Below are positions 1-64,000 of a DNA stretch of 64,000 nt, piece after piece. The notes under the pieces were generated by a model. The model had not been told where the DNA came from, searched no databases, and was given only the letters and a program-made list of their open reading frames with translations. The stretch spans positions 1,054,001-1,118,000 of the forward strand of contig OZ237742.1 in NCBI GenBank assembly GCA_965178125.1, in the 5' to 3' direction. The DNA comes from Bilabrum cf. latius. Its lineage: Eukaryota. Every line of letters starts with the position of its first letter. Within the stretch, counting starts at the first letter, position 1. The translations under genes and the position numbers were made by a program.

Positions 1-1176
1 CGGCTGCGTAAGAAACTCGAAGAGCCCATGGCCGTGGAGGTGCGCGGGGACACTCTACAGTCCATCGGGGAGGTGCTGAAAGACGTCAGGGGGCTCGCCG
101 AGATCGAGGCCAGGCGATTCGCCTCCAAGCATGGTCTCCCTGCTGTGGCGGCTGCCAAGCCATACGAAGTGGGGCCCGCGAGCCAGTGCGCTGCGGGGCT
201 GATGCGGGCCGCGGAGTGCAACCTGAGGCGGCTGGTGGCCTCGAGGATCGACCCGCGGGCCGTGGGGATCCTGCTGCCGGGCGACAAGGGCGCGCCGGCG
301 CGAGGCACGCTGGGCGGGCTGCACGCGGCCCTGGATTCGTATGTGAAGAACGAGTCTGGGGAGCCGGCGGACGTCTTGCCGGAGCTTAGGTACGCCGCCG
401 CGAATGCCGTAGACGCTGGTCTGGAGGTGCTGTACCCCACCCCCGCGGAGCGTCGCAAGCTGGTGGCCGGTGTGCTGGGTGATGGCGCGACTCTGGAGCT
501 CCAGTTCGCCTTCCCCACCGTGAAGAAACCTCCCATGGCCCTGCCCGGGATGGAGGGACTGGCGGGGGAGGACGAGGACGAGGATGAGGACGACCTGGAT
601 GGAATCGCTTCCGCCGAGGCAGGCGAGCTGGAGGGCTGCCCCAAGAGCCGCATCCGGGCCATCCGTGACATTTCCAAGCGGGACGTGCGGTTCGACCGTG
701 CCATGATGCTGGCGCAGCTGGCAGCCGAGCAGAGGGGCTTCCGCACAGAGCTGGTGGGCAAGTGGGGCCAGTACCTGCACCTGCTGGTGGAGCTGCCCGC
801 GCCCAAGGACGGTACCGCAGCTGCGGCCGCCGGTGCCTCCGAAAGCAAGGAGCCTGCCGGTACCGGTAGCGACGCCGTGCAGTTCGTTTCGGAGGAGCTG
901 GGCGTGGTGTTCGAGAGGGCGGGCATGGGCGCGTGGCAGATCCCCAAGGGGTGCACCGAGCCGCGCATCCCCATGGAGATCAAGCGGTTCGCCGTGTTTG
1001 ACGGGGCCGACCGGAACTTTGAGCAGGCGGGACTGGGCTTCGTTAGGCTGTTCCCGGCGAGCGCTTGCTCCTTTGACAGGGCGCTGGCCGGCGTCTCAAG
1101 GTTTGTGGGAGGGGACGGCTCGGATCAGGCCGATGCTGGGGCGGGGTCGGGACCCGCATCGGGAGCCGGGGTGTGA
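1..1176 (+). CDS. Hypothetical protein, 3' part (5'-truncated by window edge)
   Basis: Frame is open from base 1 (RLRKKLEEPMAVE...) to TGA at 1174-1176, with strong G/C third positions and an acidic tract (EDEDEDEDD). No family recognised. Confidence 0.7.
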   Translation, partial: RLRKKLEEPMAVEVRGDTLQSIGEVLKDVRGLAEIEARRFASKHGLPAVAAAKPYEVGPASQCAAGLMRAAECNLRRLVASRIDPRAVGILLPGDKGAPARGTLGGLHAALDSYVKNESGEPADVLPELRYAAANAVDAGLEVLYPTPAERRKLVAGVLGDGATLELQFAFPTVKKPPMALPGMEGLAGEDEDEDEDDLDGIASAEAGELEGCPKSRIRAIRDISKRDVRFDRAMMLAQLAAEQRGFRTELVGKWGQYLHLLVELPAPKDGTAAAAAGASESKEPAGTGSDAVQFVSEELGVVFERAGMGAWQIPKGCTEPRIPMEIKRFAVFDGADRNFEQAGLGFVRLFPASACSFDRALAGVSRFVGGDGSDQADAGAGSGPASGAGV

Positions 1177-1381
1177 GCGTGTCTTGCTGCCTGTTGATTG
1201 GTCAAGAAAATCGCTGAAGAGAATCGCTGCTGGTTGCGCCGGTGCATGGTCATTCCCAAACTGGTGGGAAAGGAAATAAGATAGTACAGCGCCAGACAAT
1301 ACCTCCCGTACGAAGCCACGAGCTCATTTCATTACAGATTCAAATTCCAGCTTGTTGTCGGCCAGATTGTTAAACCCTCCC

Positions 1382-3535
1382 TCACGAATAGGGCGGGGGG
1401 GCCACCGCGCCAGGTGCCCCCCCAGGCGAACCCCCTCCATAGTACGGCGGCGGCGCGTTGCTGGCATATGGGTTCTGCGCCGACGGGGGCGGGCCGGCCC
1501 CGAACAAGGCCCCTCCAGGGGAACTTCCTCCCGCCGGGGGCGCCGTGGCACCGATCCCGCCATCCTCCCCAGCACCAGCACCCTCACCGGCCGCTGGAGT
1601 ACCAGCGCCGCCTGCCCCCGAGCTCGGTCCCTCCCGTGCCTGTGCCTTGGACGCTGCCCCGATCTTCTCCTCTCTCCACTCGATGATCCTCGACCGCAGC
1701 CCGTGGTTGGGAAACACGGTGTTGGTGGTCATGTCGGCGCCCGTCTTGGGGCTCCTCATGTTTCCCTTGGCAAACCACGAGAGCACGCTCGCGCGCTCGT
1801 ACGTGTGCCCGTCCGACGCAATGACGGGGTCGTTCATGACCTCGTACGTGATGGGGCACATGAACTCCTCGGGGGCGTCGTCATCGTCTAGCCCGAGTTC
1901 ATCGAACCGAGCCGCAAGCTTCTCGCCGACCTCCTGCTCGTGGGTCTTGGCGGGGGCCGCGGGGGTTGCCCCGCCCGCAACCCCGCCCCCCGCGGCACCC
2001 AGGCCGGGATCAGTGCCCCCGCCGCCGGGGAACTGCCCCACGAAACCGCCCCCTGTCCCCGACCCCGTCGCTGCCCCTGCCCCTGCCCCTGCCCCTGCTC
2101 CAGCCACTGCACCCCCCGCCGAGGGGGCCGAGGGCGCCGGTCGGACGGCCGGGCTGCCGCTGCCAAACGAAGGATACCCGCTCGCCCCGCCAGTGGCCGC
2201 TGCTGCGGGTGCGGGTGCGGGTGCAGCCGCGGGTGCAGGCGCAGGTGCGCTACCCCTGGGTGCCTCCCTCGGCATGTAGAGGTTCTGGGCCACCTGCCAG
2301 GCTGGCTCAAGCACAAGTCCAGAGGATGCGTCCACTGCTGGGGTGGACCCCGCGCCAAACGTGGGGTGTAGCACCATGTGCAGCCAGTTGTAGACGGGTC
2401 GCGCACACCTGCAACGCACTGCGGTACCTCGGGGGGGCGTCAGCGTGAAGGAGACAACTTCGCCGGTGCTCGTTCGCTGCACCTCGGTGGGGTCCGAGAT
2501 GCGGGGATTCCTGAGCTCTGCCTCGGGGACTGGGCTCTCCCTGGAGTTGAACAAATTAACAAGGAATGCATTGCGGTCCACTGCAGGGTTGTCGAACCGC
2601 CTGGCGCGGTGCACGACGGCCCATCGGCGCTGCATCGAAGCCATCATTCCGAAGAGCTGGCTGCGGTGCACCTCAATTTGCGCGCGGAATGGGCAACACA
2701 TCTCTTCGAATAGTCGTACAGTTGCTGTCTGCGTTGTGTAGAAAGCGGGGTAGGATGCACATCGTGAGTGTGCTGCAGAAACGTGGTGGTCGCATCATTT
2801 CGCGAACGATTTCGTTGTCTAGTGACCTGCCTCTAGGCTTCAACGGACTCACTTTGCGAGTTGCATATGCCAAGTGTACGGGGCGCTACATCTTGACGTT
2901 GAGAGCCCATACGTCTGCGCACGAGGAAATATGCATGGAGTGTGCTGGAAACCATGTTGACGGCTCGTTCAAGCTTAGTAAAGGCTATCAATCGTCCACG
3001 AGGGAAGTAAAATGGGTCAAATACACTCACCAGAGCCGTGCATGATCTGCGGTTCTCGAGTAGGACATGTGCAAGAGCAATGCGGGTATGAAAGGTGCGA
3101 CAGCAAATGAAGGCACTGGGAACCACAGATAGCTTCCTTCAAATCATGTAGCGCGCTATCAACTTACCAAAGCCTTCAATACTTCATTATGCCCCTACTC
3201 GCAGGCATAGTGCATCGCAGTGCAGCCGGTGGCGTCTCGAAGATCCTAAGCCCGCAGACGAAGCAGCTTCTGCAGTGCCGCTAGCCGGCCGTACTTGGCC
3301 GCTGCATGCAGCGGGGTGCGACGCAACTGCGATACATAATGGTTTAGCGTTGCAGTATCCTGTAGCGTGTCGCGCAAAATATGTGCAGAGAGCTACCACA
3401 GCGCGGACACCTCAATGCTTGTCTTACCTCGTCCTGGCAGTTTACCGACGCTCCTTTGCGCAGAGCGGCATCGATTGCAGCTTCATCTCCAGCTGATGCT
3501 GCCGCTAGAAGCTATTTGGAGGGTGTGGATCCCAT
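1382..3535 (-). CDS. N-myristoylated ankyrin-repeat + U-box E3 ubiquitin ligase (~563 aa, 5 exons; TAG=Gln)
   Basis: Exons 3428-3535, 3168-3326, 3031-3046, 2853-2914, 1382-2728. All four introns are GT(A/G)AG...CGCAG and join in phase. Start is MGSTPSK. Ankyrin motifs: GASVNCQDE|LRRTPLHAAAKYG, DATGCTAMHYACE[TAG]GHNEVLKAL|IMHGS|DVWALN. U-box: PEEFMCPITYEVMNDPVIASDGHTYERASVLSWF...PNHGLRSRIIEW. C-terminal PPPY motifs. Confidence 0.85.
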
Positions 3536-3751
3536 GTTGTGTGCCTTGCAGTGATCGAGTTGCAGGAAGCTTTCCGCGAAATGGGCGGGTAGCTCCGATC
3601 GTTTTACGATGCCTCAAACATGGCATGCGTGCGAACCGGCCTATTAATAGACCGAACAGGCCTGTAAGAGCGCAATAGGCACGCGTTGGCGTCGCAACAA
3701 GGTGTTAATTATCGTTTCTTTCGCTCCTGTCAGTCCAATCATACCGCAGCA
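3536..3751. promoter_or_regulatory. Probable short bidirectional promoter between divergent ankyrin/U-box and SCP2 genes
   Basis: 216 bp between divergent ATGs, AT-richer than the flanks, containing a palindromic cctattaatag core. Inferred from arrangement only. Confidence 0.4.
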
Positions 3752-4546
3752 ATGGCTCAGTTTTCTTCAGCCGATGCCGTGTTCGCGGCAATGACAGCTG
3801 GACTTGCTGCCGATCCCTCCATCAAGAAAAAGATCAAGGCAACCATATAGTATGTTGTTGATGGAAAGAAATGGTTTTTCTCGACGAAGCAGACTCCAGC
3901 CACCGGGTTTGGGTCTCCGTCGGGAAGAACTGATCTTACTGTTGAGATGTCTGGTGCAACCCTGCTGACTTTGGCAAATGGGAAGCAGAATCCGCAGCAG
4001 GCATTCATGAAGGGGAAAATCAAGCTCCGTGGCAACATGGGGATTGCAATGAAGCTTCAGACTGTGATCTCTGCAGCTCGCAAGTAGCTGGAGAGTGGCA
4101 ACGTGCCGACAACCGGAGCTGCTGCGGGGGGTGCTGCTAGCGGCGGCGCAGCATCTGGCGGCAGCGGTGGTGGCTTGTCCCTGCCGTCTGGGCTCCAGAG
4201 CAAGCCGTTCTTGCTCCAGATGGAGGAGGCTATCCGTAGCAAGGGCCCTGAGCTGCAGCGCAAGCTCAAGGGGGTGATCGTGTTCGAGCTCAAGAGCCCC
4301 GACGCGACCATGACCCTGGACCTCAAGTCGAGTTCTCCCTCTTTGTCCTCTGGTGCCCCCGCCGCGGGCACCAAGCGAGATCTCACGCTCACCCTCAAGG
4401 ACGCCGATTTCTGCGCCATGGGCAAGGGCACGCTCAACCCGCAGCAGGCCTTCATGAAGGGCCGCCTGAAGCTCAAGGGCAACATGGGCATGGCCATGAA
4501 GCTTGGGACCGTCATCAAGGCCGCGCAGTCCTCTGCAAAGCTGTGA
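3752..4546 (+). CDS. Tandem SCP2 (sterol carrier protein-2) domain protein with peroxisomal PTS1 (-AKL), 264 aa; TAG=Gln
   Basis: Two copies of the SCP2 motif NPQQAFMKG(K/R)(I/L)KL(R/K)GNMG(I/M)AMKL joined by a Gly/Ala linker. In-frame TAG at 3848 (KATI*YVV) and 4085; ends SAKL-TGA. Confidence 0.9.
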
Positions 4547-4927
4547 GTGGGTGGGTACCGGCAGGCGCTGCGTACCGTGTTGAAATGGAACTGCCAGTGG
4601 CATGGCAGGGGGATAGCTGTTGGTAGTTGGCTGGGGCTGTTGGCTGTTGGCTGGGTAGGTCAATGTTATTCGTAGAATGCGTTGCTTTGCGCACGCGGAG
4701 GCAATGCCACAGTGGTGTCGCCAAGCAGTGCGCAGCAGAAATCCGCATCCTATAGCGCAGCTTTCATGTGGATCAGATCCGATCCAATCCGAACACCCGT
4801 CCTCCCGCCGGCTCTTTGTCCTCTGAGGCTCCCACCGGCTCTCTTTCAAATAGGCCCATGGGATCGGATCAGCCCAGAACTACCAGAGTAAATCAGCTCG
4901 GAACATTCCGTCGCGAAAGCGTGGTCC

Positions 4928-6850
4928 TCACCCAACTCGCGCCTTTTTGGCGGCCGGGCCCTGCAAGTCTCCCTCACCCACCTGTCCTGTTTCTGATCCC
5001 ATGGCTCTCCCGCCGTCCGCTGCCAGCTCACTTTTCGCTCCTGCCTCCCCCCCGGTTCCCCTTTGGCCCCCTCGCTTGATGCCCAGCATCGCCTCGATCA
5101 CGCGAAGGGCGCCTGCCATGCACTCCCCTTCAGGTGACAGGGGGGGGGCTACCAGCCCTTCAGCGGGATGCGATGAAGTCGACGCAGTCCGCTCGCCTGA
5201 AATAGCTGGACCCGAGTCAGACACTGCACTGGACCCGCCCCCGCTGCTACCCTCGCCCCCGTCTGCAGCTCCCTGACTACCCTCGCCCCCTTCTGCAGCT
5301 CCCTGACTACCCTCGCCCCCTTCTGCAGCTCCCTGACTACCCTCGCCCCCGTCTGCAGCTCCCTGACTATCCTCGCCTCCAACTGGATCGCCCTCCTCTA
5401 TTGGAATCGCAGCGCCCACTCGCTCGACCGGCCCCGCCAGAGACTCCATCGACCTGATAGCTCGCGCCCACGACACACCCGCCTCCCGTAGAGCCGCGAG
5501 TCCCCGCCTCGTCCAAGGGCCCCTCTCTACCCCCCGGGTAGTAGGACCCGGTGCGGTGCATTGCACCCACGCAACCGCTGCGTCGGCGATTTTCAGCCAT
5601 AGCACGGCCACCCGTGCGGCCGCGGCAATTGGCACGGGCACGGGCACGACAGCGCCAGTGCCAGCGCCAAGCATTTTCGAAGCCTCCGCAGCCTCCCATG
5701 CCGCGTCTCCTGCCAGCTTCAGCAGGTTGCAACCGCTCCACAGCGCCACGGCAATTTCTTCCACGGCATCCGCGTCCCCTTTTCTGTCCTGCGCCTGCCT
5801 CGCCGTCCAGCAGACCGAGAGAGCGGCTGCCTCGGCAGGGCACAACGGGACAGGCCCACCGAGGCGGAGGCGGCACCGGCGCGCCGCCCCCTGCGCCCTC
5901 ATGTCGCGGTCCAGCTCAGTGGCAGCGCGAGATATGGAGGCGTCGTTCCAGGGGCCCGCTGTTCCCTGGGAGTCCACGGGGCACAGGGCGGACTGGCTCG
6001 TCATGGCCGTGGCATCGTCGCGGGACAGCCCCGTGTCTGCCGCGGATACTGCTCCTGCCAGTGTAGATGCGGACTTTGGCCCGCCTGTAGCTTTGGCAAG
6101 AGCCTGCGACAGGCTCGCGGCGCGACCAGCCGCCGTCATCTGCAGCCTGGAAAGCTCGGCCGCGAACCAAGGCCCGGCCAGGCGAGAGCAGGCCAGCAGC
6201 ACGCCGAGAAGTCGTGGAGGCGCTTCCTTGATCAAATTTTCGTCAGGCGCCGCTGGGTCACTGCCTGGAGTGCTGCCGTCAAACGCCACCGTGATTCCAC
6301 TGCTAGATTCCAGCAGGATGCCTCTTCGCAATACTCGACAGGAGCTGCGCGCAGCTGCAACCAGCTGTGAACCACGGGTGCGGCTTAGCGCGCTGACCAA
6401 CGCAACCGGGCCGTCATCCAACAAGATTTCGCAGCAGTCAAGGAGCCCTCTCAGGAACTGGTCTTGGCTGCCTTCGTTCAGGCCTTTCCCTCGAATGAGG
6501 TGTCGCTAGGTCGCGACTGCCAAGGCCACGGCGGTTGCCTCGGCCCCTATGAAGCTTTTGCCCTCTGTTGCAGGGCAAAGAAGCGCGACGATACCATTTG
6601 AATCACCTTGGCTTGATGCTACCAGACACCTGCTGATCAAGTTGGCAGCTGCTGCAGCGACTGCTGCAGACTTTGTGCAAGTAAGCACAAAAAGTGCTGG
6701 CTGGTACAGGCTGACGATGCTCTTGATACCACATAAATGTAAATCGGCTCGATTTGCTACGACAAGAGCCTTGAATACGGTTTCAACCGATGAGCTTGAC
6801 AGAGACTAGGTACAGTCCGCTACCAACTGCTCCAGATTCGCGCTCGACAT
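4928..6850 (-). CDS. Hypothetical Ala-rich protein (~640 aa), C-terminal NLS-like PAAKKARVG; start uncertain (alternative ATG 6916)
   Basis: Track ORFs 4928-6424 and 6506-6688 share a frame and are separated only by TAG. The frame is open to ~7100 and ends in TGA. Confidence 0.65.
5247..5380. repeat. 30-bp coding tandem repeat, ~4.5 copies (GGEGSQGAA[D/E])
   Basis: Unit ctaccctcgccccc(g/t)tctgcagctccctga at 5247, 5277, 5307, 5337 and a partial copy at 5367. Confidence 0.95.
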
Positions 6851-7164
6851 GTTTGCGCCGTCCACATCACTTGCGAGGGCGTTGACTCTAACTTCTGCCG
6901 ATGCTGAGCTCTACATTATGCTCCTCGCAAATGCTCTGCGTGGCTCATTGCGTTCTGTGAAAGCTCTAGTTGCTGCATGCAAAGGTGATGAAGATCGATC
7001 GAGCACCTGCAGCCTACCGTGCGGGTGACACAGACTCTGGACTGTATCAGCACTAACAAACAGATTAACCTTGCGTTTTGTCGGCTCTGGTTGACTTGGC
7101 TATCAGCTTAGAATCGCTGAAAGGGTGTTCAACAGCTCGGATCTTTCAATTGCTTGTCACCAGT

Positions 7165-9963
7165 ATGGTTTACTACGCCATGGCTACGGCAGTATCAATC
7201 GCGAGTGCATGTCATGCATCCGTATCATCCATTTCCGCATACAATCTGGCGTATACGCTCGAGATGACGTCCCCCCAAGCGGTGTACGAAGAGCAAGCTG
7301 CTGTTGCAGCCATATCTGGTCTAGCAAACCGTTTTGGTCCGCAGCTGTATACGTTCTACCTCGATGCAGATTCGTTTTGGTTTAATTATATGACGGCACC
7401 CCGGGGTTGGCTACATGGAGCTACGGTGCGCAACATATCGTCGGGGATTGGTGGAGTGGAGCTCCTAACGGAGCACTTGACCCAGCTTGCCGCCCACGGA
7501 TAGGCCAATTTCTCTGGGAGTGTGGCGCTATATGACCCTGCTATTTGGCCCTAGTCGCTCCTAGCAGGAACCGCGGCTGGCGCGGAAAACATGATTCCGA
7601 TTGCGTACCGTCCCGACGACCCGAGCAGCTTGTACAGCCGTCTGGTGGCATCTGCCTCCGGGCCGCAGCTTCCAGTCGGGTTGAATCTCACCGGAGCTTG
7701 TGACGGTAGCATTACTGGGTCAGTCAAGCTGGACTGCTACACGTGGGCGGTAGATCGCTGGCTGGCGCCGAACGCAACGCTGCCCGCGGACGGCCTGGTG
7801 CACGGCTACTTCATCGACTACTACTGGACGACAAAGGCCCACGTGCAGCCGCCGGGCCCGAACAGCGATAACGTCAAGAGTACCGTGACCAACCACGACT
7901 TCGTGGTGTCCCGGGGCGGTTTCTTCTGGGATCTGTCTCCCTGGGACGATGAGACGCCCGTGGATGACCCGAACCAGCCGCTGGGCAGCGACCTCAAGGC
8001 GCTCCGGATGATCCTCGATGCCTCCAACAAGCAGGCTGACGCGAGGAGCTTGCGGGCAGAGCAGGCCGCGGTTTCTTTGGTGCGGGCTAGCTTGGACGCA
8101 GGCGCCTCCAACGCGACTGTCTCGATCGGCAGCGCGCCCGCGGGCGTGAACGCAACGACCGTGCAGCCATTCGTGCACGTGTCTGGCTTTGTGCCATGGT
8201 ACATGAAGTACGTGGCCCCCAATGGCAAGCACCAGGGCGTTGCAACCGAATGGCAGACCATGCTGGTCGCGACGTCCTACAACACGTTCGTGGACGCAGA
8301 CGCGTGCTGCATCGGTGACATGGCCAACGCCGCATTTTTCCAGCACTACCCTGGCCCTGACCCTCGGCACAGGTTCGTGCCTCCGAAAACGCCTCTACCG
8401 CAGGACCTAGTAGATCGTGGGCTCCTCTAGGTGAAGGCGGAGGGTCCTGCCTCTGAGTTGGGCGGTGCTCGCCCCGGCAGTGCTGGGGTTGAAGACCAAC
8501 GGCGAGACGGGTTGCGGCTGCCCGGGTCAGGGTCTAGGCACCCATTGGACGGGGTCGGGGTGGCCCCTGGGAAGCTGTTTTATTTCTTTTACGCAGGAGA
8601 CTTCGACTCGGCTGCTTGGCTCTACTCGCAGCTGTACTCGAGGTGGAACGACCCAGCGAGAGGGTCGGTGCCGATCGCGTGGCCGCTTGACCCCGCCCTG
8701 GCAGTGCGGTTCCCGCCGGCATTCGATCTCGTCTTTTCGGATCTTCAAGGTCCGGTTTCGGACTGTGTGACGGACAGCACGTGCAACGACACCATCATCA
8801 CGGGAGACTCCGGTGCTGGCTACATATCCCCGCCGCAGCTGCAGGCAGACAAGCGCGCCCCATGGTCCGGGTATCCAGACGGTAGAGATCGCTGGGTGGA
8901 CTTTGCCGGCCCTTTGTACCGCCGGAACGGTGCCACGTACACTGGCTTCCTGATATCGGGGTCTGCAGGTGCCATGACCCCGGAGTCCGAGGAGCCCTAC
9001 ACGCGGCTGGCCCCCCACGGAATGGCAGACCAGGGATACCCCTCCATCCACCCTCACCTGGCCGAGGGGAGGTCCCCGGTTGTGCCTCAGTCGGACATCC
9101 ACGGAGACCCAGCCTCTGCGGCAAAGGACGGAGTGCTCCCGTTGCTGCCATCGAAACTCAGCGACCCGTCACAGTTCCACATGTTCCGATCGGTCCTGAC
9201 GAACCCTACATTCCTAAACCAAGTGGCGCGCAATGCGACGGCTCTCTCCCTTGGACTGGCAGAAGTGCTCTCCCCGATCGAGGTGGCCTTCCTGCAGCGA
9301 GTCGCTCTGGGGGCTCCCGAGCAGAATGATAATTTTGCGGCGTACATCAACGACACCCTGCCCTCCAGTGTTTCGGCTGCTGGCTTGAGCTCTTTGCCGG
9401 TGTCAGTAACTGTCAGAAACGACGGCTGGAATACGCTGGTAGCCCCATCCTCGTCGTTCCCAGAGGCTGACAAGCCCGGAGGGAATGGCAGCTGCGGCGG
9501 GCATCAAGCTGAGGGGCTTCAGAACGGATATGCAGTGGAGGTTAATGTGTCCACGGTGGTATCCATGCAGGAGCACCCGCTCCGGCAGGCAGGCTGTCAG
9601 GAAGCTGTGGCGCGAGCTGCCCGGGTGGGAAGAGGAGGAGGTGGCGGAGGTGGCGGCGGTGTGCTGCCCGTGTGCGGAGTGCAGGTGAGCGAGGGGTCTG
9701 TTGCCACGGGCACCATGGCCATGCTGCCGATTTCTCACTCAATTCGGCCCGGCGGCCAGGGAAGTGCGTCTGGCATGGTCCAGCTCCCGACGGGGCTCGC
9801 GCCGATCGCAGCCTCGCTGCAGAAGGCGGGGGGACACGCGTGGGTGCGGGTGTCGTACGGCGTGGTTGCCCTGGGGCAAGACGGGGCGGTGCTGTTGAGG
9901 TTTGCGGACAGGGGTGTGCTGCCATGGGTTCAGGACGTTCTAGTGTTGCCCTCAAAAGCATGA
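7165..9963 (+). CDS. Secreted GxGYxYP-family putative glycoside hydrolase-like protein (~932 aa); TAG=Gln
   Basis: Three track ORFs share one frame, joined by TAG at 7501, 7552 and 8428. Signal-peptide-like start MVYYAMATAVSIASACHAS. Motifs: YDPAIWP, NHDFVVSRGGFFWDLSPWDDETPVDDP, GFVPWYMKY, TEWQ, YAGDFDSAAWL, WNDPARGSVPIAW, GDSGAGYISP. Confidence 0.8.
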
Positions 9964-10087
9964 CGACATGGTCTGCCCGTAACCGGAACCCGGGGAGGGT
10001 TCGAGACGTTGATCACAAGAATTGAATTGTTGCTTTCTCGGCTAAATTTTTGATTAATTCTCCTAATTTGGGGTATCCGATATCAGT

Positions 10088-13000
10088 ATGTTCAAGTAGA
10101 CGGCAGCACAAAACTTGGCAGTGCAGGCGAGAGCGCTCCAAGGCCCACAAGGGCCTGTGGCATCACGGCGAACTTCGCAGCAAGAGAGGAGGCCCAACTC
10201 TAGCCGGGGACCCCGCCAGGCTACAGGATCAGAGAATGTGGCGTTTATTCCAACTGCTTTGCATGAGTTCCAATTCTCATCAAGAAAGCGTTCAGCTGCT
10301 GTCTTGGGCGGCCCTGCCCGTCGGCCGCCTGTCGAGCTGCCAGTCTCGTTGCTGCGAGGGAAACTAAAGGAAATGGCCCAATCGTCCAGATCAACGTCAC
10401 CCTCAAAGAGAGTACTTCATGTGCCGGGAGAATCCTCTCGAGGCAGGGGTGCGCCTCGAGGAAATCGAAAGACTCGGCCGCCTTCATTGCCTCCCGGGGA
10501 TGCAGCTTTGCAAAAGGTACTGGGACCAACGTTGGCAGCATTCAGGTCTACATCTCGATAGTAGAGGGGTGCAGGTGAGCCCAGGTCCTCTAGACCTGCT
10601 TCTGCTGGGCGACAAGTCGAGATTCGATTTGAGCAGCCTCAAGCTGCTGCCCTTGGCGAATAGCCTGAGCCGAGCAAGTTTCACTCGCAGCGAATGAATC
10701 CGGTTTCAGGCAGACTTACAGGAAGCTTAGGCCGAAGTCTTCGAGGGTATGGCGGGCCCGACAGGACGCAAGAACGTGCCACCGGGAACGCGGCTCGAGT
10801 CGGTGGGTTGGGACGGTCATAGGACTAGCTAGATCCAAACCATGACGGAAATATCACAACTGGCGCTCGCCTTGCACCCGGGGACCGCCCTCGAGGTAGG
10901 ATTACAGGCGGTGGCTTCGTGGGCGCCGTGCCCGCGCACGGGCTGGCTCAAGCGGCGATGTAGGCCAAGGAGCTGGGTCGGGCTGCCGTAGCGGCCGAAA
11001 GAAGCGATGGTAATTGCGATGGCGATGGCCGTGACCGAACCCAAGGCACGGAAAACATCTCCAGCTCGCATGTGTCACTGCCAGCCGCGCGCGGCGGCCG
11101 TGGTGCCATCATCGTCGCGAGAGGGGGCAAGACGGAGAGCAAGAGCACAGAGTCCATCGCTGCCAGAGCCGGGGCCGGCAGCAGAGGTAGCAAACCCAAC
11201 GGCAGCAATATCCTTGATACCAGGCGAAGGCCCCAGTCTGCGGGTCATTTGTCGCAAAACCTACTGTCCTAGCGGCCACCAAGCGCCGGATTTTCTGTAG
11301 CAGAGCAGGCGGGTCGGCACGGGTCAAGCCAGGGCTCTTTTGGCAAGGCGCCCCGCTTTGAGCATCACCGCCGCGCACGTCACAGGCAAATACCAGCTGG
11401 TGCGAGGCTGCGACCGGCGCGTGGGGGGCTAGATACTACAATCGGCTCGCACGCAGCAAGCGGTGGCATGCCATCCGTGTCGTCCAACAGCGCCGTGGAT
11501 CTGGCGCTGCACACCACAACAGAGTCCCACGCATAGCCTGTCCGAGGGCGTCCCCGCAGCGCAGTTCCTCGCAAATCATCTCCCATTCTGGGACTAACGC
11601 CTAGATCGGCGCACATTCACGAGCACCCACCACGGCCGGACTCAAATGCCGCGAGCAAAGCCGATATTCGCGGCGGATTTCCGGCTCGCGCTCGAAGGCC
11701 AGTATCAGCGAGACCAAGAGCTTCAGGCTCGAGATCAAGTCAGTCTGAGCAGAAGCCAATGGCCCTCGTTCCGACGATGGACTCGAGCACGCTGGACCGG
11801 GCTTTACGGGGCGATGCGGTGGCTCCGCTGGACCCCGAGCACCCGATTCCAGAAGGGGAAGGCAGCCTGGGTGCCCATGCCGGGCAGGCTATGAAAGGCA
11901 AGGATGCGCGGCATAGTAGTCTTAGGCCATAGAGTGCCATTGCCAGACTCAGGCGCGAACCTTTGACTAGCCTAGCTTCCCGCGGAACCGATGAGAATGG
12001 CTCCAACGAGGCAGGTGCTGCCCATGCATCCGAAAAGTGGATGCACAGCAGCAGGATGAGCAGTGCAAACCCCAGTATGACAGACTCGCAAGCAGGGCCT
12101 GCCGCTGATACGTTTCGAGTTCAGGACAGTGTCAGCATGGTCCATGGATCAGTTTCGGCTCTGGGTAGTCCAAACGAGCCAGCCAGTGCCATGGCCAACC
12201 GGAGCGTGCAGCGCGCGGCTGCAGAGCACGTCCACAGCGGAGTTGCAAGCCCGAGCGCGGTTTACCCGCCCCGGCACAACTCGCCGGTAGCTTCTCCCAA
12301 AATACAGTCCCCAACCAGGGCTTGCATGGCAGAATAGCGATTGGCAAACCCAGAAAGCGGCAGCCATCACGCAGCATCCCCAGGCGTGTCCATGTCAGGA
12401 GCTCGAGCACACCCGCCCGATGATGCAGTTGCCCCGCTGCCCTCGCCCCAGGGCAGTCCATTGTCTAGGCAAGACGCTGGGAGCCCCTCGCGTACGGGTG
12501 CCAGCTACGTGATTCCAGCTCCGGAGTTATACACCCCCATAGAGGAGCATAAGATCATGGCATTCAGGCAGCAGCACAGGCACCGTCTGTCCTCTGCAGA
12601 GCTGGTGGCACGTCGGGGCGCGGCCAGCAGTCTGGATCACAAGCTGAACCGGCTATTCTTGGATCCAGATGCCCTGCCGCATCAACTCACTGCTGGGTCC
12701 CAGCCGGAGGAGCGCGGCTCGGCCCACGGTACTACTCAGACCCAGATGCCCTTCCAATCGGACGCTGGCTGGCGCGCTGTCCCTGTTTTGGACTCTCCCG
12801 TGGTGCGGCGTGGGTTCAAGGGATCAGGTTTGCCGATTGCGGGCTCGGACTCAAATCGAAATCGACCAGTACAGATCAAGAAACCGTCTCGTCCAGCTTC
12901 GGCTCCATCTGTGCGGCAGCAGCCTTTGGGTGGTCCTCAGCAGCACGTCGATGAGCCGTCTGGTGCACATGCCTCGACTGACGAGCATTTTAATCCTGTC

Positions 13001-15364
13001 AGTGGCAGCCGTGACGCGGCTCCAGATCGTGTGCGCCACGATGACCTGGCAGGTGCACCTGCGCACGAGCCGAACGCATATGGAAGGACAGCATCGCTAC
13101 TCGATGGGTCGGGCAAGATTGCCATCGCGGGTGGGGAAGTGCAGCCAAATCCTGCAGGCGATCGGGCCAGAGATGCTGCTCACGATATAGCTGGCGAAGA
13201 AATGGACCCAGCCATTACTGCACTGCTCCACCAGCAGGCTCATGTTTCCACTGGCAACGAGAATCCATCTGATGCAGCGGATCCGAACACGGCCCGACCC
13301 ACAAGAAGGAAAAGACGGCAGATGTCTCCAAAGAATAGTAGCCATCCACATAACGTATTTCCAGTTGTGCCTACTGGTCACGCGCAGCTTCAGTCGCACA
13401 TTCGAGCGGTACGTGCTCCCGTTGGCAGCGAGGCTCTCACGGGGCTGCAGCTATCTGCAAACACCCACTCACGAGCGCATGCAGGGTCGATATCGCGCCA
13501 GAGGCCGCAATCAGCCGCCATCAGGAGACCTAAGCCAGCCAGGCACAACTCAGGAGTACCTCCGAGCCAGGCGCCACCGACAGCGATTGGAAGAGATGCC
13601 ATTTCGCATGGGGCGCACAGACGAAGTCGGCCGCAATCTGCACGATACGGAAGTGCATCTGGAAAGTTAGTTAATTGGGGGCACGGTGTTCAGGGCGAAA
13701 GCAGCGCGTTGTAGGCTCGTGCGACACAGCGCGTTTAGTTGCCGCCCTCACTCAGGGCAGAGCGCCCAGCTAGCTTTGTGCCTGCAAGTGGAGCCAGCTG
13801 TGGTCTATTAGTTGCCTCTACCGGTTTGCGTGGAGTTAATGGCCGTGCTAGTCCTACCAGTTCTCTCAAGACACCAAATAGAATTGTTTTAAGGCCAACG
13901 AGCGCGGTCGGCGCACGAGTCGCAGCAGCAGCACGTGGCTCCTCTGGCGTTGCGATACGCGCTCCAACCCGTGTTGTGCCGCAGTCTGATGTAGAGGAGA
14001 ATACTGCTCTGCCAATTTCAGAGAGCGAAAGGGCTGCAGTGACAATTCCTCCCTCGCTGGCTCCTTCTGCGGTGCAATCACCAGCCAGCACACCTTCTGG
14101 TGCAAGACACGAGGATACGTAGCGGTCGCCCAATGCATGGGCTGCATCAAGCCCTGGGATCGTTAGCCCCCACAGAAGTCGCGGCCAGCGAGATCCACGG
14201 AGGCGACCGGTTAGCGCTCAGCGAACCAGAGAAAGGAGGGTGGCAAGGGAGATGGTGAGGCAGGAGGCGCTCGCCTTGCCATCTGCTGGCAGCCCGGTCG
14301 GCCGCTATAATCAAAGGCTCGGATCAAGCGCCCGATCTATGGACCAACCAAGCTCTCCTCACCCACGAGCAGCCGGGAGTCTGGACAAGGGCTCTGCGGG
14401 CATTGGCTTGGAAACGAATGGGGAGAAACCATCCCAGACCGCCAGCAATCACTCTACGGCTCTAGTATAGAGGGTGGGGCTTGCCTCTTCCGGTCCGTCG
14501 AGTCCGAGCCCATTGCCGTGGAATGCAACGACGGGCACGAGTTCGAGGAAATCTCCGAGAAGGAAGGGTGGTCCTATGTCTGGTGTTGGTTTCTTGGTGA
14601 AAGGACGCGGAGAGACGGCGGGGCACCAGAGCGTGTCTGTGCTAGAGAGCAGAAGCAGAGCGCGCAATGCTGTACAATCTCCAGCCTAGCTTGCCCGCGG
14701 CATAAAGCAAGTAGGTGCCAAGCATATAGGATTTATATTCTAGGACGAAGGGCGCACAGAGGTCGACAGGGCGCATGAGATGCTGGGCGTCTTGCCTGGC
14801 TGGGCACAGCCACTGTCGCCACGAAGCAAAAGAGCGATGCGAGCTCGCAAGCGCGGCAAATTCGGAAACTCACACGAGAAGAGGGTCATCAGCCCTGCGG
14901 GAATTAGTCAAGCACCTTCAGGTGACCTGGTCAAAGCAGTCACGTTGCCTGCACGTGTGGGCGAACTACCGGGGCCTGACATTGGTATTGGCAGCAGGCT
15001 TGATCTAGGTACAGCGGAAGCCGTGGAGACCGAGGAGCCCGCGAAAAGAGATATTGTCCATGCAGAGATCGATACAAGCATGGACGTAGACCTCGAGGCA
15101 TGCGAGCAGGTTGCTAAAGGGAGTGATGGGGGCAGCCTTGTTGCAGTACAAGCGCAAGGTGCATCCAGCGACGGGCACAGGGAGCCAGCTGTCAAGCCAG
15201 CTCGCCAAACTGCTGCTCCACCTGCGCCAAGGCGGCCAGTGGCGCCGCCCCCCGACAGGTCTGCCTTGATCGAGGAACAAGTCCATTTGGTTGTAGGCCC
15301 TCAGGAGCCGCTCGTGAATAGGTCTCGCAACGTTTCGGCTAGCGGCTCTGAGCAAGCTTCATGA
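10088..15364 (+). CDS. Large low-complexity basic protein (~1,758 aa) with recurrent RPxSA motifs; TAG=Gln
   Basis: Track ORFs at 10115, 11072, 11963, 12341, 13739, 14240, 14474 and 14780 are all in one frame; the gaps read by hand contain only TAG; ends in TGA. Motifs RPASA, RPQSA, RPPSA, RPRSA, RPVSA, RPTSA and one FGKAPRF. Confidence 0.75.
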
Positions 15365-15564
15365 CCGATTCGGGAGACTGGGTAGATCCTAGTCCGATTC
15401 GAGCTGCCAAATGGCCAGTCAATGGACGCATGTTGTAGCTTCATTCCGATTGATGCTCGAGAAGCGCTGCAGTTACAAGGAGAATTGTAAACGTATTCAA
15501 TGCACGGATCGGGCGAACCTCTGCAGATGTTGAGATCTAGATTCTGATCCTGATCTGACCCTGA

Positions 15565-18500
15565 TCAGGCGATAGTATCAGTCCCAAAACTCATGCTTTC
15601 GTCACCCTCTCCATCTGATTCAATCACACTTGGTAGTGATACCCTTGCCAACCCAAAGGCAGCTGCTGATACGCGGTGGCTTGAAGCCTTTGTTGGCTCG
15701 CGGGTCTCGTCGGCCGGCGACAGCTTTGAAGGAGTCGCGCCACTGGCAGCATCAAGTGCGCCAGCCTGCTAGATATCGCCTGTAAACCCTACTCCTCCAG
15801 AGCCTATTCCAAGACTACAATGTGAACTAAACTGCGTGCCATCCGCTGCATCTTTCGCACCTCCAGCTTGGGACACGTTGCGACCTCGTCGAATACTGCG
15901 GCCACTAGCAGCAGCGCTGTGAGCGTGCTCACGCGCTTCTGAACTGGAGCGCGCCATTGCTTTGGCTTCAAACTTTGTCAAAGCCTTGCTTGACGCGCCT
16001 TCAGAAACTCCAGCGACCCGAAGGTCCCTAAAAGCCGCTTGTCGCACCGACTACCGTTGCAAAGCTTCCAGGGAAGCCCGGCCGAGCGTCGACTGCAACA
16101 GGCGAAACTTGACACGAAATCGTCTTGCAAACAGCTCAAGCATCGCACGTACACGCTTTATAGTGATTCGCTTGCGGAGCAATGCACGAATTCGCCCCGT
16201 GGAACGCGGTTTTGGCATCTCGGCGCGCCTCTAAGCACCTGCACTTGTAGCACCGATGGTTGGCTGTTCATCGCCCAAGTACTCTCCCTCAATGTGGCCA
16301 TTCACCGGTCCACAGCGCTCTAAATGAAGATCTAGCCTAGTATCTACCCAAGTAGGTCCGGATGATGTCAGTCTGGATGATGAGGACGTGGAGCGGCCTT
16401 CGTAGTCTGCTTGGCTCGCCTGCTGGCTAGCTCCTGGCAGCGGCTATAGTGGCACCTTTCTGGACACCTCAAGGGAAGCATCTTCGTCATTTTGACCCCC
16501 TGGACTTACAGTTCCGTTCTAATCGCACTCAATACCATCGAAGCGACCCAAATCATGAGCGATATGTTCCTAGCTGTCGGAGTGCATCGCCACGTCGGCG
16601 GCTGCGCCCGAGAAAGGATCGTCGGTGGCCCACCGTCGCTTTGTAAACTCTGGTCTCTGCACCAGCTACAGCCAGCGGGTACCAGCTGGCAATTGCTGTG
16701 ATGTTGGCTGGACCAGACCCTCGGTGCGCACCTGTGACTCTGTGAAAGACCGGAGTGCTGAAGCTGTGGGGTCAGCGCCATGGCTAGTTGAGCTTCTCTA
16801 GCGATGCAATACGCAATCCAGCGCCTCTACGCCGGACTGTGAGGGTGGAAACAGCCATGGATGCACGGCTAGCACGCCGGCATCATACCGCTATTCAACG
16901 GATACCTCGAGCAAACCCCGTAATAAATCCAAGCACTCCGGGCTCAGGCTTGCAGGGAGCAGATGCCAGCTGACTCTGCCCCGCCGAGCCGCAGCAAGCT
17001 AACCAGCCTCCGAATCGCCTTCGAACGGCATTCTGCCAGCCAGCAGCCAGAACAGGGTCACTCCCAATGACCAGTAGTCGCTGGCCCTCTGCCCCTGGTG
17101 CTTGAAGAGCTCAGGGGCCATGAAGAGAGGAGTGCCTGCGATGCCTGCAACGAATGGCTGGTTTTCACGGTACATTCGGCCCTGCCGTGCACTCCGGGTC
17201 GTCTATTGTGCACTCGCATCAGATTCACGGTGAGCAGCAGAGTCTCTGGTCTTCCTGGATGATACTGTCCGAACCCAGCTGGCCATCGCGGCTCCGTCGT
17301 GTTTAGTGAGGCTAGACACCTTCTTTGCGAGCACATTGCCACCGGATGTACGCTGTTCAAGAGATTTTGAGTCACGATGAAGTCCGTGGCGACGGATAGC
17401 ATCAGCAGCGAGATCAACAGTGCCCGAGCTATCTGCGGAAACAATCTGCACGCGGTGCACTTCATACCCGGAGCTGTCTTCGTCAATAGACCCGCAGGGG
17501 TCTGCTACGCTTCGCTTAGTTTTCTCTGCCTCAAGCCTCGACTGTGAAGTGCGACTTGATGTGCTCGTAGACTATCCTGAGGCAGCTTGGCTAGTAGGCA
17601 TGGTAGCAGATACCGGGACAGGAACGGAGCTAATGTGCATTGCTGCATACGGCCTGGTGGCTGTTCCAGTCACTTTGTTGCTGCTGCTCGGCAAAACAAC
17701 TTTGGACAGGCCAACGGCGCGATGGAGAAGCGCTTCTTCGCAGCCAAGCAGCTAGTTGGATGGCACGGCAAGCGATGCTCTGCCGCCGCGCCGCGGGTCT
17801 GTGATGAGCGACCTGGCGCGTGCCTCCCGCAGGACTGATTCTGCGCGAGTACGAGCTGAACTCCAAACCGACGACCAAGCATGTTTAAGATCCGGCGACG
17901 TTGCAGCACCGGAAAGAATATCATGTGGATCATCTATGTCTGAGCCAGCATACCCTGAGTGACTGCTCAAGCTCCACTCGTCAGATCCCTGCTCTGCTAC
18001 AAACAACTTCGGCACTAAAGACTACCACTTGAAACCGTCCTCGCAGTGCGTTGAATGGGCGGGTGATGTGACTGCAGCTGCAGCGAGGGCAATGGCATCA
18101 ATATCTTCACTTAGACCAGACTCAAGACGGGAAGTAGCCCCACTGGAGTCTACAAGCCTCCTCGCAGCCATTTCGCAGGAGGTTCTCACGGCTTCAATGA
18201 CTTCCAACTTCTTCGATCTTGGCGCACCTTCCGTTGCTCTCGACGCCTTCGTCGATGTGGGGCGCTGCTTCCCAGAATTCAAGCATTCCATTACGAAAAC
18301 GATGTCAAATAGCATTGAATCCTTTTCTAGAAGAACGTTCAACGCATCGACGGACGCCACCGCGGTTATTGCTAGGTAAAGCTGCTGCACTGAAGCAGAG
18401 GCATTCATCTGGTCAGCTAACTCGCTCGTCTCACATCCAGTCAAGTTTACTATAAGTACAGTGGCATGACGCACGATTACCTGAGCCCCGTCACCCTTTA

Positions 18501-21500
18501 GATTGTCAGGAGCATGCAAGAGCGGTAGCACCAGATGAAGATCGTCATGCAGGTCGATTCGAATTCGCTTCCAGAGCTGACCCTTACGTGATCCCTGCGG
18601 ATTGTTGGCTAACCTTACATGGTGTGTTCTGCTGTCGACTCTGCTCTGCTGCAGCATAGGCATCTATAGCTTGGCTCCTTCAAGGCCAGACGGCGGCTGT
18701 GCACTGCTGCGCTGCATCGTTCTAGTTAAACCATAGTCCAGCAAACGGGCCCTAATTCCGTGCTCTAGCACAATATTTGAAGGCTTAATATCCCTGTGTA
18801 GCACTCCGGCTCGATGCATGCCTGCAAGAGAGCAGCTCAACTGCCTTGCAATGACCCTCACAGCCCCCTCCTGCATGCGCCATCGGCCCGGACGCGAGTG
18901 CACGAGCGCAGCTAAGTCCTTCCCGTCCACAAGTTCCATCACGATTCCCACTTCGCCATCCCCTATCACCACACCTTCCAGCCTGCAGGCGCCAGGGACG
19001 CCGTGCCCGGCACACCGCAGCATTGCCAGGATCTCGCTGCGAACCACGTCAGCGTTCATCTACGCATGCTGGCCAGAGTAGCCAGCAGAGAAAGAATGAT
19101 GATCAGAACATTGTGAGCCCTGAGCGCGGCCACGAAGCTTCTGCGTGATCTTTAGGGCGTACTGTTTCCCGGTGGACAGGTGCACAGCGTGGTACACCCT
19201 AGCGAATCCACCTTCGCCCAAGACCTTCAACCGCTTAAACTCGTGCATCCGGAAGCGTGGAAGGCTGGGCAAATCAATGGGCATTGCGTTGCCAGTTGAT
19301 GATCTGGAATTTGAAGATGCTTCAGCTGGTTGAAGCCCAGGCGCAGAAATTGCCACTACATGTTCGTCAGCATTAGACTCATTTATCACCAGAATATGCA
19401 CGCTCAGTTTGCTCGCGTGCGGTATTCTAGCCGCTACTATCTCTGAACTTTGGAATTCACCTGAACCCAGTGAAGCAACCGCAGTGAATCCACTGGCGTG
19501 ATCTGAGAAGCTTCTATCGGGAATCAACAGCTGTTCTGGCTGAGGCCGTGACGGTTGCACACGTTGCGCGGCTATCGCAAAGCGAGCCCACGAGCTTATC
19601 CATGCCAGCATCTAGGTAGAAATGCACGCATTCGTGGCTTGTGAAGCACCGCTTGGTTCTGGTCCATCTTGTGAGGGTGGCGAGGACTGGAGCAGCTTGC
19701 AACGAAGATCTTGCAGCCACCTCTGCTTCCATTCAATCCCACCGCTATCTTGACTTGCTCCTTGTGCTGAAATTGCCTCACCAGCACTACTCAGATGAAT
19801 GAAATACCGTTCAGACCCTCGAAGTTCGGCCAACCAGCTGGACTTGATCGCACCAGGGAGCGGCGTACTTATCGCTGGCACACCTACGAACCAGTGAAGG
19901 TATTCTGCCCAGAGTAGTCCATGAGACTTGGCCCCGGTATGCTCACCAGCAGGCTGCGCAGCAAACACGAACAGCAGGCCAAGCTCAGAGAATTTAGATG
20001 TCACTTCATGCGTTAAGACGGGAGACACTGCGACCTCTGCTGCCTTGGATACCGTACCTGGCTACTCGGGCGCTCGCTCGCCGAGTCGCCAGGCTAGCAG
20101 GCTGCTCTGCAGTATCGGCCTACGATCTTGCGCTGGGTCTTCATCAGTATAAAGCACAGTGGCTGGCAATGCGCCGACGACTGCTGCCTCCACCTCGCCA
20201 CTCGCAATGCCAAGCAATGGAACCAAGCTCTAGTTCATCCGCTTGAGCTCCACCTTGATTCGAAGGAAGAGCTCAGCGCTGCCTGCCACCGCTGCGGCTC
20301 GCCAATTGCACAGCCTCGTAGTTTGCCTGAGCCCATACTTTTTAGACCCACCAGACTATTGAGAGGTCTCAACAACAGCGGAAACCGGATCCTTACAGCC
20401 GTTGAAATTTCTGCCAGCGACCTGAGATCGGATCCAAGCAACGCGCACGAAGCCCAGCGGAGCCTGCATGCGAACAGCCCCATACCGGGAGCAAATCGTA
20501 TCAACCTCAGCACCTATACGCCTTCGCAGACCAAATGCCGCAACTGGGCCTGCAATGTCCGCAATGGTCAAGTAGCCCTTCAGGTACACTGTTGCAACGA
20601 CGCACTGCCCCAGGCTTGCAGTTACTACTCGAATACCACGCAGCGGATCCAGCGAGGCAGTGTACAGCTTGTGGTTGTCCAGACCATCATAGCCACAGTA
20701 ATCTCGCTGTCGACCAAGCGCTGCCTATTTTTCTATGAGTTTGAGTGGGATCAGAGTTGAGGCAGCTTCTTGCAGTCGCATCCTGGCCGCTTCAGCAACG
20801 CGAGCTGCCTGCATAGATAGCTGCTGCACACGATGAAGCGTGCGCAAGACTGCCGAGCTACGGTTCACCTAGGTCAGAACAAAATGCATTGTGTACACAC
20901 TTCCTGCAAATGTGGTTGCGAAAAGCTCGAAATCCAGTCGATCAGACCCGGCCTTCACGGGGGTGTTTGCAAACACGAGGCTACATACCCTGGCTGCTTC
21001 GCCCTAACTCCGGACCAGCGTGCCTTCCAGTAGCGCCTGCGAGATCCTAAACAACCCACTCGAAACCAGCAAGGACACGCCAAATGCAAGGGAGGCGGTG
21101 TAGATGGAGCTGCCGTACAGCCGCACCGCCCCAATGGTGAAGATTACTGCCGCCAACACTGGAGACGAATTCTGCACGTCCATCGTCCGGCTAAAGCAAG
21201 ATTTCGTTGAGATCTCCAGCAGAAACAGCACATGGAAGATTGCAACAGAGCAGATGGCAAGAAGGTAGATAAGAAGAGATCTGGTGGGATCAAGCAGACG
21301 CCCCTGCGAGTGCGCCTGCCAGCCGACTGCTGCCATAGCAATACCTGCAATTAGCCTAGGCGTGAACGATATTCCGTGGGACAGGACTGCACCGATGTCA
21401 CTCCATTCATGCAAGCCTGCAGTAACCTCAATGCTTGCCATCTGCACCGGACCGCCAACCGAGCTGAACGCCAGAGACAACCCCACGGCAGCCATCACAA

Positions 21501-24500
21501 ATCCGGAGCGTAGAGGAAGTCCGATCGTATCATGAAGCTGCACGTCTGGTGCGTCCATTTCTTTCAGCAGCACACCAACATCGGGAAGTAATACCTAGGT
21601 CACTGGCCCAAGCTCGCGTCCATAGAAATCGTCTAAAATCTAGCTGCACGTCTCAAGCATTCGAAAAACCGGGTAATGGCGACTCGAAGCCGTGTCTGCA
21701 TTGCTTGGTAGGTCTGTTGGCCCTTGCGAAATGATGGACTGAAGCCACCGTGGGGGTTTTCCTAGCTCTGCTGTACCATGCTTCTGTCTAGGGTTCCAAA
21801 TCTTGTCGGCGCTTGGGTTTCCATGTGATGGGAGCACAGCCCCGCACACCGTGGAGAGCGCAGCTTGCAAGCCACGTAATTTATCTACAGGGCTAGTTCC
21901 ATCCGCATGCTGGTTTTGACCTGGAGCAGGCAGCGCCATAGAGAAGCACGCAACCTCTGCATTTGATGAGGGAGAAGTGTCCTTGGCCGACGAAGCACGA
22001 GAGCTAACGCTTCGGATCCATTGCAGTATCCTTGCCAAGCTCTGGCGGAGCCTCTACGCATCCAAGAGTGAAACATGAGAGTCCTGGCCTGCTTTATTCG
22101 CGACACCACCCCGAAAGCGGTACGAGGACGGCGTGTTGTCTCTAGATGCTGCTGCTGCCACTGCAAGCTGCCATTGCACGACAGCTTCAATAGCTTTGGA
22201 GAGCTCTTCCAACACCCTAGACACCTTCTGCACGGTACTACGCGACGCGCATAACACGTGCGTTCTATCTGTATCAGCGGTTAGATTCGCTGAGGACCAC
22301 GATTTAGATGCTGCAAATGCGGCAAGCCTGCTGGCTTCAGCTCGCCCTCCCCCAACAGAAGCCCATTCCTGCGGCTGCTGCTTGAGCCCCAGCAGCCCCA
22401 CCACCATGGCAGACTGGGACGAGGAGGGGTAGGCGATGCCAGCCCGGAGCTAGGTGCCGCGTGATGACGCTCGGGTGGATGCCTACGCAAATCGTAGCAC
22501 GGCAGCCAGGAATGAGAGACACGTGGCCACTCTGCCCGTCCGATAGTCCATTGGTTCCCTCGTGCGACAGGGCGTGCGAAGCCCGGCTGCACAGATCCAT
22601 TGCGATTGTGAATTTGCAGAGTCTTGCTGGTCTGGTGCAAGCCAGGTGCCCTCCATTCCATCGACGCATATCGTGTCAATCCTTGTTGAATTTCCAATCG
22701 AGGCCCACCCTAGTTGGCACAAATTCGCAATTCTGACCCGCTGCTGCCCTGAAATTACGCCAAGTGATGCCGCTGCTACTGAAACCTCCGTGTCCGCGGT
22801 GGATGCCTGCTCATATGCGAGACAGATACTATGAAGCAGCCCGCGGCTAACAGCATGAAAAGTGTTGTTTCCCTACGCAGCAGGTTGAGACTACTTCCAG
22901 ATTGGGTCCAGAATGGACGCCTGTTGCGAAGGCGAAACAACCGGCGGACTGCCTTCCTATACATAATCCATACACGCGCACAGTTCCTGTACGCGCTCTA
23001 TTCCAGTTGATTTCACAGCCCCCCCTGCCGGCATGTCCGCCGAGCTTGTGACTTCGACTCGCATGCCACGGGATCTAGATGTGTTGCGGCTCTATACCGT
23101 CTGCACAGCCATGACCACCGGCCTGGCCTCGAACGCCATCACGCCTGCCTCCATGCACTCCTGGGCGAAGGGGGGCACCTGGTCCACAACAGAGTCGATG
23201 ATCACCTGCTGCTGGCGGATGGATTGAGCTTGCAAATCTCTGAGCTTCACCCGCGCCTCGGACACGCGCCACTTGACAAATGCCTGGTCTAGACCCATAA
23301 CAGACGGGTACGCCACCATGATAAACGAAGAGTAGCACACTAAATCAATAAGAGCTCCCAGTCCATTCAGCCCCAATGGGCTGAAGAAATCGTACCTGAA
23401 CTCCTAAGGAAACCGGTCGAGATCCATCCGTCCGATTGGCCATGCGTCACCAGCAATGCTTACAATTGTAAACAGGCAGACCGACCAGACAATATAGCCG
23501 GCTTGCATGGAAATCCAAGGCACAATGGCTCTGTCGAAGTCAACGGCGGCGAGAATCGGCCACATGATCGCAGTCGCGAGAGCCACGATGGTGCCTCGGC
23601 CAGGCCCGAGAAACAGATCCAGGCACACCGCGTACGTGTAGGCCAGCACGGCTGACACGACTGGGACCGCAACGGTCGAAGTGTGCTGTAAGCCAGCAAT
23701 CGAAGCCGCCAGGATTCTTGCACGCCGCTCTTGCCGTTGCACCCCGCCGCCCGCGCGGCTAGGTCTCGCAGGGCGTGCACTGCCGCTGCTGCCACTGCGA
23801 GGGCCCGGCACCGCTGCAGGGTACACGCTTGCACGAGAGAACCTCCCGTCAACGAGAGAACTGCCAACAGTAAGTAAAGAGTCCAGACGCATAGCATGAC
23901 ACGGCCGCTCTGACTGCGATGACTATTCAGTGGTCTTGGTTGAGTGGGAGGGTGAATCGCTCGAGGCAGCCACAGCCACTGATCCGCTCACCAAGCCACT
24001 GCTCGATTGCCGTATAATCTCCTTCACGCGCATTGAGCCCCCTGCCAGACTCTCATAGTTAGAAGTACTTGATAAATCGTCTCCTTTCTTCGTTTTGCCG
24101 CCAGCAGCTCTGCGATTGGCCGTGGTATTCAGATGCCCGCCCCTTGTTGCGCAGCCTGGCCACCCGCATGCCGATAGTAGGCAGGGACAGCATCCGATCA
24201 TGACACCATGGGAAGGATCAGCATCAAATAAGCACGGCCAGGTCAGTCGCAGGCAGCATCGCGACAGGGAGATGGCGGCGGCTTGGCCATCCGGGGAGCG
24301 CAGCCAGGTCGTCTGGCTGCTGCAGGAGGGCCACGAGGCCTTGCAGGCACTGCAGCAGACATCAGAAGAAAAAGGGCTCGCTGTAGAGTTGCAGTGGGCC
24401 TGCGCTGCTACCGATGCACGGTGTTCGCTGTCTGGACCGCTGCCGACTTGATTTGGAGTAAAATGGACGTGCTGTTTGGTTGCACTTGATACTGCAGTTT

Positions 24501-24753
24501 GCGCAGGTGCACCCGTTTTCGCGGCCATCACGACGGAATCCAGCATCTATGCCCATTGCTGTATGAAAAATGCGACCAGGGCCGGAAGCAGCACAATGAT
24601 AATTCCCAGCATTGTTACTTCGATTGGCTGGGCTATGAGATTAGCTGCAGGTGCTTGCCCAGCGGTGGGCGACCTAGCTCCTTGGAGAAACAGGTTGACC
24701 ATAAATATGAAAATGACTGTCGAAACTACGAAGAAGGCGCTCGTCAGTCTCAT
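15565..24753 (-). CDS. Paralogue A: multi-TM tandem pseudo-cyclase / Ser-Thr kinase fusion (~3,060 aa); TAG=Gln; 5' end uncertain
   Basis: One frame open for 9.2 kb with ~35 TAG and no TAA/TGA until 15565. Two TM clusters; cyclase-like [18 protein letters not shown] and [14 protein letters not shown]; kinase motifs [44 protein letters not shown]. Confidence 0.85.
18914..19050. repeat. 137-bp tract identical between paralogue A and C (40106-40242), diverged in B
   Basis: Base-by-base comparison; encodes [46 protein letters not shown]. Confidence 0.95.
23105..23220. repeat. 116-bp near-identical tract shared by paralogues A, B (32097-32212) and C (44144-44259)
   Basis: Direct comparison shows only 2-3 variable positions; encodes [39 protein letters not shown]. 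Confidence 0.95.
24232..24306. repeat. 75-bp tract identical between paralogue A and B (33467-33541), diverged in C
   Basis: Encodes [26 protein letters not shown] reads WLSSRSG[TAG][17 protein letters not shown]. Confidence 0.95.
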
Positions 24754-25231
24754 TGTGTGATGGTCCAATTTGATCGCGAAATGAAACGATATTGCTCGGC
24801 AGCACCACTCCTACGAACACAAGAGTTGAAATAGCAAAGTCTGTGGCAAAAAAGCAGCATTGTACCACCAAAAGTATCACATTAATTTGCAAAAGCAATG
24901 CCTCTTTGATGGGCAGACTGTGAAAGCACTTGGCACGTACAATTGGTATCGACGGAGGCAGGACGACCTCACTCGTGGCAGCAGCTTAAATCGCCAGTAC
25001 GCCCCGGCAATACGGGGTAGATGTGTCCTAAAAATACTAAACACGCAGTATCGCTTGGCGAATTCGTTCGCTTGCTTCGTAAATTGACCAAACATCAAGA
25101 ATTCCGCTGCTCATTCAACGCTCGTCACACAAGAAGTAGTCGCAATCATGGATCGGATTAAGCCCGCACGTGGTCGCCAAAACCACCTTAAATTAATCGA
25201 GAAATCGAACTATTGCGCTATAGCAAGATTT

Positions 25232-28200
25232 TCACAATCTGCCGGTTGCTGCAGAACTGCCAGGCTCCTCAGATACACTTGGCAGTGACCCGACTCCAGC
25301 TCCAAATGAAGACGGCAACACCGGTCGAAACACATCCAGCGTTCCACTTCTGGGCATTGCCGGCGACGTGCGAGGGCCTCCGGTGTGAGCAAATCCTACC
25401 GGTAAAGATTTGGTGTTGATAGCAGCCTCGCTGTGGGGGCGTGACTCAGAGGCTGCGGCCGGTGGCGGGTCTGCGTCGGCATTGCGCTACCGGGAACCGG
25501 CAGCCCCACTCAATCTAACTCCGCTTTCGCCCCCTTGCACAAGCCCATAGCTATTATCTCTAGCTGGCTACAAGGCCTGTCTTTCAATCGCCCTCTCTTT
25601 GTAACTCTGGATCGACCTGTATGCGACTGCCTGCGACACTCCGGCTGCGAGCAAGTCTGCCACAGCGTCATCCGCCACCCGCTGCTTCCAGGTGCGGACG
25701 CTCTGCGACGCCGAGAGCTGCAAGCTGAGCCTCCGGACGTACAGCTCAAGGATCGCTCTGATCTGTACAACCATGTGCTACTTGCTCTGCTGTACTCGGA
25801 TCTGCTGGGACGTGCGGGGACGAGCGGCGGCACTGTGTTCTCTCATGGCGGACCGGGCCGCTTGCGCGTCGTGCTCGTCGCCTAGGAGCACTGGCGTCGC
25901 GGTAAAAGGGGTGCTGCGGTGGCACCGGACCAAGCACGACCCGATGTTGCCAAGCATTGTACGGGACTTGCGGGCCTGCGGTCGGGCTCGTCCGCGGCTG
26001 GTGCCCGGATCGTCGAAGCCGACATGAATCAGCGGCTTTCCTTTTGCTGAACGGAGCTCTCTGTCCTTCCGCTGAGTGGCTGCAGATTTGCCAGGTTCAC
26101 TCTGGCTAGATTCTGCCCAGACTCGTCCGTCGGCTGCTTCAGAGTCCGCTAGGGATGAGTGCACTCTCGGTGATCGCGCACCGATGCTGTCTCCATTGGC
26201 ACGGTAGGTACTGGCCTAGTCCTTGGCAACTTCTAAAGAGGCCTGCAAACTAGTGGTATTGGACATGCGTGCAGCGCGCTTGCGTAGCCATGGGTGAGTT
26301 TTCATCTGTCGCGCACCATACCTTCGATCTGTGTTTACCTCCAGCAGCCCTCGCAACGCATCCAGGCAGGCTGGACTGAGGTCAGCTGGGAGCACGTGCC
26401 AGGCGATCCTACCCGCTTTGGCATTCGCATCAATTTGGTGTCTATCCCGACCTTCGAACGGCATTCTGCCAGCCAGCAGCCAGAACAGGGTCACTCCCAA
26501 CGACCAGTAGTCGCTGGCCCTCTCCCCCTATTGCTGGACAAGCTCGGGGGCCATGAAGAGAGGAGTGCCGGCAACCTCCGCATTGAATGGACGATGCTCA
26601 AAGAACATAGTGTCGTCAGCAACAGCGGATCCCGAGTCATGCTGTGCTTCGTGGTGATTGATACCGGCGACAGCTGTTCTGGCCCATCGGGATACAGCGC
26701 TAACTGCGGTTGCTGCACTGTCGTAGGAGCGCTGCAGATGAATTTCAAGCTCTGCTGAAATCGCTGAAGCTGATGACGCTGCAGATGAACCTGGGGGCAC
26801 GACAGCACTTTTTGGGCTGGCATCGAACCCCGACGGGTCATCAGCAGTATGTCGCGAGCCGACTGACTCGTTCGCGACACGACCTGTGTCAAGATGTGGC
26901 CTCCTGCTGGTCTAATGTGCGGCAACTGTACACTTTTGTCGCCGATCCTGACCAGTGCTACAACTTCTGCTACCGGCTAGAATGTCCTCGCCGCTAGATC
27001 CTGACCGCTCCAAGCGAACAGCTCCTGCTGCCACGTCGTCGGATGCAGCTGCTCGCCCACCATGTGGCTAAAGCGAATGCAAGTGGGGCACTTTAGCGCG
27101 CTCCGACCGCAGGAGTGAGGGGGAGGGGACAATGCTACTATATCGAGAGCAAAATGCTGCAGCCTGCCCGTCAACCGCCGACTGCTGAACTCGCATGCGG
27201 GCGATATAGCGATACAACTACTCTGCACAGTCAGCAAGGCTATTGCTGCAAAAAACGACACTATTGTCACGGAGTTGCACCTACCATTGATGTGCACTTG
27301 TTTTATTCATGTAAGCAACCAGTCCATTGCTGTGCTTTGTGCTGCTCGGACCACCTTCTCCTCTTGACGCTGTCCACACTTCATTGACTGACGAAATGCA
27401 TAGCTGGCTGCGATGCGGCTGCACTGCAGCGCTGCTTCTCGCAGGTGCACTTGACGATTCATTTGGAGCAACATTATTGTACTCGACGGCAAGAATGCAG
27501 TCAAACAGGTCTGGTTCTGACCGTAGGCAGTGATGCAATTCAAGTCCGCTTGTCAAAACGGAGACCGACAGCTTGCCAGCACTTGAAAATTGCAAGGCTT
27601 GTCCCACCCTTACTACCTGATCCTTGTGAACAAGACTCGTACTTGAACGCCCACTCGAGGAATTCTACATCGGCGTTCCAGTGAAGGCAGGCACGACTAG
27701 AACGCTGGCAGGGTCGCTGGGTTGGAGACTACGCAGCGACGGTTCACGCCCATTAGACATCTTTGCCGGAGAAAGCAAAGGAAACACCAGCCTAAGCTCA
27801 TCTCGCTGGTTGACCGAGCCCTGCATCCATGCATTCGAGCTCAAGTCGTCGGCAGTAAGCTGGCGCTGAGCCGGCTGTTCGTTGCTAGCCTGAGCATTTG
27901 CATCTGCTGGAATACCACTGTCGGGTTTCACTAGGTCAGCGAGCCCAAAATCGATGAGAAACACACATCCCTGGGAGTCAATCACTACGTTTGAAGGCTT
28001 GATATCCCTGTGCAGAACTCCGGCTCGATGCATTCCTGCGAGTGTGCAGATCAACTGCCTTGCGATCTCTCTCGTAGCACCCTCCCGCATGCGCCAGCGA
28101 CCCGGTCGAGACCGCACCGTCTGTTCAAGATCAATGCCATCAATATACTCCATCAATATTCCGGTCTCTCTGCCTCTGACTACAACTGCTCCCAGTCTGC

Positions 28201-31200
28201 TGATTCCAGGGACACCGAGGCCTGCACAACGGAGCATAGCGAGAATCTCGTCGCGTACAACACCTGAATCTCTGCATCGATCCTCTTGCTGGGCGTGATT
28301 GCCTCGCAAATAGCTTTGCCTAACAAAACTTTCAACATGCGCATGCTTGTAGTTACTCTTTCCCACCTTGAGAGCGTACTGTTTTCCGGTGGACAGGTGC
28401 ACAGCCTGATACACTCTAGCGAATCCACCCTCACCCAAGACCTTCAACCGCTTAAACTCATTCATCTGGAAGCGTGGAAACGGACCCAGGGTAGAATTAA
28501 GACCACCTGCCACCTGCAGCGAGACAAGACCAGGATCTACGGCACTAGATGATCGAACGATAATCTATATTCTGGCGTGTACCTCGCCTGTCCCGCCTGG
28601 CGGGCTAGGCGCGAACGCCGCACACAGACAGGCGCCGTCGTCTGCAATAAGCTGCCTCGTTGGGCCAGCACGTCCTGTTCCGCTCTCGACCGTGGACTGG
28701 CACCACTGCTGCAGCCAGTCTCGAACGGCACCGTCAGTTGGAGACACTTGCTATGGCGCGAATCCAGTATCGCTTGACTTGTTGTTCACGCAGGATCGAA
28801 GCCTGGCAAGCCATGCAGCCTGCCAGGCACCCTATAGAGTGTGTCTAGGCTAGATCTTGCCCACTGCTCGAGCTTGAATCGGAGATCCATTGCGGTCGCA
28901 TTCTATCCGGCAGCGCACGTAGCAGGTATGATAGGTTGGACCTGTCACAATAGAATCGGGAGGAGCGCCGGTCAATTGGTCGCGGTCGTAGCTCCTGTTT
29001 ACCTCGTCCTCGAACACTTCTGCGTCAAGAACCCGTGGTGGTGGCATGTTTCTGGGGGCATTCGTTACCTAATTTGCGAGAGCGACTGCCATCCATGGCT
29101 AGACGAGAGAGATCATGGAGCTCAACTGGGCGCTGAGTAGGCAACTACCAGGCACGCCATGCCTCGTCTTGCGCAAACAGGCAGCTGTCTCGGCCAGACT
29201 GATGCTCTGAACAATTGGACCAGGCTAGCCCTCTCGCCTATGACCCCTGGACTGATCGTCCGAGTACAGAATACTGGCGGGCATTTGGCCTACGCTGGTA
29301 GCTCGAACCCTTCCGGTGGCGATACCTACTGCCGGACGTATGGCAGAGTTGATCGCGTAGAGCGCGGACTGGGCTTCGTGCAGCAGTCGGTGCGCTCCGA
29401 CGAGAGCGACGAATCTCCAGTTTCGTTTGGTGATGCGCCAGCTGCTCTTAGCTTGCGATCTGGCAAGTACGTTCTGTATGCTATCCAAATTGGACGCAAA
29501 CCAACCCAGGATAACACGGTCGGCACGCGATTGCATCCGCACGCAGCCGTAACGAGAGCAGACCTCGTCTGCGATTGCCCCTATCTTGCGGTGCAGACCA
29601 AATGTTGCTACAGGTCCAGCTAGCTCTGAGATCGACTCGAAGCCGCCAAGCACAAGAGTTGCAACCACGGAGCTGCCAAGCGAAGCTGACACTGCGGTTG
29701 ACTCCCAGGCTGGGCGTGCTACAGTAGGGTGCACTTGGCTGACTGTTTGATACTGCATCAGCCCTCTAACACCAGGCTACTTGTCGTGGAAGGTAGCGGA
29801 GCGGATGAGTGCCAGAGGCAGCAGCTCAGAGGCAGCGAATTCCAGGCGCCTCTTTGCCTGCGCTGAGATCTACTTGGCTCTGGCGGCGTGAAACTTGACC
29901 TCATCAAGACCTTGTAGAACATCCTTACTCCTTGCCAGTGATATAATCACGAAGTGAAGAACGTAGAAAGCGCCAACGAACACCCGAAGAATCATAATAA
30001 CGTCAACCCGATGGATCCCGTCGCGCACGCGTGTGTTCGGAGCAAGCACCGCAGTGCATGTGGCCGCAGCATCAGAGTTCGCACGGGTCACGGTTCCTTC
30101 CAAGCCTGCCTGGAGAATCGCGAAAGGCCCTCCTGCCCCTACCAGCGATATGAACAATGCTATGGCAAATGTTGCAGCGCTGTCTCCACACGTACGCGCG
30201 ACACCTACTGCAAGGACAGTTGCAGCTAGCACCGGGGCGGACCCACTCAGGAAAGAGAACCTAGAATAGCATGATTCATAGACCACTTCTAGCTACCAAA
30301 GCGTGCGGAACACTACCATGGAAAATACCACGGCTGCGTACATCGCGTACCCTACCCATGGTGGTACTAATGTTCCGCTAGCGTGATGGGACAGCCCGAT
30401 CACGACCATGCACGCACCTACAGCCACTCGAGGCGTGAATGGCAGGAAAAACTTCATGAGAATGGCAGTGGCGGTGATATGTCTCCCCTCGGCAGCGAAC
30501 TCAAGACTACCAACCTGAAGTGCTCCAGACAGGGACCCGTACATCAGAGAGCCCCCGATGCAAGCCATCACAAGCCCAGACAAGAGCGGGAGTCCGTAAA
30601 CACCCGAAGTATGAAGAAGTTCATCAATACCAACCCCTTTCGAATGATGAGACTACTTCGAAACGTTATTCTCTCGCAATGACGTCTCAATGCCAGGCAG
30701 AACTGTCGCTGTGATGGGCGCTAGCTCAGGTCCACGAATTCCGTCCAAGATCTGCAAGCACATATGGCGAATACTTTCAGAATCAGGACTTGAAGTGGGC
30801 ATGTCGCCTGCAGCCATTATTGCATTGCGATCGCCGAGAACTTCCTGGACCCACTTTGGAACATCCAGGCGCGTGCTGGAGTCTGTGAAGCTGCTCGGGT
30901 CTTCAACAAGATCTTCAACCAGGTCTCCACACTTTGCAGCTCGTACTATCGTCTACAGCGCGTGTATGATCGTGGCTAGGCTATAGGAGTCATCCGATGA
31001 ATTATTGTTGGTCCTGTGTTCAGCAATCAGGAACTTCAAGCCAACCGTGGAACTCGATGGCATGTTTGAAGCCGCCGATGCACTTACGGCCAAATCGCTT
31101 GGCTGTAGCTACGCTTCGAGCCAAGATATCAGCAACGTGACTGCGTCGAGCACGCTACGCGTAGCAGCAAGCTGCTGCTGAGCCAGAATGCTCTGGTTGC

Positions 31201-34141
31201 GCTCTGGGGGCCTCGCTACGGTGGGGTGCACATTAGCAGAAGCGATCGCTAGCCGCCACTGCAGCGCTCCTTCCAGCCCTCCTCTCAGCGATTGCAGCCT
31301 CGAAAATACTTTCATCGCATTGGATCGCTCTACGTTTGCAACGTGACAGCAATCTGAGCAACGATCGTGTTCGTTCGGGAGGTTCAATCCGGTGGCCAAG
31401 CGAGTCGCGAACTCCAGACCACCGCCGAATGTCGCCCATTCCTGCGGCTGCTGCTTGAGCCCCAGCAGCCCCACCACCATGGCAGATCGGGACGAGGAGG
31501 GATAGGCGATGCCAGCCCGGAGCTGGGTGCCGCGGGATGACGCAGTTGAACAGCCTTCTGCAAACCGCAGCAGTGCAGAAAATAAGCTGAACGCCTGGGC
31601 GTAGCGCTGCTCAGCTGGCTGCGCCACGGGTGCATCTCGCACTGGGGTCCGTAAACCAGATAGACATACCCATATTGCCTTTGACGAATAACCTGCATCA
31701 AGTTGCATTCGAATCTTGTCTGTCCCGAGGGCAGCATCCATGGAGTCCCAGTCTATTGTAGCCATTCGATCCAGGGCCTCCCTGCTGTCGCGCGTCAGCA
31801 CGCCAAGCGAAGACACGGCTCTTGAATGCGCGGCAGGCGACTGCAGAGCATCGCGGTACTACCGAGCCAAACCTGTAAAGAACCCACTGATTGTGTCATC
31901 TACTAGCAGGACTGAGTCAAGCGACCGTGTCACCTCCGCCGTCGTCCGTTTGGCACCCTCTCTGCCGCTGTCTGAGACGTCTAGAAACTCACTCAAGAGC
32001 TCGGCTTCGCTCGTCATATGGGCAGCTGCTGACGTCCGAGCCGATTGATCACAAAACTGTTCGTTGGATACCGGGGCATGCTGTCTCTCAATAGCGACAG
32101 CCATGACCACCGGCCTGGCCTCGAACGCCATCACGCCTGCCTCCATGCACTCCTGGGCGAAGGGGGGCACCTGGTCCACAACGGAGTCGATGATCACCTG
32201 CTGCTGCCGGATAGCTAGTTGCTATTCCTTTCGGAAATGCTGCCTGGCAGCCGCAGTGCGCCACGTGTAAAAAGAGTGATCTAGACCCATTACTACAGGA
32301 AATGCCACAGCCACGAACAGCGAGTAGCTGATCAGGTCCGCAACCACCCCCAGACCATTCAGTCCTAGCGGGCTGCTGAAGCTGTACCTGTGTTCTTCGG
32401 GGAGGAAGTCAAGGTCAGCCCGGCCCAGCGGCCACGCGTCGCCTGTGAAGCTGATCGTAAGGAAGAGCCCGAGTGACCATGCTATGTACGCAAACTGCAT
32501 ACCAGCCCAGGGCACAGCCGCCTTGTCATAGTCTAGGGGTGCAAGAATCGGCCACAGTATCCACATGCTCAACGCCTTGTTGCTGCCGCGCCCCGGGCCC
32601 ACTAACAGGTCAAGGCACATTGCAAGCACGGTGGTTAGTGCCAACGCGGCAACGGGCACGTCCGTCGATGCCATGTGCTCGAGGCCAGCCACCGCTGCCG
32701 CCATACGAAGCGCAGACGCATTCCGTCTCTGCTCAGCTCTTTTTCGGAGCCCAGCACTTTCCGTTGTGTACTGAGAATCGGTGCGTGCTGCTGATGACCT
32801 CCCGCTGGCTGGCGGGGTGCTGCTCGAGGACGCTGCACTCCCGAGCAAGATTCCTCGACCGTGCTCGGAAGCAGGGCCGCTCGCCGCCCCTCGCGAGGAA
32901 TCGAAGGGGTCTGCGTAGGGTCCGAGCGCAGCTGGGCGCGCGCTGAGGTGGCCCTCGCGCCGACCCACCGCTTGCACGGACGCGGTTCTCTGGGCAGAGG
33001 CAGCGGAATTCATCCTTGCAGCGGCGCGACACGTGCTGTCCAGCAAGTCCCACAATCGTTGCGCGTTTGTTTGGGCGGTGTGTTGGTTACAGATGCGCTT
33101 GACGTGACCCCTCGCTGCAGCAGCCGACGATGAATTCTCTCGACTCGGGGTCCCGGATGAATCCTCAGGCTGGGTCGGGGAGCCCCGGTTTTGCTCCAAC
33201 CACGACCTGCTCTGGTCTGAGCCGGCGCTCGGGCCCCCTTCCGCGGAGTTGGTCGCATCCTGATGGATGGACGCTTGCTCTGCAGGGGTGATCTGGCTCA
33301 TGCTGCCGTGGCTTGGGGCGGCGCTGCTATGCGCGGCGCCGGCAATACCGGAACCTCGTTTTGCAATTCCCTCATGCCGTTGCCTGCAGCAGGCCCAGAC
33401 AGAGGCTCGGCTAATGAATGGCATGCATACTAAGGTGGCCCCACTTTCGGGGTCAGGATCGAACAGGCACGGCCAGGTCAGTCGCAGGCAGCATCGCGAC
33501 AGGGAGATGGCGGCGGCTTGGCCATCCGGGGAGCGCAGCCACGTTGGGCAGCATGATCGGACAGTGGCGTTACAATCGTTGCTTCGGCTCCTGCCAGACT
33601 CCAATGCGACGCTTGGTGCTGCAGCATTCCCCAGGTCTGCTCCACCGGCATTGCCTCGCGACCCGCGAGACGAAGCGTTCTGGGTGCTGGACCTTGGCTG
33701 AGCTGCGGGCTACTACTAGAATCGTTCATGCTAACTTGCGTTGCTGTGCTGTGTAGAATGCCCTCCTGAGCTACCTGAATCCCGTTCGGCGCGGCCCCTG
33801 TGCAGCTCACTCGCAGCTGTAGTTGAAAACCTCCTCGTATTCTCCTCGCTGGATCCGGCTGCCGGCGTTACAGCAGATTTATCTAGTCCCAGCACAAATC
33901 TAGACCAAAACCGCAGAAACTAAGACACTGCTGCCGACCCAATCAGTAGCAGCACGGAGAGCACAGTGGAAGCTGCTAATGCCGACGGTCGAGCTTCATA
34001 TATCGCCGGTGCATCTCCAGACGTCCTTGTTCGACTGTCTGTTAAAAATTGCCCCACAATAATCACGAACATCACCGAGGACATTGACTGTGCGGCACAT
34101 ATGCAGCCCCCGGTCGTTCCTGCACGCCTCGGCACTGCCAT
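25232..34141 (-). CDS. Paralogue B: multi-TM tandem pseudo-cyclase / Ser-Thr kinase fusion (~2,970 aa); TAG=Gln; 5' end uncertain
   Basis: Fifteen track ORFs share one frame, joined only by TAG (including TAG-TAG-TAG at 33710-33718); ends TGA at 25232. Same domain order as A; kinase motifs [20 protein letters not shown]. Confidence 0.85.
32373..32563. repeat. 191-bp tract near-identical between paralogue B and C (44420-44610), diverged in A
   Basis: Three mismatches seen; encodes [26 protein letters not shown]...[10 protein letters not shown]. Confidence 0.95.
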
Positions 34142-35217
34142 CGAATTACGATGCTGTCACCTGCGTACGCGCCCGAACAAGTGATGATTCAGCCGAATCT
34201 TATTGGATATATACTCATGTCCATGAATATGCTTCACTTTGTGTTTAGGGTCACGGTAGAACGCGTCGCAATTATGCAATAGCGCTCAAGTATCGAATAC
34301 TCAGCTTGCTGCAGTCTCACGGAGAATAATAGCAGTCGGCTTGGATGAACTTTGATCAATTATCTACACCAATTACCGCAGGTCGGTCAGAACACGGGCA
34401 GTACACCGTAAACGTGGCACAGGCAATCAAACTAACCTTCCATTGGACCTGGGCTGGCTTGGTCGCAAGTTTGCACTGCACTGTGGCGCAGAGCGATTAC
34501 CTCATCCGTAGGCTCCGATGCCTCCTTATTGGAGTAGCTTCCGAGCTAGATCTACCTATATTTAAATGATCCTAACGCCATATGGGTGTTGATGCCAGAG
34601 TGGGAGTGCGTGAACGTCTCGTTGGGTTCCGCTGGCGGTCGCAACCGGGAGGGTTCGACCAAGCCAACGGATTGCTTTGCGGTGACGCGCATACCCTCTT
34701 TGTATTCAGGAGATGGGCAGAGATTGGATACTTTTTGGCGTACGCGCTGGCATCAATCACAAGCAACACCTCTGTATCTACCCACAGGCACTGCGCACCC
34801 CATACTAGTCGCTGTGGGTCTGCCAGTGCTGACGCCCAATTGAGATAGAGTGGCCACTGGCAGCTGTGCGGCGCAACTCGAGATGCCATGGTCGCTGGAT
34901 GGCACAGCGAGACACTTTAGTCAGGTCATGCCGGTTTAGCAGGTCCTTGATTGAGGGAAGACGATGCTATGCAAGGTGGGGTGGTTCAAGCTTGACACCG
35001 GCAGCTGCTGCTCGTGGGGGCTTTCTTCTGCCTGTGCACCAGCACTATAGCCTCTGCTCAGCATGATCGGCGGGGCATCGAACTCCACCACTCGACGAAG
35101 GCTCCCGAAGACTCGGAATGTTGCATTTGGCCGTTCGGGCTGCAGACTGTCATTCTACACTTTCAAAGCTAAGACCGAATCAAAAGATTTGAAGAGGACA
35201 TCAGTTTGCAAGTTATC

Positions 35218-36693
35218 ATGACGTCTATTAAGAAGTCTGACCGCGGCTGGCTCTCCGGGAGGGCCTTAATCATTTTGTCCGGCGCTTTCTGCGTACTTCT
35301 CGCTGGCGCGTTTCTAGTGATGTTCCAAATGTACGGCTCGGAAATTTCCGGTATGTTTGATGTAAGTACCATATTTCGGGGGCGACACACTCTTGATGCC
35401 TCTGTCGAGCGTGGAAGTGCCGCTGATTCGTTTCACAAGTTGCACCCCGACCACGGCGTGCAAGCAGTTGCGGCCACACGACAGTACGGGGATAACCCTG
35501 GTATCACGTTTGACGTGTGCCCAGAACAACAAGTGATGCCAGTGCAATAGAGCTCCATGGGTCCCATTGTCCTCTCCGACGATTGCGTTCTCGACGGTGG
35601 CGTGGAATGGTCCTGCAACGTGGACGAGCTCCGTGCGTTCCAGAAGGAGTTTCCCGGCGAGGAACTACCGAAGGAAGAGTACTGCTTCAGAAAGAGAGTG
35701 GAGAACAAGCACGAAGTGTTTCAGAGCCAGCCGCAGTCCATGGATCGGCAAGACTTCAGCAACGGTTTCATCGGCTCCTTTTTGCAGGCGTACTCTGGGC
35801 ACCACCACGTGCAGCTTCGGCCGGACGACTTCTGGCTCGCCGTGGTCCGCGGATTCGACACGCTCATGCTTGAAGGTGGACCGAAAGGAGAGGGGATCGC
35901 CGAGGAAGTGAGGGACTCCTTGGTGGAGCACAAGGGCAAGGTCAAGCTGGTGGTCCGGTCGGGTGGTTCCATCAGGACCGGCGATGTGGACTGGATCGTG
36001 GAGCAGTTCGCTTAGCAGATCGACAAGAAGACCAAATCAGATGTACGGAACTGGATCGAACCCGACTTCAGCACCACCACGCCCCTGGATCGCGCCGTCT
36101 CAAAGATGGCGCTGATGAGCACGATGCAGCGCTACTTTGACTACAAGGCTGTGTTCCTGTGCAGCTTGCCAAGGGTGACCCTGCTCGGCACGGTGGAGGA
36201 TTGGAAGCTTGTTCGGTAGAAGGTGGACGGGCTGCTTCGCTTCGACCATGAGCTTCTCACCAAGTGGCATGGCGTGCTTGCCAAGGTGGTGGACTAGTTC
36301 TAGGCGGCTGCGAATGGCGAGATCGATGCAGTCTTCTGGCAGAGTGTGCACGACTGGAGGGGGCGAAGCAAGCAGGATGCACCCCATTGTGAGAGCGGTA
36401 GCTGCCCCATCGACGGGTGGGTTGCCGCGTTTGCCCCACTGCAGGCTTTACATGGCGTGTAGGAGAAGCACCCATTCGGGCTAGTGGAGCCTGGGGATTT
36501 CCCCACCGGCTGGTTTGAAGTGCCCGTGGAAGTCGATGACAACGGAGTACAATACCAGACTTGGATGCGGGCCGGGCATTTCGGCGAAAACGTGTCGGGA
36601 GATAAACGTGAGATAATCAGCCCGGCGGTGGGTTGGCAGTGGATCAACCAGACACCGCGGCCGCGCGCAGAAGGCACTGCCGGGCAAGCGTGA
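35218..36693 (+). CDS. DUF4419-family protein with N-terminal signal anchor (~491 aa); TAG=Gln
   Basis: Motifs NGFIGSFLQAYSGHHHVQLRPDDFWL, PDFSTTTPLD, MSTMQRYFDY, CSLPRVTLLGTVEDW, IDGWVAAF, PAVGW. Six in-frame TAG (35548, 36013, 36217, 36295, 36301, 36460); ends in TGA. Confidence 0.85.
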
Positions 36694-36822
36694 CTGAGGT
36701 TTCGGCCTCTCTTTTTTAGCATCTAGCTTAGCAAAGCCGAAAATCCCATAATAGATCTGTTACGAGTGCAATTTTGCAATAAAGCGGCTCGCCTTGACTG
36801 TTGGTACCGTGCGGCTGCTCCA

Positions 36823-39800
36823 TCAAGTGCGATCACCTGCATTCCCACTACTTTCGAGTAGCAGCCCCGCCCAGCTAAACTCGACATCATCGTCCATGTC
36901 GCCCGAGAGGCTCAGCTCCCTGGGTGTCTCGGCGGGATCGTCCTCCTCCACCTCAACCACGCTGGGGAGGGACGAGTGCGCAAGGCCGTACGACTGGGGG
37001 TCAACCGATGTGATAGGAGGAACAGGATTCGGCGATCTGGCGCCGACTCCCCCAGCCACGCCGACCGACGCACTGTACCGAATTGCAACTGCGCCCGAGG
37101 CCTCACCACCCCCCGCGTGCAGTTGCTGACCCTAACGGGTTGCAGGCTAACCCGCAGTTCTCCCTGCAGTTTGAGGCATGGCATGAGCCAGCCTCACCTC
37201 TTGCCTGCGATACCTCGCGATGGCTCGCGTCGCCACTGTCTCGGATACCCCCGCAGCCAGGAGATCGTTCATGCAGTCCTGCCGAATCACTGTGAAGCTT
37301 CTTATCTCCGTGTTGCTACTACCTCTGCGCTCACTGGCTTCTTCCTCGACCCGATTAGCTCCACCTCCTGCAGCAGTGCCATAATTGTCATCTGCAGCGT
37401 CTTCGCTAGCCTGAGTCTCAATGGCTATGGCGGCCAGCCAATCCCTCCTCCGCACGTACACTTCCAGGATTCCCCGCACGAGAGCCACCATCTTTTCTCT
37501 TCGCGACTTTGCCATGCGATGGGCGGCTCTCTAAGGCCCGCCCAGCCGCTTTGAGCGCTTTGCACTCTGGTTGGATGCTGCAACACGAGGCACCTTGACA
37601 GAGGGAGCTCTCAGGTCGTCACCGAGGGTCAGCATGGCCATGCCACCAGCCGATCGGCAAGGAATAATGTTCTTCCGCATGGATATCTCCTGCGCAATCT
37701 GATTTCTTTGGAATGATGCTAGTCCCGGGGCTCCGGCACGCCATGGCCTCTGTGAGCTGCGTCTGCCTGGAAGTGAGCACGGCTCGCGACTGCCTGCTTG
37801 AACGGCTTGCAGCTCATGCTCAGCTTCTCCTGGACTCTAGTTCATGGCAGACTTTGAATCTACCGAATTTCCTGCTCCACTCGCGGCAGATGCACTGTCA
37901 GCAGTGGAGCTGCCTTGTCGCCCAGTCCCGTCCAGCCATGGGTGCTACATTAGCTACTATGCGCCATACCTGCGACTCGTGTTGACTTCCAGCAGCCCCC
38001 GCAAGACGTCCAGGCAGGCAGGGCTGAGATCCACCGGAAGCAGGTGCCAAGCAACTCGGCCATTCTTTGCGTTGTCGAGCTACATGTACAACGATTCTCC
38101 TTCGAACGGCATTCTGCCAGCCAGCAGCCAGAACAGGGTTACTCCCAACGACCAGTAGTCGCTGGCCCTCTGCCCCTGGTGCTTGAAGAGCTCGGGAGCC
38201 ATGAAGAGAGGAGTGCCGGCGATCCCTGCAGCAAAGGGCTGCTACTCGCGGAACAGCAGGCCGTCCCGCGCGGTGATATTTGCCGAGGAGCCACCTGCGG
38301 AGGGGTGCAGCGACTCGGCTGACGCCCTGGATTTGAATCGCTGCATGGAAGACTCGGTCGCCGCCCTGGCCCATAGGTCAAGACACCACGCCTCTTCGGG
38401 GACTGGGCCAGCTTGCGAAGGCCCATGAGAAGCAATCTCACCCTCTCTTGCAGCATGACCCGAGCGTGGTTTGAGCGCAATGCCAGCAGCATCGAGACCC
38501 ACAGTGAATGAATCATCTGCAGGCGCGCCCCCCGGCGAACGAGGAACCTTGAACGCAAGGCGTCCATCTGCGGACTAGCTACCCATTTCTCGGACACTGT
38601 CCTTCGATACATCTGTAGCGTCACCAGTTGCCACTCCAGCAACAGTGTCAGTGTGGATCTCCGATGTCTGCGCAACATAGTCATGGTCGTGGCCCATGCT
38701 ATCAGATGGATCATTGCCTGACGGGTTGCTTCCTGCAACGAACGAAGTTTTGAAAGAGGCATACAGCCCCGCTCTATCAACATGCGAACGTGCCATCGTT
38801 CCAGATTCGCTGGCAAAGGAGGGGGTGGTCCCCTTCAGCATTACTTGACCAGAGCCAGACGCAGTGGTTCCTGATGCAAGCCCAGACCTGACTGCACTTG
38901 CCTGCACCTGGGTATGCATCCGTGCTTGACGCAAGCCCTAAGCTGAGACGGAACAGTTCTCCGCCACGCACGCCTGCTCGGTTGCCAAGAGGCTGCCTGA
39001 CGGATGCACGTGGGAGCCTAGCTTGGCTGCGTCTCGCATCGCTCTCGCTGCCTGCGCACGGCGCTGCCTGCTGGATTTGCGCGCCTTGTGCACGGCACCA
39101 TCAATGCTGTTCCATATATCAACGTTTACCTGCACACCCACGGCAGCGGGAACCCGAACGCAATGTATTGGCATGCCTACGGTCTTGTTGCCAATACCAG
39201 CCGCTTCTGAATTCGAGTGCCGACCAATAGGATCAGAATAGTCTCCCACCGAAGGCTGACGCTAAGAGCTCCCGAATGCCGCACTAATAGATCGAGAGAC
39301 GCGGCCCAGCCTGTCATGCTACTGCTGCTGCGCCCGGATGATTGCCGCTCGAACGTCTTGAATGCCTTGCTGCAGATCAGCTGGATGCGTGTCATCACCT
39401 ACAACGATGGCACAATCTAGCAGATCAACATCCCGCTCGATCACTTTTGCTGCCCGTCTGAGCGAAGCGACCCACGTTGATGCTACCCCCATCTCTGCTA
39501 GGTGCTGCTGAATCTCCGCGCGCCAGGCCCCCAGGGCACGAGATACGCCTTGCTCGTGCCCGGTGATTTCCGAATCATTGCAGACTGAAACAAGAATCAC
39601 GCTGGACATCCCATCGATTGAAGATTGGCTTGATCCCACCCACTCGGCGGAAAGCCCAGGACTGCCTGGAACGCAAATTGCTCGTGGCGGGGAGTACAGC
39701 GGCAGACCGAGGTGCAGATCGTCGTGATCGTGCAAATGTTCACTCGCCCAATGCAGTGCAGGGATGCGCAGCGGTGCGTTGATTCCTGCCGCACTCGGCA

Positions 39801-42800
39801 ATTCGGTGGAACCGTAGGGCCCGACTGGCCCGACTTGCTCGATGCTGCTACCTGCCCTGCTCAGGCAAAACTTGGAAGATGCATCCATCGGTGGCTTCAA
39901 GGCTGCACTGTGAGCAGCAAGCCCAAAGTCGACCAGACGAGCGTTGGATCGGCCATCGATGAGTATATTGGAAGGCTTGATGTCTCTGTGGATAATTCCA
40001 GCATTGTGCATCTTCTCAACGGTGCGAAACAGCTGCTTGGCCAGACTGCTAGTGGCCCCTTCGTGCATTCGCTGCCTGCCCGCCCCCAGCCGCATCAACG
40101 AGGCCAAGTCCTTCCCGTCCACAAGTTCCATCACGATTCCCACTTCGCCATCCCCTATCACCACACCTTCCAGCCTGCAGGCGCCAGGGACGCCGTGCCC
40201 GGCACACCGCAGCATTGCCAGGATCTCGCTGCGAACCACGTCTGTGACTGCGACTCGCTTGCCTGCACGAGAGTGTTGCGTGTCGTCGGGGCGCGAGTGT
40301 GTGGCCCAGGACTGCCGGCTTGGGGCACTAGAGGCGCCTTGACGAGCTTCATCGGTGATTTTGAGGGCGTATAGGCGACCTGTAGGACGGTGTGCGGCAA
40401 GAAAAACCCTTGCAAAGCCGCCCTCCCCCAGCAACTTGAGCCGTTCAAACTCGTGCATTTGAAACCGACGAGGAAGAGGAGGACCATCCTCGGACTGTTT
40501 CGGCGGATATACCGACGAAATCATCGAGTCTGACTTTGGCTGGCTTGCAAGCTACTGAGTTGGCCGAGCCTTGCCGGCTTCAGAAGAATAGGATGACTCG
40601 GCAGCTAGATTGGCCGCTGCGGTCAGAGACGTATTGGCCTAGATCAACAGCGCAAGTCGCCCCGGCTTGCACGGCGCTGCGGTCAGTACGGCTGAACTTC
40701 CATAAAAGAAAGAGCGGGTGACTCGAATCAAACCAACGCCATCTTGCGTACCTGCATCAGCTGCGTCGTCTAAGGATGCCTCCAAGCCGCTGCTGACACA
40801 GGTGCACCACTATGCTAGCCATGGCACCAGGGCATCATCTGCTTCCGAACTCTTCTACAACTCCGTTTCAGACAAATTCTAACTGGTTGCGACTCGCTCT
40901 AGCGCGTGGGACATTCGATCAGTCCATGCTTGCTGCAGCGCATTCAGCTCACCTACTTCGAAAGAGTCCGACTGATTATCCTCGCGCCTCTCGTGCTCGG
41001 CGCCCAACACCCTGAACGATACGGGCATCCCATGGTCGACGCAATCGATGCGCATCCAGATGCAATGCACCCTGTGCAGGAGATGGTAATGTGGCGCGCG
41101 GCGAAACGTTGCGGTCCGCTGCTGCTGCCCTCCAGGCTCCTCCGCCTAGCGTTCGCGCAAGAACGGTTCCCACACGAATACACGAGGAGGCCGCCGCAGG
41201 ATTGCGTGTAGTTGGCCCGACCCATCTGCCTGGAGTTCCCAGCCCAGAAGAGAGGCAAGTGCGGGGTGCTTCTTTGCGGCGCTTTCGGCGAGGCTCCGCG
41301 ACAAAGCCACAGTCGGGGTTGCTTGTCCTGCCATCCGGGGTTGGTCGACACTGCATTGCGACAGACTAGCCATGCCTTCTGCTATGGCAGCACTGGTTGC
41401 GATGGGACCGTCCTAGGCATCAACGTCAAGGTATAATACCTGGGCTGGGCCGCAGCCCACCCAAGCCGCTGATATCTCACCAGAGGCAACGCCAATCGAC
41501 ACGTGCACGTCGGCCTACAGATGGGTCAACGCCGCAAGCATAGCTGCGGCGAGCTCAGCAGATCCACGCAGCGCTTGTGCTGTGATTCCGGTGTCCTCTC
41601 CGAGCCGAAACCGACCAGCTACCGATGATACCTTGGAGGCGTACCAGCCGATGCTTAGCTGTCCAGTGTGCCCTCGAATCCTGACCCCACCAAACTTCGA
41701 GCAAATCTTGTCTGCTACGGCGCCGAGCTTCCGGTGTAAACCGAAGCTAGCGACAGGGCCGACTATGTCTCGAATCGACTCGAAGCCGCCGAGCGCAACA
41801 GTTGCGACCACTGCGCCGCCCAACTTTGCACGTACCATCGGAGGTTCGCTTCTTGGGCTACGTCCAACCATTGCCGCATCAAACGGGCTACGCGATCCGT
41901 GCAATTGCTGTGACTGGCCGTGCTCAAGGAATATTTTCTTTTTGATCAGCTGAACTGGCACAAAATGGGCAGCAGCCTACAGCAAGTTGTCTCTGGCGCA
42001 GTCCGCAAGTGCAGCTGCTTGTTGCAATTGGCTGCGGAGCAACGAAAGCTGGCCGGCGCTACCGTGCGAGCGCTGCAGCTGGTCGGCCATGAAATAACCA
42101 ACAAACATGATAGGGACGAAAAGTCCAGCGAGGACGCCAAAGCTGTGGTCCAGGCTCATGTGCTTGGCTCCATTCCACACGGAGGCGCAGTCATCGGCCG
42201 CGTCCTCAAATGATCTGACCACAGATGACCCCAAAGATGTCTGAAGCAGCTAAAAAGGCGCTGGGGAAATTGCAAGCGTTGCCAGCAACGCGAACACAAC
42301 AGAAGCCACGGAGCGACCAAACCATTGGAAAGAAGCTTGGCTGGCGAGCACAGCCACGATAACGCCTGGTACATTCATCACGTTTGCGCTCCACGTCAGG
42401 CACGACTCGTGCCCGATCTCCAAGTACCAGAGCGCGTGAGACATAGATGTGCCGAGTACAGCAGCGATGAGCGCTGGTCCTACCACGGATGCTTCAAGCC
42501 GTTGCTGCCTGCATCGGGCGATGAGCCCAACACAAACCAGAGATAGCCCCGCAAGGAACTTCGGAAGCATCGCAGGAAGCGAGCGAGCGAAGGATAGTAC
42601 AGCACCATCCGTTGACTGCCGTGCAACAACATCCATGCTAGCTGCTTGGACGGCAGCAACTAGCGCGCTGAACGCTAGCGCGACGCCCAATAAAACAAGG
42701 ACGGCTCCAGATCGAAATGGAGCCGCGTCCATCAAATCACTGTTGCTACTCTGCAAGTGGCTGGCATTTACTAGAGTGCGCATTTTGGCCTGGGGCAGCA

Positions 42801-45800
42801 GGATCGCACTGATACCGCCCGCACGAACGGAGTGCATCTCGTCCAGCATAGCTTGCCACGCGGGGAAGCGCGCCAGCTGCTCTGTCTACAACCCGCCTAT
42901 AGAAGCAACGCTCTCTTGAGTATCAACAGTCGCATCCTCACGCGCTACAGGCTGCATGATTTGTGCAAGCCATATTGGTGCATCGTGACCGAACGCACTA
43001 CCCCCACCTGGCGAAATGTGCGGTGGGCCGTCCGCAGGGAGGCTGGCAGCCCGCAGCACCAGTTGCAGGGACTCACGCAGTGCTTTCATGTCGCGAGCGT
43101 GGCAAGGCAGCAGCAGCAGTATTGCGCTGAGCTTGGACCGCTACAACCCGTCATGCTTGTCGACTCGCCGAGAGGAGGGGCTCAAGAGCCACTCAGCGAC
43201 TTTTCGAAGGGCAAGCAGCAGCTGCTAGATCTGAACCAGGTCACGATTTAGCGTTGAGTCGTCTCTAGCACCTCGTCGACCAGTCATCTGCTCCCCGCCA
43301 AATTCACCCTACGCTGCCAGGATGGCTAAACACCAATGCAGCGCTGCCTGAACGCCGTCACAAAGCATCTCCAGATGATCAGTGACCTTTCGGATGGCAG
43401 CGGCTGTGGTGGCGATGTGCGACTACTAGACTCTGCTCGGCCCGCACCTGCCACACTTGCAGCCGCTGGCTAGTTCCTTCGCCATAGGTCGCCCGCCACC
43501 GAATGTCGACCATTCCTGCGGCTGCTGCTTGAGCCCCAGCAGCCCCACCACCATGGCAGACTGGGACGAGGAGGGATAGGCGATACCAGCCCGGAGCTAG
43601 GTGCCGCGGGATGACGCTCGGGTGGATGCCTACGCAAATCGCAGCACGGCAGCCAGGAATGCCACAGCATCGGCAGCTCGCCTGGATACCGGTGACAGTA
43701 CTGTTCTTGACCTAACAGGGGTACGAAGGCCAGCAGTAGCCATCCACATGGGCGCATTGGCGGAAAGACCCCTGGCTATCCCAACATCGATCTTGTCCAC
43801 CTGTAATGCATTCATTGCAATCCTCGCCCACTGCACCTCCTCCATCTTTGCAATCGCAATTCGCTATGTCCTCGTCAGCACGCCGATCGATGCGGCCGCT
43901 ACGGACTCTTCTGCTGATGTGTGAGCTGCTGTCCTGTACAGCTGGACGATGCGCCCAAAAAATGGCTGTGGTCCAGCTTCAGCTGGCTATGAGCTCATGC
44001 CATCGAATGGGGTGTCAAAGAAGCCTGACTGTGGCGATACACTTGCTCGCCCAGCGTCCATGGCAGAACACAACATTTCAGCACTGGCTGCTGCATCACG
44101 ATGTTGCGCATCCGCCGATAGAGCTGCGCCCCCGACGAATGTCACAGCCATGACCACCGGCCTGGCCTCGAACGCCATCACGCCTGCCTCCATGCACTCC
44201 TGGGCGAAGGGGGGCACCTGGTCCACCACGGAGTCGATGATCACCTGCTGCTGGCGGATGGCGCGTTTCTGCGCCCTTCGAAGCTGCAGCCTCGCAACTG
44301 CCTGGCGCCAGACTAGCAGTGAATGGTCCAGGCCTAATATGGCTGGAACTAGAACCATGGTGCACAGAGAATAGCCAATCAGGTCCACAACCACCCCTAG
44401 TCCATTCAATCCCAGCGGACTGCTGAAGCTGTACCTGTGTTCTTCGGGGAGGAAGTCAAGGTCAGCCCGGCCCAGCGGCCACGCGTCGCCTGTGAAGCTG
44501 ATCGTAAGGAAGAGCCCAAGCGACCATGCAATGTACGCAAACTGCATACCAGCCCAGGGCACAGCCGCCTTGTCATAGTCTAGGGGTGCAAGAATCGGCC
44601 ACAGTATCCATATTCCGAGCAGTTTGCTGCTCCCGCGTCCGGGGCCAGTAAACAAGTCAAGAGACACTGCAATCGACGTCATTACGGCAAGCGACACAAT
44701 GGGAATGGCAGTGGAGGACATGAACTGCAGCCCGGCAATGGAGGCAGCCAGAAGCACATCCCGAGGGGCTCTTTCGACGCCGGGGCTGCTCCCTGCCCTG
44801 ACTTGCGTCCCATTTCCCGCCTCTTGCGTATCTGTCGGGATTCTCCGAAGCACACCGCCTCCTTGCGAGCTCGACGACGATCTGCTGCTACGATTTTGAG
44901 ACAGGACGTGGGCAGGCGCCGCCGAGGGAGCCGTTACACACTTGCTGCCTTGAGTGAGTAGCACGTGCAGTTTGCGATGGAAAGTAGCGGCGACGCCGTC
45001 ACTCACTGCAGCCCCGCGAGGTGGAGTGGCCGGCTTCCCACTCGCTTCATCTGGTCCATACTCCACCCCTGGTTCTGTCTGGACTCCAGACACGCTAGAT
45101 GCTGCTCCAACCCGATCACCAAGCGAGGAGGAGTCTGCCGAGCTATTGTCAGGCAACCGTGTTGCGCCCTTGGTTCGCGTGGTGTGCACGCTCGCTGGGT
45201 CGCTCGTGGAGTTCTTCACTCCCTCAGCCATGCTGGCACTGTATCGGTTTACTGGCAGTACGGTGCATTCGTCCCTTGGAGAGCTGTAGAAGGGCATACC
45301 ATGCTAGAATTGGCTGCTCGCGCTGCTGCTGGCGTAAGCCGGCGACAGGGCGTCGCTTGACAAGCTGGTTGAGGCCGACCTGGTCTGGCCCCAGGCAGTG
45401 CGGCTGGTAAACGAGGCAGCTGGGCTTGTTCTGGCGCGAGAAGGGAGCGTGCATGGTCTGCTACAGCATGACAGGACCGGGCAGCATGCGGCGAGCAGAC
45501 CGCACCGCTCATCGGGGGGCACAAGGCAGGGCCACGAGAACTCTAGGCAGCAGAGCGAGGCGCTGACTGCTGCTGCCTAGCCTGACCGCGAGCTTAGCCA
45601 CAGCGCCCAACGATCTCCACACACACGGTTCAAACACCACGAAACCAATGAAGCATCAGTTGCGGCCGTAGCCACGGCCGATTGGCGGGGTCTCGGCGCA
45701 CGCTCAGTGGCTGCAGGAAGAACTCTGCCAGCTCCGACATGGCTACTACCGGCGAGTGGCGCTCGCTGTTGCTGTATGATAAGATAATTGGCCCACTGAT

Positions 45801-46053
45801 ACAGCGCATTCGACACTAGAGCTGACCAAACAAGCCAAAGCACAGCTACGATAGTTACGCCTAGTTCTGGCCGAGGCCTGGCGTTTGCCGTTATAGGTGC
45901 TTGAGCTGATGTTACGGAGCCATTAGTATGCATAAGTAACCCAGCTACAAGCACCAATACGGATACAAGCACGGCACGGCATAGCAGGGCCCAGCCTAAT
46001 GCAGCCGTGCATGTGTATTCATCCCTTGCGATTGTCCTGCGAACGTTTGGTCT
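36823..46053 (-). CDS. Paralogue C: multi-TM tandem pseudo-cyclase / Ser-Thr kinase fusion (~3,070 aa); TAG=Gln; probably has an unidentified 5' exon
   Basis: One frame open 46053 to 36823 (TGA) with only TAG interruptions. No ATG precedes the first TM, and a candidate CGCAG acceptor ends at 46037. Cyclase-like [16 protein letters not shown]; intact kinase motifs. Confidence 0.85.
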
Positions 46054-46627
46054 TCAGGTATGATTTTTGGCGCGCTCTGGCATCATCCATATGTGAGGAT
46101 CATATGACATCTTGATACAGCAAACTTACGTGGGTGCGACGGAAGAGCGAACCATAGTCAGCCGTGGATATTCATTGGACAATTTCCGCCGTGCCCCTCA
46201 CAACGAATGATCTTCAAAATTTACCCAGTTAGAAGCAATTCAAATGGACTGCAGGCTAATCAGAGAAATATACGACTATAGAGCACAAATTGATGGCAAT
46301 TATCGCTTGGTATCTAACACTACAGGGAGTTCGGACCAACACAAACACACTTCACAGCTGGGGGCACTAGTGGTCGCAAGCAGCGGTCGCAACCTCCGAC
46401 GAGGCTCCACAACAAACTCTTCATCGGCCGCCCCACTTAAATGGAGTGGAACTAGAGTAGTTTTCGTCATTTTGGGTATGGGATCCCTTGGACCAAGTCA
46501 GCAGAAGCCGTGCGTGCGGACCTTGGCAACCTGTTCCTAGAATGAACTGCAAGCTACCCAGCCACGCGGTACAGGTACCCCTTTTTGCTCGAAGGGTATG
46601 GACTGCCTTCTTTTCAACTGTGTCGAC

Positions 46628-48872
46628 TTACTTGCACGTGCTCTTCACACCCGTACCCACAATGCAATATTTGGCGCGCTTGTGCGCTGTCCTGCGTGTG
46701 CTACCAGGCAAGCGAGTGCAGTTGTCTGCCTCTCTCCCCGCCTCGCTCTTCTTTTCGACACGGTAGTCGAAGCCTTCGATGTAGCCGATTAAACTCGGTG
46801 CGCGAGCTGATGCACCATCGCCTGGACCCGCCCCTACCTCTCCATCTCCACCTTCATCTTTTCGCCATCTCTGAGCCGGGGATGGAACTACACGGTGTGC
46901 TTCAAGTCCGGACATGCGCATGCCCACATGTCTGTACCAGTCGCTCTCATTCAAGCTGCCAGGCGAAGCCGAACGTACTGATTGGCGATAAGCCACCACA
47001 CGAACCTGCTGGCTGCTGACACCGGCGGCTGTCAACGCGTCGGGCATCGGTGTCGAGCAATCTGAAGTGAAGCCAGACCCGACCACAATCTTGGAACTAA
47101 AAGGTCTGTGGTCGGCTAATTGCTTTGCGACGCAGGTCATGTGAAGCACAGTCCCGGTCCCTGCTCGCTTGTGGGCGTATTTGATGACTCCGGTGCTTTG
47201 CATGCCAGCAGTGTGCAGCTCTGCCGCGATGCCGTGTCCTTCAATGGCCACGGAGCCGGACCGAGCCACGCTTGCTAGCTGTGAGCTCGACGTGCCATCC
47301 CCCATGGCCCGGGAGCTCTTGCTTCGGCTCAGGCCATGCGAGTTCTGGTGCACATCTAGATCCTAGCGTGCAGCTACAGCCAGCCCAGAAGGGTGGTCTT
47401 GTTGCCTCCAGTTCGAGGGGATGACGTGATGGCTCCTTGACCTGTGCATGACTCCTGGTGCCCTGTATGGCAACTGCGGCACCGACGCTGACTAGAACCC
47501 TGCCAGAATCATGTGCTCGCTCGATGGTGGCACCCAGGGGGGAGTCACCACCCGTGCTCGCAGCGCCTTCCAGTCGATGTCGTTGAACCATGGATGATCC
47601 ATCACCTCCTTGATTCCCCGTCCTCCAAGTCTGTACTGCTCGTTGCAGATGAGCAGCCTCTCCACAAAGTCCAGGCCCTCCCTGGATGGCCTAGGCGGCG
47701 GCAGCGGGCCATTTCCCGCACGAGAGCTTCCCGGACCAACGTTAGGACTACACGGAGAGCTAGCATTTACTTCCGGTAGAAACCCGGCTCCATGCATGGA
47801 CATGGCGCCCCTACTACTAGGTCCTGCAGAGGTGCCTGGCTTCCGGGCCTGGCTTGCCGCTACTGCCGCAGCTGCCCGCTGAACCTGTTCCGCGCAGTCG
47901 TCCAAAATCTCCCCAAGTGAATTTCCGATAGATTTCCATTGCTTCCGCTGGCCCTTAACTAGCACTCGCTACGCCATGTCTCTATCCGGGACCGTCTTGG
48001 AGGGGACATAGTTACGCATTCTCACGATGGCTCTTATGCTCTCGCGGTCTACTGGATATGGAGTGGTCCCAAACAGCAATTGATGCACTGTTACACCAAG
48101 TGCATAAATGTCTACCGCACGGCTGTGTTTACGGGGTCGAATAAATGCCTCTGGCGGCATGAAGGGAAGCGTTCCACCCGACACCGTGACGCTCGCCTCT
48201 CCTACTCGGCGCAGGTAGGCACTCTCTCCAAAATCCGCGAGTCGAACATATCCATCAGAGCCAATCATGATGTTCTCTGGTTTTATATCTCGGTGAATAA
48301 TCCCACGAGCATGAACTTCGGCGATCGCCAGTACGATCTGAGCTGTATACTGCTTCGCAGCGTGCTCTGGCATCCGCCCGAAGGCCTGCCCGTGCGCCAG
48401 CCAGAAAAGGTCGCCCCCTGTACACAAGTCCATGATAAAGCACGCATGCTCATTGTATTGGAATGCGAAGTGCAGTTTCACGATCTGGTTGCTGAGGCAG
48501 GATGACTAGATTTGTCGTTCCATCACCAACCGACGCGCACGTTTAGGCGAGAGGGAAACCTTGTTCAACATTTTCATGGCATACAGTCTGTCATTTTGAA
48601 GCCATCTTACGGCTGACACGGTCCCAAATTGCCCCTGCTCAATAAAGACGAACAAGATAAAGGGGTCTGTTCTGCAGTGCTCGGCATTGCGGTCTCAGAA
48701 CTTTCGGAAAATCGCCACAAACATCCCTCACTGATCCAATGTTGCATAAATATTGAAATTCAGAGAGCTTGCTCTCCGATAGTTTGAGTAGCATTTGCCG
48801 ATTTCGCTTGAGAGGAAAACCATCCGAAGGCTAGACTGCACTTAAAGCTCCAATGCTTGCTCCGCACCCCAT
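46628..48872 (-). CDS. AGC-family Ser/Thr kinase with N-terminal MGCGAS dual-acylation motif (~715 aa; intron 48635-48731); 3' end uncertain
   Basis: A GTGAGG...GAGCAG intron joins IGS|GQFGTV (the Gly-rich loop). Motifs YAMKML, KLHFAFQ, HRDIKPEN, DFG, GTLPFMPPE, RLGGRGIKEVMDHPWF, PPWVP, YIEGFDY. The terminal TAA lies inside a possible GTAAGT donor. Confidence 0.85.
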
Positions 48873-49362
48873 TTCTAGACGTAGGTAGCACAGAAACTAA
48901 AAGGTACGATATTCAACAATGCATGGTCGCTTTTTCGATCAATTTGATGCAAGCCTTGTTGGGGGCGGGGCTGAGAGCACGGGAGTCAACTCTGGTTCCG
49001 CCACGAAGGAGTCGAGGCGGCGCGGCGCCCCAGATCTGGACCGTCTCTTCGCAACAATGCCACGGGCCAGCGACAAAAGCTGAAAGCAGCGGCGACATGT
49101 TGGTTGCCGACTGTCCAATTGCCTGCAGCGCGTTGCTCGGCAGCATCGTAGGCGAGAAAATGAGCCAAAAGTACCGGAGGAGAAGCGCTGGCCTGTCTCC
49201 AAAATCGAGGGGGCACCTGACGAGTCGCCACTGTTGATGAGCGACTACTAGTTCATGTCCTTAAGCAGTCGATGCACGGGCGTGCTACGGCAACGTAAGG
49301 TGCCCTGTACGACGCTACCTATACTGGATTCACCGGCACATCGCACGGACAAACGGAGCGAA

Positions 49363-52300
49363 TCAACTCTGAGCAACTGCCGCAGCCGTCTCAATCGTGA
49401 GCAGCCGGCGCGCAGCCTCCTCCGCAGACGGCCTTTTTTGCGGCTCCGGATCGAGCATGGCCCGGATCAGCCTGAGGAGGCGCCGGGAGTATGGCCACTC
49501 CGTCGCCTGGTCGTCCAAGCACGGACCTGCCGATGTGCCCGAGCCCGAGGACGCGCCCTGAGGCTGCTGTCCACCCGCGGAACTGAGGTGCCTCCACCTG
49601 CGGCCCACCCTGCCGACGAACTCCTCGAGTGCTTCAGCGGGTCGGTGCAGCAGACGTGCGGCCAGCGTGCCTTCCATCTCACCGAGGTCTCCCTCGGACA
49701 CGGGAACCGCAGACCCGGGGCCATCGACTCTGCCTCGACCGGCCTCTCCTTCCACATGATCGCCAATGATTGGCGCCGTGGAGGGCGGTCGGCCCTTGTG
49801 AGCACCGCTCGCGTCCGCTCCAGGCCGCACCTTCTCCATGTCACGATCCTGCGCCTCCTCCTATTTCCTGGCCTCTTGTTCCCTGGCGAGCACGTCTGCA
49901 GGGGGCCAGGTCTCCCACACGAAGCACAGCGTGAGAAGCTCGTGGGCGCACACACCCAGAGCAAACACGTCTGCGGCCCTGCCGTCCCTCGGCTGGCCCA
50001 AGAGCTGCTCGGGGGACTTGTAGGGGGCCGTGCCTGCGGCAGAGAGGCGCGTCACGGGGCCTCTCTGCAGCCGCTTGGCCAGCCCGAAGTCGCCCACCCT
50101 CACCTTGCCGTCCTGCCCGAAAAACAGGTTCTCCAGCTTTACGTCACGGTGCAGGCACTGCTTGGAATGGCTATAGGCGAGACCCAGGGCCGCTTCCCTC
50201 AGCAAACGAGCCACTCGTCGCTCGGGCAGAGGATGCACTACGCCGGTGCCGAGGCCTTGCGCCGCCGCCAGTCCTCGTGGGGCGGTCGATTCGCTGCTAC
50301 CAGCAGCCCCTGCACCCCCCATGCTGAGCCGCCTCCTGGGCTCTCGGGCGTAGCGCACCAGTGCGTCGGCCGCGACAGGGCAGTACTCCATGACGATGCA
50401 CACGTACAGCTGCACGTCTTCAAGGCCGCCAGAGCTGCTCACGCTCGACGGTGCGGTGCCGTTGCCGCTCGTGTTGGAGCCACCTTTGCCATCTCCCGTG
50501 GACTCTGCCTCCTCGCTGCGGAAATGTCCCGCGTTGCCGTCTCGCTGAGCTCTCGCCTCTCGAGCCAGCTGTTGCAGCCTTGCTTCGAGGCCCATCTCGC
50601 TGGCGTCTTGCCCTGGGAGCAGCTTGAGCTGCCTTCCGAATCGATCCAGCCTGCTTCCGAGCTTGGAGCCCAGGATTCTCGAGACGAGAGTGCTCCTGTA
50701 CTCGAAGTGAAGGAAATCGTCGTAGGACCGCACAACGTGCCGGTGCTCCAGTCGCCGCAGTTCGCGGGCCTCCTCCGCGGCAAGCGTGGCCTCGTTCACA
50801 TCAGCAACCGGGACCATCTTGACGACGACCAGATCCCTCAGCTGCCTGCTCATCTCGTCCATGCCCATGTCCTTGCCTTCGCTTGAATGACCATCCACTG
50901 GACCATTCAGAGCGGCCGGGTCCGCACCTTTCGGCCCCAGCTTGGGCGTCATCCGCGCCCTGATCTGCTGGATGCCGTGCACAACCCGCGCCTGCACGCC
51001 TCGCATGGGTCCATCACGGTTGAAGGGCCACCATGCCTCGTCAGATTTCCTCTCCAACTCTTCAGATGCCTTCATCTCGGAGGTTTCTGCGTCTGGAACG
51101 TGTTCCGCAGCTTGAAGTGCCTCTGGCGCAAGGGAGACAGCGCTTTGCTCCTCATCATCCTCGCCGGCAACCTCTGATCTACCGTCCTACCGCGATGCAC
51201 TGCTCTGTTCTCTATCAGTCTGCCCATTCTCATCTTCCTCGTCATCGTGGCTCGGGGCCTCCCTACCAGCCGATTCTATTGCACCCGCAAAGCGTGCAGC
51301 GGCACCCTGTGCACCGCTATCAATTGACACGATCGGACTACCACTCTCCTCCGGGTCAGCCTCCAACTCCGCAAGAAGACCGGCAGCCCCCGGCAGCATG
51401 GAACGATCTCTCACAGACCTTGGGGGCTCATCGTGCCGACCGCTTCCTCGAAACTGGTCTATCTCCTTGCCGGTCGCAAGCCGAAGCTCCCTGGCGATGT
51501 ATCCCGCCTGGGGGTCGGCCGCCCTCTGCATGCGCACAAAGGCAGACTCGATGGCAGCTTCGATCAGTGACTGCTGCTGCGCCGCGTCACCAGACTCAAG
51601 CGGGACAAAGAGTCCATCGTCGCTTCCTTCACCTTCACCTTCACCCGCAGCGGACACAGCCGATTGTAGAAGCTCGCTGGCGTACCTGCCGTGCATGCCC
51701 CCACCGCTCGACCCGGCCGCCTCACTCCCGAAGGCCTCCTCCATGGCTGCCTTTCTCAGCCGTCGGGCAGCCTCCCCAGCGATGGCACCGAGAGACGAAC
51801 CAACCGCCGCTGCCGTCCTGCGGGCAGAGTCCAGTGCCGCCATTGCATCCGCCGCTGCCAGCCTCGCTTCGGCCAGGGCGGACTGCACGGCTCTCTGGGC
51901 GCTGTCCTCTGCGCGGATGACCGCTTCTGAATCAGAGGACGGGTGCTTAGATTTGTCGCTGTGCGAAGAGCCCAACGGACCCCGCTAAACTGCTCCAGAG
52001 CCGGTGTGATCGTGCTCGTTTGCTCCGGCTGTAGAATGGGAGTCCGGGCTGCTGTCGCTAGGATCCGGTGACTGGGATCCTGCAGCCTGTTGTTCCGGCT
52101 GCTCAGTGGGCGTCTGTCCATACGCGGTGCGCCGTCTCAGCCCACTGATGGCCTGCTCTATGTGCATGCGGATCTCTGCCATGGCTAAGGCTGCGGCACT
52201 TGCAGCGTGCCGGGCCGATGACACGAGCTGAGCCCGCGTTGCAGCGGCTGCAGCAGTGCTGCCCATCGAATCGTGATCACCACCTTGCTATGATTGTCCC

Positions 52301-54636
52301 GTCTAATTCTGAGCCACAGAAAGCTCCGTTGCAGCAAGCGAATTCACCTCGGGTCCGGCCTCTTCGTCTGCATCTAATTCCATGAGCTGCTTCATGCGAG
52401 CTTCGAGAATCCTTCTGGCAGCACGTAATGCACCCATCTCCCGCTCACGATCTATTTCGGGGAGCGCACCTTTGGCATGACCGGCTCCAAATTGATCGCG
52501 CAGTGTTGTATCCTGCGCGAGGTTGCTAGAGGAGCTGGTCCTTCGGATGACAACACCGTTGCTGTCATGCCCCGTGTGGTGGGTCTAATGAGAGGAATAG
52601 CGGGCGCTTCCATGGCCGTCCTGCTGTTCGTCACAGCCTCGAATGGTGCTGGTGTGACCATGCAGATGCGTGCTGCTATGAGACCGACGGACGCCGATCG
52701 AGGAGGAGGAAGGGAGATCACTGGAATCGCGGCGAGCAGATGAATCCTACTCGCCCTTCTCCAGCCCGCCCTACGCATCCTGACGAGCCCCGCTCGGAGC
52801 AGCGCGATGGCTGTGGTCCTGAGAGCGCTGCGGCAGCAGCTCGCTAGCTCGCGGTGCGCCGTGCTGGTGGTACCGTCTGGCCGCAGCTGCAGCCCGCCGG
52901 TGAGACTCCTGCTGCATCTCATGCCTGCTTGATACGGATACAAGGCGCCTGGCTGTAGCGACGCAATCGTTGTGATCAAGTCTGGAGCCGCCCTCGCCCT
53001 CGCCCTCTGCCTTCTTTGCTAATGGAGACTCCCCGCCCGCGCTCGCCGACCGGAGCCTGACTCCTGCAGCGCCAGACCTATCAGATATGCTGGACACTAC
53101 CGCGTTCAACGCGGGCGCGTGAACAGGAGCAGGCAGCGATGAGTGTGGGCGTGCCAATGCTTCGTGCTCGCTGGCAGAGCTCGAGGCGGGTCTCGATTCC
53201 GCTGGGAAATCACCCGGTGTAGCACGCTGGGAGCCCGGCTGCGCACTTATCACTCGCTGCATGTCTGCTGGCATGTGCTCGCGGCTTCGGGATGACGGTA
53301 CCGCTGATTGGCTCCTCTTTCCACCATGCGTGTGCCGTTGGCGACGCAGCCTACGCCCCTGTCGCTTGTGCCGCTGATGCTGCCAACGCGTGTCTGCACC
53401 AACACCCTCTTGCAAACCTGAATGCGGGTGATTCTTGCGCAAAGCTAGCCGAAGTACGTCTTCTAATGCACTGCCTTTCTGGTGCTGATGATACTTGGGC
53501 TGCTTGTACGACACAGCTGGAATGACCCCGCCGCCTGGCGTCGGTCTCTTGGGAGACAGCGGCGACGGCGTGCCAGGCGCATGCTGAGTCGCGCGCGTAA
53601 CTGGTTGTGCGGATAACACCACTGAGCTGTGCGGGGTGGGGCCTCGAGACTGAGAACCTCCACCTGAGCTGGCACTGGCACTGGCAGTAGAGCTTGGTGC
53701 TAGTTGCAAGCTATCGCCACCTTCAGCTGTGTCGATGGGGAGCAGGCGCGGCGGAGAAGCCGCCCCCTGGTTCGACGGTGTGACCAATCCACCGGTGGAT
53801 GGGCTCCTGCTGGCTTCGCCCGGGATGAAGAGCGGGCTCCCCGAGGGCAGGCCGAGCCGTGCGGCAGCCAGATCGTCGGGAAGCGCTACCGCGCCCCACT
53901 GGCTGCCTCGCATGGCGGCTTCTTCTTCGCACCCTGGGGTATTACTGGGCATTAATGTTACGTGCTGCAGGCCGGCTGCGCCGCCGCTGCCGAACGGGGC
54001 GAGCCCTGCCACTGGCGGGCCTAGGTCGAAGCCCTCGTTCGCCGCGGCAAGCAAAGGCGAGTGAGCTCTGCTCGACTCATCCTGGGTCGTGGGCGATTGA
54101 TTGCCGGGATCCTAACCACCGGAATAACTTGCATCCGATGAGTCTGAGTCCGAATCATCTAGCTCGAGCCCAGTCTCCTCGATTTTGACAAGCACAACCT
54201 GCCCGAAGCTGCCCTGTCCAAGAACTCGAACAACGCCGTACTGCCCAGCGCAAATCGGGCAGCGGCAAGTATGGCGCTTCTCTGATAGTGTGTTACGGAT
54301 GTGTATGAATCCAACAGCCGCGAAACAACAGACAGTAACTACAAGCACAACTGTCAGGCCAGTCACTGGGACCTGCACCAAGAATACACCTAGATTGCCC
54401 GCGAGTGCCATTTGACCCTATTCAGCCTGCTAACACGCCTGGGAGCTACCAGCATAGTTTTGGACAGAATGAGCATCAGTCTTCTGTGCCTCGCGGCTTG
54501 GATGGAGAGTTCGGAGTGCTTCCTGAAGTGCCGTTTCGGCTTCTTTGCTTGTAGCGGATGCGGCTGCAAGGCCGAATCGAGGCGCTAGCAAGGAAGCTAG
54601 TACTACTGTTACAACAGCACACCTCACCATTGACAT
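49363..54636 (-). CDS. Signal-peptide + single-TM NEK-like Ser/Thr kinase with a split N-lobe (~1,757 aa); TAG=Gln
   Basis: Seven track ORFs share one frame, joined by TAG. Order: signal peptide, TM, CRCPIC, YGVVRVLGQGSFGQVVLVK (~54185-54240), then VVVKMV..EEARELRRLEHRHVV (~50830), CIVMEYC, HRDVKLEN, DFG, GTAPYKSPE, DVFALG, MLDPEPQKRPSA; ends in TGA. Confidence 0.8.
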
Positions 54637-54703
54637 GTGTCGGTCGAATCAATGGGATAACTTAACAATTTGTGTTTCAAAACCACGGATCGAACGTCGC
54701 TCG

Positions 54704-57700
54704 TCACATGCCGGCTGGATTGGCAGCCGCCGTTGGGTCGGGTTTGCGACGCGCGGCAACGGCCATTTCCTGCTCGTCTCTGCGAGCGCAAGCATCCTTG
54801 ACAGCAGCTGCTAGAACCGCCTTGGGGCCTGCTATTGCGAGCACCTCGGCGGCATCTGCAGCCTCAGGCATCCACGGCGGGAAAATCGGGCGGAACGCTC
54901 CAGACGACAGCATCCACACGGGCTGCGACACGACAGCCACTGCCCACCCCATCTGTCGCAGTCCCTGCACTCTCTGTAGAAACGAAGGCAGTCGTTCCCG
55001 ACAGAATGCCTCGCTTTTCTCAATGGTTGAAACCGCCTCCAGAATCTCCCTGTCGGTAAAGGCGTTGGCCGCTGTTGCGCCGCTACCGGCCCAAGCACTT
55101 GCCTCGATGCTCGCCCCATCAGCCGCATTTCTACCTGCACCGGTACTAACGGCCTCGTCTGGTCGAGACTCTGCACGCACCGCCCCGCGGATGACACTTT
55201 CGACTTGATCATTCTCTTCACGTTCGCCGTCGCCTCCGCCACCGCCACGTCTATCCGAATTTAGATCCAATCGGGTCCTGAATCCCGCGAGCAACTTGAG
55301 CTGGTCCAGAGGGCGAGGCGCCTCCTCCCTCCAGTCGGGCACGAGAATCGCAACGCGGGACCGCGGCAGGGCGAGGTCCACCCACAGGCCCTCCGCCAGC
55401 AGCACGTCCTGCAGCACCCGCTCCCCCTACTGTTCTTCTTCTTCTGCTCCTTCTTCTTGTTCGTCACCCACCGAGCTCGTTGTAGGTAGGCTTGCAGCTC
55501 CCGCGTCAGCATCTTTTGCACCATCGAAAGTATTGGCTAATGATCCAGCACTGACATTAATCCCATCACCCGCATCGAACCCGTCTTGGGTGTTCGGATC
55601 GATGAAATCACCAAACACCTCAGCCCACGCGGAAGCAACACCGCTCGGGACACCTCCACCCGAGCGTGTGCTGTTTGGCTCGATCCCAGCCGTATGCGAG
55701 CGCGGGCCAATCCATTTGTTCATATCGCCAGCTCTGCTGCCCTGCTGTATTTCCCAGCCCTGTGTTAGACCATCGACCGGGCACTGGGCCGCACCTTCGG
55801 CTCGGAGCAGGTCATCTGCGGATAAGTCTCCGCTCTCACCCAGCAGCACCACGGGCTAACCGCCCTCATTGCCGGCATTCATATTGCTTTGCAAGCCAAG
55901 CCCGGCACGCTCGGTGGGCCACGCGCCCCGCAAGATCGCTTCAAGTCGGCGGCGCGCCGCGGCTGGTGGTGTCCCTGCTGGCAAGCCAGTGGCAGCGGGC
56001 CCCGAAGAAGCCACCGCCATGGCTGCTAGATCCCTAGGATGCGACAGCCCCATGCGATTCGCAAGGGCCAGCAGCCCAGTATCAGCAGCACCGCAAACGG
56101 TACTGCCGCTGGGACTGCTCCTGCCGCTATCGATAGCATCGTCTTCCAGCACAAGGCAGTGAAGAGCCTCTGCGATCCCCCGCATGGTATCTGCTCTCAC
56201 GCGAGAATCGGGCGCGACGCACTGCTGCATGTCCCTCGGTGTCGTGACCCATGTCTTCCCGGTAGCGCCAACGACACCGCCGCTGCCCTCACACCCGGAG
56301 ACAGACCAGGCAATCGGTTGGCCGAGCACTGACAAGCCCGGGTCGTTCACCCGAAGGCTGCCCACGGGCGCCACTACCCTCGTTGCGCCGTCTGCAGAGC
56401 CGCCCTGCTCCTCCAGCATGCGCTTTGCGGAGAAACGGTGCTGCTGCAGACGCGCCCCCAGCCCGCCCACCGCCTCTGCGGCAGCAAAATGCGGCGCGTT
56501 TTCGCCCAGCAGCTGCAGGGCACCCCTCGCCCCCTCGTCACCTGAGAGCAGAACCCCGAGGAAGCCTGCGTGGACGCGGCGCAGCGTGACAGGGCTGGCC
56601 CTGGCCAGGTCTTTCAGCTGGGCGTTTCCGATGGCATCTGCGACTGCAAACAGCGAGTCGTGAGACCCGCGCAGCCAGCATCTCGAGGCTGCGAGCCCCG
56701 CGAGGCATGCGGCGAGATTCCCGAGAGACATGCCGCCTGCCATTTTTTCGTGCTGCTTTCGCTTGGCAGCCGGCATGGGCTTGCGGCCCGGCACCCGGCT
56801 GTCGCTCTGGCCCCACTCTTGGCTGCTGCTCTTCCCCGTGCTTTTGCGCTGCCTGCGAGCAGCGCGCACGCTCACTCGAAGCGCGTCATCTGCGGCTAGG
56901 GCAGCCGCCCCCCTGCCTCGCACCAGGATCTCGGCATCGAGCGCCCTCCATGCTGCCTCTACGTGCCTGTGCAACGAACGCGCGATCACAAGGCTGCCAG
57001 ATGCTCCTTCCGATCGGGTCTCGCTCTCCCGCTAGCTCCTTTGGGCCGAGGCCGACTTGGCAGCCGGTACTGCTGCCTCGACAGAAGGCAGCTCGCACGG
57101 TCTGTCAATCGTTGAAAGGGCAAGAGCCGCTTTCCCGAGGGAAGCGTGGGTCAGGTGGGGCACCCACTGGGGGATCGCATCGATCAATCGGGCCCTCAGC
57201 TTGGGCAGCTGGATGGGACACAAGAGGACTGCCTCCAGCAAAGCCACCCCTGTGTCTGGGCTCAGCCGCTTGACCTCGCCTGCGCTTTGTGCCAAGAACA
57301 TCTCGAGAGACACGATCGCATCCAGCTCCCGGCTGACCTGCTGCGACAGGAAGAAGCCGGGGGAGGAATCATCCGTGCCTGCGATGTATTCTTCTGTGCC
57401 GCTCTTCCCGCCGACTCCGCGGTCAAGTCCTGAGACGGTGACCGGAGACACCAGCATGCCACTTCGAATCAGCTCGAGGGCCCGCGACTCGGTAAAGGCG
57501 CCGTGCTGCCGCATGCCCTGCACCAGTGCCACGGCAAGCGTAGCGCTTGCTTCGGGTGGGGGTCCTCGCTTGCTTGCCGATCCACTGCCACGGCTGTCTT
57601 CAAAGCAGTCTAGAGCGACATCGACTAGCGCGGGGCAGGCGAGACCAGCCTGCTTCACTGCCAGCAAGGCGTGGCTAGCCTGCGCTAGTGTGAGCCTGTC

Positions 57701-59431
57701 GCGGGACCCGGAGCTAGATTGCCTTGCCGTCTTGTCGCCGTTCGATGGTCGACCGGCGACAGCACTGCCGTGCTCCGCGATAGAATGCATGCGTCTCTGC
57801 AGCCGACTGATGCACGCGCTCAGTGCACTCAGCCACTGCACCGACTATGTCCTCTTCACTCTCACGGCTGCTTCATCGCTGCCGGCATCGCTAGAGGCCA
57901 TGCCCGCGGGTTTCTTCCTCTCCCTCTGCAGCCGCTTCTCTCTCATTGACTGCTCCCACGACCGACCCAGGTCACGCACCACTGCCCTCTCGCCCATCCC
58001 CTCGCACAGCCCGATGACAAGCCGACACAGGGTGTTTGCATCTGGGTGCACCTCAGGCAGGCCCTTTACTAGATCCAAGGAATCCAGGACTAGGGCGGCT
58101 CCATCCTGCTCTGCTAGCCCGACCCTTCCCAGTGCCTGCAGGCACTGCAGTGCGCCCACCCACGGCCAGTCAGGAATCGTGCGAGGCGCGCCTTCACACA
58201 AAGATGTTGCACTCCCTGTGGCGGACCTAAATTCCAGCTGCATGGCTTGCCCGAACCGACCCACCACCTGCCGCACCATGGCCTTACGCTGGGACTCTGG
58301 CAGCGCCGTAGGTGCCACTGCCGCGGCATACGCCACGTGCCCCAGCTGGTTCATGTCTAGCTCAGTCAAGCGGCGGAGAGCACCCTGATGATTGACCTAC
58401 GACGATTCATATGACAGCACCCCGCCCGGGGGCGATCCGCCCTCGGGGGTATTCCCCCCGGCGGGCTGTGGCACCACCCCAAGCGAACTGAGCAGCCTCG
58501 CAAATGCACCCCCCCTGGCCCCCCTGGCCGTGCTTGCCAGCCACAGTGCACGTGCCGCCTGGGATGGAGTCAGGAGACCGCGTTCTGCGGCTCGTGCGGT
58601 CACGTTGAGGTTCTACTGCAGGGTGCCTGGGAGCAGGACATTCCGGAAGGTTCGCTGGGACAGCTCAACTGTGCAGGCGAGGTGCTTCGCTGCCAGCAGG
58701 CCGATCCCTGGTACCAGCGGGCTCTTGGGAGGCAGACCTGGCTTAGAGGCCGTATAAGCCTCCGTAGGATTAGAACGGGATGCATCGCTTGCTCGTGTTG
58801 ATCCATCTGCGCCCGTGGCTCTGGTGCTCGGCTCCTGCTCAGCTGCTGGTTCAGACGCTGCGTCCATGCGTGCCTGCAGCTGCTGGCCAAGTCCACTGAC
58901 GGCAGCAGCAAGCTGTCGCACGAGATCACGACGAGTACTTAAGTCTATTTGCACGCGATTGATTGACCTGGTGAGCCGGCGAATGTGCCCTGACAGCTTG
59001 CAGCAAGTGTCGACGGGCAGCCTGTGTCGGCCAGTACCCTTTATTGCATTGCAAGCAAGCTGAACAGAGCTGCATAGGTCACCAAGCAAACGATTCTGTT
59101 TTAAACGAACCAGCTTGTTTCGCTAAGGGGAGCTAGCGGACGGCCCCTATTGCGCGGACGATACTGCCGCCTCCAATTGGTCTCCGAGCAACTGCAACCG
59201 CTGCAGCACCTTTGCAGCTTGCGGTCCATGCCGCCGCCCCCCTCTTGCATGCACTGTTGTCCCCGAGCTTCTACGAATCTGGTGCGTATTGGAAGCCCCG
59301 CTGCTTTGGCAATGATGCACAGTCCGAAAGCAGCAGCGGCAAGCTTTAGATGCCACGACACGGTACATTTGAAGCCACACGCGAGGCCCCGTTTGAGGTA
59401 GGCGAGGTGCTAACCTTAAAAAGTGCTGCAT
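54704..59431 (-). CDS. Putative mitochondrial helical-repeat protein with C-terminal RAP domain (FASTK/OPR-RAP-like, ~1,575 aa); TAG=Gln
   Basis: Eight track ORFs share one frame, joined by TAG. Arg-rich, acid-free N-terminus MQHFLRLAPRLPQ; helical repeats (LDMNQLGHVAYAAA, MSLGNLAACLAGLA); RAP-like EGLWVDLALPRSRVAILV...GLRQMGWAVAVVSQPVW. Confidence 0.65.
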
Positions 59432-59734
59432 TGTACAATTTGAGAGCGATACACTGCAATATGACCGCAAACATGCCCAAAATGCTTTTTCGCATGCACC
59501 GCATTGGTGTGCTCCGGTAGTGCTCCAGCGGTTGCTTGCAATCCTGAAGCATGGCAGCCGCTGCAGGTGATGGAAAGCCTAAGGCAGTGATTGTGAGATT
59601 ATAATCTACGGTCTGCTTGGTATTTACGCTGCTTTATGCCCTTGACGCTCTCCAATATCGCACCATTGACGAGCTTGTTGCTGAAACGCCATTGGTTGGT
59701 GTGGCACACGAATTGCAATCTCACCCTCTCAACT

Positions 59735-60832
59735 ATGGGCACTGTTCTTGTTCCCGTGCAGACTTCAGCAGCTGGAGACGAAGTCACAGCTTTTTCTAAG
59801 GATGAGTTCCTCGCTATGTTCAAGGGGATCTCCGACGAGCTAACGACCGGCACCATGCCGGCGTACGAAATGCCTAAGGATGCTGTTGAATGGGTGTAGC
59901 GCGCATTAGATTACACCGTCCCTGGCGGCAAGCTGAACCGTGGCATGACGGTAGTGCACACGCTGCAGGCCATCAAGGGCAAGGAGGCGACGGCCGAGGA
60001 GATCCGGCAGGCAGGCCTGCTCGGCTGGATGGTGGAATGGTTGCAGGCGTTCTTCCTGATCGCAGATGATGTTATGGATTCCAGCGTGACGCGTCGCGGC
60101 AAGCCTTGCTGGTATCGCCAGGAGGAGGTCGGCATGATCGCCATCAACGATGCGTTCATCGTGCAGAGCCACATCTACATTCTGCTCAAGAAGCACTTCA
60201 GATCCCACCCGCAGTACGCCCTGCTTTTGGAGCTCTTCACGGAGACCACTTGGCAGACCGAGATGGGCCAGCTGATCGACCTGATCACGTGCCCCCCTCA
60301 CTCAGACAAGGTGGACCTCTCCCGCTTCACCGCGGAGAGGCACCACCTCATCGTCAAGTACAAGACGGCTTTCTATTCATTCTACCTGCCTGTGGCCCTG
60401 GGCCTCGTGGTGGCGGGCAAAGCCTCGGACGAGAGCCTGGAGGCCATCCGGCCCATCCTGCTGGACATGGGGGAGTACTTCCAGGTGCAGGACGATTACC
60501 TGGACTGCTTCGGGGATCCCAAGGTGATCGGCAAGGTGGGCACGGACATTCAGGACAACAAGTGTTCCTGGCTCGTGGTGCAGGCCAAGGAGCTTGCCAA
60601 CGAGGAACAGAAGGAGCTGCTGCAAGGCAGCTACGGCCGGAACGACCCCAAGTGCATCGAGGCCGTCAAGGCGCTCTACGCAGACATGGGACTTGTGGGC
60701 GTCTACGAGAAGTACGAGGCCGAGTGCCACGAGCGCATCACAGGCGCCATCAAGAAGGCTGGGGAGGAGGGGAAGGTGCCCCCGCAGGTGTTCGAGCTGC
60801 TGCTCGCAAAGATCTTCAAGCGGTCCAAGTGA
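59735..60832 (+). CDS. FPPS: Farnesyl diphosphate synthase (365 aa); one in-frame TAG
   Basis: EWV[TAG 59897]RALDYTVPGGKLNRG, FFLIADDVMD, RRGKPCW, GQLID, YKTAFYSF, FQVQDDYLD, GKVGTDIQDNKCSW, KIFKRSK-TGA. Confidence 0.96.
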
Positions 60833-61376
60833 GCTGGGGGGTAATCGAAGTATGGAGCAAACATGGGTGGAATGTGGGCAACAGCTTAATTGTGCTCCTG
60901 CTAGTGAAGGGGGGGGGGTGGCTAGCTGGGCGATGAGAGCGGGGGACCCCGGTGCGTCCGGGTCGCTGGCTCCTGCCCGCACCGAGCTGATAGGATCAAG
61001 TGGTGGGTCATGGCAGGGAGATTTCCTTGGTCGCGAGGGGTTTCGCTGGTCGCAGGCTTACGCCTGCGTCTTCTCTGCGCCCCCTCCTGTCTGTCTAGAG
61101 GTCTCTTGTGGGTCGTGACCCTCGGTCTTGATCTTGGTTTGTGTGCGTCTGTGTGTAGACAAAGAACAATTCGAAGAATGCAAGTGCGTGTGTGCCCCGG
61201 GTAAGAGGCATACGCTCGGTGCGTATTCTGCAAGCTGAATTTTCGATTTCAAGTCGAGAACGATCTCTTGTGACCTGGGGCCTCGCTGTGCATGGGCGGC
61301 AGCACCCCGACCGACCGGCTGGTTCTGGCCTTCTCATATGAGAACCAGCGCCGCCGCCGCCTCGACCTCCCACGTT

Positions 61377-62195
61377 TCAAGCGGGACATGACTACAAGTA
61401 CGAATTGAAGTCGAATTTCTCGGGCTCCTTGTTGAAGGTCCTGACCAGCTTTGGCTCCTTGAGGTAGTAGTGGGAGAGCAGCCAGAGCAGCCGCCTCGCT
61501 TCGTCCTTCGTCAGGTGCGCGCTGAAATCTCCACGCACCAGCACCAGCCCTTTCTTGTCCTGGAAATCCTCGTGAAAAGCCACTGCCATGTAGGGCTCCG
61601 CGTTGTTCGGGTCCTTCCTGTAGTCTTCCAAGTAGGTGAAGATGCAGTAGTTATCCTGGAACTGGCTCAGAACCGTAAAGAACTTCCCGTCCCCCTTCTG
61701 CACGGGAAACACAAAGTATGGAAACTTCTTTGCCTCAGCTTTCCAGCCTTTCCAGGTCTCCGTATCGACTACCATACCACAGGCATCTCGTCGTTCGATA
61801 TGGTGCTTCTTCCAGATCTCGAAGATTTGTTCAGGCGGCTCCCGCTCGAGCAACGCGTACTTAATAATTTGCTCCAATCGCCTGGGCGCAGGAAACGAAA
61901 AGCCAGGCATGTACTTCGCGCCCTACGTAATGTACGGGTGAGCCCTATTGGTCTTGATGCTCGGCTAGGGGTTCTCCATCACTGTGGCACTGCTCCCTCC
62001 AGAAGCAGAGCCACTCGATTCAGAGCTAACGAACGGTGTGCTGTGCACTGAACGCGCAAGCAACGTGTGCGTGCCGCCACTTGTTGGCACGATCGGGGTT
62101 GCGGATGCAGCAACTGACTACAGCGAGGCAAAGACGGGCAGCTGGCGCAGCTGCGGCCTACACAAGCTAGATTGTCGCAATAATCGCCCAAGCAT
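61377..62195 (-). CDS. ATP11: Mitochondrial F1-ATPase assembly factor ATP11 (272 aa); TAG=Gln
   Basis: Transit-peptide-like MLGRLLRQSSLCRPQLR; PRRLEQIIKYALL, IFEIWKKHH, FPYFVFPV, FTYLEDYR, KGLVLVRGD, VRTFNKEPEKFDF. Reading TAG as sense extends both ends; stops at TGA 61377. Confidence 0.88.
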
Positions 62196-62292
62196 ATCCC
62201 TAGGAACGCAAATCTGCAGCAAGTATGGCGCAGTATGCGGTTTTGATGGTTTGCCTGCATTCTTCCGGTTTTTTGTCCAGCCGTTGCGACCA

Positions 62293-64000
62293 ATGCGGGC
62301 GACCTCGAACCCTGGTTTCTGCGTCCAGTAGCCGCTCTCAAGAGCGGTGATACGAATGTAGTATGATTCCTCCGAAGAAACATTTCCACATGGTAACCTG
62401 GAGGAAGACTCTGGGAGGGGTATCCTTGCGTACTCCGCTGCCAGGCAGCTTCGCGAGCAGGCCAAGCGAGACTGGGTGCGCGGGGCGATGAACCGTGTGT
62501 TTACTTTGGTCGGATAGGGAAGAGCTATTGATCAGGAGCAGGATTTTCTTCGATTTTTCCTCTGCTGTGTCACAATACTATCCGTGGTGATGACTGCCAG
62601 TGAAACCCTCGTCAGGATGCACGACGCCAGGTCAACTCTATGCCCAGAGCTCGCCGCAGACCCAGCCTCCCCAGGCAACGCGTCCGTCGCTGTACTTGAG
62701 TCCGAGTGTGATAGTCGCGTGAGCGGCGTGCAGTGGTGGTGGCCGTCGGCAGAAGTGCCGATGCACGAGCTGCTCAGGGTTGCGTTTGCGGTAGAAGTGC
62801 TCTTCACGGTAGTTGCGCTGATCGAGTACGCCTTGCGAATATGGTCCAGCCCAGTACTGTTTGATAGTAGATTCGACATTTCTGCAAACCGCGCGGCGCT
62901 GCTCTCGGCGACGCACCTTAAGCGCTGGTGCAAGTGCTACGACATGCGGTGGTGGTGCGCTCTGCGGTGCTCCAAGTGGTGCGGCCCGTGGTGCTCGGTC
63001 CGCTGGTTCGCGCCCGTTTCATGGAACGAACTGGTCCGACCCGGCGCCTTCGTCGCGCTGTCTCCGCCGCAGACGAGCCTTCTGATCAAGTCGGAGGCGG
63101 AGCGGCTCATCACCGAGGGGGCCGGCCTGCCAGTGGGTGAGTATGACGAGAGCCTTCAAGTTGGGGCAGGGGGTCCCGGGATCGGGATCGGGGACAAGGC
63201 GGCCGGGTCGTCCACGACCACCCGCCCGATTGCTATCCCCAGCAGGAGTGTGACGAGTGGGAGGCGCCGGGACTCCCATCTCGGCCCGGAGGCGCGGAGG
63301 GCGCTGGTGGCCCAGATCACCGGAGTGAAGGATGAAGATAGCGACGGAACTGGCAGCGAGTCTGAGCGGAACCGCGGGGGGTCCATCAGCGGCGGCGGAG
63401 GGAACAATCCCAGCAGCCGGTCGGAGTGGGTGGTGGTCGAGGCCAAGGAGAAGGCGAGCGGGAGCAGCCTGGCGCGTCTCAGGGGCCAGGAGCAGGTTCT
63501 CCACAGGGGGGCGGCTCCGAGTCCCGTGCAGAGAGCCGTTGAGATGGCGACCGCGGCGAGGATCCAGGAGGCCTTGCAGAGGGCGGGGGACCGGACCGGT
63601 GGCGGTGTGACGAGTGCGAGGCGCGCCCCTGGGCTGTCTCGGGAGGGCTCGAGGAGGCGCTCCACGATGCCTCCCAAGCAAGGGGGCGCTCTGCTGGGCT
63701 CTGGTGGCTCTGGCGGCGGTGCGGGGGCGGGCGGCCAGGGTGCCTCAAGTGGGCGGGGCGGTGCTGTGGGCAGGGGTTCCAGGCTGCAGGCGGGCACGGG
63801 GTCCCAGGAGGAGCTTACTGGGGAGGTGCGGGAGGCGGCTGCGGCTGCTGCTGCGGGGACTGCGGCGAGCGGCGGCAGCAGCAGCGCCACGACGGCGAAT
63901 CCGCTGCTGGGTCGATCGGCCAGCGATGGGCACCGCGGCGATGGAACACATCGAGGCGGTAACGACCCCTGGAACGAGGTCCCCGCTTTGACCAGTGGAC
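62293..64000 (+). CDS. Probable voltage-gated ion-channel-type protein, 5' part (S1-S2 then long low-complexity loop); 3'-truncated; start 62293 or 62356
   Basis: Not in the ORF track because it runs off the window. Frame 1 is open to 64000 apart from TAG. S1-like FLRFFLCCVTILSVVMTASETL and S2-like AVEVLFTVVALIEYALRIWS. Confidence 0.6.

Follow-up and report, generated by a model that had tools for sequence, protein, structure and literature searches.

UAG is probably a regular sense codon for glutamine in the DNA described here, while UGA, which does most of the terminating, and UAA are kept as stops, as in NCBI table 15, and we hold this reading jointly with the view that the sequence is nuclear DNA of a GC-rich, intron-poor eukaryote. 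The window, by which we mean the whole stretch that was analysed, comprises 64,000 nt of Bilabrum cf. latius (GCA_965178125.1 OZ237742.1:1054001-1118000) with a GC content of ~59% (range 55-63%). The original prediction, that TAG is a sense codon, is now backed by frame lengths, by conserved genes that carry the codon, by spliced transcript-like contigs that keep it and by a relative with a like feature, and every TAG coordinate that the prediction named reads back as claimed.

Reading frames, stop codons and gene ends

With all three standard stops in force, the longest stretch between two stops anywhere in the window measures 544 aa. Once TAG counts as sense, six far longer frames appear (3103, 2974, 3076, 1765, 1761 and 1639 aa), whereas the control readings yield either no ORF of at least 600 aa across the window (TAA as Q) or five, of 610-883 aa (TGA as W). 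Three of the new frames, each ~9 kb long and encoding the paralogues A, B and C (Table 1), hold 36, 30 and 35 TAGs, contain neither TAA nor TGA, and close with TGA; dozens of TAG in the absence of the other two stops are far beyond chance. In-frame TAG also occurs in recognizable families, namely FPPS, DUF4419, ATP11, SCP2, GxGYxYP and five kinases, and lineage-specific genes carry it as well. The conserved genes singled out earlier (FPPS at 59897, SCP2 at 3848 and 4085, ATP11, DUF4419 and the kinases) do carry it, and the Pfam match that identifies SCP2 (E 7e-39) covers both of its TAGs. The two splices observed, 169 and 97 nt long, are consistent with the predicted introns of ~100 nt.

Across 13 frames and 18,298 in-frame codons we count 161 TAG, no TAA and no TGA, the frames being mostly counted stop-to-stop, such that a few 5'-proximal TAGs among the 161 may precede the true start codon. 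The two TAGs of SCP2 come on top of these 161. The two other frames of the same 13 genes contain 79 and 70 TAA, 261 and 391 TGA, and 214 and 177 TAG; thus TAG is not avoided in frame, unlike the absent TAA and TGA. The 13 frames end in TGA (12) or TAA (1) and never in TAG, and SCP2 adds one further TGA, so that TAG is needed as a terminator at 0 of 14 gene ends, a sample small enough for rare dual use to escape it. TGA closes each of the four genes whose ends are fixed by homology or by a C-terminal signal (FPPS, ATP11, DUF4419 and SCP2), and in FPPS it follows immediately after the conserved C-terminus. With none in frame in those 18,298 codons, UAA and UGA are not sense codons in the window. 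TAG makes up ~17% (161/938) of the putative glutamine codons, and its share is lower where conservation is strongest than in fast-evolving genes (TAG/Gln codons 1/16 in FPPS, 0/11 in the U-box gene and 36/169 in paralogue A).

Table 1. Genes, introns and aligned TAG columns in the window
Feature	Position	Strand	Description
Tandem double SCP2 protein	3668..4546	+	TAG 3848 and 4085; ends ..AKL then TGA
GxGYxYP-family frame	7069..9963	+	3 TAG, TGA end
Low-complexity frame	10067..15364	+	1765 codons; 17 TAG, including RP[TAG]SA at 11930
Paralogue A	15565..24876	-	3103-codon intronless frame, split protein kinase domain; 36 TAG, TGA end
Paralogue B	25232..34156	-	2974-codon frame; 30 TAG, TGA end
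DUF4419 gene	35218..36693	+	6 TAG, 5 within domain; TGA end
Paralogue C	36823..46053	-	3076-codon frame; 35 TAG, TGA end
AGC-like protein kinase frame	46628..48694	-	4 TAG, TAA end
AGC-like kinase intron	near 48634-48731	-	97 nt, GT..AG
Kinase frame	49363..54648	-	1761 codons; 11 TAG, TGA end
Frame of no known family	54704..59623	-	1639 codons; 10 TAG, TGA end
FPPS exon 1	59551..59592	+	ATG at 59551, 14 codons
FPPS intron	59593..59761	+	169 nt, GTGAG..CAG; skipped in run X7 contig
FPPS exon 2	59762..60832	+	polyprenyl_synt E 6e-79; TAG 59897-59899 (AVEWV[TAG]RALDY)
ATP11 (mitochondrial F1-ATPase assembly factor family)	61377..62195	-	4 TAG, TGA end
TAG/CAG/TAG column (A/B/C)	22450-22452 / 31523-31525 / 43597-43599	-	12 flanking columns same in all three
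CAG/TAG/CAG column (A/B/C)	17095-17097 / 26528-26530 / 38176-38178	-	B TAG = B2543; Q in relative P0157
CAA/CAA/TAG column (A/B/C)	24285 / 33520 / 45577-45579	-	paralogue alignment
TAG in A facing CAG in B	A 21642, B 30754	-	paralogue alignment
Shared TAG column A2626/C2658	16999..17001 (A), 38080-38082 (C)	-	Q in P0155, P0156, P0157

Two readings would remove either the translation of TAG or its separation from TAA, and we consider both most improbable. If UAA and UAG both encoded glutamine, as in table 6, TAA might be merely scarce through high GC; coupled changes of this sort are by far the commonest kind (excerpts of PMC5304391), and TAA closes just one frame, that of the AGC-like kinase, whose end is without a homology anchor. 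Nonetheless, judging by how often CAR, GAR and AAR end in A rather than G, 62-89 in-frame TAAs would be expected were TAA sense, and none is seen (P <=1e-27), even though TAA occurs freely off-frame and reading it as Q opens no long frame. The claim that TAG was reassigned without TAA thus holds, a single frame ending in TAA included. Alternatively, the TAGs might not be translated at all, being assembly or C-to-T errors, marks of pseudogenes, sites edited back to CAG or residents of hidden introns. TAG does differ from CAG by a single transition, and the runs that we compared with the window are all contigs, in which rare variants drop out, those of X1 possibly coming from the window's own source. 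Against this stand the spread of 161 sites over 13 frames, conserved enzymes included, with TAA and TGA at zero, and the letter-for-letter agreement of contigs from three further runs of other studies: in all four runs, of which X6 covers 20 of 30 bins, no differing letter is listed. Two of them, X5 and X7, are putatively RNA, as judged from splice-like joints and contig shapes, X5 having also been flagged as 'probably DNA'. An X7 contig joins 59592 to 59762 (GT..AG) and runs on through the FPPS TAG, and X5 has a CT..AC joint from 48633 to 48731 as well as gene-sized contigs at 48613-54661 and 54655-58764, with the 1761-codon kinase frame spanned end to end by a single contig; none of these contains a differing letter. 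Splicing out or editing of TAG had been a concern from the outset, and the spliced transcript-like contigs retain it unchanged. An independent relative, moreover, has different TAG sites within an orthologous frame, and the standard-code protein fragments P0141 and P0142 break at the TAGs 110, 318 and 491 of paralogue A. The in-frame TAGs are thus not an artefact, nor are they spliced out or edited, the RNA nature of the runs being our own reading of them.

The amino acid read at UAG

The paralogues bear on what TAG encodes. All the reciprocal columns reported earlier are present (Table 1), with TAG facing CAG or CAA in either direction, and TAG also joins glutamine runs, as in CAG CAG CAG TAG in paralogue C (39330-39319), or forms a run of three in paralogue B (33710-33718). 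In the low-complexity frame, three RPQSA motifs match RP[TAG]SA. When the A, B and C alignments are decoded with BLOSUM scores, a method that assigns 51 of 61 ordinary codons correctly, Q ranks first at all four stringencies (Q 50, E 24 and S 10 at threshold 0.4, n=46). Decoding by empirical likelihood likewise places Q first at each of four thresholds, by a margin of 4-12 lnL over the second-ranked residue, and neither L nor S ever enters the top six. The glutamine codons that face TAG are CAG in 14 cases and CAA in 6, and the resulting CAG share of 70% matches its 70% usage. The hydropathy around TAG (-0.34 +/- 0.08) is like that around Q, E, K, R and H and unlike that around L or V (-0.09). 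A naive-Bayes classifier of sequence context, which also placed Q first, was dropped because it assigned just 16 of 61 codons correctly and misplaced CAG and CAA; the hydropathy summary was retained.

Close relatives add to this picture. The FPPS TAG faces CAG in the syntenic relative L001, with flanking residues identical at 12 of 12 positions, and P0019, a 98% identical relative known from protein alone, has Q at the same site. In ATP11, one TAG faces CAG in L001 and another, well-conserved TAG faces GGC. The TAG column shared by paralogues A and C (A2626/C2658) is Q in the proteins of all three relatives compared. In such close comparisons TAG acts much like a synonym of CAG and CAA.

Decoding from distant homologues over 16 TAG columns ranks E first (7.1), followed by R (-2.0), Q (-3.3) and L (-3.5). 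In controls with masked codons, the true glutamine codon CAA (11 columns) gives E 7.7 and Q -0.2, CAG at n=16 decodes as Q in 266 of 300 draws, the L score of true leucine codons is ~+25 in every one of 300 draws, and the S score of true serine codons lies between +4 and +9, S being outside the top eight for TAG. Since CAA also decodes as E, this result neither supports nor refutes glutamine over glutamate; the same alignments exclude leucine, serine, lysine and histidine. The homologues of DUF4419 are just 26-37% identical, and their TAG columns are mixed.

Consider, then, a code in which UAG specifies glutamate and UAA and UGA stay stops, as has been reported for UAG in one uncultured oligohymenophorean ciliate. 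Such a code would account for the E-first ranking by distant homologues, for the GAA that faces TAG in two well-conserved paralogue columns, for the E that solved structures carry at the FPPS and SCP2 TAG columns, and for the GAG in the window that faces one TAG of L001. We nevertheless regard it as unlikely: in the paralogue likelihood E trails Q by 7.6-27 lnL, close orthologues or relatives carry CAG or Q at four separate conserved TAG columns, and the distant-homologue test decodes a true glutamine codon as E as well. Partner codons argue in the same direction, for while CAG and CAA track their usage, GAG, the commonest glutamate codon and the one a single step from TAG, accounts for 1 of the 10 glutamate partners, with GAA at 9, as against a GAG usage of 64% (P=6e-4). 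Slightly less likely still is some other meaning, whether Leu (the case of the rhizarian exLh) or Ser (that of Scotinosphaera), or ambiguous decoding by more than one tRNA. Several TAG columns are indeed hydrophobic: solved MRCK kinases have a conserved Leu opposite the kinase TAG at ~48506-48508 (L in 73 and M in 30 of 154 kinase rows), all 15 homologues of DUF4419 show V, I, L or C at one of its TAGs, two relatives have L at A2662, and the A2626/C2658 column is L, V or I in kinases generally. Hydrophobic residues dominate 4 of the 16 distant-homologue columns, two of these being the same kinase position. The three close relatives, however, carry Q rather than L at A2626/C2658. A leucine code of the exLh type would also have to contend with a score of -3.5 where masked Leu codons give ~+25, with the 0 of 16 paralogue pairs that have L as the partner of TAG at threshold 0.6, and with the polar context of TAG; a serine code of the Scotinosphaera type fails in that S is in neither the top six nor the top eight. 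Scatter is moreover expected for glutamine: in Iotanema, as in the window, TAG sites lie chiefly at weakly conserved columns, and just 23% of UAG sites are dominated by Gln (excerpts of PMC5304391). Recoding of the pyrrolysine or selenocysteine type is ruled out by the frequency of ~9 TAG per 1000 codons, by the Gln-like partners and by the eukaryotic genome. The prediction that TAG means glutamine is therefore upheld by both paralogue decodings and the four conserved columns, with a few columns disagreeing. Of the question whether homologous columns favour another residue, the part concerning Leu and Ser is settled by their exclusion and the paralogues favour Q, while the distant columns rank E first, as they do for true CAA. 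Glutamine is thus most likely, the best-supported if not proven meaning of TAG on these comparisons.

Relatives, placement and known codes

UAG as a sense codon is shared, on the evidence of orthologous sequences, with relatives of the window organism. L001 has the same gene order (nucleotide identity 81% in FPPS and 78% in ATP11), its FPPS and ATP11 both terminate with TGA, and its orthologue of the 1639-codon frame is a 1321-codon frame with 11 TAGs. P0143, which is 91% identical to paralogue A, stops one residue short of A's TAG 1251. A search for shorter relatives of paralogue A returned 14 proteins (2 self-fragments, 1 relative fragment whose end falls just ahead of a TAG, and 11 unrelated kinases), none of which spans any TAG site of A. 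In a tree of 36 FPPS sequences, hand-picked from 120 listed matches as the named ones and the closest others and including no ciliate, a long-stemmed clade with 100/100 support unites the window with P0019 and L001 and falls among marine sequences on the diatom/eustigmatophyte side (support 87-94), and no named close relative of this clade is among the 36. The genome-contig and viral-contig collections scanned contain no near relatives of the window FPPS.

UAA and UAG nearly always change together in nuclear codes, and few lineages split them (excerpts of PMC11687900 and PMC5304391). The original prediction gave Iotanema and some ciliates as examples of UAG-only Gln codes; this list was incomplete, for PMC11687900, as excerpted, also records UAG-only changes to Gln in Protocruzia and two phyllopharyngean lineages, to Ser in Scotinosphaera and to Leu in a rhizarian. 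Iotanema spirale (Fornicata) reads UAG as Gln and keeps UAA and UGA as stops, and the window resembles it in that TAG is the sole reassigned stop, is inferred to be Gln and is not seen as a terminator, in the window at 0 of 14 gene ends; the terminators themselves differ, with 104 UAA against 15 UGA in Iotanema and TGA at 13 of 14 ends in the window (excerpts of PMC5304391). The window is also set apart by its ~59% GC and by encoding ATP11. Fornicate mitochondrion-related organelles are not known to have the mitochondrial F1-ATPase complex, so a fornicate origin of the window is very unlikely.

Protocruzia tuzeti and the two phyllopharyngean lineages have the identical codon table, with UAG alone read as Gln (excerpts of PMC11687900). 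The window differs from these ciliates in being a 64-kb multi-gene contig of 55-63% GC with GT..AG introns of 97 and 169 nt and exons of 9 kb. Ciliate macronuclear DNA is generally AT-rich, and phyllopharyngean chromosomes are generally gene-sized. In exLh UAG means Leu and in Scotinosphaera Ser; both are non-ciliate UAG-only changes that likewise keep UAA and UGA as stops, but the amino acid differs. In the excerpted description of exLh, UAG lies at conserved Leu positions, where the TAG of the window is found in a few columns only. UAR=Gln (NCBI table 6) occurs in many ciliates, some ulvophytes, hexamitid diplomonads, oxymonads and an aphelid. These codes share with the window the step from stop to Gln, presumably via a mutated tRNA-Gln anticodon, whereas TAA in the window is not sense. 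Genetic code 15, with TAG as Gln, is also used by crAss-like and other gut phages (excerpts of PMC9523058), whose suppressor tRNAs are described there as acting late in infection; the window, in contrast, encodes a mitochondrial assembly factor along with eukaryotic kinases, and its introns are spliceosomal.

The type of code is already known, and the lineage appears new. We found no report in the literature of a change of UAG alone to Gln in a GC-rich non-ciliate lineage, and the supplementary tables of PMC5304391 and PMC11687900, of which excerpts were used, may list more. It is possible, and we propose it tentatively, that the window represents an independent and unreported origin of UAG-only reassignment to Gln in a GC-rich, aerobic, non-ciliate protist clade of at least 2-3 species-level lineages that terminates mainly with TGA and uses TAG for ~17% of its Gln codons.

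Decoding and wider meaning

By analogy with other stop-to-Gln codes, the tRNA-Gln expected to read UAG would carry a CUA anticodon, which a single base separates from the CUG isoacceptor, and the expected partner change would be an eRF1 blind to UAG but still recognizing UAA and UGA. Within the 64-kb window ARAGORN found no tRNA genes, Rfam gave no matches, and no eRF1 gene is present. If the origin is indeed independent, the capture of UAG alone at high GC would be hard to square with codon disappearance under AT pressure. An ambiguous-intermediate route would then be favoured, combining a CUG-to-CUA mutation of tRNA-Gln with an eRF1 able to distinguish between UAG and UAA. Each split of UAA from UAG is a natural experiment on eRF1 discrimination and the fixation of suppressor tRNAs, and this one has a setting unlike that of the published cases considered here: GC-rich DNA, mainly TGA ends, long intronless genes and heavy use of TAG. 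Because relatives have the code too, its timing and mechanism are open to comparative study. In the meantime, annotation under the standard code fragments genes, so that the gene catalogues and metagenome bins of this clade will be wrong until table 15 is used; the database proteins P0141 to P0143 are fragments of exactly this kind.

TAG as a sense codon

In the window, whose GC content is 55-63%, the standard stops leave a longest stop-to-stop frame of 544 aa and 19 frames of at least 300 aa. When TAG alone is read as sense, the three frames of the paralogous kinase genes A, B and C open (see table), together with frames of 1765, 1761 and 1639 aa; the equivalent control with TAA yields no frame of at least 600 aa, and that with TGA five, of 610-883 aa. 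As the original prediction had it, A, B and C are ~9-kb frames containing no TAA or TGA, and all coordinates quoted there were correct on being read back. Over 13 frames (18,298 codons, taken mostly from stop to stop, such that a few 5'-end TAGs may lie upstream of the true start codon) there are 161 TAG, 0 TAA and 0 TGA in frame, as against TAG 214/177, TAA 79/70 and TGA 261/391 in the other two phases. TAG thus occurs in frame as often as in the other phases; TAA and TGA are strictly excluded.

Features of the window; lengths of A, B and C are with TAG alone read as sense
Feature	Coordinates	Strand	Remarks
U-box gene	1382-2794	-	0 TAG
SCP2 gene	3668-4546	+	two SCP2 domains in tandem
724-codon frame	4928-7102	-	no family match
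GxGYxYP gene	7069-9963	+	putative glycoside hydrolase
Paralogue A	15565-24876	-	3103 aa; 36 TAG; ends TGA
Paralogue B	25232-34156	-	2974 aa; 30 TAG; ends TGA
DUF4419 gene	35218-36693	+	
Paralogue C	36823-46053	-	3076 aa; 35 TAG; ends TGA
AGC-like kinase	46628-48694	-	TAG at ~48506-48508
Large unknown gene	54704-59623		

The conserved genes named in the original prediction as carrying in-frame TAG are borne out by family matches: TAG-containing frames match FPPS (polyprenyl_synt, E 6e-79), DUF4419 (E 1e-67), SCP2 (E 7e-39) and ATP11 (E 6e-29), as well as GxGYxYP and two more kinases beyond A, B and C.

Contigs of four public sequencing runs, compared with the window over 46100-64000, list no differing letters. 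Run X1 holds the whole interval in one contig with neither intron-like skip, and may be the window's own source. In runs X5 and X7 the contigs are gene-sized, very unevenly covered and interrupted between genes, and one contig of each run shows a canonical intron-like skip. The skip from 59592 to 59762 (GT..AG, 169 nt) places a first exon of 14 codons (ATG 59551) directly before the main exon of FPPS, and that from 48633 to 48731 (CT..AC) corresponds to a 97-nt minus-strand intron. The FPPS-splice contig of X7 continues across the TAG at 59897 without a differing letter, and X5 contigs match the window over 48613-54661 and 54655-58764, again with 0 differences. Since spliced contigs keep TAG, removal by splicing or editing, which the original prediction had set as a test against itself, does not appear to occur, provided that these contigs are transcripts, as their splices suggest (the run records have no RNA label, and X5 is rated 'probably DNA'). 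Two proteins in the database (P0141 and P0142) are exact fragments of A lying between its TAGs at codons 110, 318 and 491, the effect of standard-code gene calling, which cuts genes of this genome at TAG. Overall, we regard it as virtually certain that TAG is a sense codon.

The amino acid at TAG

Glutamine, the residue originally proposed, is favoured by close comparisons. When A, B and C are aligned codon by codon and candidate residues are scored with BLOSUM62 against those opposite TAG, Q ranks first at 4 of 4 stringencies (Q 50, E 24, S 10 for 46 pairs at local identity of at least 0.4); with ordinary codons, the same decoding is correct as top choice for 51/61 and within the top three for 57/61. 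A second decoding, in which each residue's partner distribution is learned from the same alignment, again places Q on top at 4/4 thresholds, 4.2-12.3 lnL above the runner-up (H or K) and 7.6-27 lnL above E; L and S are never among the top six, and at threshold 0.6 none of the 16 pairs has L as partner. The reciprocal columns read back as claimed. The best-conserved columns of the alignment are TAG/CAG/TAG, CAG/TAG/CAG, CAA/CAA/TAG and CAA/TAG/CAG. TAG also prolongs one CAG run, makes one run of three and takes the place of Q once among the four RP-Q-SA motifs, as had been noted. Averaged over four residues to each side of TAG, hydropathy (-0.34 +/- 0.08) is like that around Q (-0.31), E, K, R and H, and unlike that around L (-0.09) or V (-0.08).

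Relatives agree at several sites. The FPPS TAG is CAG in L001, a metagenome contig of a relative, with 12/12 flanking residues identical, and Q in P0019, a 98% identical FPPS protein from another assembly; translation of P0019 with table 15 is unlikely, since in that collection the genes of this organism are cut at TAG. One ATP11 TAG is CAG in L001 (flank identity 0.8) and another is GGC, Gly (0.92). With the kinase C-lobe of C as query, relatives' fragments 57-72% identical were found, in which a column with TAG in both A and C is Q in three proteins (P0155, P0156, P0157) and a TAG of B is Q in P0157; the remaining TAG columns hold L, K/N, S/T, V/I or A/C.

The main competitor is glutamate. 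Two other conserved columns of the paralogues read TAG/GAA/GAA and TAG/GAA/TAG, and adding up 16 TAG columns (FPPS, DUF4419 and five kinase domains) in the manner of Codetta puts E first (E 7.1, R -2.0, Q -3.3, L -3.5). In a control with each test codon masked to X before alignment (n=16), the correct residue scores +12 to +26 for genuine Leu, Lys, Thr, His and Glu codons and +4 to +9 for Ser codons, and with CAG 266 of 300 draws return Q. CAA, the less used Gln codon, gives nearly the TAG profile over 11 columns (E 7.7, K 3.4, R 1.4, Q -0.2), and distant homologues at this sample size therefore cannot part Gln from Glu. They do rule out Leu, Lys, Ser, His and Thr. Of the residues whose enrichment the original prediction had named as adverse, Leu is excluded here and Glu ranks first, as it does for CAA. 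The outcome fits Iotanema, in which Gln-dominated columns held just 23% of the UAG sites and just 19.5% of the canonical Gln codons (PMC5304391). Partner codons over all aligned paralogue pairs bear on the same choice: CAG:CAA is 14:6, or 70% CAG, matching usage (70%), and GAG:GAA is 1:9 against 64% GAG usage (P=6e-4). By these counts, the Gln partners look synonymous, and those with Glu resemble normal Q/E substitutions.

A few columns are at odds with Gln. The TAG of the AGC-like kinase aligns with a conserved Leu of solved MRCK kinases, four residues past the alpha-C glutamate (L 73, M 30 in 154 kinase rows), which we take to be a regulatory-spine position; read as Gln, it would give this kinase an atypical core residue. 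One DUF4419 TAG is V, I, L or C in 15/15 homologues, the TAG at A2662 (codon 2662 of A) is L in two relatives, and the ATP11 TAG opposite Gly in L001 belongs here too. These columns are too few to overturn Gln, and are compatible with an unusual residue at individual sites or with a degree of ambiguous decoding. We consider Gln quite probable.

Stop codons, relatives and known codes

The claim that TAG alone was reassigned holds up well. A-ending to G-ending ratios of CAR, GAR and AAR (0.39-0.56) predict 62-89 in-frame TAA if that codon were sense, and 0 are observed (P of 1e-27 or less). Frames end in TGA in 12 of 13 cases and in TAA in one; TGA directly follows the C-terminal AKL of SCP2 and lies at or near the C-termini of homologues in FPPS, ATP11 and DUF4419. 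No end among 14 genes requires TAG, a sample compatible with occasional dual use. The reassignment is very probably TAG-only, and the joint reading of TAG as sense, alone and Gln is likely.

L001 (6683 bp) shares the window's gene order, with nucleotide identities of 81% in FPPS and 78% in ATP11, both of which end in TGA; its orthologue of the large unknown gene has 1321 codons with 11 TAG. P0143, 91% identical to A, terminates exactly one residue ahead of A's TAG at codon 1251. The feature thus belongs to a small clade rather than to a single assembly.

Earlier reports describe nuclear UAG=Gln in Iotanema, Protocruzia tuzeti and two phyllopharyngean lineages, UAG=Leu in one rhizarian and some phyllopharyngeans, UAG=Ser in Scotinosphaera, and UAG=Glu together with UAA=Lys in one ciliate (PMC11687900, PMC5304391). 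The code table itself is thus already known. Relative to the UAG-only cases as described there, the window differs in its GC-rich DNA, TGA as main terminator, long intronless genes and a TAG share of 17% of Gln codons; a search of article full texts found no report fitting this lineage. By analogy with other stop-to-Gln lineages, a tRNA-Gln(CUA) would read UAG and eRF1 would be blind to it.

Organism and gene content

GT..AG introns, eukaryotic kinases, mitochondrial ATP11 and peroxisomal-type SCP2 mark this as nuclear DNA of an aerobic eukaryote. In a 37-row FPPS tree, the window groups with P0019 and L001 in a clade (100/100) whose stem is long (0.57). This clade falls on the side that also holds diatoms, eustigmatophytes and unnamed marine sequences (support 87-94), away from the opisthokonts and the sole green alga and with no named close relative among the rows; one gene is insufficient to place the organism.

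Genes A, B and C stand in tandem on one strand (15565-46053), apparently intronless, with the DUF4419 gene on the opposite strand between B and C. Their ~3000-aa products are paralogues (35-36% mutual identity overall), in each of which a long insert, several hundred residues in length, interrupts the kinase domain. Segments at their N-termini and in their central parts are hydrophobic, and outside the kinase domain there is no Pfam match. Despite the low overall identity, the three proteins have long identical blocks in common, for example near alignment column 974, pointing to local gene conversion or strong constraint.

In SCP2, a Gly/Ala/Ser linker joins the two sterol-transfer domains, and the terminal AKL is a peroxisomal-targeting-like tripeptide. 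The 724-codon frame has 4-5 tandem ~10-residue Gly/Glu/Ser/Gln/Ala-rich units near its C-terminal third. Antisense to the U-box gene lie spurious long open frames (1280-2767 and 1374-2825, both plus strand); as GC-rich genes carry such frames, ORF length alone is a poor gene criterion here. L001 (1-6683) and the window (54704-62531) have the large unknown gene, FPPS and ATP11 in the same order, and protein identity is 89% for FPPS, 70% for ATP11 and 36% for the large gene, which thus evolves very fast. GxGYxYP and DUF4419 are patchily distributed families, the best DUF4419 match (38% identity) having a EukProt label starting 'Phypoly', and both genes are possible lateral acquisitions.

Follow-up and report, generated by a model that had tools for sequence, protein, structure and literature searches.

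The question raised by this locus is whether three neighbouring minus-strand genes, which become readable only when TAG is translated, each encode one giant membrane protein in which the scaffold of an adenylyl cyclase has lost its chemistry and is joined to a protein kinase. The window is the whole 64,000-nt stretch of DNA that was analysed, and all coordinates are positions inside it. We refer to the genes as A, B, and C and to the successive parts of each product as the N-terminal spans, membrane block M1, cyclase-like domain C1, membrane block M2, cyclase-like domain C2, and the kinase (Table 1).

The ORFs of genes A, B, and C contain 36, 30, and 35 in-frame TAG codons, respectively, and no in-frame TAA, and each terminates at TGA. 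When these genes are read with table 11, the longest ORF within them is 460 aa; the three ORFs are open with TAG as sense only, in agreement with the first-pass annotation, which had described them as visible only under TAG=Gln. Across the window, 160 in-frame TAG codons occur in 15 ORFs (18,920 codons), of which 14 end at TGA and one ends at TAA. TAG is read as sense in these genes. The likely identity of the encoded residue comes from two comparisons. The TAG position in the farnesyl-diphosphate synthase gene of the window is Gln in all three database orthologues (a 90% identity cluster), which had been called under the standard code. In the alignment of A, B, and C, 37 of the 165 cells aligned in TAG-containing columns are Gln or TAG, compared to a Gln background of 5.3%, and Gln or TAG stands opposite TAG in 10 of 20 cells when only well-aligned columns are counted. 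No tRNA genes or Rfam families were found in the window, and hence no suppressor tRNA was seen. Assignment of TAG to Gln in this microbial eukaryote is part of our best explanation of the locus. The farnesyl-diphosphate synthase itself is about 50–57% identical to proteins of fungi, stramenopiles, and others alike and does not place the organism taxonomically.

We also compared the gene models with contigs from public runs. Contigs from runs X1 and X3 skip a 93-nt GT..AG segment (minus strand) at the 5′ end of gene C, and this gene most likely starts 30 codons before the ORF, with the ATG at 46155; the end coordinate originally assigned to the locus, 46053, falls within this intron (46037–46129). 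A 160-nt GT..AG joint of gene B, just upstream of its ATG, is probably a 5′UTR intron. Between 36780 and 46305, the contigs cover gene C contiguously and in collinear order, and the only GT..AG joint lies at its 5′ end. One X1 contig spans 40213–44172 without difference, and thus runs from C1 through M2 and C2 to the kinase N-lobe, and another spans 38164–40135 without a joint, the entire kinase insert included. The sole breaks in cover, at 38128–38164 and 40135–40213, fall on tracts that are DNA-identical between paralogues. Because the run types of X1 and X3 are recorded only as guesses ('RNA?'; for X3, 'probably DNA'), the reading of these contigs as spliced RNA rests on the GT..AG joints alone. 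Within gene C, some joints, such as 38220 to 41774 and 40242 to 43510, lack GT..AG ends; splicing was rejected for these joints, which sit at paralogue-shared tracts and are read as assembly paths between paralogues.

Table 1. Coordinates of genes A, B, and C and of their predicted parts within the window, with the basis of each assignment.
Feature	Position	Strand	Residues, details, and basis
Gene A (P0001)	15565..24849	-	ORF, 3094 aa from TTG; first ATG 24750
Gene A split kinase	16852..19236	-	N part 18703-19236, C part 16852-17157, insert between
Gene A helix + C2	20014..20796	-	alignment
Gene A helix + C1	22096..23271	-	alignment
Gene B (P0002)	25232..34141	-	ORF, 2969 aa
Gene B split kinase	26285..28453	-	N part 27917-28453, C part about 26285-26590
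Gene B helix + C2	29105..29875	-	alignment
Gene B helix + C1	31181..32263	-	alignment
Gene B 160-nt GT..AG joint	34161-34320		just upstream of ATG; contigs
Gene C (P0003 + 30-codon N-terminal extension)	36823..46155	-	ORF 36823-45972 (3049 aa) + contig joint
Gene C exon structure	exon 1 coding 46130-46155; intron 46037-46129; exon 2 36823-46036	-	
Gene C C-terminal tail, ~360 aa	36823..37902	-	few conserved patches, no family match
Gene C kinase C-lobe (GTP..APE to domain end)	37903..38223	-	residues 2584-2690; Pfam, PKA alignment
Gene C insert between DFG and APE, ~560 aa	38224..39900	-	Pfam, PKA and paralogue alignments
Gene C kinase N-lobe, catalytic loop, DFG	39901..40449	-	residues 1842-2024; Pfam Pkinase, PKA alignment
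Gene C helical segment + C2	41293..42000	-	residues 1325-1560; AF2, Foldseek, VIA, hhalign
Gene C M2, 5-6 spans	42073..42720	-	residues ~1085-1300; hydropathy
Gene C long helix + C1	43303..44310	-	residues 555-890; AF2 (helix), hhalign
Gene C M1, ~4 spans	44308..44757	-	residues 406-555; alignment, hydropathy, divergence
Gene C Cys-rich conserved motif	45463..45636	-	residues ~113-170; invariant Cys, Trp, Pro columns
Gene C two N-terminal hydrophobic spans	45802..45972	-	residues 1-57; hydropathy

The three proteins align over their entire length, with pairwise identities of 37–38%. Every motif quoted in the first-pass annotation was found, most of them in columns that are invariant across all three copies, and the end-to-end alignment bears out its statement that the copies share motifs and domain order. 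Its description of a tandem family is accurate in that the paralogues are neighbours on the minus strand, but a plus-strand DUF4419 gene (35206–36693) interrupts the array. Nonsynonymous divergence between the paralogues (pN) is lowest in the kinase (0.19–0.34) and in M1 plus C1 (0.29–0.38) and highest in the linkers, kinase insert, and tails (0.53–0.63), and the M1 block of gene C is the best-conserved part outside the kinase. Synonymous sites are saturated (pS 0.53–0.83), and pN/pS is therefore unusable as a test of selection.

Kyte-Doolittle hydropathy, the only basis for the span counts, gives two N-terminal spans, then ~4 spans, and then 5–6 spans in each copy, the same counts as had been proposed at first reading. 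In gene C, the Cys-rich motif that follows the N-terminal spans is succeeded by a Ser/Ala-rich low-complexity stretch that extends as far as M1. A confident helix is predicted before both C1 and C2, and each of the two peaks of similarity to a cyclase profile follows a hydropathy-predicted membrane block, which would correspond to the layout M1–C1–M2–C2.

The structural assignment of C2 rests on a predicted model. The AF2 model of C2 from gene C has a mean pLDDT of 76.4 and a pTM of 0.74, and its elements follow the order β-α-α-β-β-α-β-β-α-β. A Foldseek search of the PDB with this model returned 148 matches at E ≤ 0.001, and all 44 among the matches listed are adenylyl, guanylyl, or related nucleotide cyclases, the best being 3uvj_C (E 3.4e-7). 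VIA aligned the model to 5o5k_A with Z 15.1 (178 aligned, rmsd 4.1) and to 1cjk_A with Z 14.3 (155 aligned, rmsd 2.6); 49 of the 50 VIA matches listed are cyclases and the other is a GGDEF domain. In VIA, the leading helix of C2 also matches the helical segment found in Cya, AC5, AC8, and AC9. Profile comparison agrees with the model: hhalign of C2 against a reference profile built from 27 real bacterial cyclase domains gave Prob 78–80% and E 1.4e-5 to 1.8e-5, with a score of 40.4 compared to 11.4 ± 2.3 for a shuffle null, none of whose 50 members reached it. The AF2 model, the Foldseek and VIA matches, and hhalign thus show a predicted class III cyclase-homology fold for C2, as its first description as a second cyclase-like domain had anticipated. 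In the Pfam check proposed alongside that description, PF00211 (Guanylate_cyc) had no match at E ≤ 1 in any of the three full proteins. A PDB sequence search with the whole M1–C2 profile found no cyclase at E ≤ 10, and the C2 profile alone gave a single weak cyclase row (3et6, E 1.1), its best row being the unrelated 9x86_A (E 0.0053).

The case for C1 is made by profile alignment. In gene C, this domain carries a variable ~100-aa insert after its first strand. AF2 left C1 unfolded (pLDDT 54) and predicted its leading helix confidently (first blocks pLDDT 88–91); a VIA search with this poor model was uninformative, with Z < 5 throughout and mostly coiled coils matching the leading helix. The C1 core nevertheless aligned by hhalign with the 27 cyclase domains over 134 columns, in register with cyclase positions 78–217, with a score of 26.5 and E 0.0023 but an HH-suite Prob of only 12–17% (6–17% over all comparisons of C1 with real cyclases). 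Column-shuffled versions of the core scored 10.0 ± 1.8 (maximum 17.1; the observed score was reached by 0 of 150), and the reversed sequence scored 13.5. When 32 windows of the whole three-paralogue alignment were scanned against the cyclase profile, the C1 core scored 27.8 and two C2 windows scored 33.8 and 35.3; the remaining 29 windows, which lie outside both cores, scored 7.2–18.6. Three comparisons gave nothing: hhalign of C1 against C2 was not significant (Prob 0.06%), nor was that of the cyclase profile with the first 62 residues of C1, and the C1 profile had no cyclase row among PDB sequences. For the original proposal that this region is a cyclase-like domain, the core matches the cyclase profile above its controls, and AF2 gave no fold. 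These results support the view that C1 is probably a cyclase remnant.

We then asked which catalytic positions of class III cyclases are kept. In C2, the column of the first metal Asp holds Ala, Tyr, or Val and that of the second holds Gly, Gly, or Asp, the Asp being retained in gene B (hhalign and the paralogue alignment); the substrate Lys column holds Arg, Gln, or Gln, and the Asn..Arg helix is aligned to a gap. The first metal Asp of C2 is missing from all three copies in the window and from all eight database fragments that cover the column. In C1, the column of the second Asp holds Gly, Asp, or Gln (Asp in gene A), the Asn column holds Pro, Ala, or Glu, Arg is retained only in A and B, and the substrate Lys column holds Lys, Thr, or Lys (Lys in B and C). 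The paralogue alignment contains no conserved Asp after the putative first strand of C1; loss of the first Asp from C1 is judged from this absence because the front half of the domain is unalignable. The metal Asp pair, Lys, Asn, and Arg thus appear absent or not conserved in C1 and C2, and the alignments support a loss of catalytic residues. The metal-binding Asp pair and the N-x-x-x-R motif had already been called absent or substituted, and none of these residues is conserved across the copies.

The C-terminal part of each protein matches Pfam Pkinase (PF00069) with E values of 8e-38 to 5e-42 and 130.7–144.7 bits compared to a cut-off of 31.7 bits, and kinase-type families are the only Pfam matches at E ≤ 1 on the full proteins. 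The paralogue alignment shows no variation among A, B, and C in the Gly-loop, the ALK Lys, the Glu of helix C, [11 protein letters not shown], or DxWSxG; the DFG motif is unchanged in genes B and C and becomes DYG in gene A. Judged by its residues, the kinase has its catalytic motifs intact, HRD..N and APE among them, as had been stated for the Gly-loop, the (F/Y)G motif, and APE. The best PDB sequence matches are AGC kinases (PKA) and CAMK-like kinases (MARK, BRSK). The domain aligns to PKA in three pieces. Between its DFG and APE motifs lies an insert of ~560 aa, a feature absent from the first-pass annotation; this insert is weakly conserved yet open in all three copies. Greatwall/MASTL/Rim15-type AGC kinases likewise have several hundred residues inserted between DFG and APE, a likeness of insert position. 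To our knowledge, Greatwall kinases are soluble cell-cycle kinases without a membrane or cyclase-like part.

An exhaustive HMMER search of 1.84 billion representatives, drawn from a collection of ~15 billion predicted proteins, found no full-length relative of the family, and its relatives there are 46 short fragments of 54–407 aa. Among JGI metagenome contigs, 156 pattern matches to the M1–C2 region yielded 0 confirmed relatives. Full-text literature searches, which covered main texts, did not find a cyclase-kinase architecture of this kind. These outcomes are consistent with, but do not prove, an uncatalogued architecture, and they accord with the initial failure to recognise it.

The nearest known systems each share part of the layout. 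In mammalian-type membrane adenylyl cyclases (ADCY1–9 and other 12-span enzymes), a membrane block, helix, and cyclase-homology domain occur twice, the order predicted here, and VIA superposes C2 together with its helix on AC5, AC8, and AC9 (Z 13.6–14.7, 180–190 residues) and on VC1 of 1cjk (Z 14.3). Unlike these enzymes, the proteins here do not conserve the metal Asp pair, Lys, Asn, or Arg, and Pfam recognises neither domain; a ~350-aa loop that carries the Cys-rich motif divides the first membrane block into 2 + 4 spans, and a protein kinase and ~1500 more residues follow C2. The 6TM bacterial cyclases (Rv1625c/Cya) provide the best structural match of C2 plus helix (5o5k_A, Z 15.1; 7yzk_A, Z 13.4) and have the same order of membrane block, helical transducer, and cyclase domain, but they are single-domain active homodimers without a kinase, whereas each chain here would have two unequal dead domains. 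Receptor guanylyl cyclases such as GC-A combine a kinase-type and a class III cyclase-type domain in one membrane protein, one of the two being dead and regulatory. In those receptors, a pseudokinase and then an active cyclase lie behind a single span; here the order is reversed, with a polytopic protein whose apparently dead cyclase domains precede a kinase with intact motifs. The opposite logic noted at first reading is therefore upheld, as the cyclase-like domains are N-terminal to the kinase and lack the cyclase residues. Alveolate P-type-ATPase-guanylyl cyclases are giant polytopic proteins that join cyclase-homology domains to a further membrane module. The ion-channel-adenylyl cyclases of protists, described in PMC12223298, are giant polytopic fusions of this kind as well. 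In both of these types of protist multi-domain cyclase, the cyclase is the output enzyme and is recognised by Pfam, and neither type is known to have a C-terminal protein kinase.

The explanation that we favour, and consider somewhat probable, is that A, B, and C are three expressed paralogous genes, each encoding one ~3000-aa polytopic receptor kinase built on a dead cyclase. The chassis would be that of a 12-span membrane adenylyl cyclase: block 1 (2 + 4 spans), helix, C1, block 2 (~6 spans), helix, and C2, with both cyclase-homology domains lacking the residues needed for synthesis of cAMP or cGMP. The enzymatic output would be the C-terminal Ser/Thr kinase, of AGC/CAMK type, with all catalytic motifs and the ~560-aa insert in its activation segment. 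The conserved membrane blocks may sense a signal, or a ligand may bind in the degenerate C1–C2 pocket; the signal would then pass through the two helices to a C1–C2 pseudo-dimer whose conformation gates the attached kinase, making the dead cyclase the transducer of a receptor kinase. We infer the C1–C2 pairing, the kinase activity, and the direction of signalling from this arrangement, and the original suggestion of a sensor or allosteric module that drives the kinase is of the same kind. More tentatively, and as a possibility that we consider less likely than not, the whole signal apparatus of an adenylyl cyclase (two hexahelical membrane blocks, helical transducers, and the C1–C2 dimer) may have been kept under selection after its chemistry was lost and rewired to a kinase switch.

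Other readings account for parts of these data. The most substantial is that C2 alone is a cyclase-homology domain and that the region we call C1 is an unrelated, partly disordered cytoplasmic loop, in which case a 10–12-span protein with a kinase would pair its dead domain with that of a second chain, as in the 6TM bacterial cyclases. The unfolded AF2 model of C1, its lack of either a Pfam or a PDB sequence match, its insignificant alignment with C2, and an HH-suite probability of at most 17% all suit this reading. We consider it unlikely, however, as the C1 core aligns over 134–151 columns, in the right order, with strands 2–7 of real cyclases, its scores of 26.5–27.8 exceed everything obtained from 150 shuffles (≤17.1) or 29 outside windows (≤18.6), and C1, like C2, comes directly after a membrane block and a long helix predicted with confidence. 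It is distinctly improbable that the proteins are bifunctional enzymes whose cyclase-like domains use non-canonical residues to synthesise a cyclic nucleotide or a related product, with the kinase working in parallel or downstream. Against this reading, A, B, and C do not share a single conserved canonical catalytic position, the first metal Asp of C2 is absent from 3/3 copies and 8/8 fragments, and the Asn..Arg helix of C2 aligns to a gap. In its favour, the fold of C2 is well preserved, and individual copies retain some canonical residues: Asp at the second-metal column (C2 of gene B, C1 of gene A), the C1 Lys (genes B and C), and the C1 Arg (genes A and B). Catalytic residues are sometimes relocated in pseudoenzymes, according to PMC10211241.

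An artefact of the gene models would replace the three proteins by several genes, unspliced introns, or decaying pseudogenes held open by GC-rich composition and a lenient code. GC-rich DNA does yield many long ORFs in wrong frames, the linkers, kinase insert, and tails are almost unconstrained (pN 0.53–0.63), and the start of gene A is provisional (its ORF begins at TTG; the first ATG is at 24750). Against these points, the three paralogues keep a common domain order over ~9 kb despite saturated synonymous sites, and the collinear contig cover of gene C (36780–46305) shows one GT..AG joint, at the 5′ end. TGA plus TAA make up ~1.8% of codons in non-coding frames of the window, and by our arithmetic a 550-codon insert would stay open by chance with a probability of ~5e-5; the kinase insert is open in all three copies. 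We regard an artefact as very improbable and retain the dead-cyclase receptor kinase as the preferred explanation.

The purpose of the twelve membrane helices of adenylyl cyclases is an open question, and recent papers argue that these helices are lipid or ligand receptors and not anchors (PMC4821796, PMC11606603, PMC12414865, PMC12505454). The locus also illustrates how stop-codon reassignment can hide whole protein families, here one represented by fragments only among ~15 billion predicted proteins. The proposed proteins would mirror receptor guanylyl cyclases, whose dead kinase domain controls an active cyclase. If the more tentative reading of a signal apparatus kept under selection is true, the membrane and cyclase scaffold is a receptor and transducer in its own right, the proteins form a class of eukaryotic receptor kinase not seen before, and they offer a natural experiment on whether the membrane domains of adenylyl cyclases act as receptors, which is debated. 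A family that retains the membrane blocks, transducer helices, and cyclase fold without the catalytic residues, and with a kinase attached, would show the worth of this scaffold for signal reception and transmission alone and would offer phosphorylation as a read-out independent of cAMP.

Read with TAG as a residue, the window yields the three giant minus-strand frames that the first-pass annotation had proposed, here genes A, B and C (see table), whose products contain all of the motifs it had quoted; with the standard bacterial table, no open reading frame within these regions exceeds 460 aa. The frames hold 36 (A), 30 (B) and 35 (C) in-frame TAG codons and no TAA, and all three terminate at TGA. 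The proteins are 37–38% identical end to end, with conserved blocks in the same order in the paralogue alignment. Their description as a tandem family holds strictly only for A and B, which adjoin, since a DUF4419 gene on the opposite strand separates B from C.

Coordinates of the three giant genes and of associated features
Feature	Position	Strand	Details
Gene A ORF	15565-24849	minus	3094 aa, TAG as residue
Gene B ORF	25232-34141	minus	2969 aa, TAG as residue
Gene C ORF	36823-45972	minus	3049 aa, TAG as residue; product P0003
DUF4419 gene	35206-36693	plus	Pfam E 1e-67; 6 TAG; between B and C
Farnesyl-diphosphate synthase gene	59636-60832		single TAG at 59897-59899
Kinase activation-segment insert	38224-39900		gene C, ~560 aa; similar inserts in A and B
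Near-identical patch, P0003 455-486	~44500-44610		
Near-identical patch, P0003 583-610	~44140-44225		
Near-identical patch, P0003 800-822	~43500-43575		
Near-identical patch, P0003 1911-1956	~40100-40240		
Near-identical patch, P0003 2594-2625	~38100-38190		

The window is eukaryotic and intron-poor, with a GC content of ~0.55–0.63, and its other genes encode farnesyl-diphosphate synthase, ATP11, U-box and SCP2 proteins and further kinases. Fifteen of its ORFs (18,920 codons) contain 160 in-frame TAG codons and zero TAA; TGA terminates 14 of these ORFs and TAA the remaining one. The TAG of the synthase gene aligns with Gln in all three database orthologues of its 90% identity cluster, which were called under the standard code, and TAG columns of the paralogue alignment carry Gln or TAG in 37 of 165 aligned cells, compared to a Gln background of 5.3%, and in 10 of 20 cells of the well-aligned subset. 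On this comparative evidence, assignment of TAG to Gln, with TGA as the usual stop, is well supported, and this GC-rich, intron-poor eukaryote appears to have reassigned TAG alone. The synthase sequence does not point clearly to any one taxon. No tRNA genes or Rfam families were found within the 64-kb window. Two further ORFs have no Pfam match: 10088–15364 (plus strand; 1758 aa, 17 TAG), which is highly low-complexity and rich in Ser, Arg, Pro and Ala, and 54704–59470 (minus strand; 1588 aa, 8 TAG).

Hydropathy gave two N-terminal spans, ~4 in a first membrane block (M1) and 5–6 in a second (M2), matching the span pattern annotated initially; a conserved Cys-rich motif and then a low-complexity stretch lie between the N-terminal spans and M1. 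Two cyclase-like domains, C1 and C2, follow M1 and M2, respectively. Pfam matched all three proteins to protein kinases (E 8e-38 to 5e-42) and to weaker kinase-like families and nothing else; the Guanylate_cyc family, suggested as a check on the cyclase reading, was not recovered at E≤1 in any of them. A profile of the M1–C2 region searched against all 1.84 billion representative proteins returned 46 matches, every one a fragment of 54–407 aa from Logan, ENA and JGI assemblies, with no ordinary cyclase among them and no full-length relative. No relative of this region was found in JGI metagenome contigs.

C2 is a cyclase-homology domain, both by its predicted fold and by profile comparison, as the annotation had held. 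An AF2 model of gene C residues 1325–1560, built from 15 aligned sequences (pLDDT 76.4, pTM 0.74), gave 148 Foldseek matches to the PDB at E≤0.001 (best E 3.4e-7), and all 44 of the matches listed were adenylyl or guanylyl cyclases or close relatives, including sGC, mammalian C1 and C2, Rv1625c, CyaB, AC9, AC8, AC5, photoactivated cyclases and a cUMP synthase. VIA-align scored the model at Z 15.1 to 5o5k_A, 14.7 to 7pdf_A (AC9) and 14.3 to 1cjk_A, with cyclases in 49 of 50 rows and a GGDEF domain in the other, and superposed the modelled helix preceding C2 on the helical segment of membrane cyclases. For profile–profile comparison by hhalign, we used 27 of 28 Guanylate_cyc matches from three bacterial genomes, namely those recovered in the right frame by the seed HMM (L146 was left out). 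C2 matched these domains at Prob 78–80% and E 1.4e-5 to 1.8e-5, with a score of 40.4 compared to 11.4 ± 2.3 in column shuffles, none of 50 of which scored as high. Despite this fold, neither score nor catalytic residues place the proteins in PF00211.

C1 is probably a degenerate cyclase-homology domain, judging from profile alignments. Its core aligned by hhalign over 134 columns, in the correct order, with cyclase positions 78–217 (score 26.5, E 0.0023, Prob 12.5%), compared to 10.0 ± 1.8 (maximum 17.1) in 150 column shuffles and 13.5 for the reversed alignment. When 32 windows of the three-paralogue alignment were scanned against the cyclase profile, the C1 core scored 27.8 and two C2 windows 33.8 and 35.3; the remaining 29 scored 7.2–18.6, the top one overlapping the end of C1. 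These two peaks each sit directly behind a membrane block and a long helix. The annotated cyclase-like character of C1 survives in the profiles but not in the AF2 model (pLDDT 54), which is confident only in the leading helix and one helix-hairpin-helix stretch and made a structure search uninformative. Profile comparison of C1 with C2 was not significant, and C1 had no match among PDB sequences; a single cyclase domain per protein is accordingly an alternative to two, if an unlikely one given the scan. A still-active, non-canonical cyclase seems less likely again. Scattered catalytic residues do persist in hhalign alignments read against the paralogue alignment, which are of low identity and not superposed structures. 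In C2, listed in the order C, A, B, the first metal Asp column is Ala, Tyr and Val (and Asp in none of eight database fragments covering it), the second Gly, Gly and Asp, and the substrate Lys column Arg, Gln and Gln; the Asn..Arg helix falls in a gap. In C1, the corresponding second-Asp column is Gly, Asp and Gln, the Lys column Lys, Thr and Lys, and the Asn column Pro, Ala and Glu, and the Arg is kept in A and B only; the first-Asp region is unalignable, and a conserved Asp after the conserved strand is absent. None of the canonical catalytic positions is conserved throughout the family, in keeping with the annotated absence or substitution of the Asp pair and N-x-x-x-R. We consider cyclase activity unlikely with fairly high confidence.

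The kinase, by comparison, was correctly annotated as having intact motifs: the Gly-loop, the beta-3 Lys (in ALK), the helix-C Glu, [11 protein letters not shown] and DxWSxG are invariant, and DFG is present in B and C and is DYG in A. It aligns to PKA in three pieces (Gly-loop to beta-3 Lys; catalytic loop to DFG; GTP..APE to the end), with 563 residues between the second and third in C compared to 8 in PKA. This insert is weakly conserved yet open in all three genes, and contigs keep it. Kinases split between DFG and APE are known from Greatwall/MASTL/Rim15, which the insert's position resembles by analogy. Two more kinase genes sit immediately upstream of the array in the same orientation. 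The first (46628–48655, minus strand) encodes a 675-aa kinase with an insert; the product of the second (49363–54636, minus strand), 1757 aa long, has a hydrophobic span at its N terminus and, at its C terminus, a kinase that likewise contains a large insert.

Assembled contigs of public sequencing runs were compared over 33000–49000. Contigs of runs X1 and X3 skip 93 nt at 46037–46129 and 160 nt at 34161–34320, and one X3 contig skips 97 nt at 48635–48731, a joint belonging to the 675-aa kinase gene. All three pieces have GT..AG ends on the minus strand, and each is close to the 5′ end of an ORF on that strand. We interpret them as introns and regard the contigs as derived from RNA; the kind of run is recorded only as a guess, and deletion variants in DNA are a possible alternative. 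Removal of the 93-nt intron adds 30 N-terminal codons to gene C (probable start ATG at 46155); the annotated end of the array, 46053, falls within this intron. The 160-nt joint probably lies in the 5′ UTR of gene B. Collinear X1 contigs span gene C between 36780 and 46305. One (40213–44172, zero differences) connects C1, via M2 and C2, to the kinase N-lobe, and another (38164–40135) includes the entire kinase insert; the two breaks in this cover (38128–38164 and 40135–40213) coincide with tracts DNA-identical between paralogues. These contigs fall short of proving one transcript but argue that the membrane part and the kinase are not separate genes and that the insert is not an intron, and a gene-model artefact is very improbable. 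Between the gene B 5′ end and the DUF4419 gene, ~34585–34700 shows summed contig depth far above its surroundings in all four runs (bin 34602–35135: 502 in X3, compared to 92 and 84 in flanking bins); this stretch, which also contains many loose ends and variant letters, probably represents a dispersed repeat or multi-copy element.

Synonymous sites between paralogues are saturated (pS 0.53–0.83), so pN/pS is unusable as a selection test. pN was 0.19–0.26 in the kinase C-lobe, 0.27–0.34 in its N-lobe, 0.29–0.38 in M1 and C1, 0.44–0.47 in C2, 0.47–0.55 in M2 and 0.53–0.63 in linkers, insert and tails. Amid this saturation, a few blocks are identical in protein and nearly so in DNA across all copies: within the three blocks invariant in A, B and C, codons differ at 11 of 90 invariant columns, compared to 437 of 515 elsewhere. 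The 1911–1956 tract, common to A and C only, lies outside this count. Exact DNA matches between paralogue pairs span 41–137 nt. These patches point to patchy gene conversion, so M1, C1 and the kinase would owe some of their apparent conservation to homogenisation; the same motifs are kept in more distant database fragments.

Each protein carries, in a single long frame, a polytopic layout, cyclase-homology domains (one certain, one probable) without catalytic residues, and intact kinase motifs. Its layout resembles that of a membrane adenylyl cyclase, and its logic inverts that of a receptor guanylyl cyclase. Recent papers (PMC4821796, PMC11606603, PMC12414865 and PMC12505454) propose cyclase membrane domains as receptors. 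Here, C1 would pair with C2 as in membrane cyclases, a signal may be received by the membrane blocks or by the degenerate inter-domain pocket, the helices would pass it on, and the kinase would be the output. The full-text literature searched contained no description of a cyclase scaffold followed by a kinase; with newness resting on absences in this literature and in the collections searched, we regard these proteins as combining known domains in a new and informative way.
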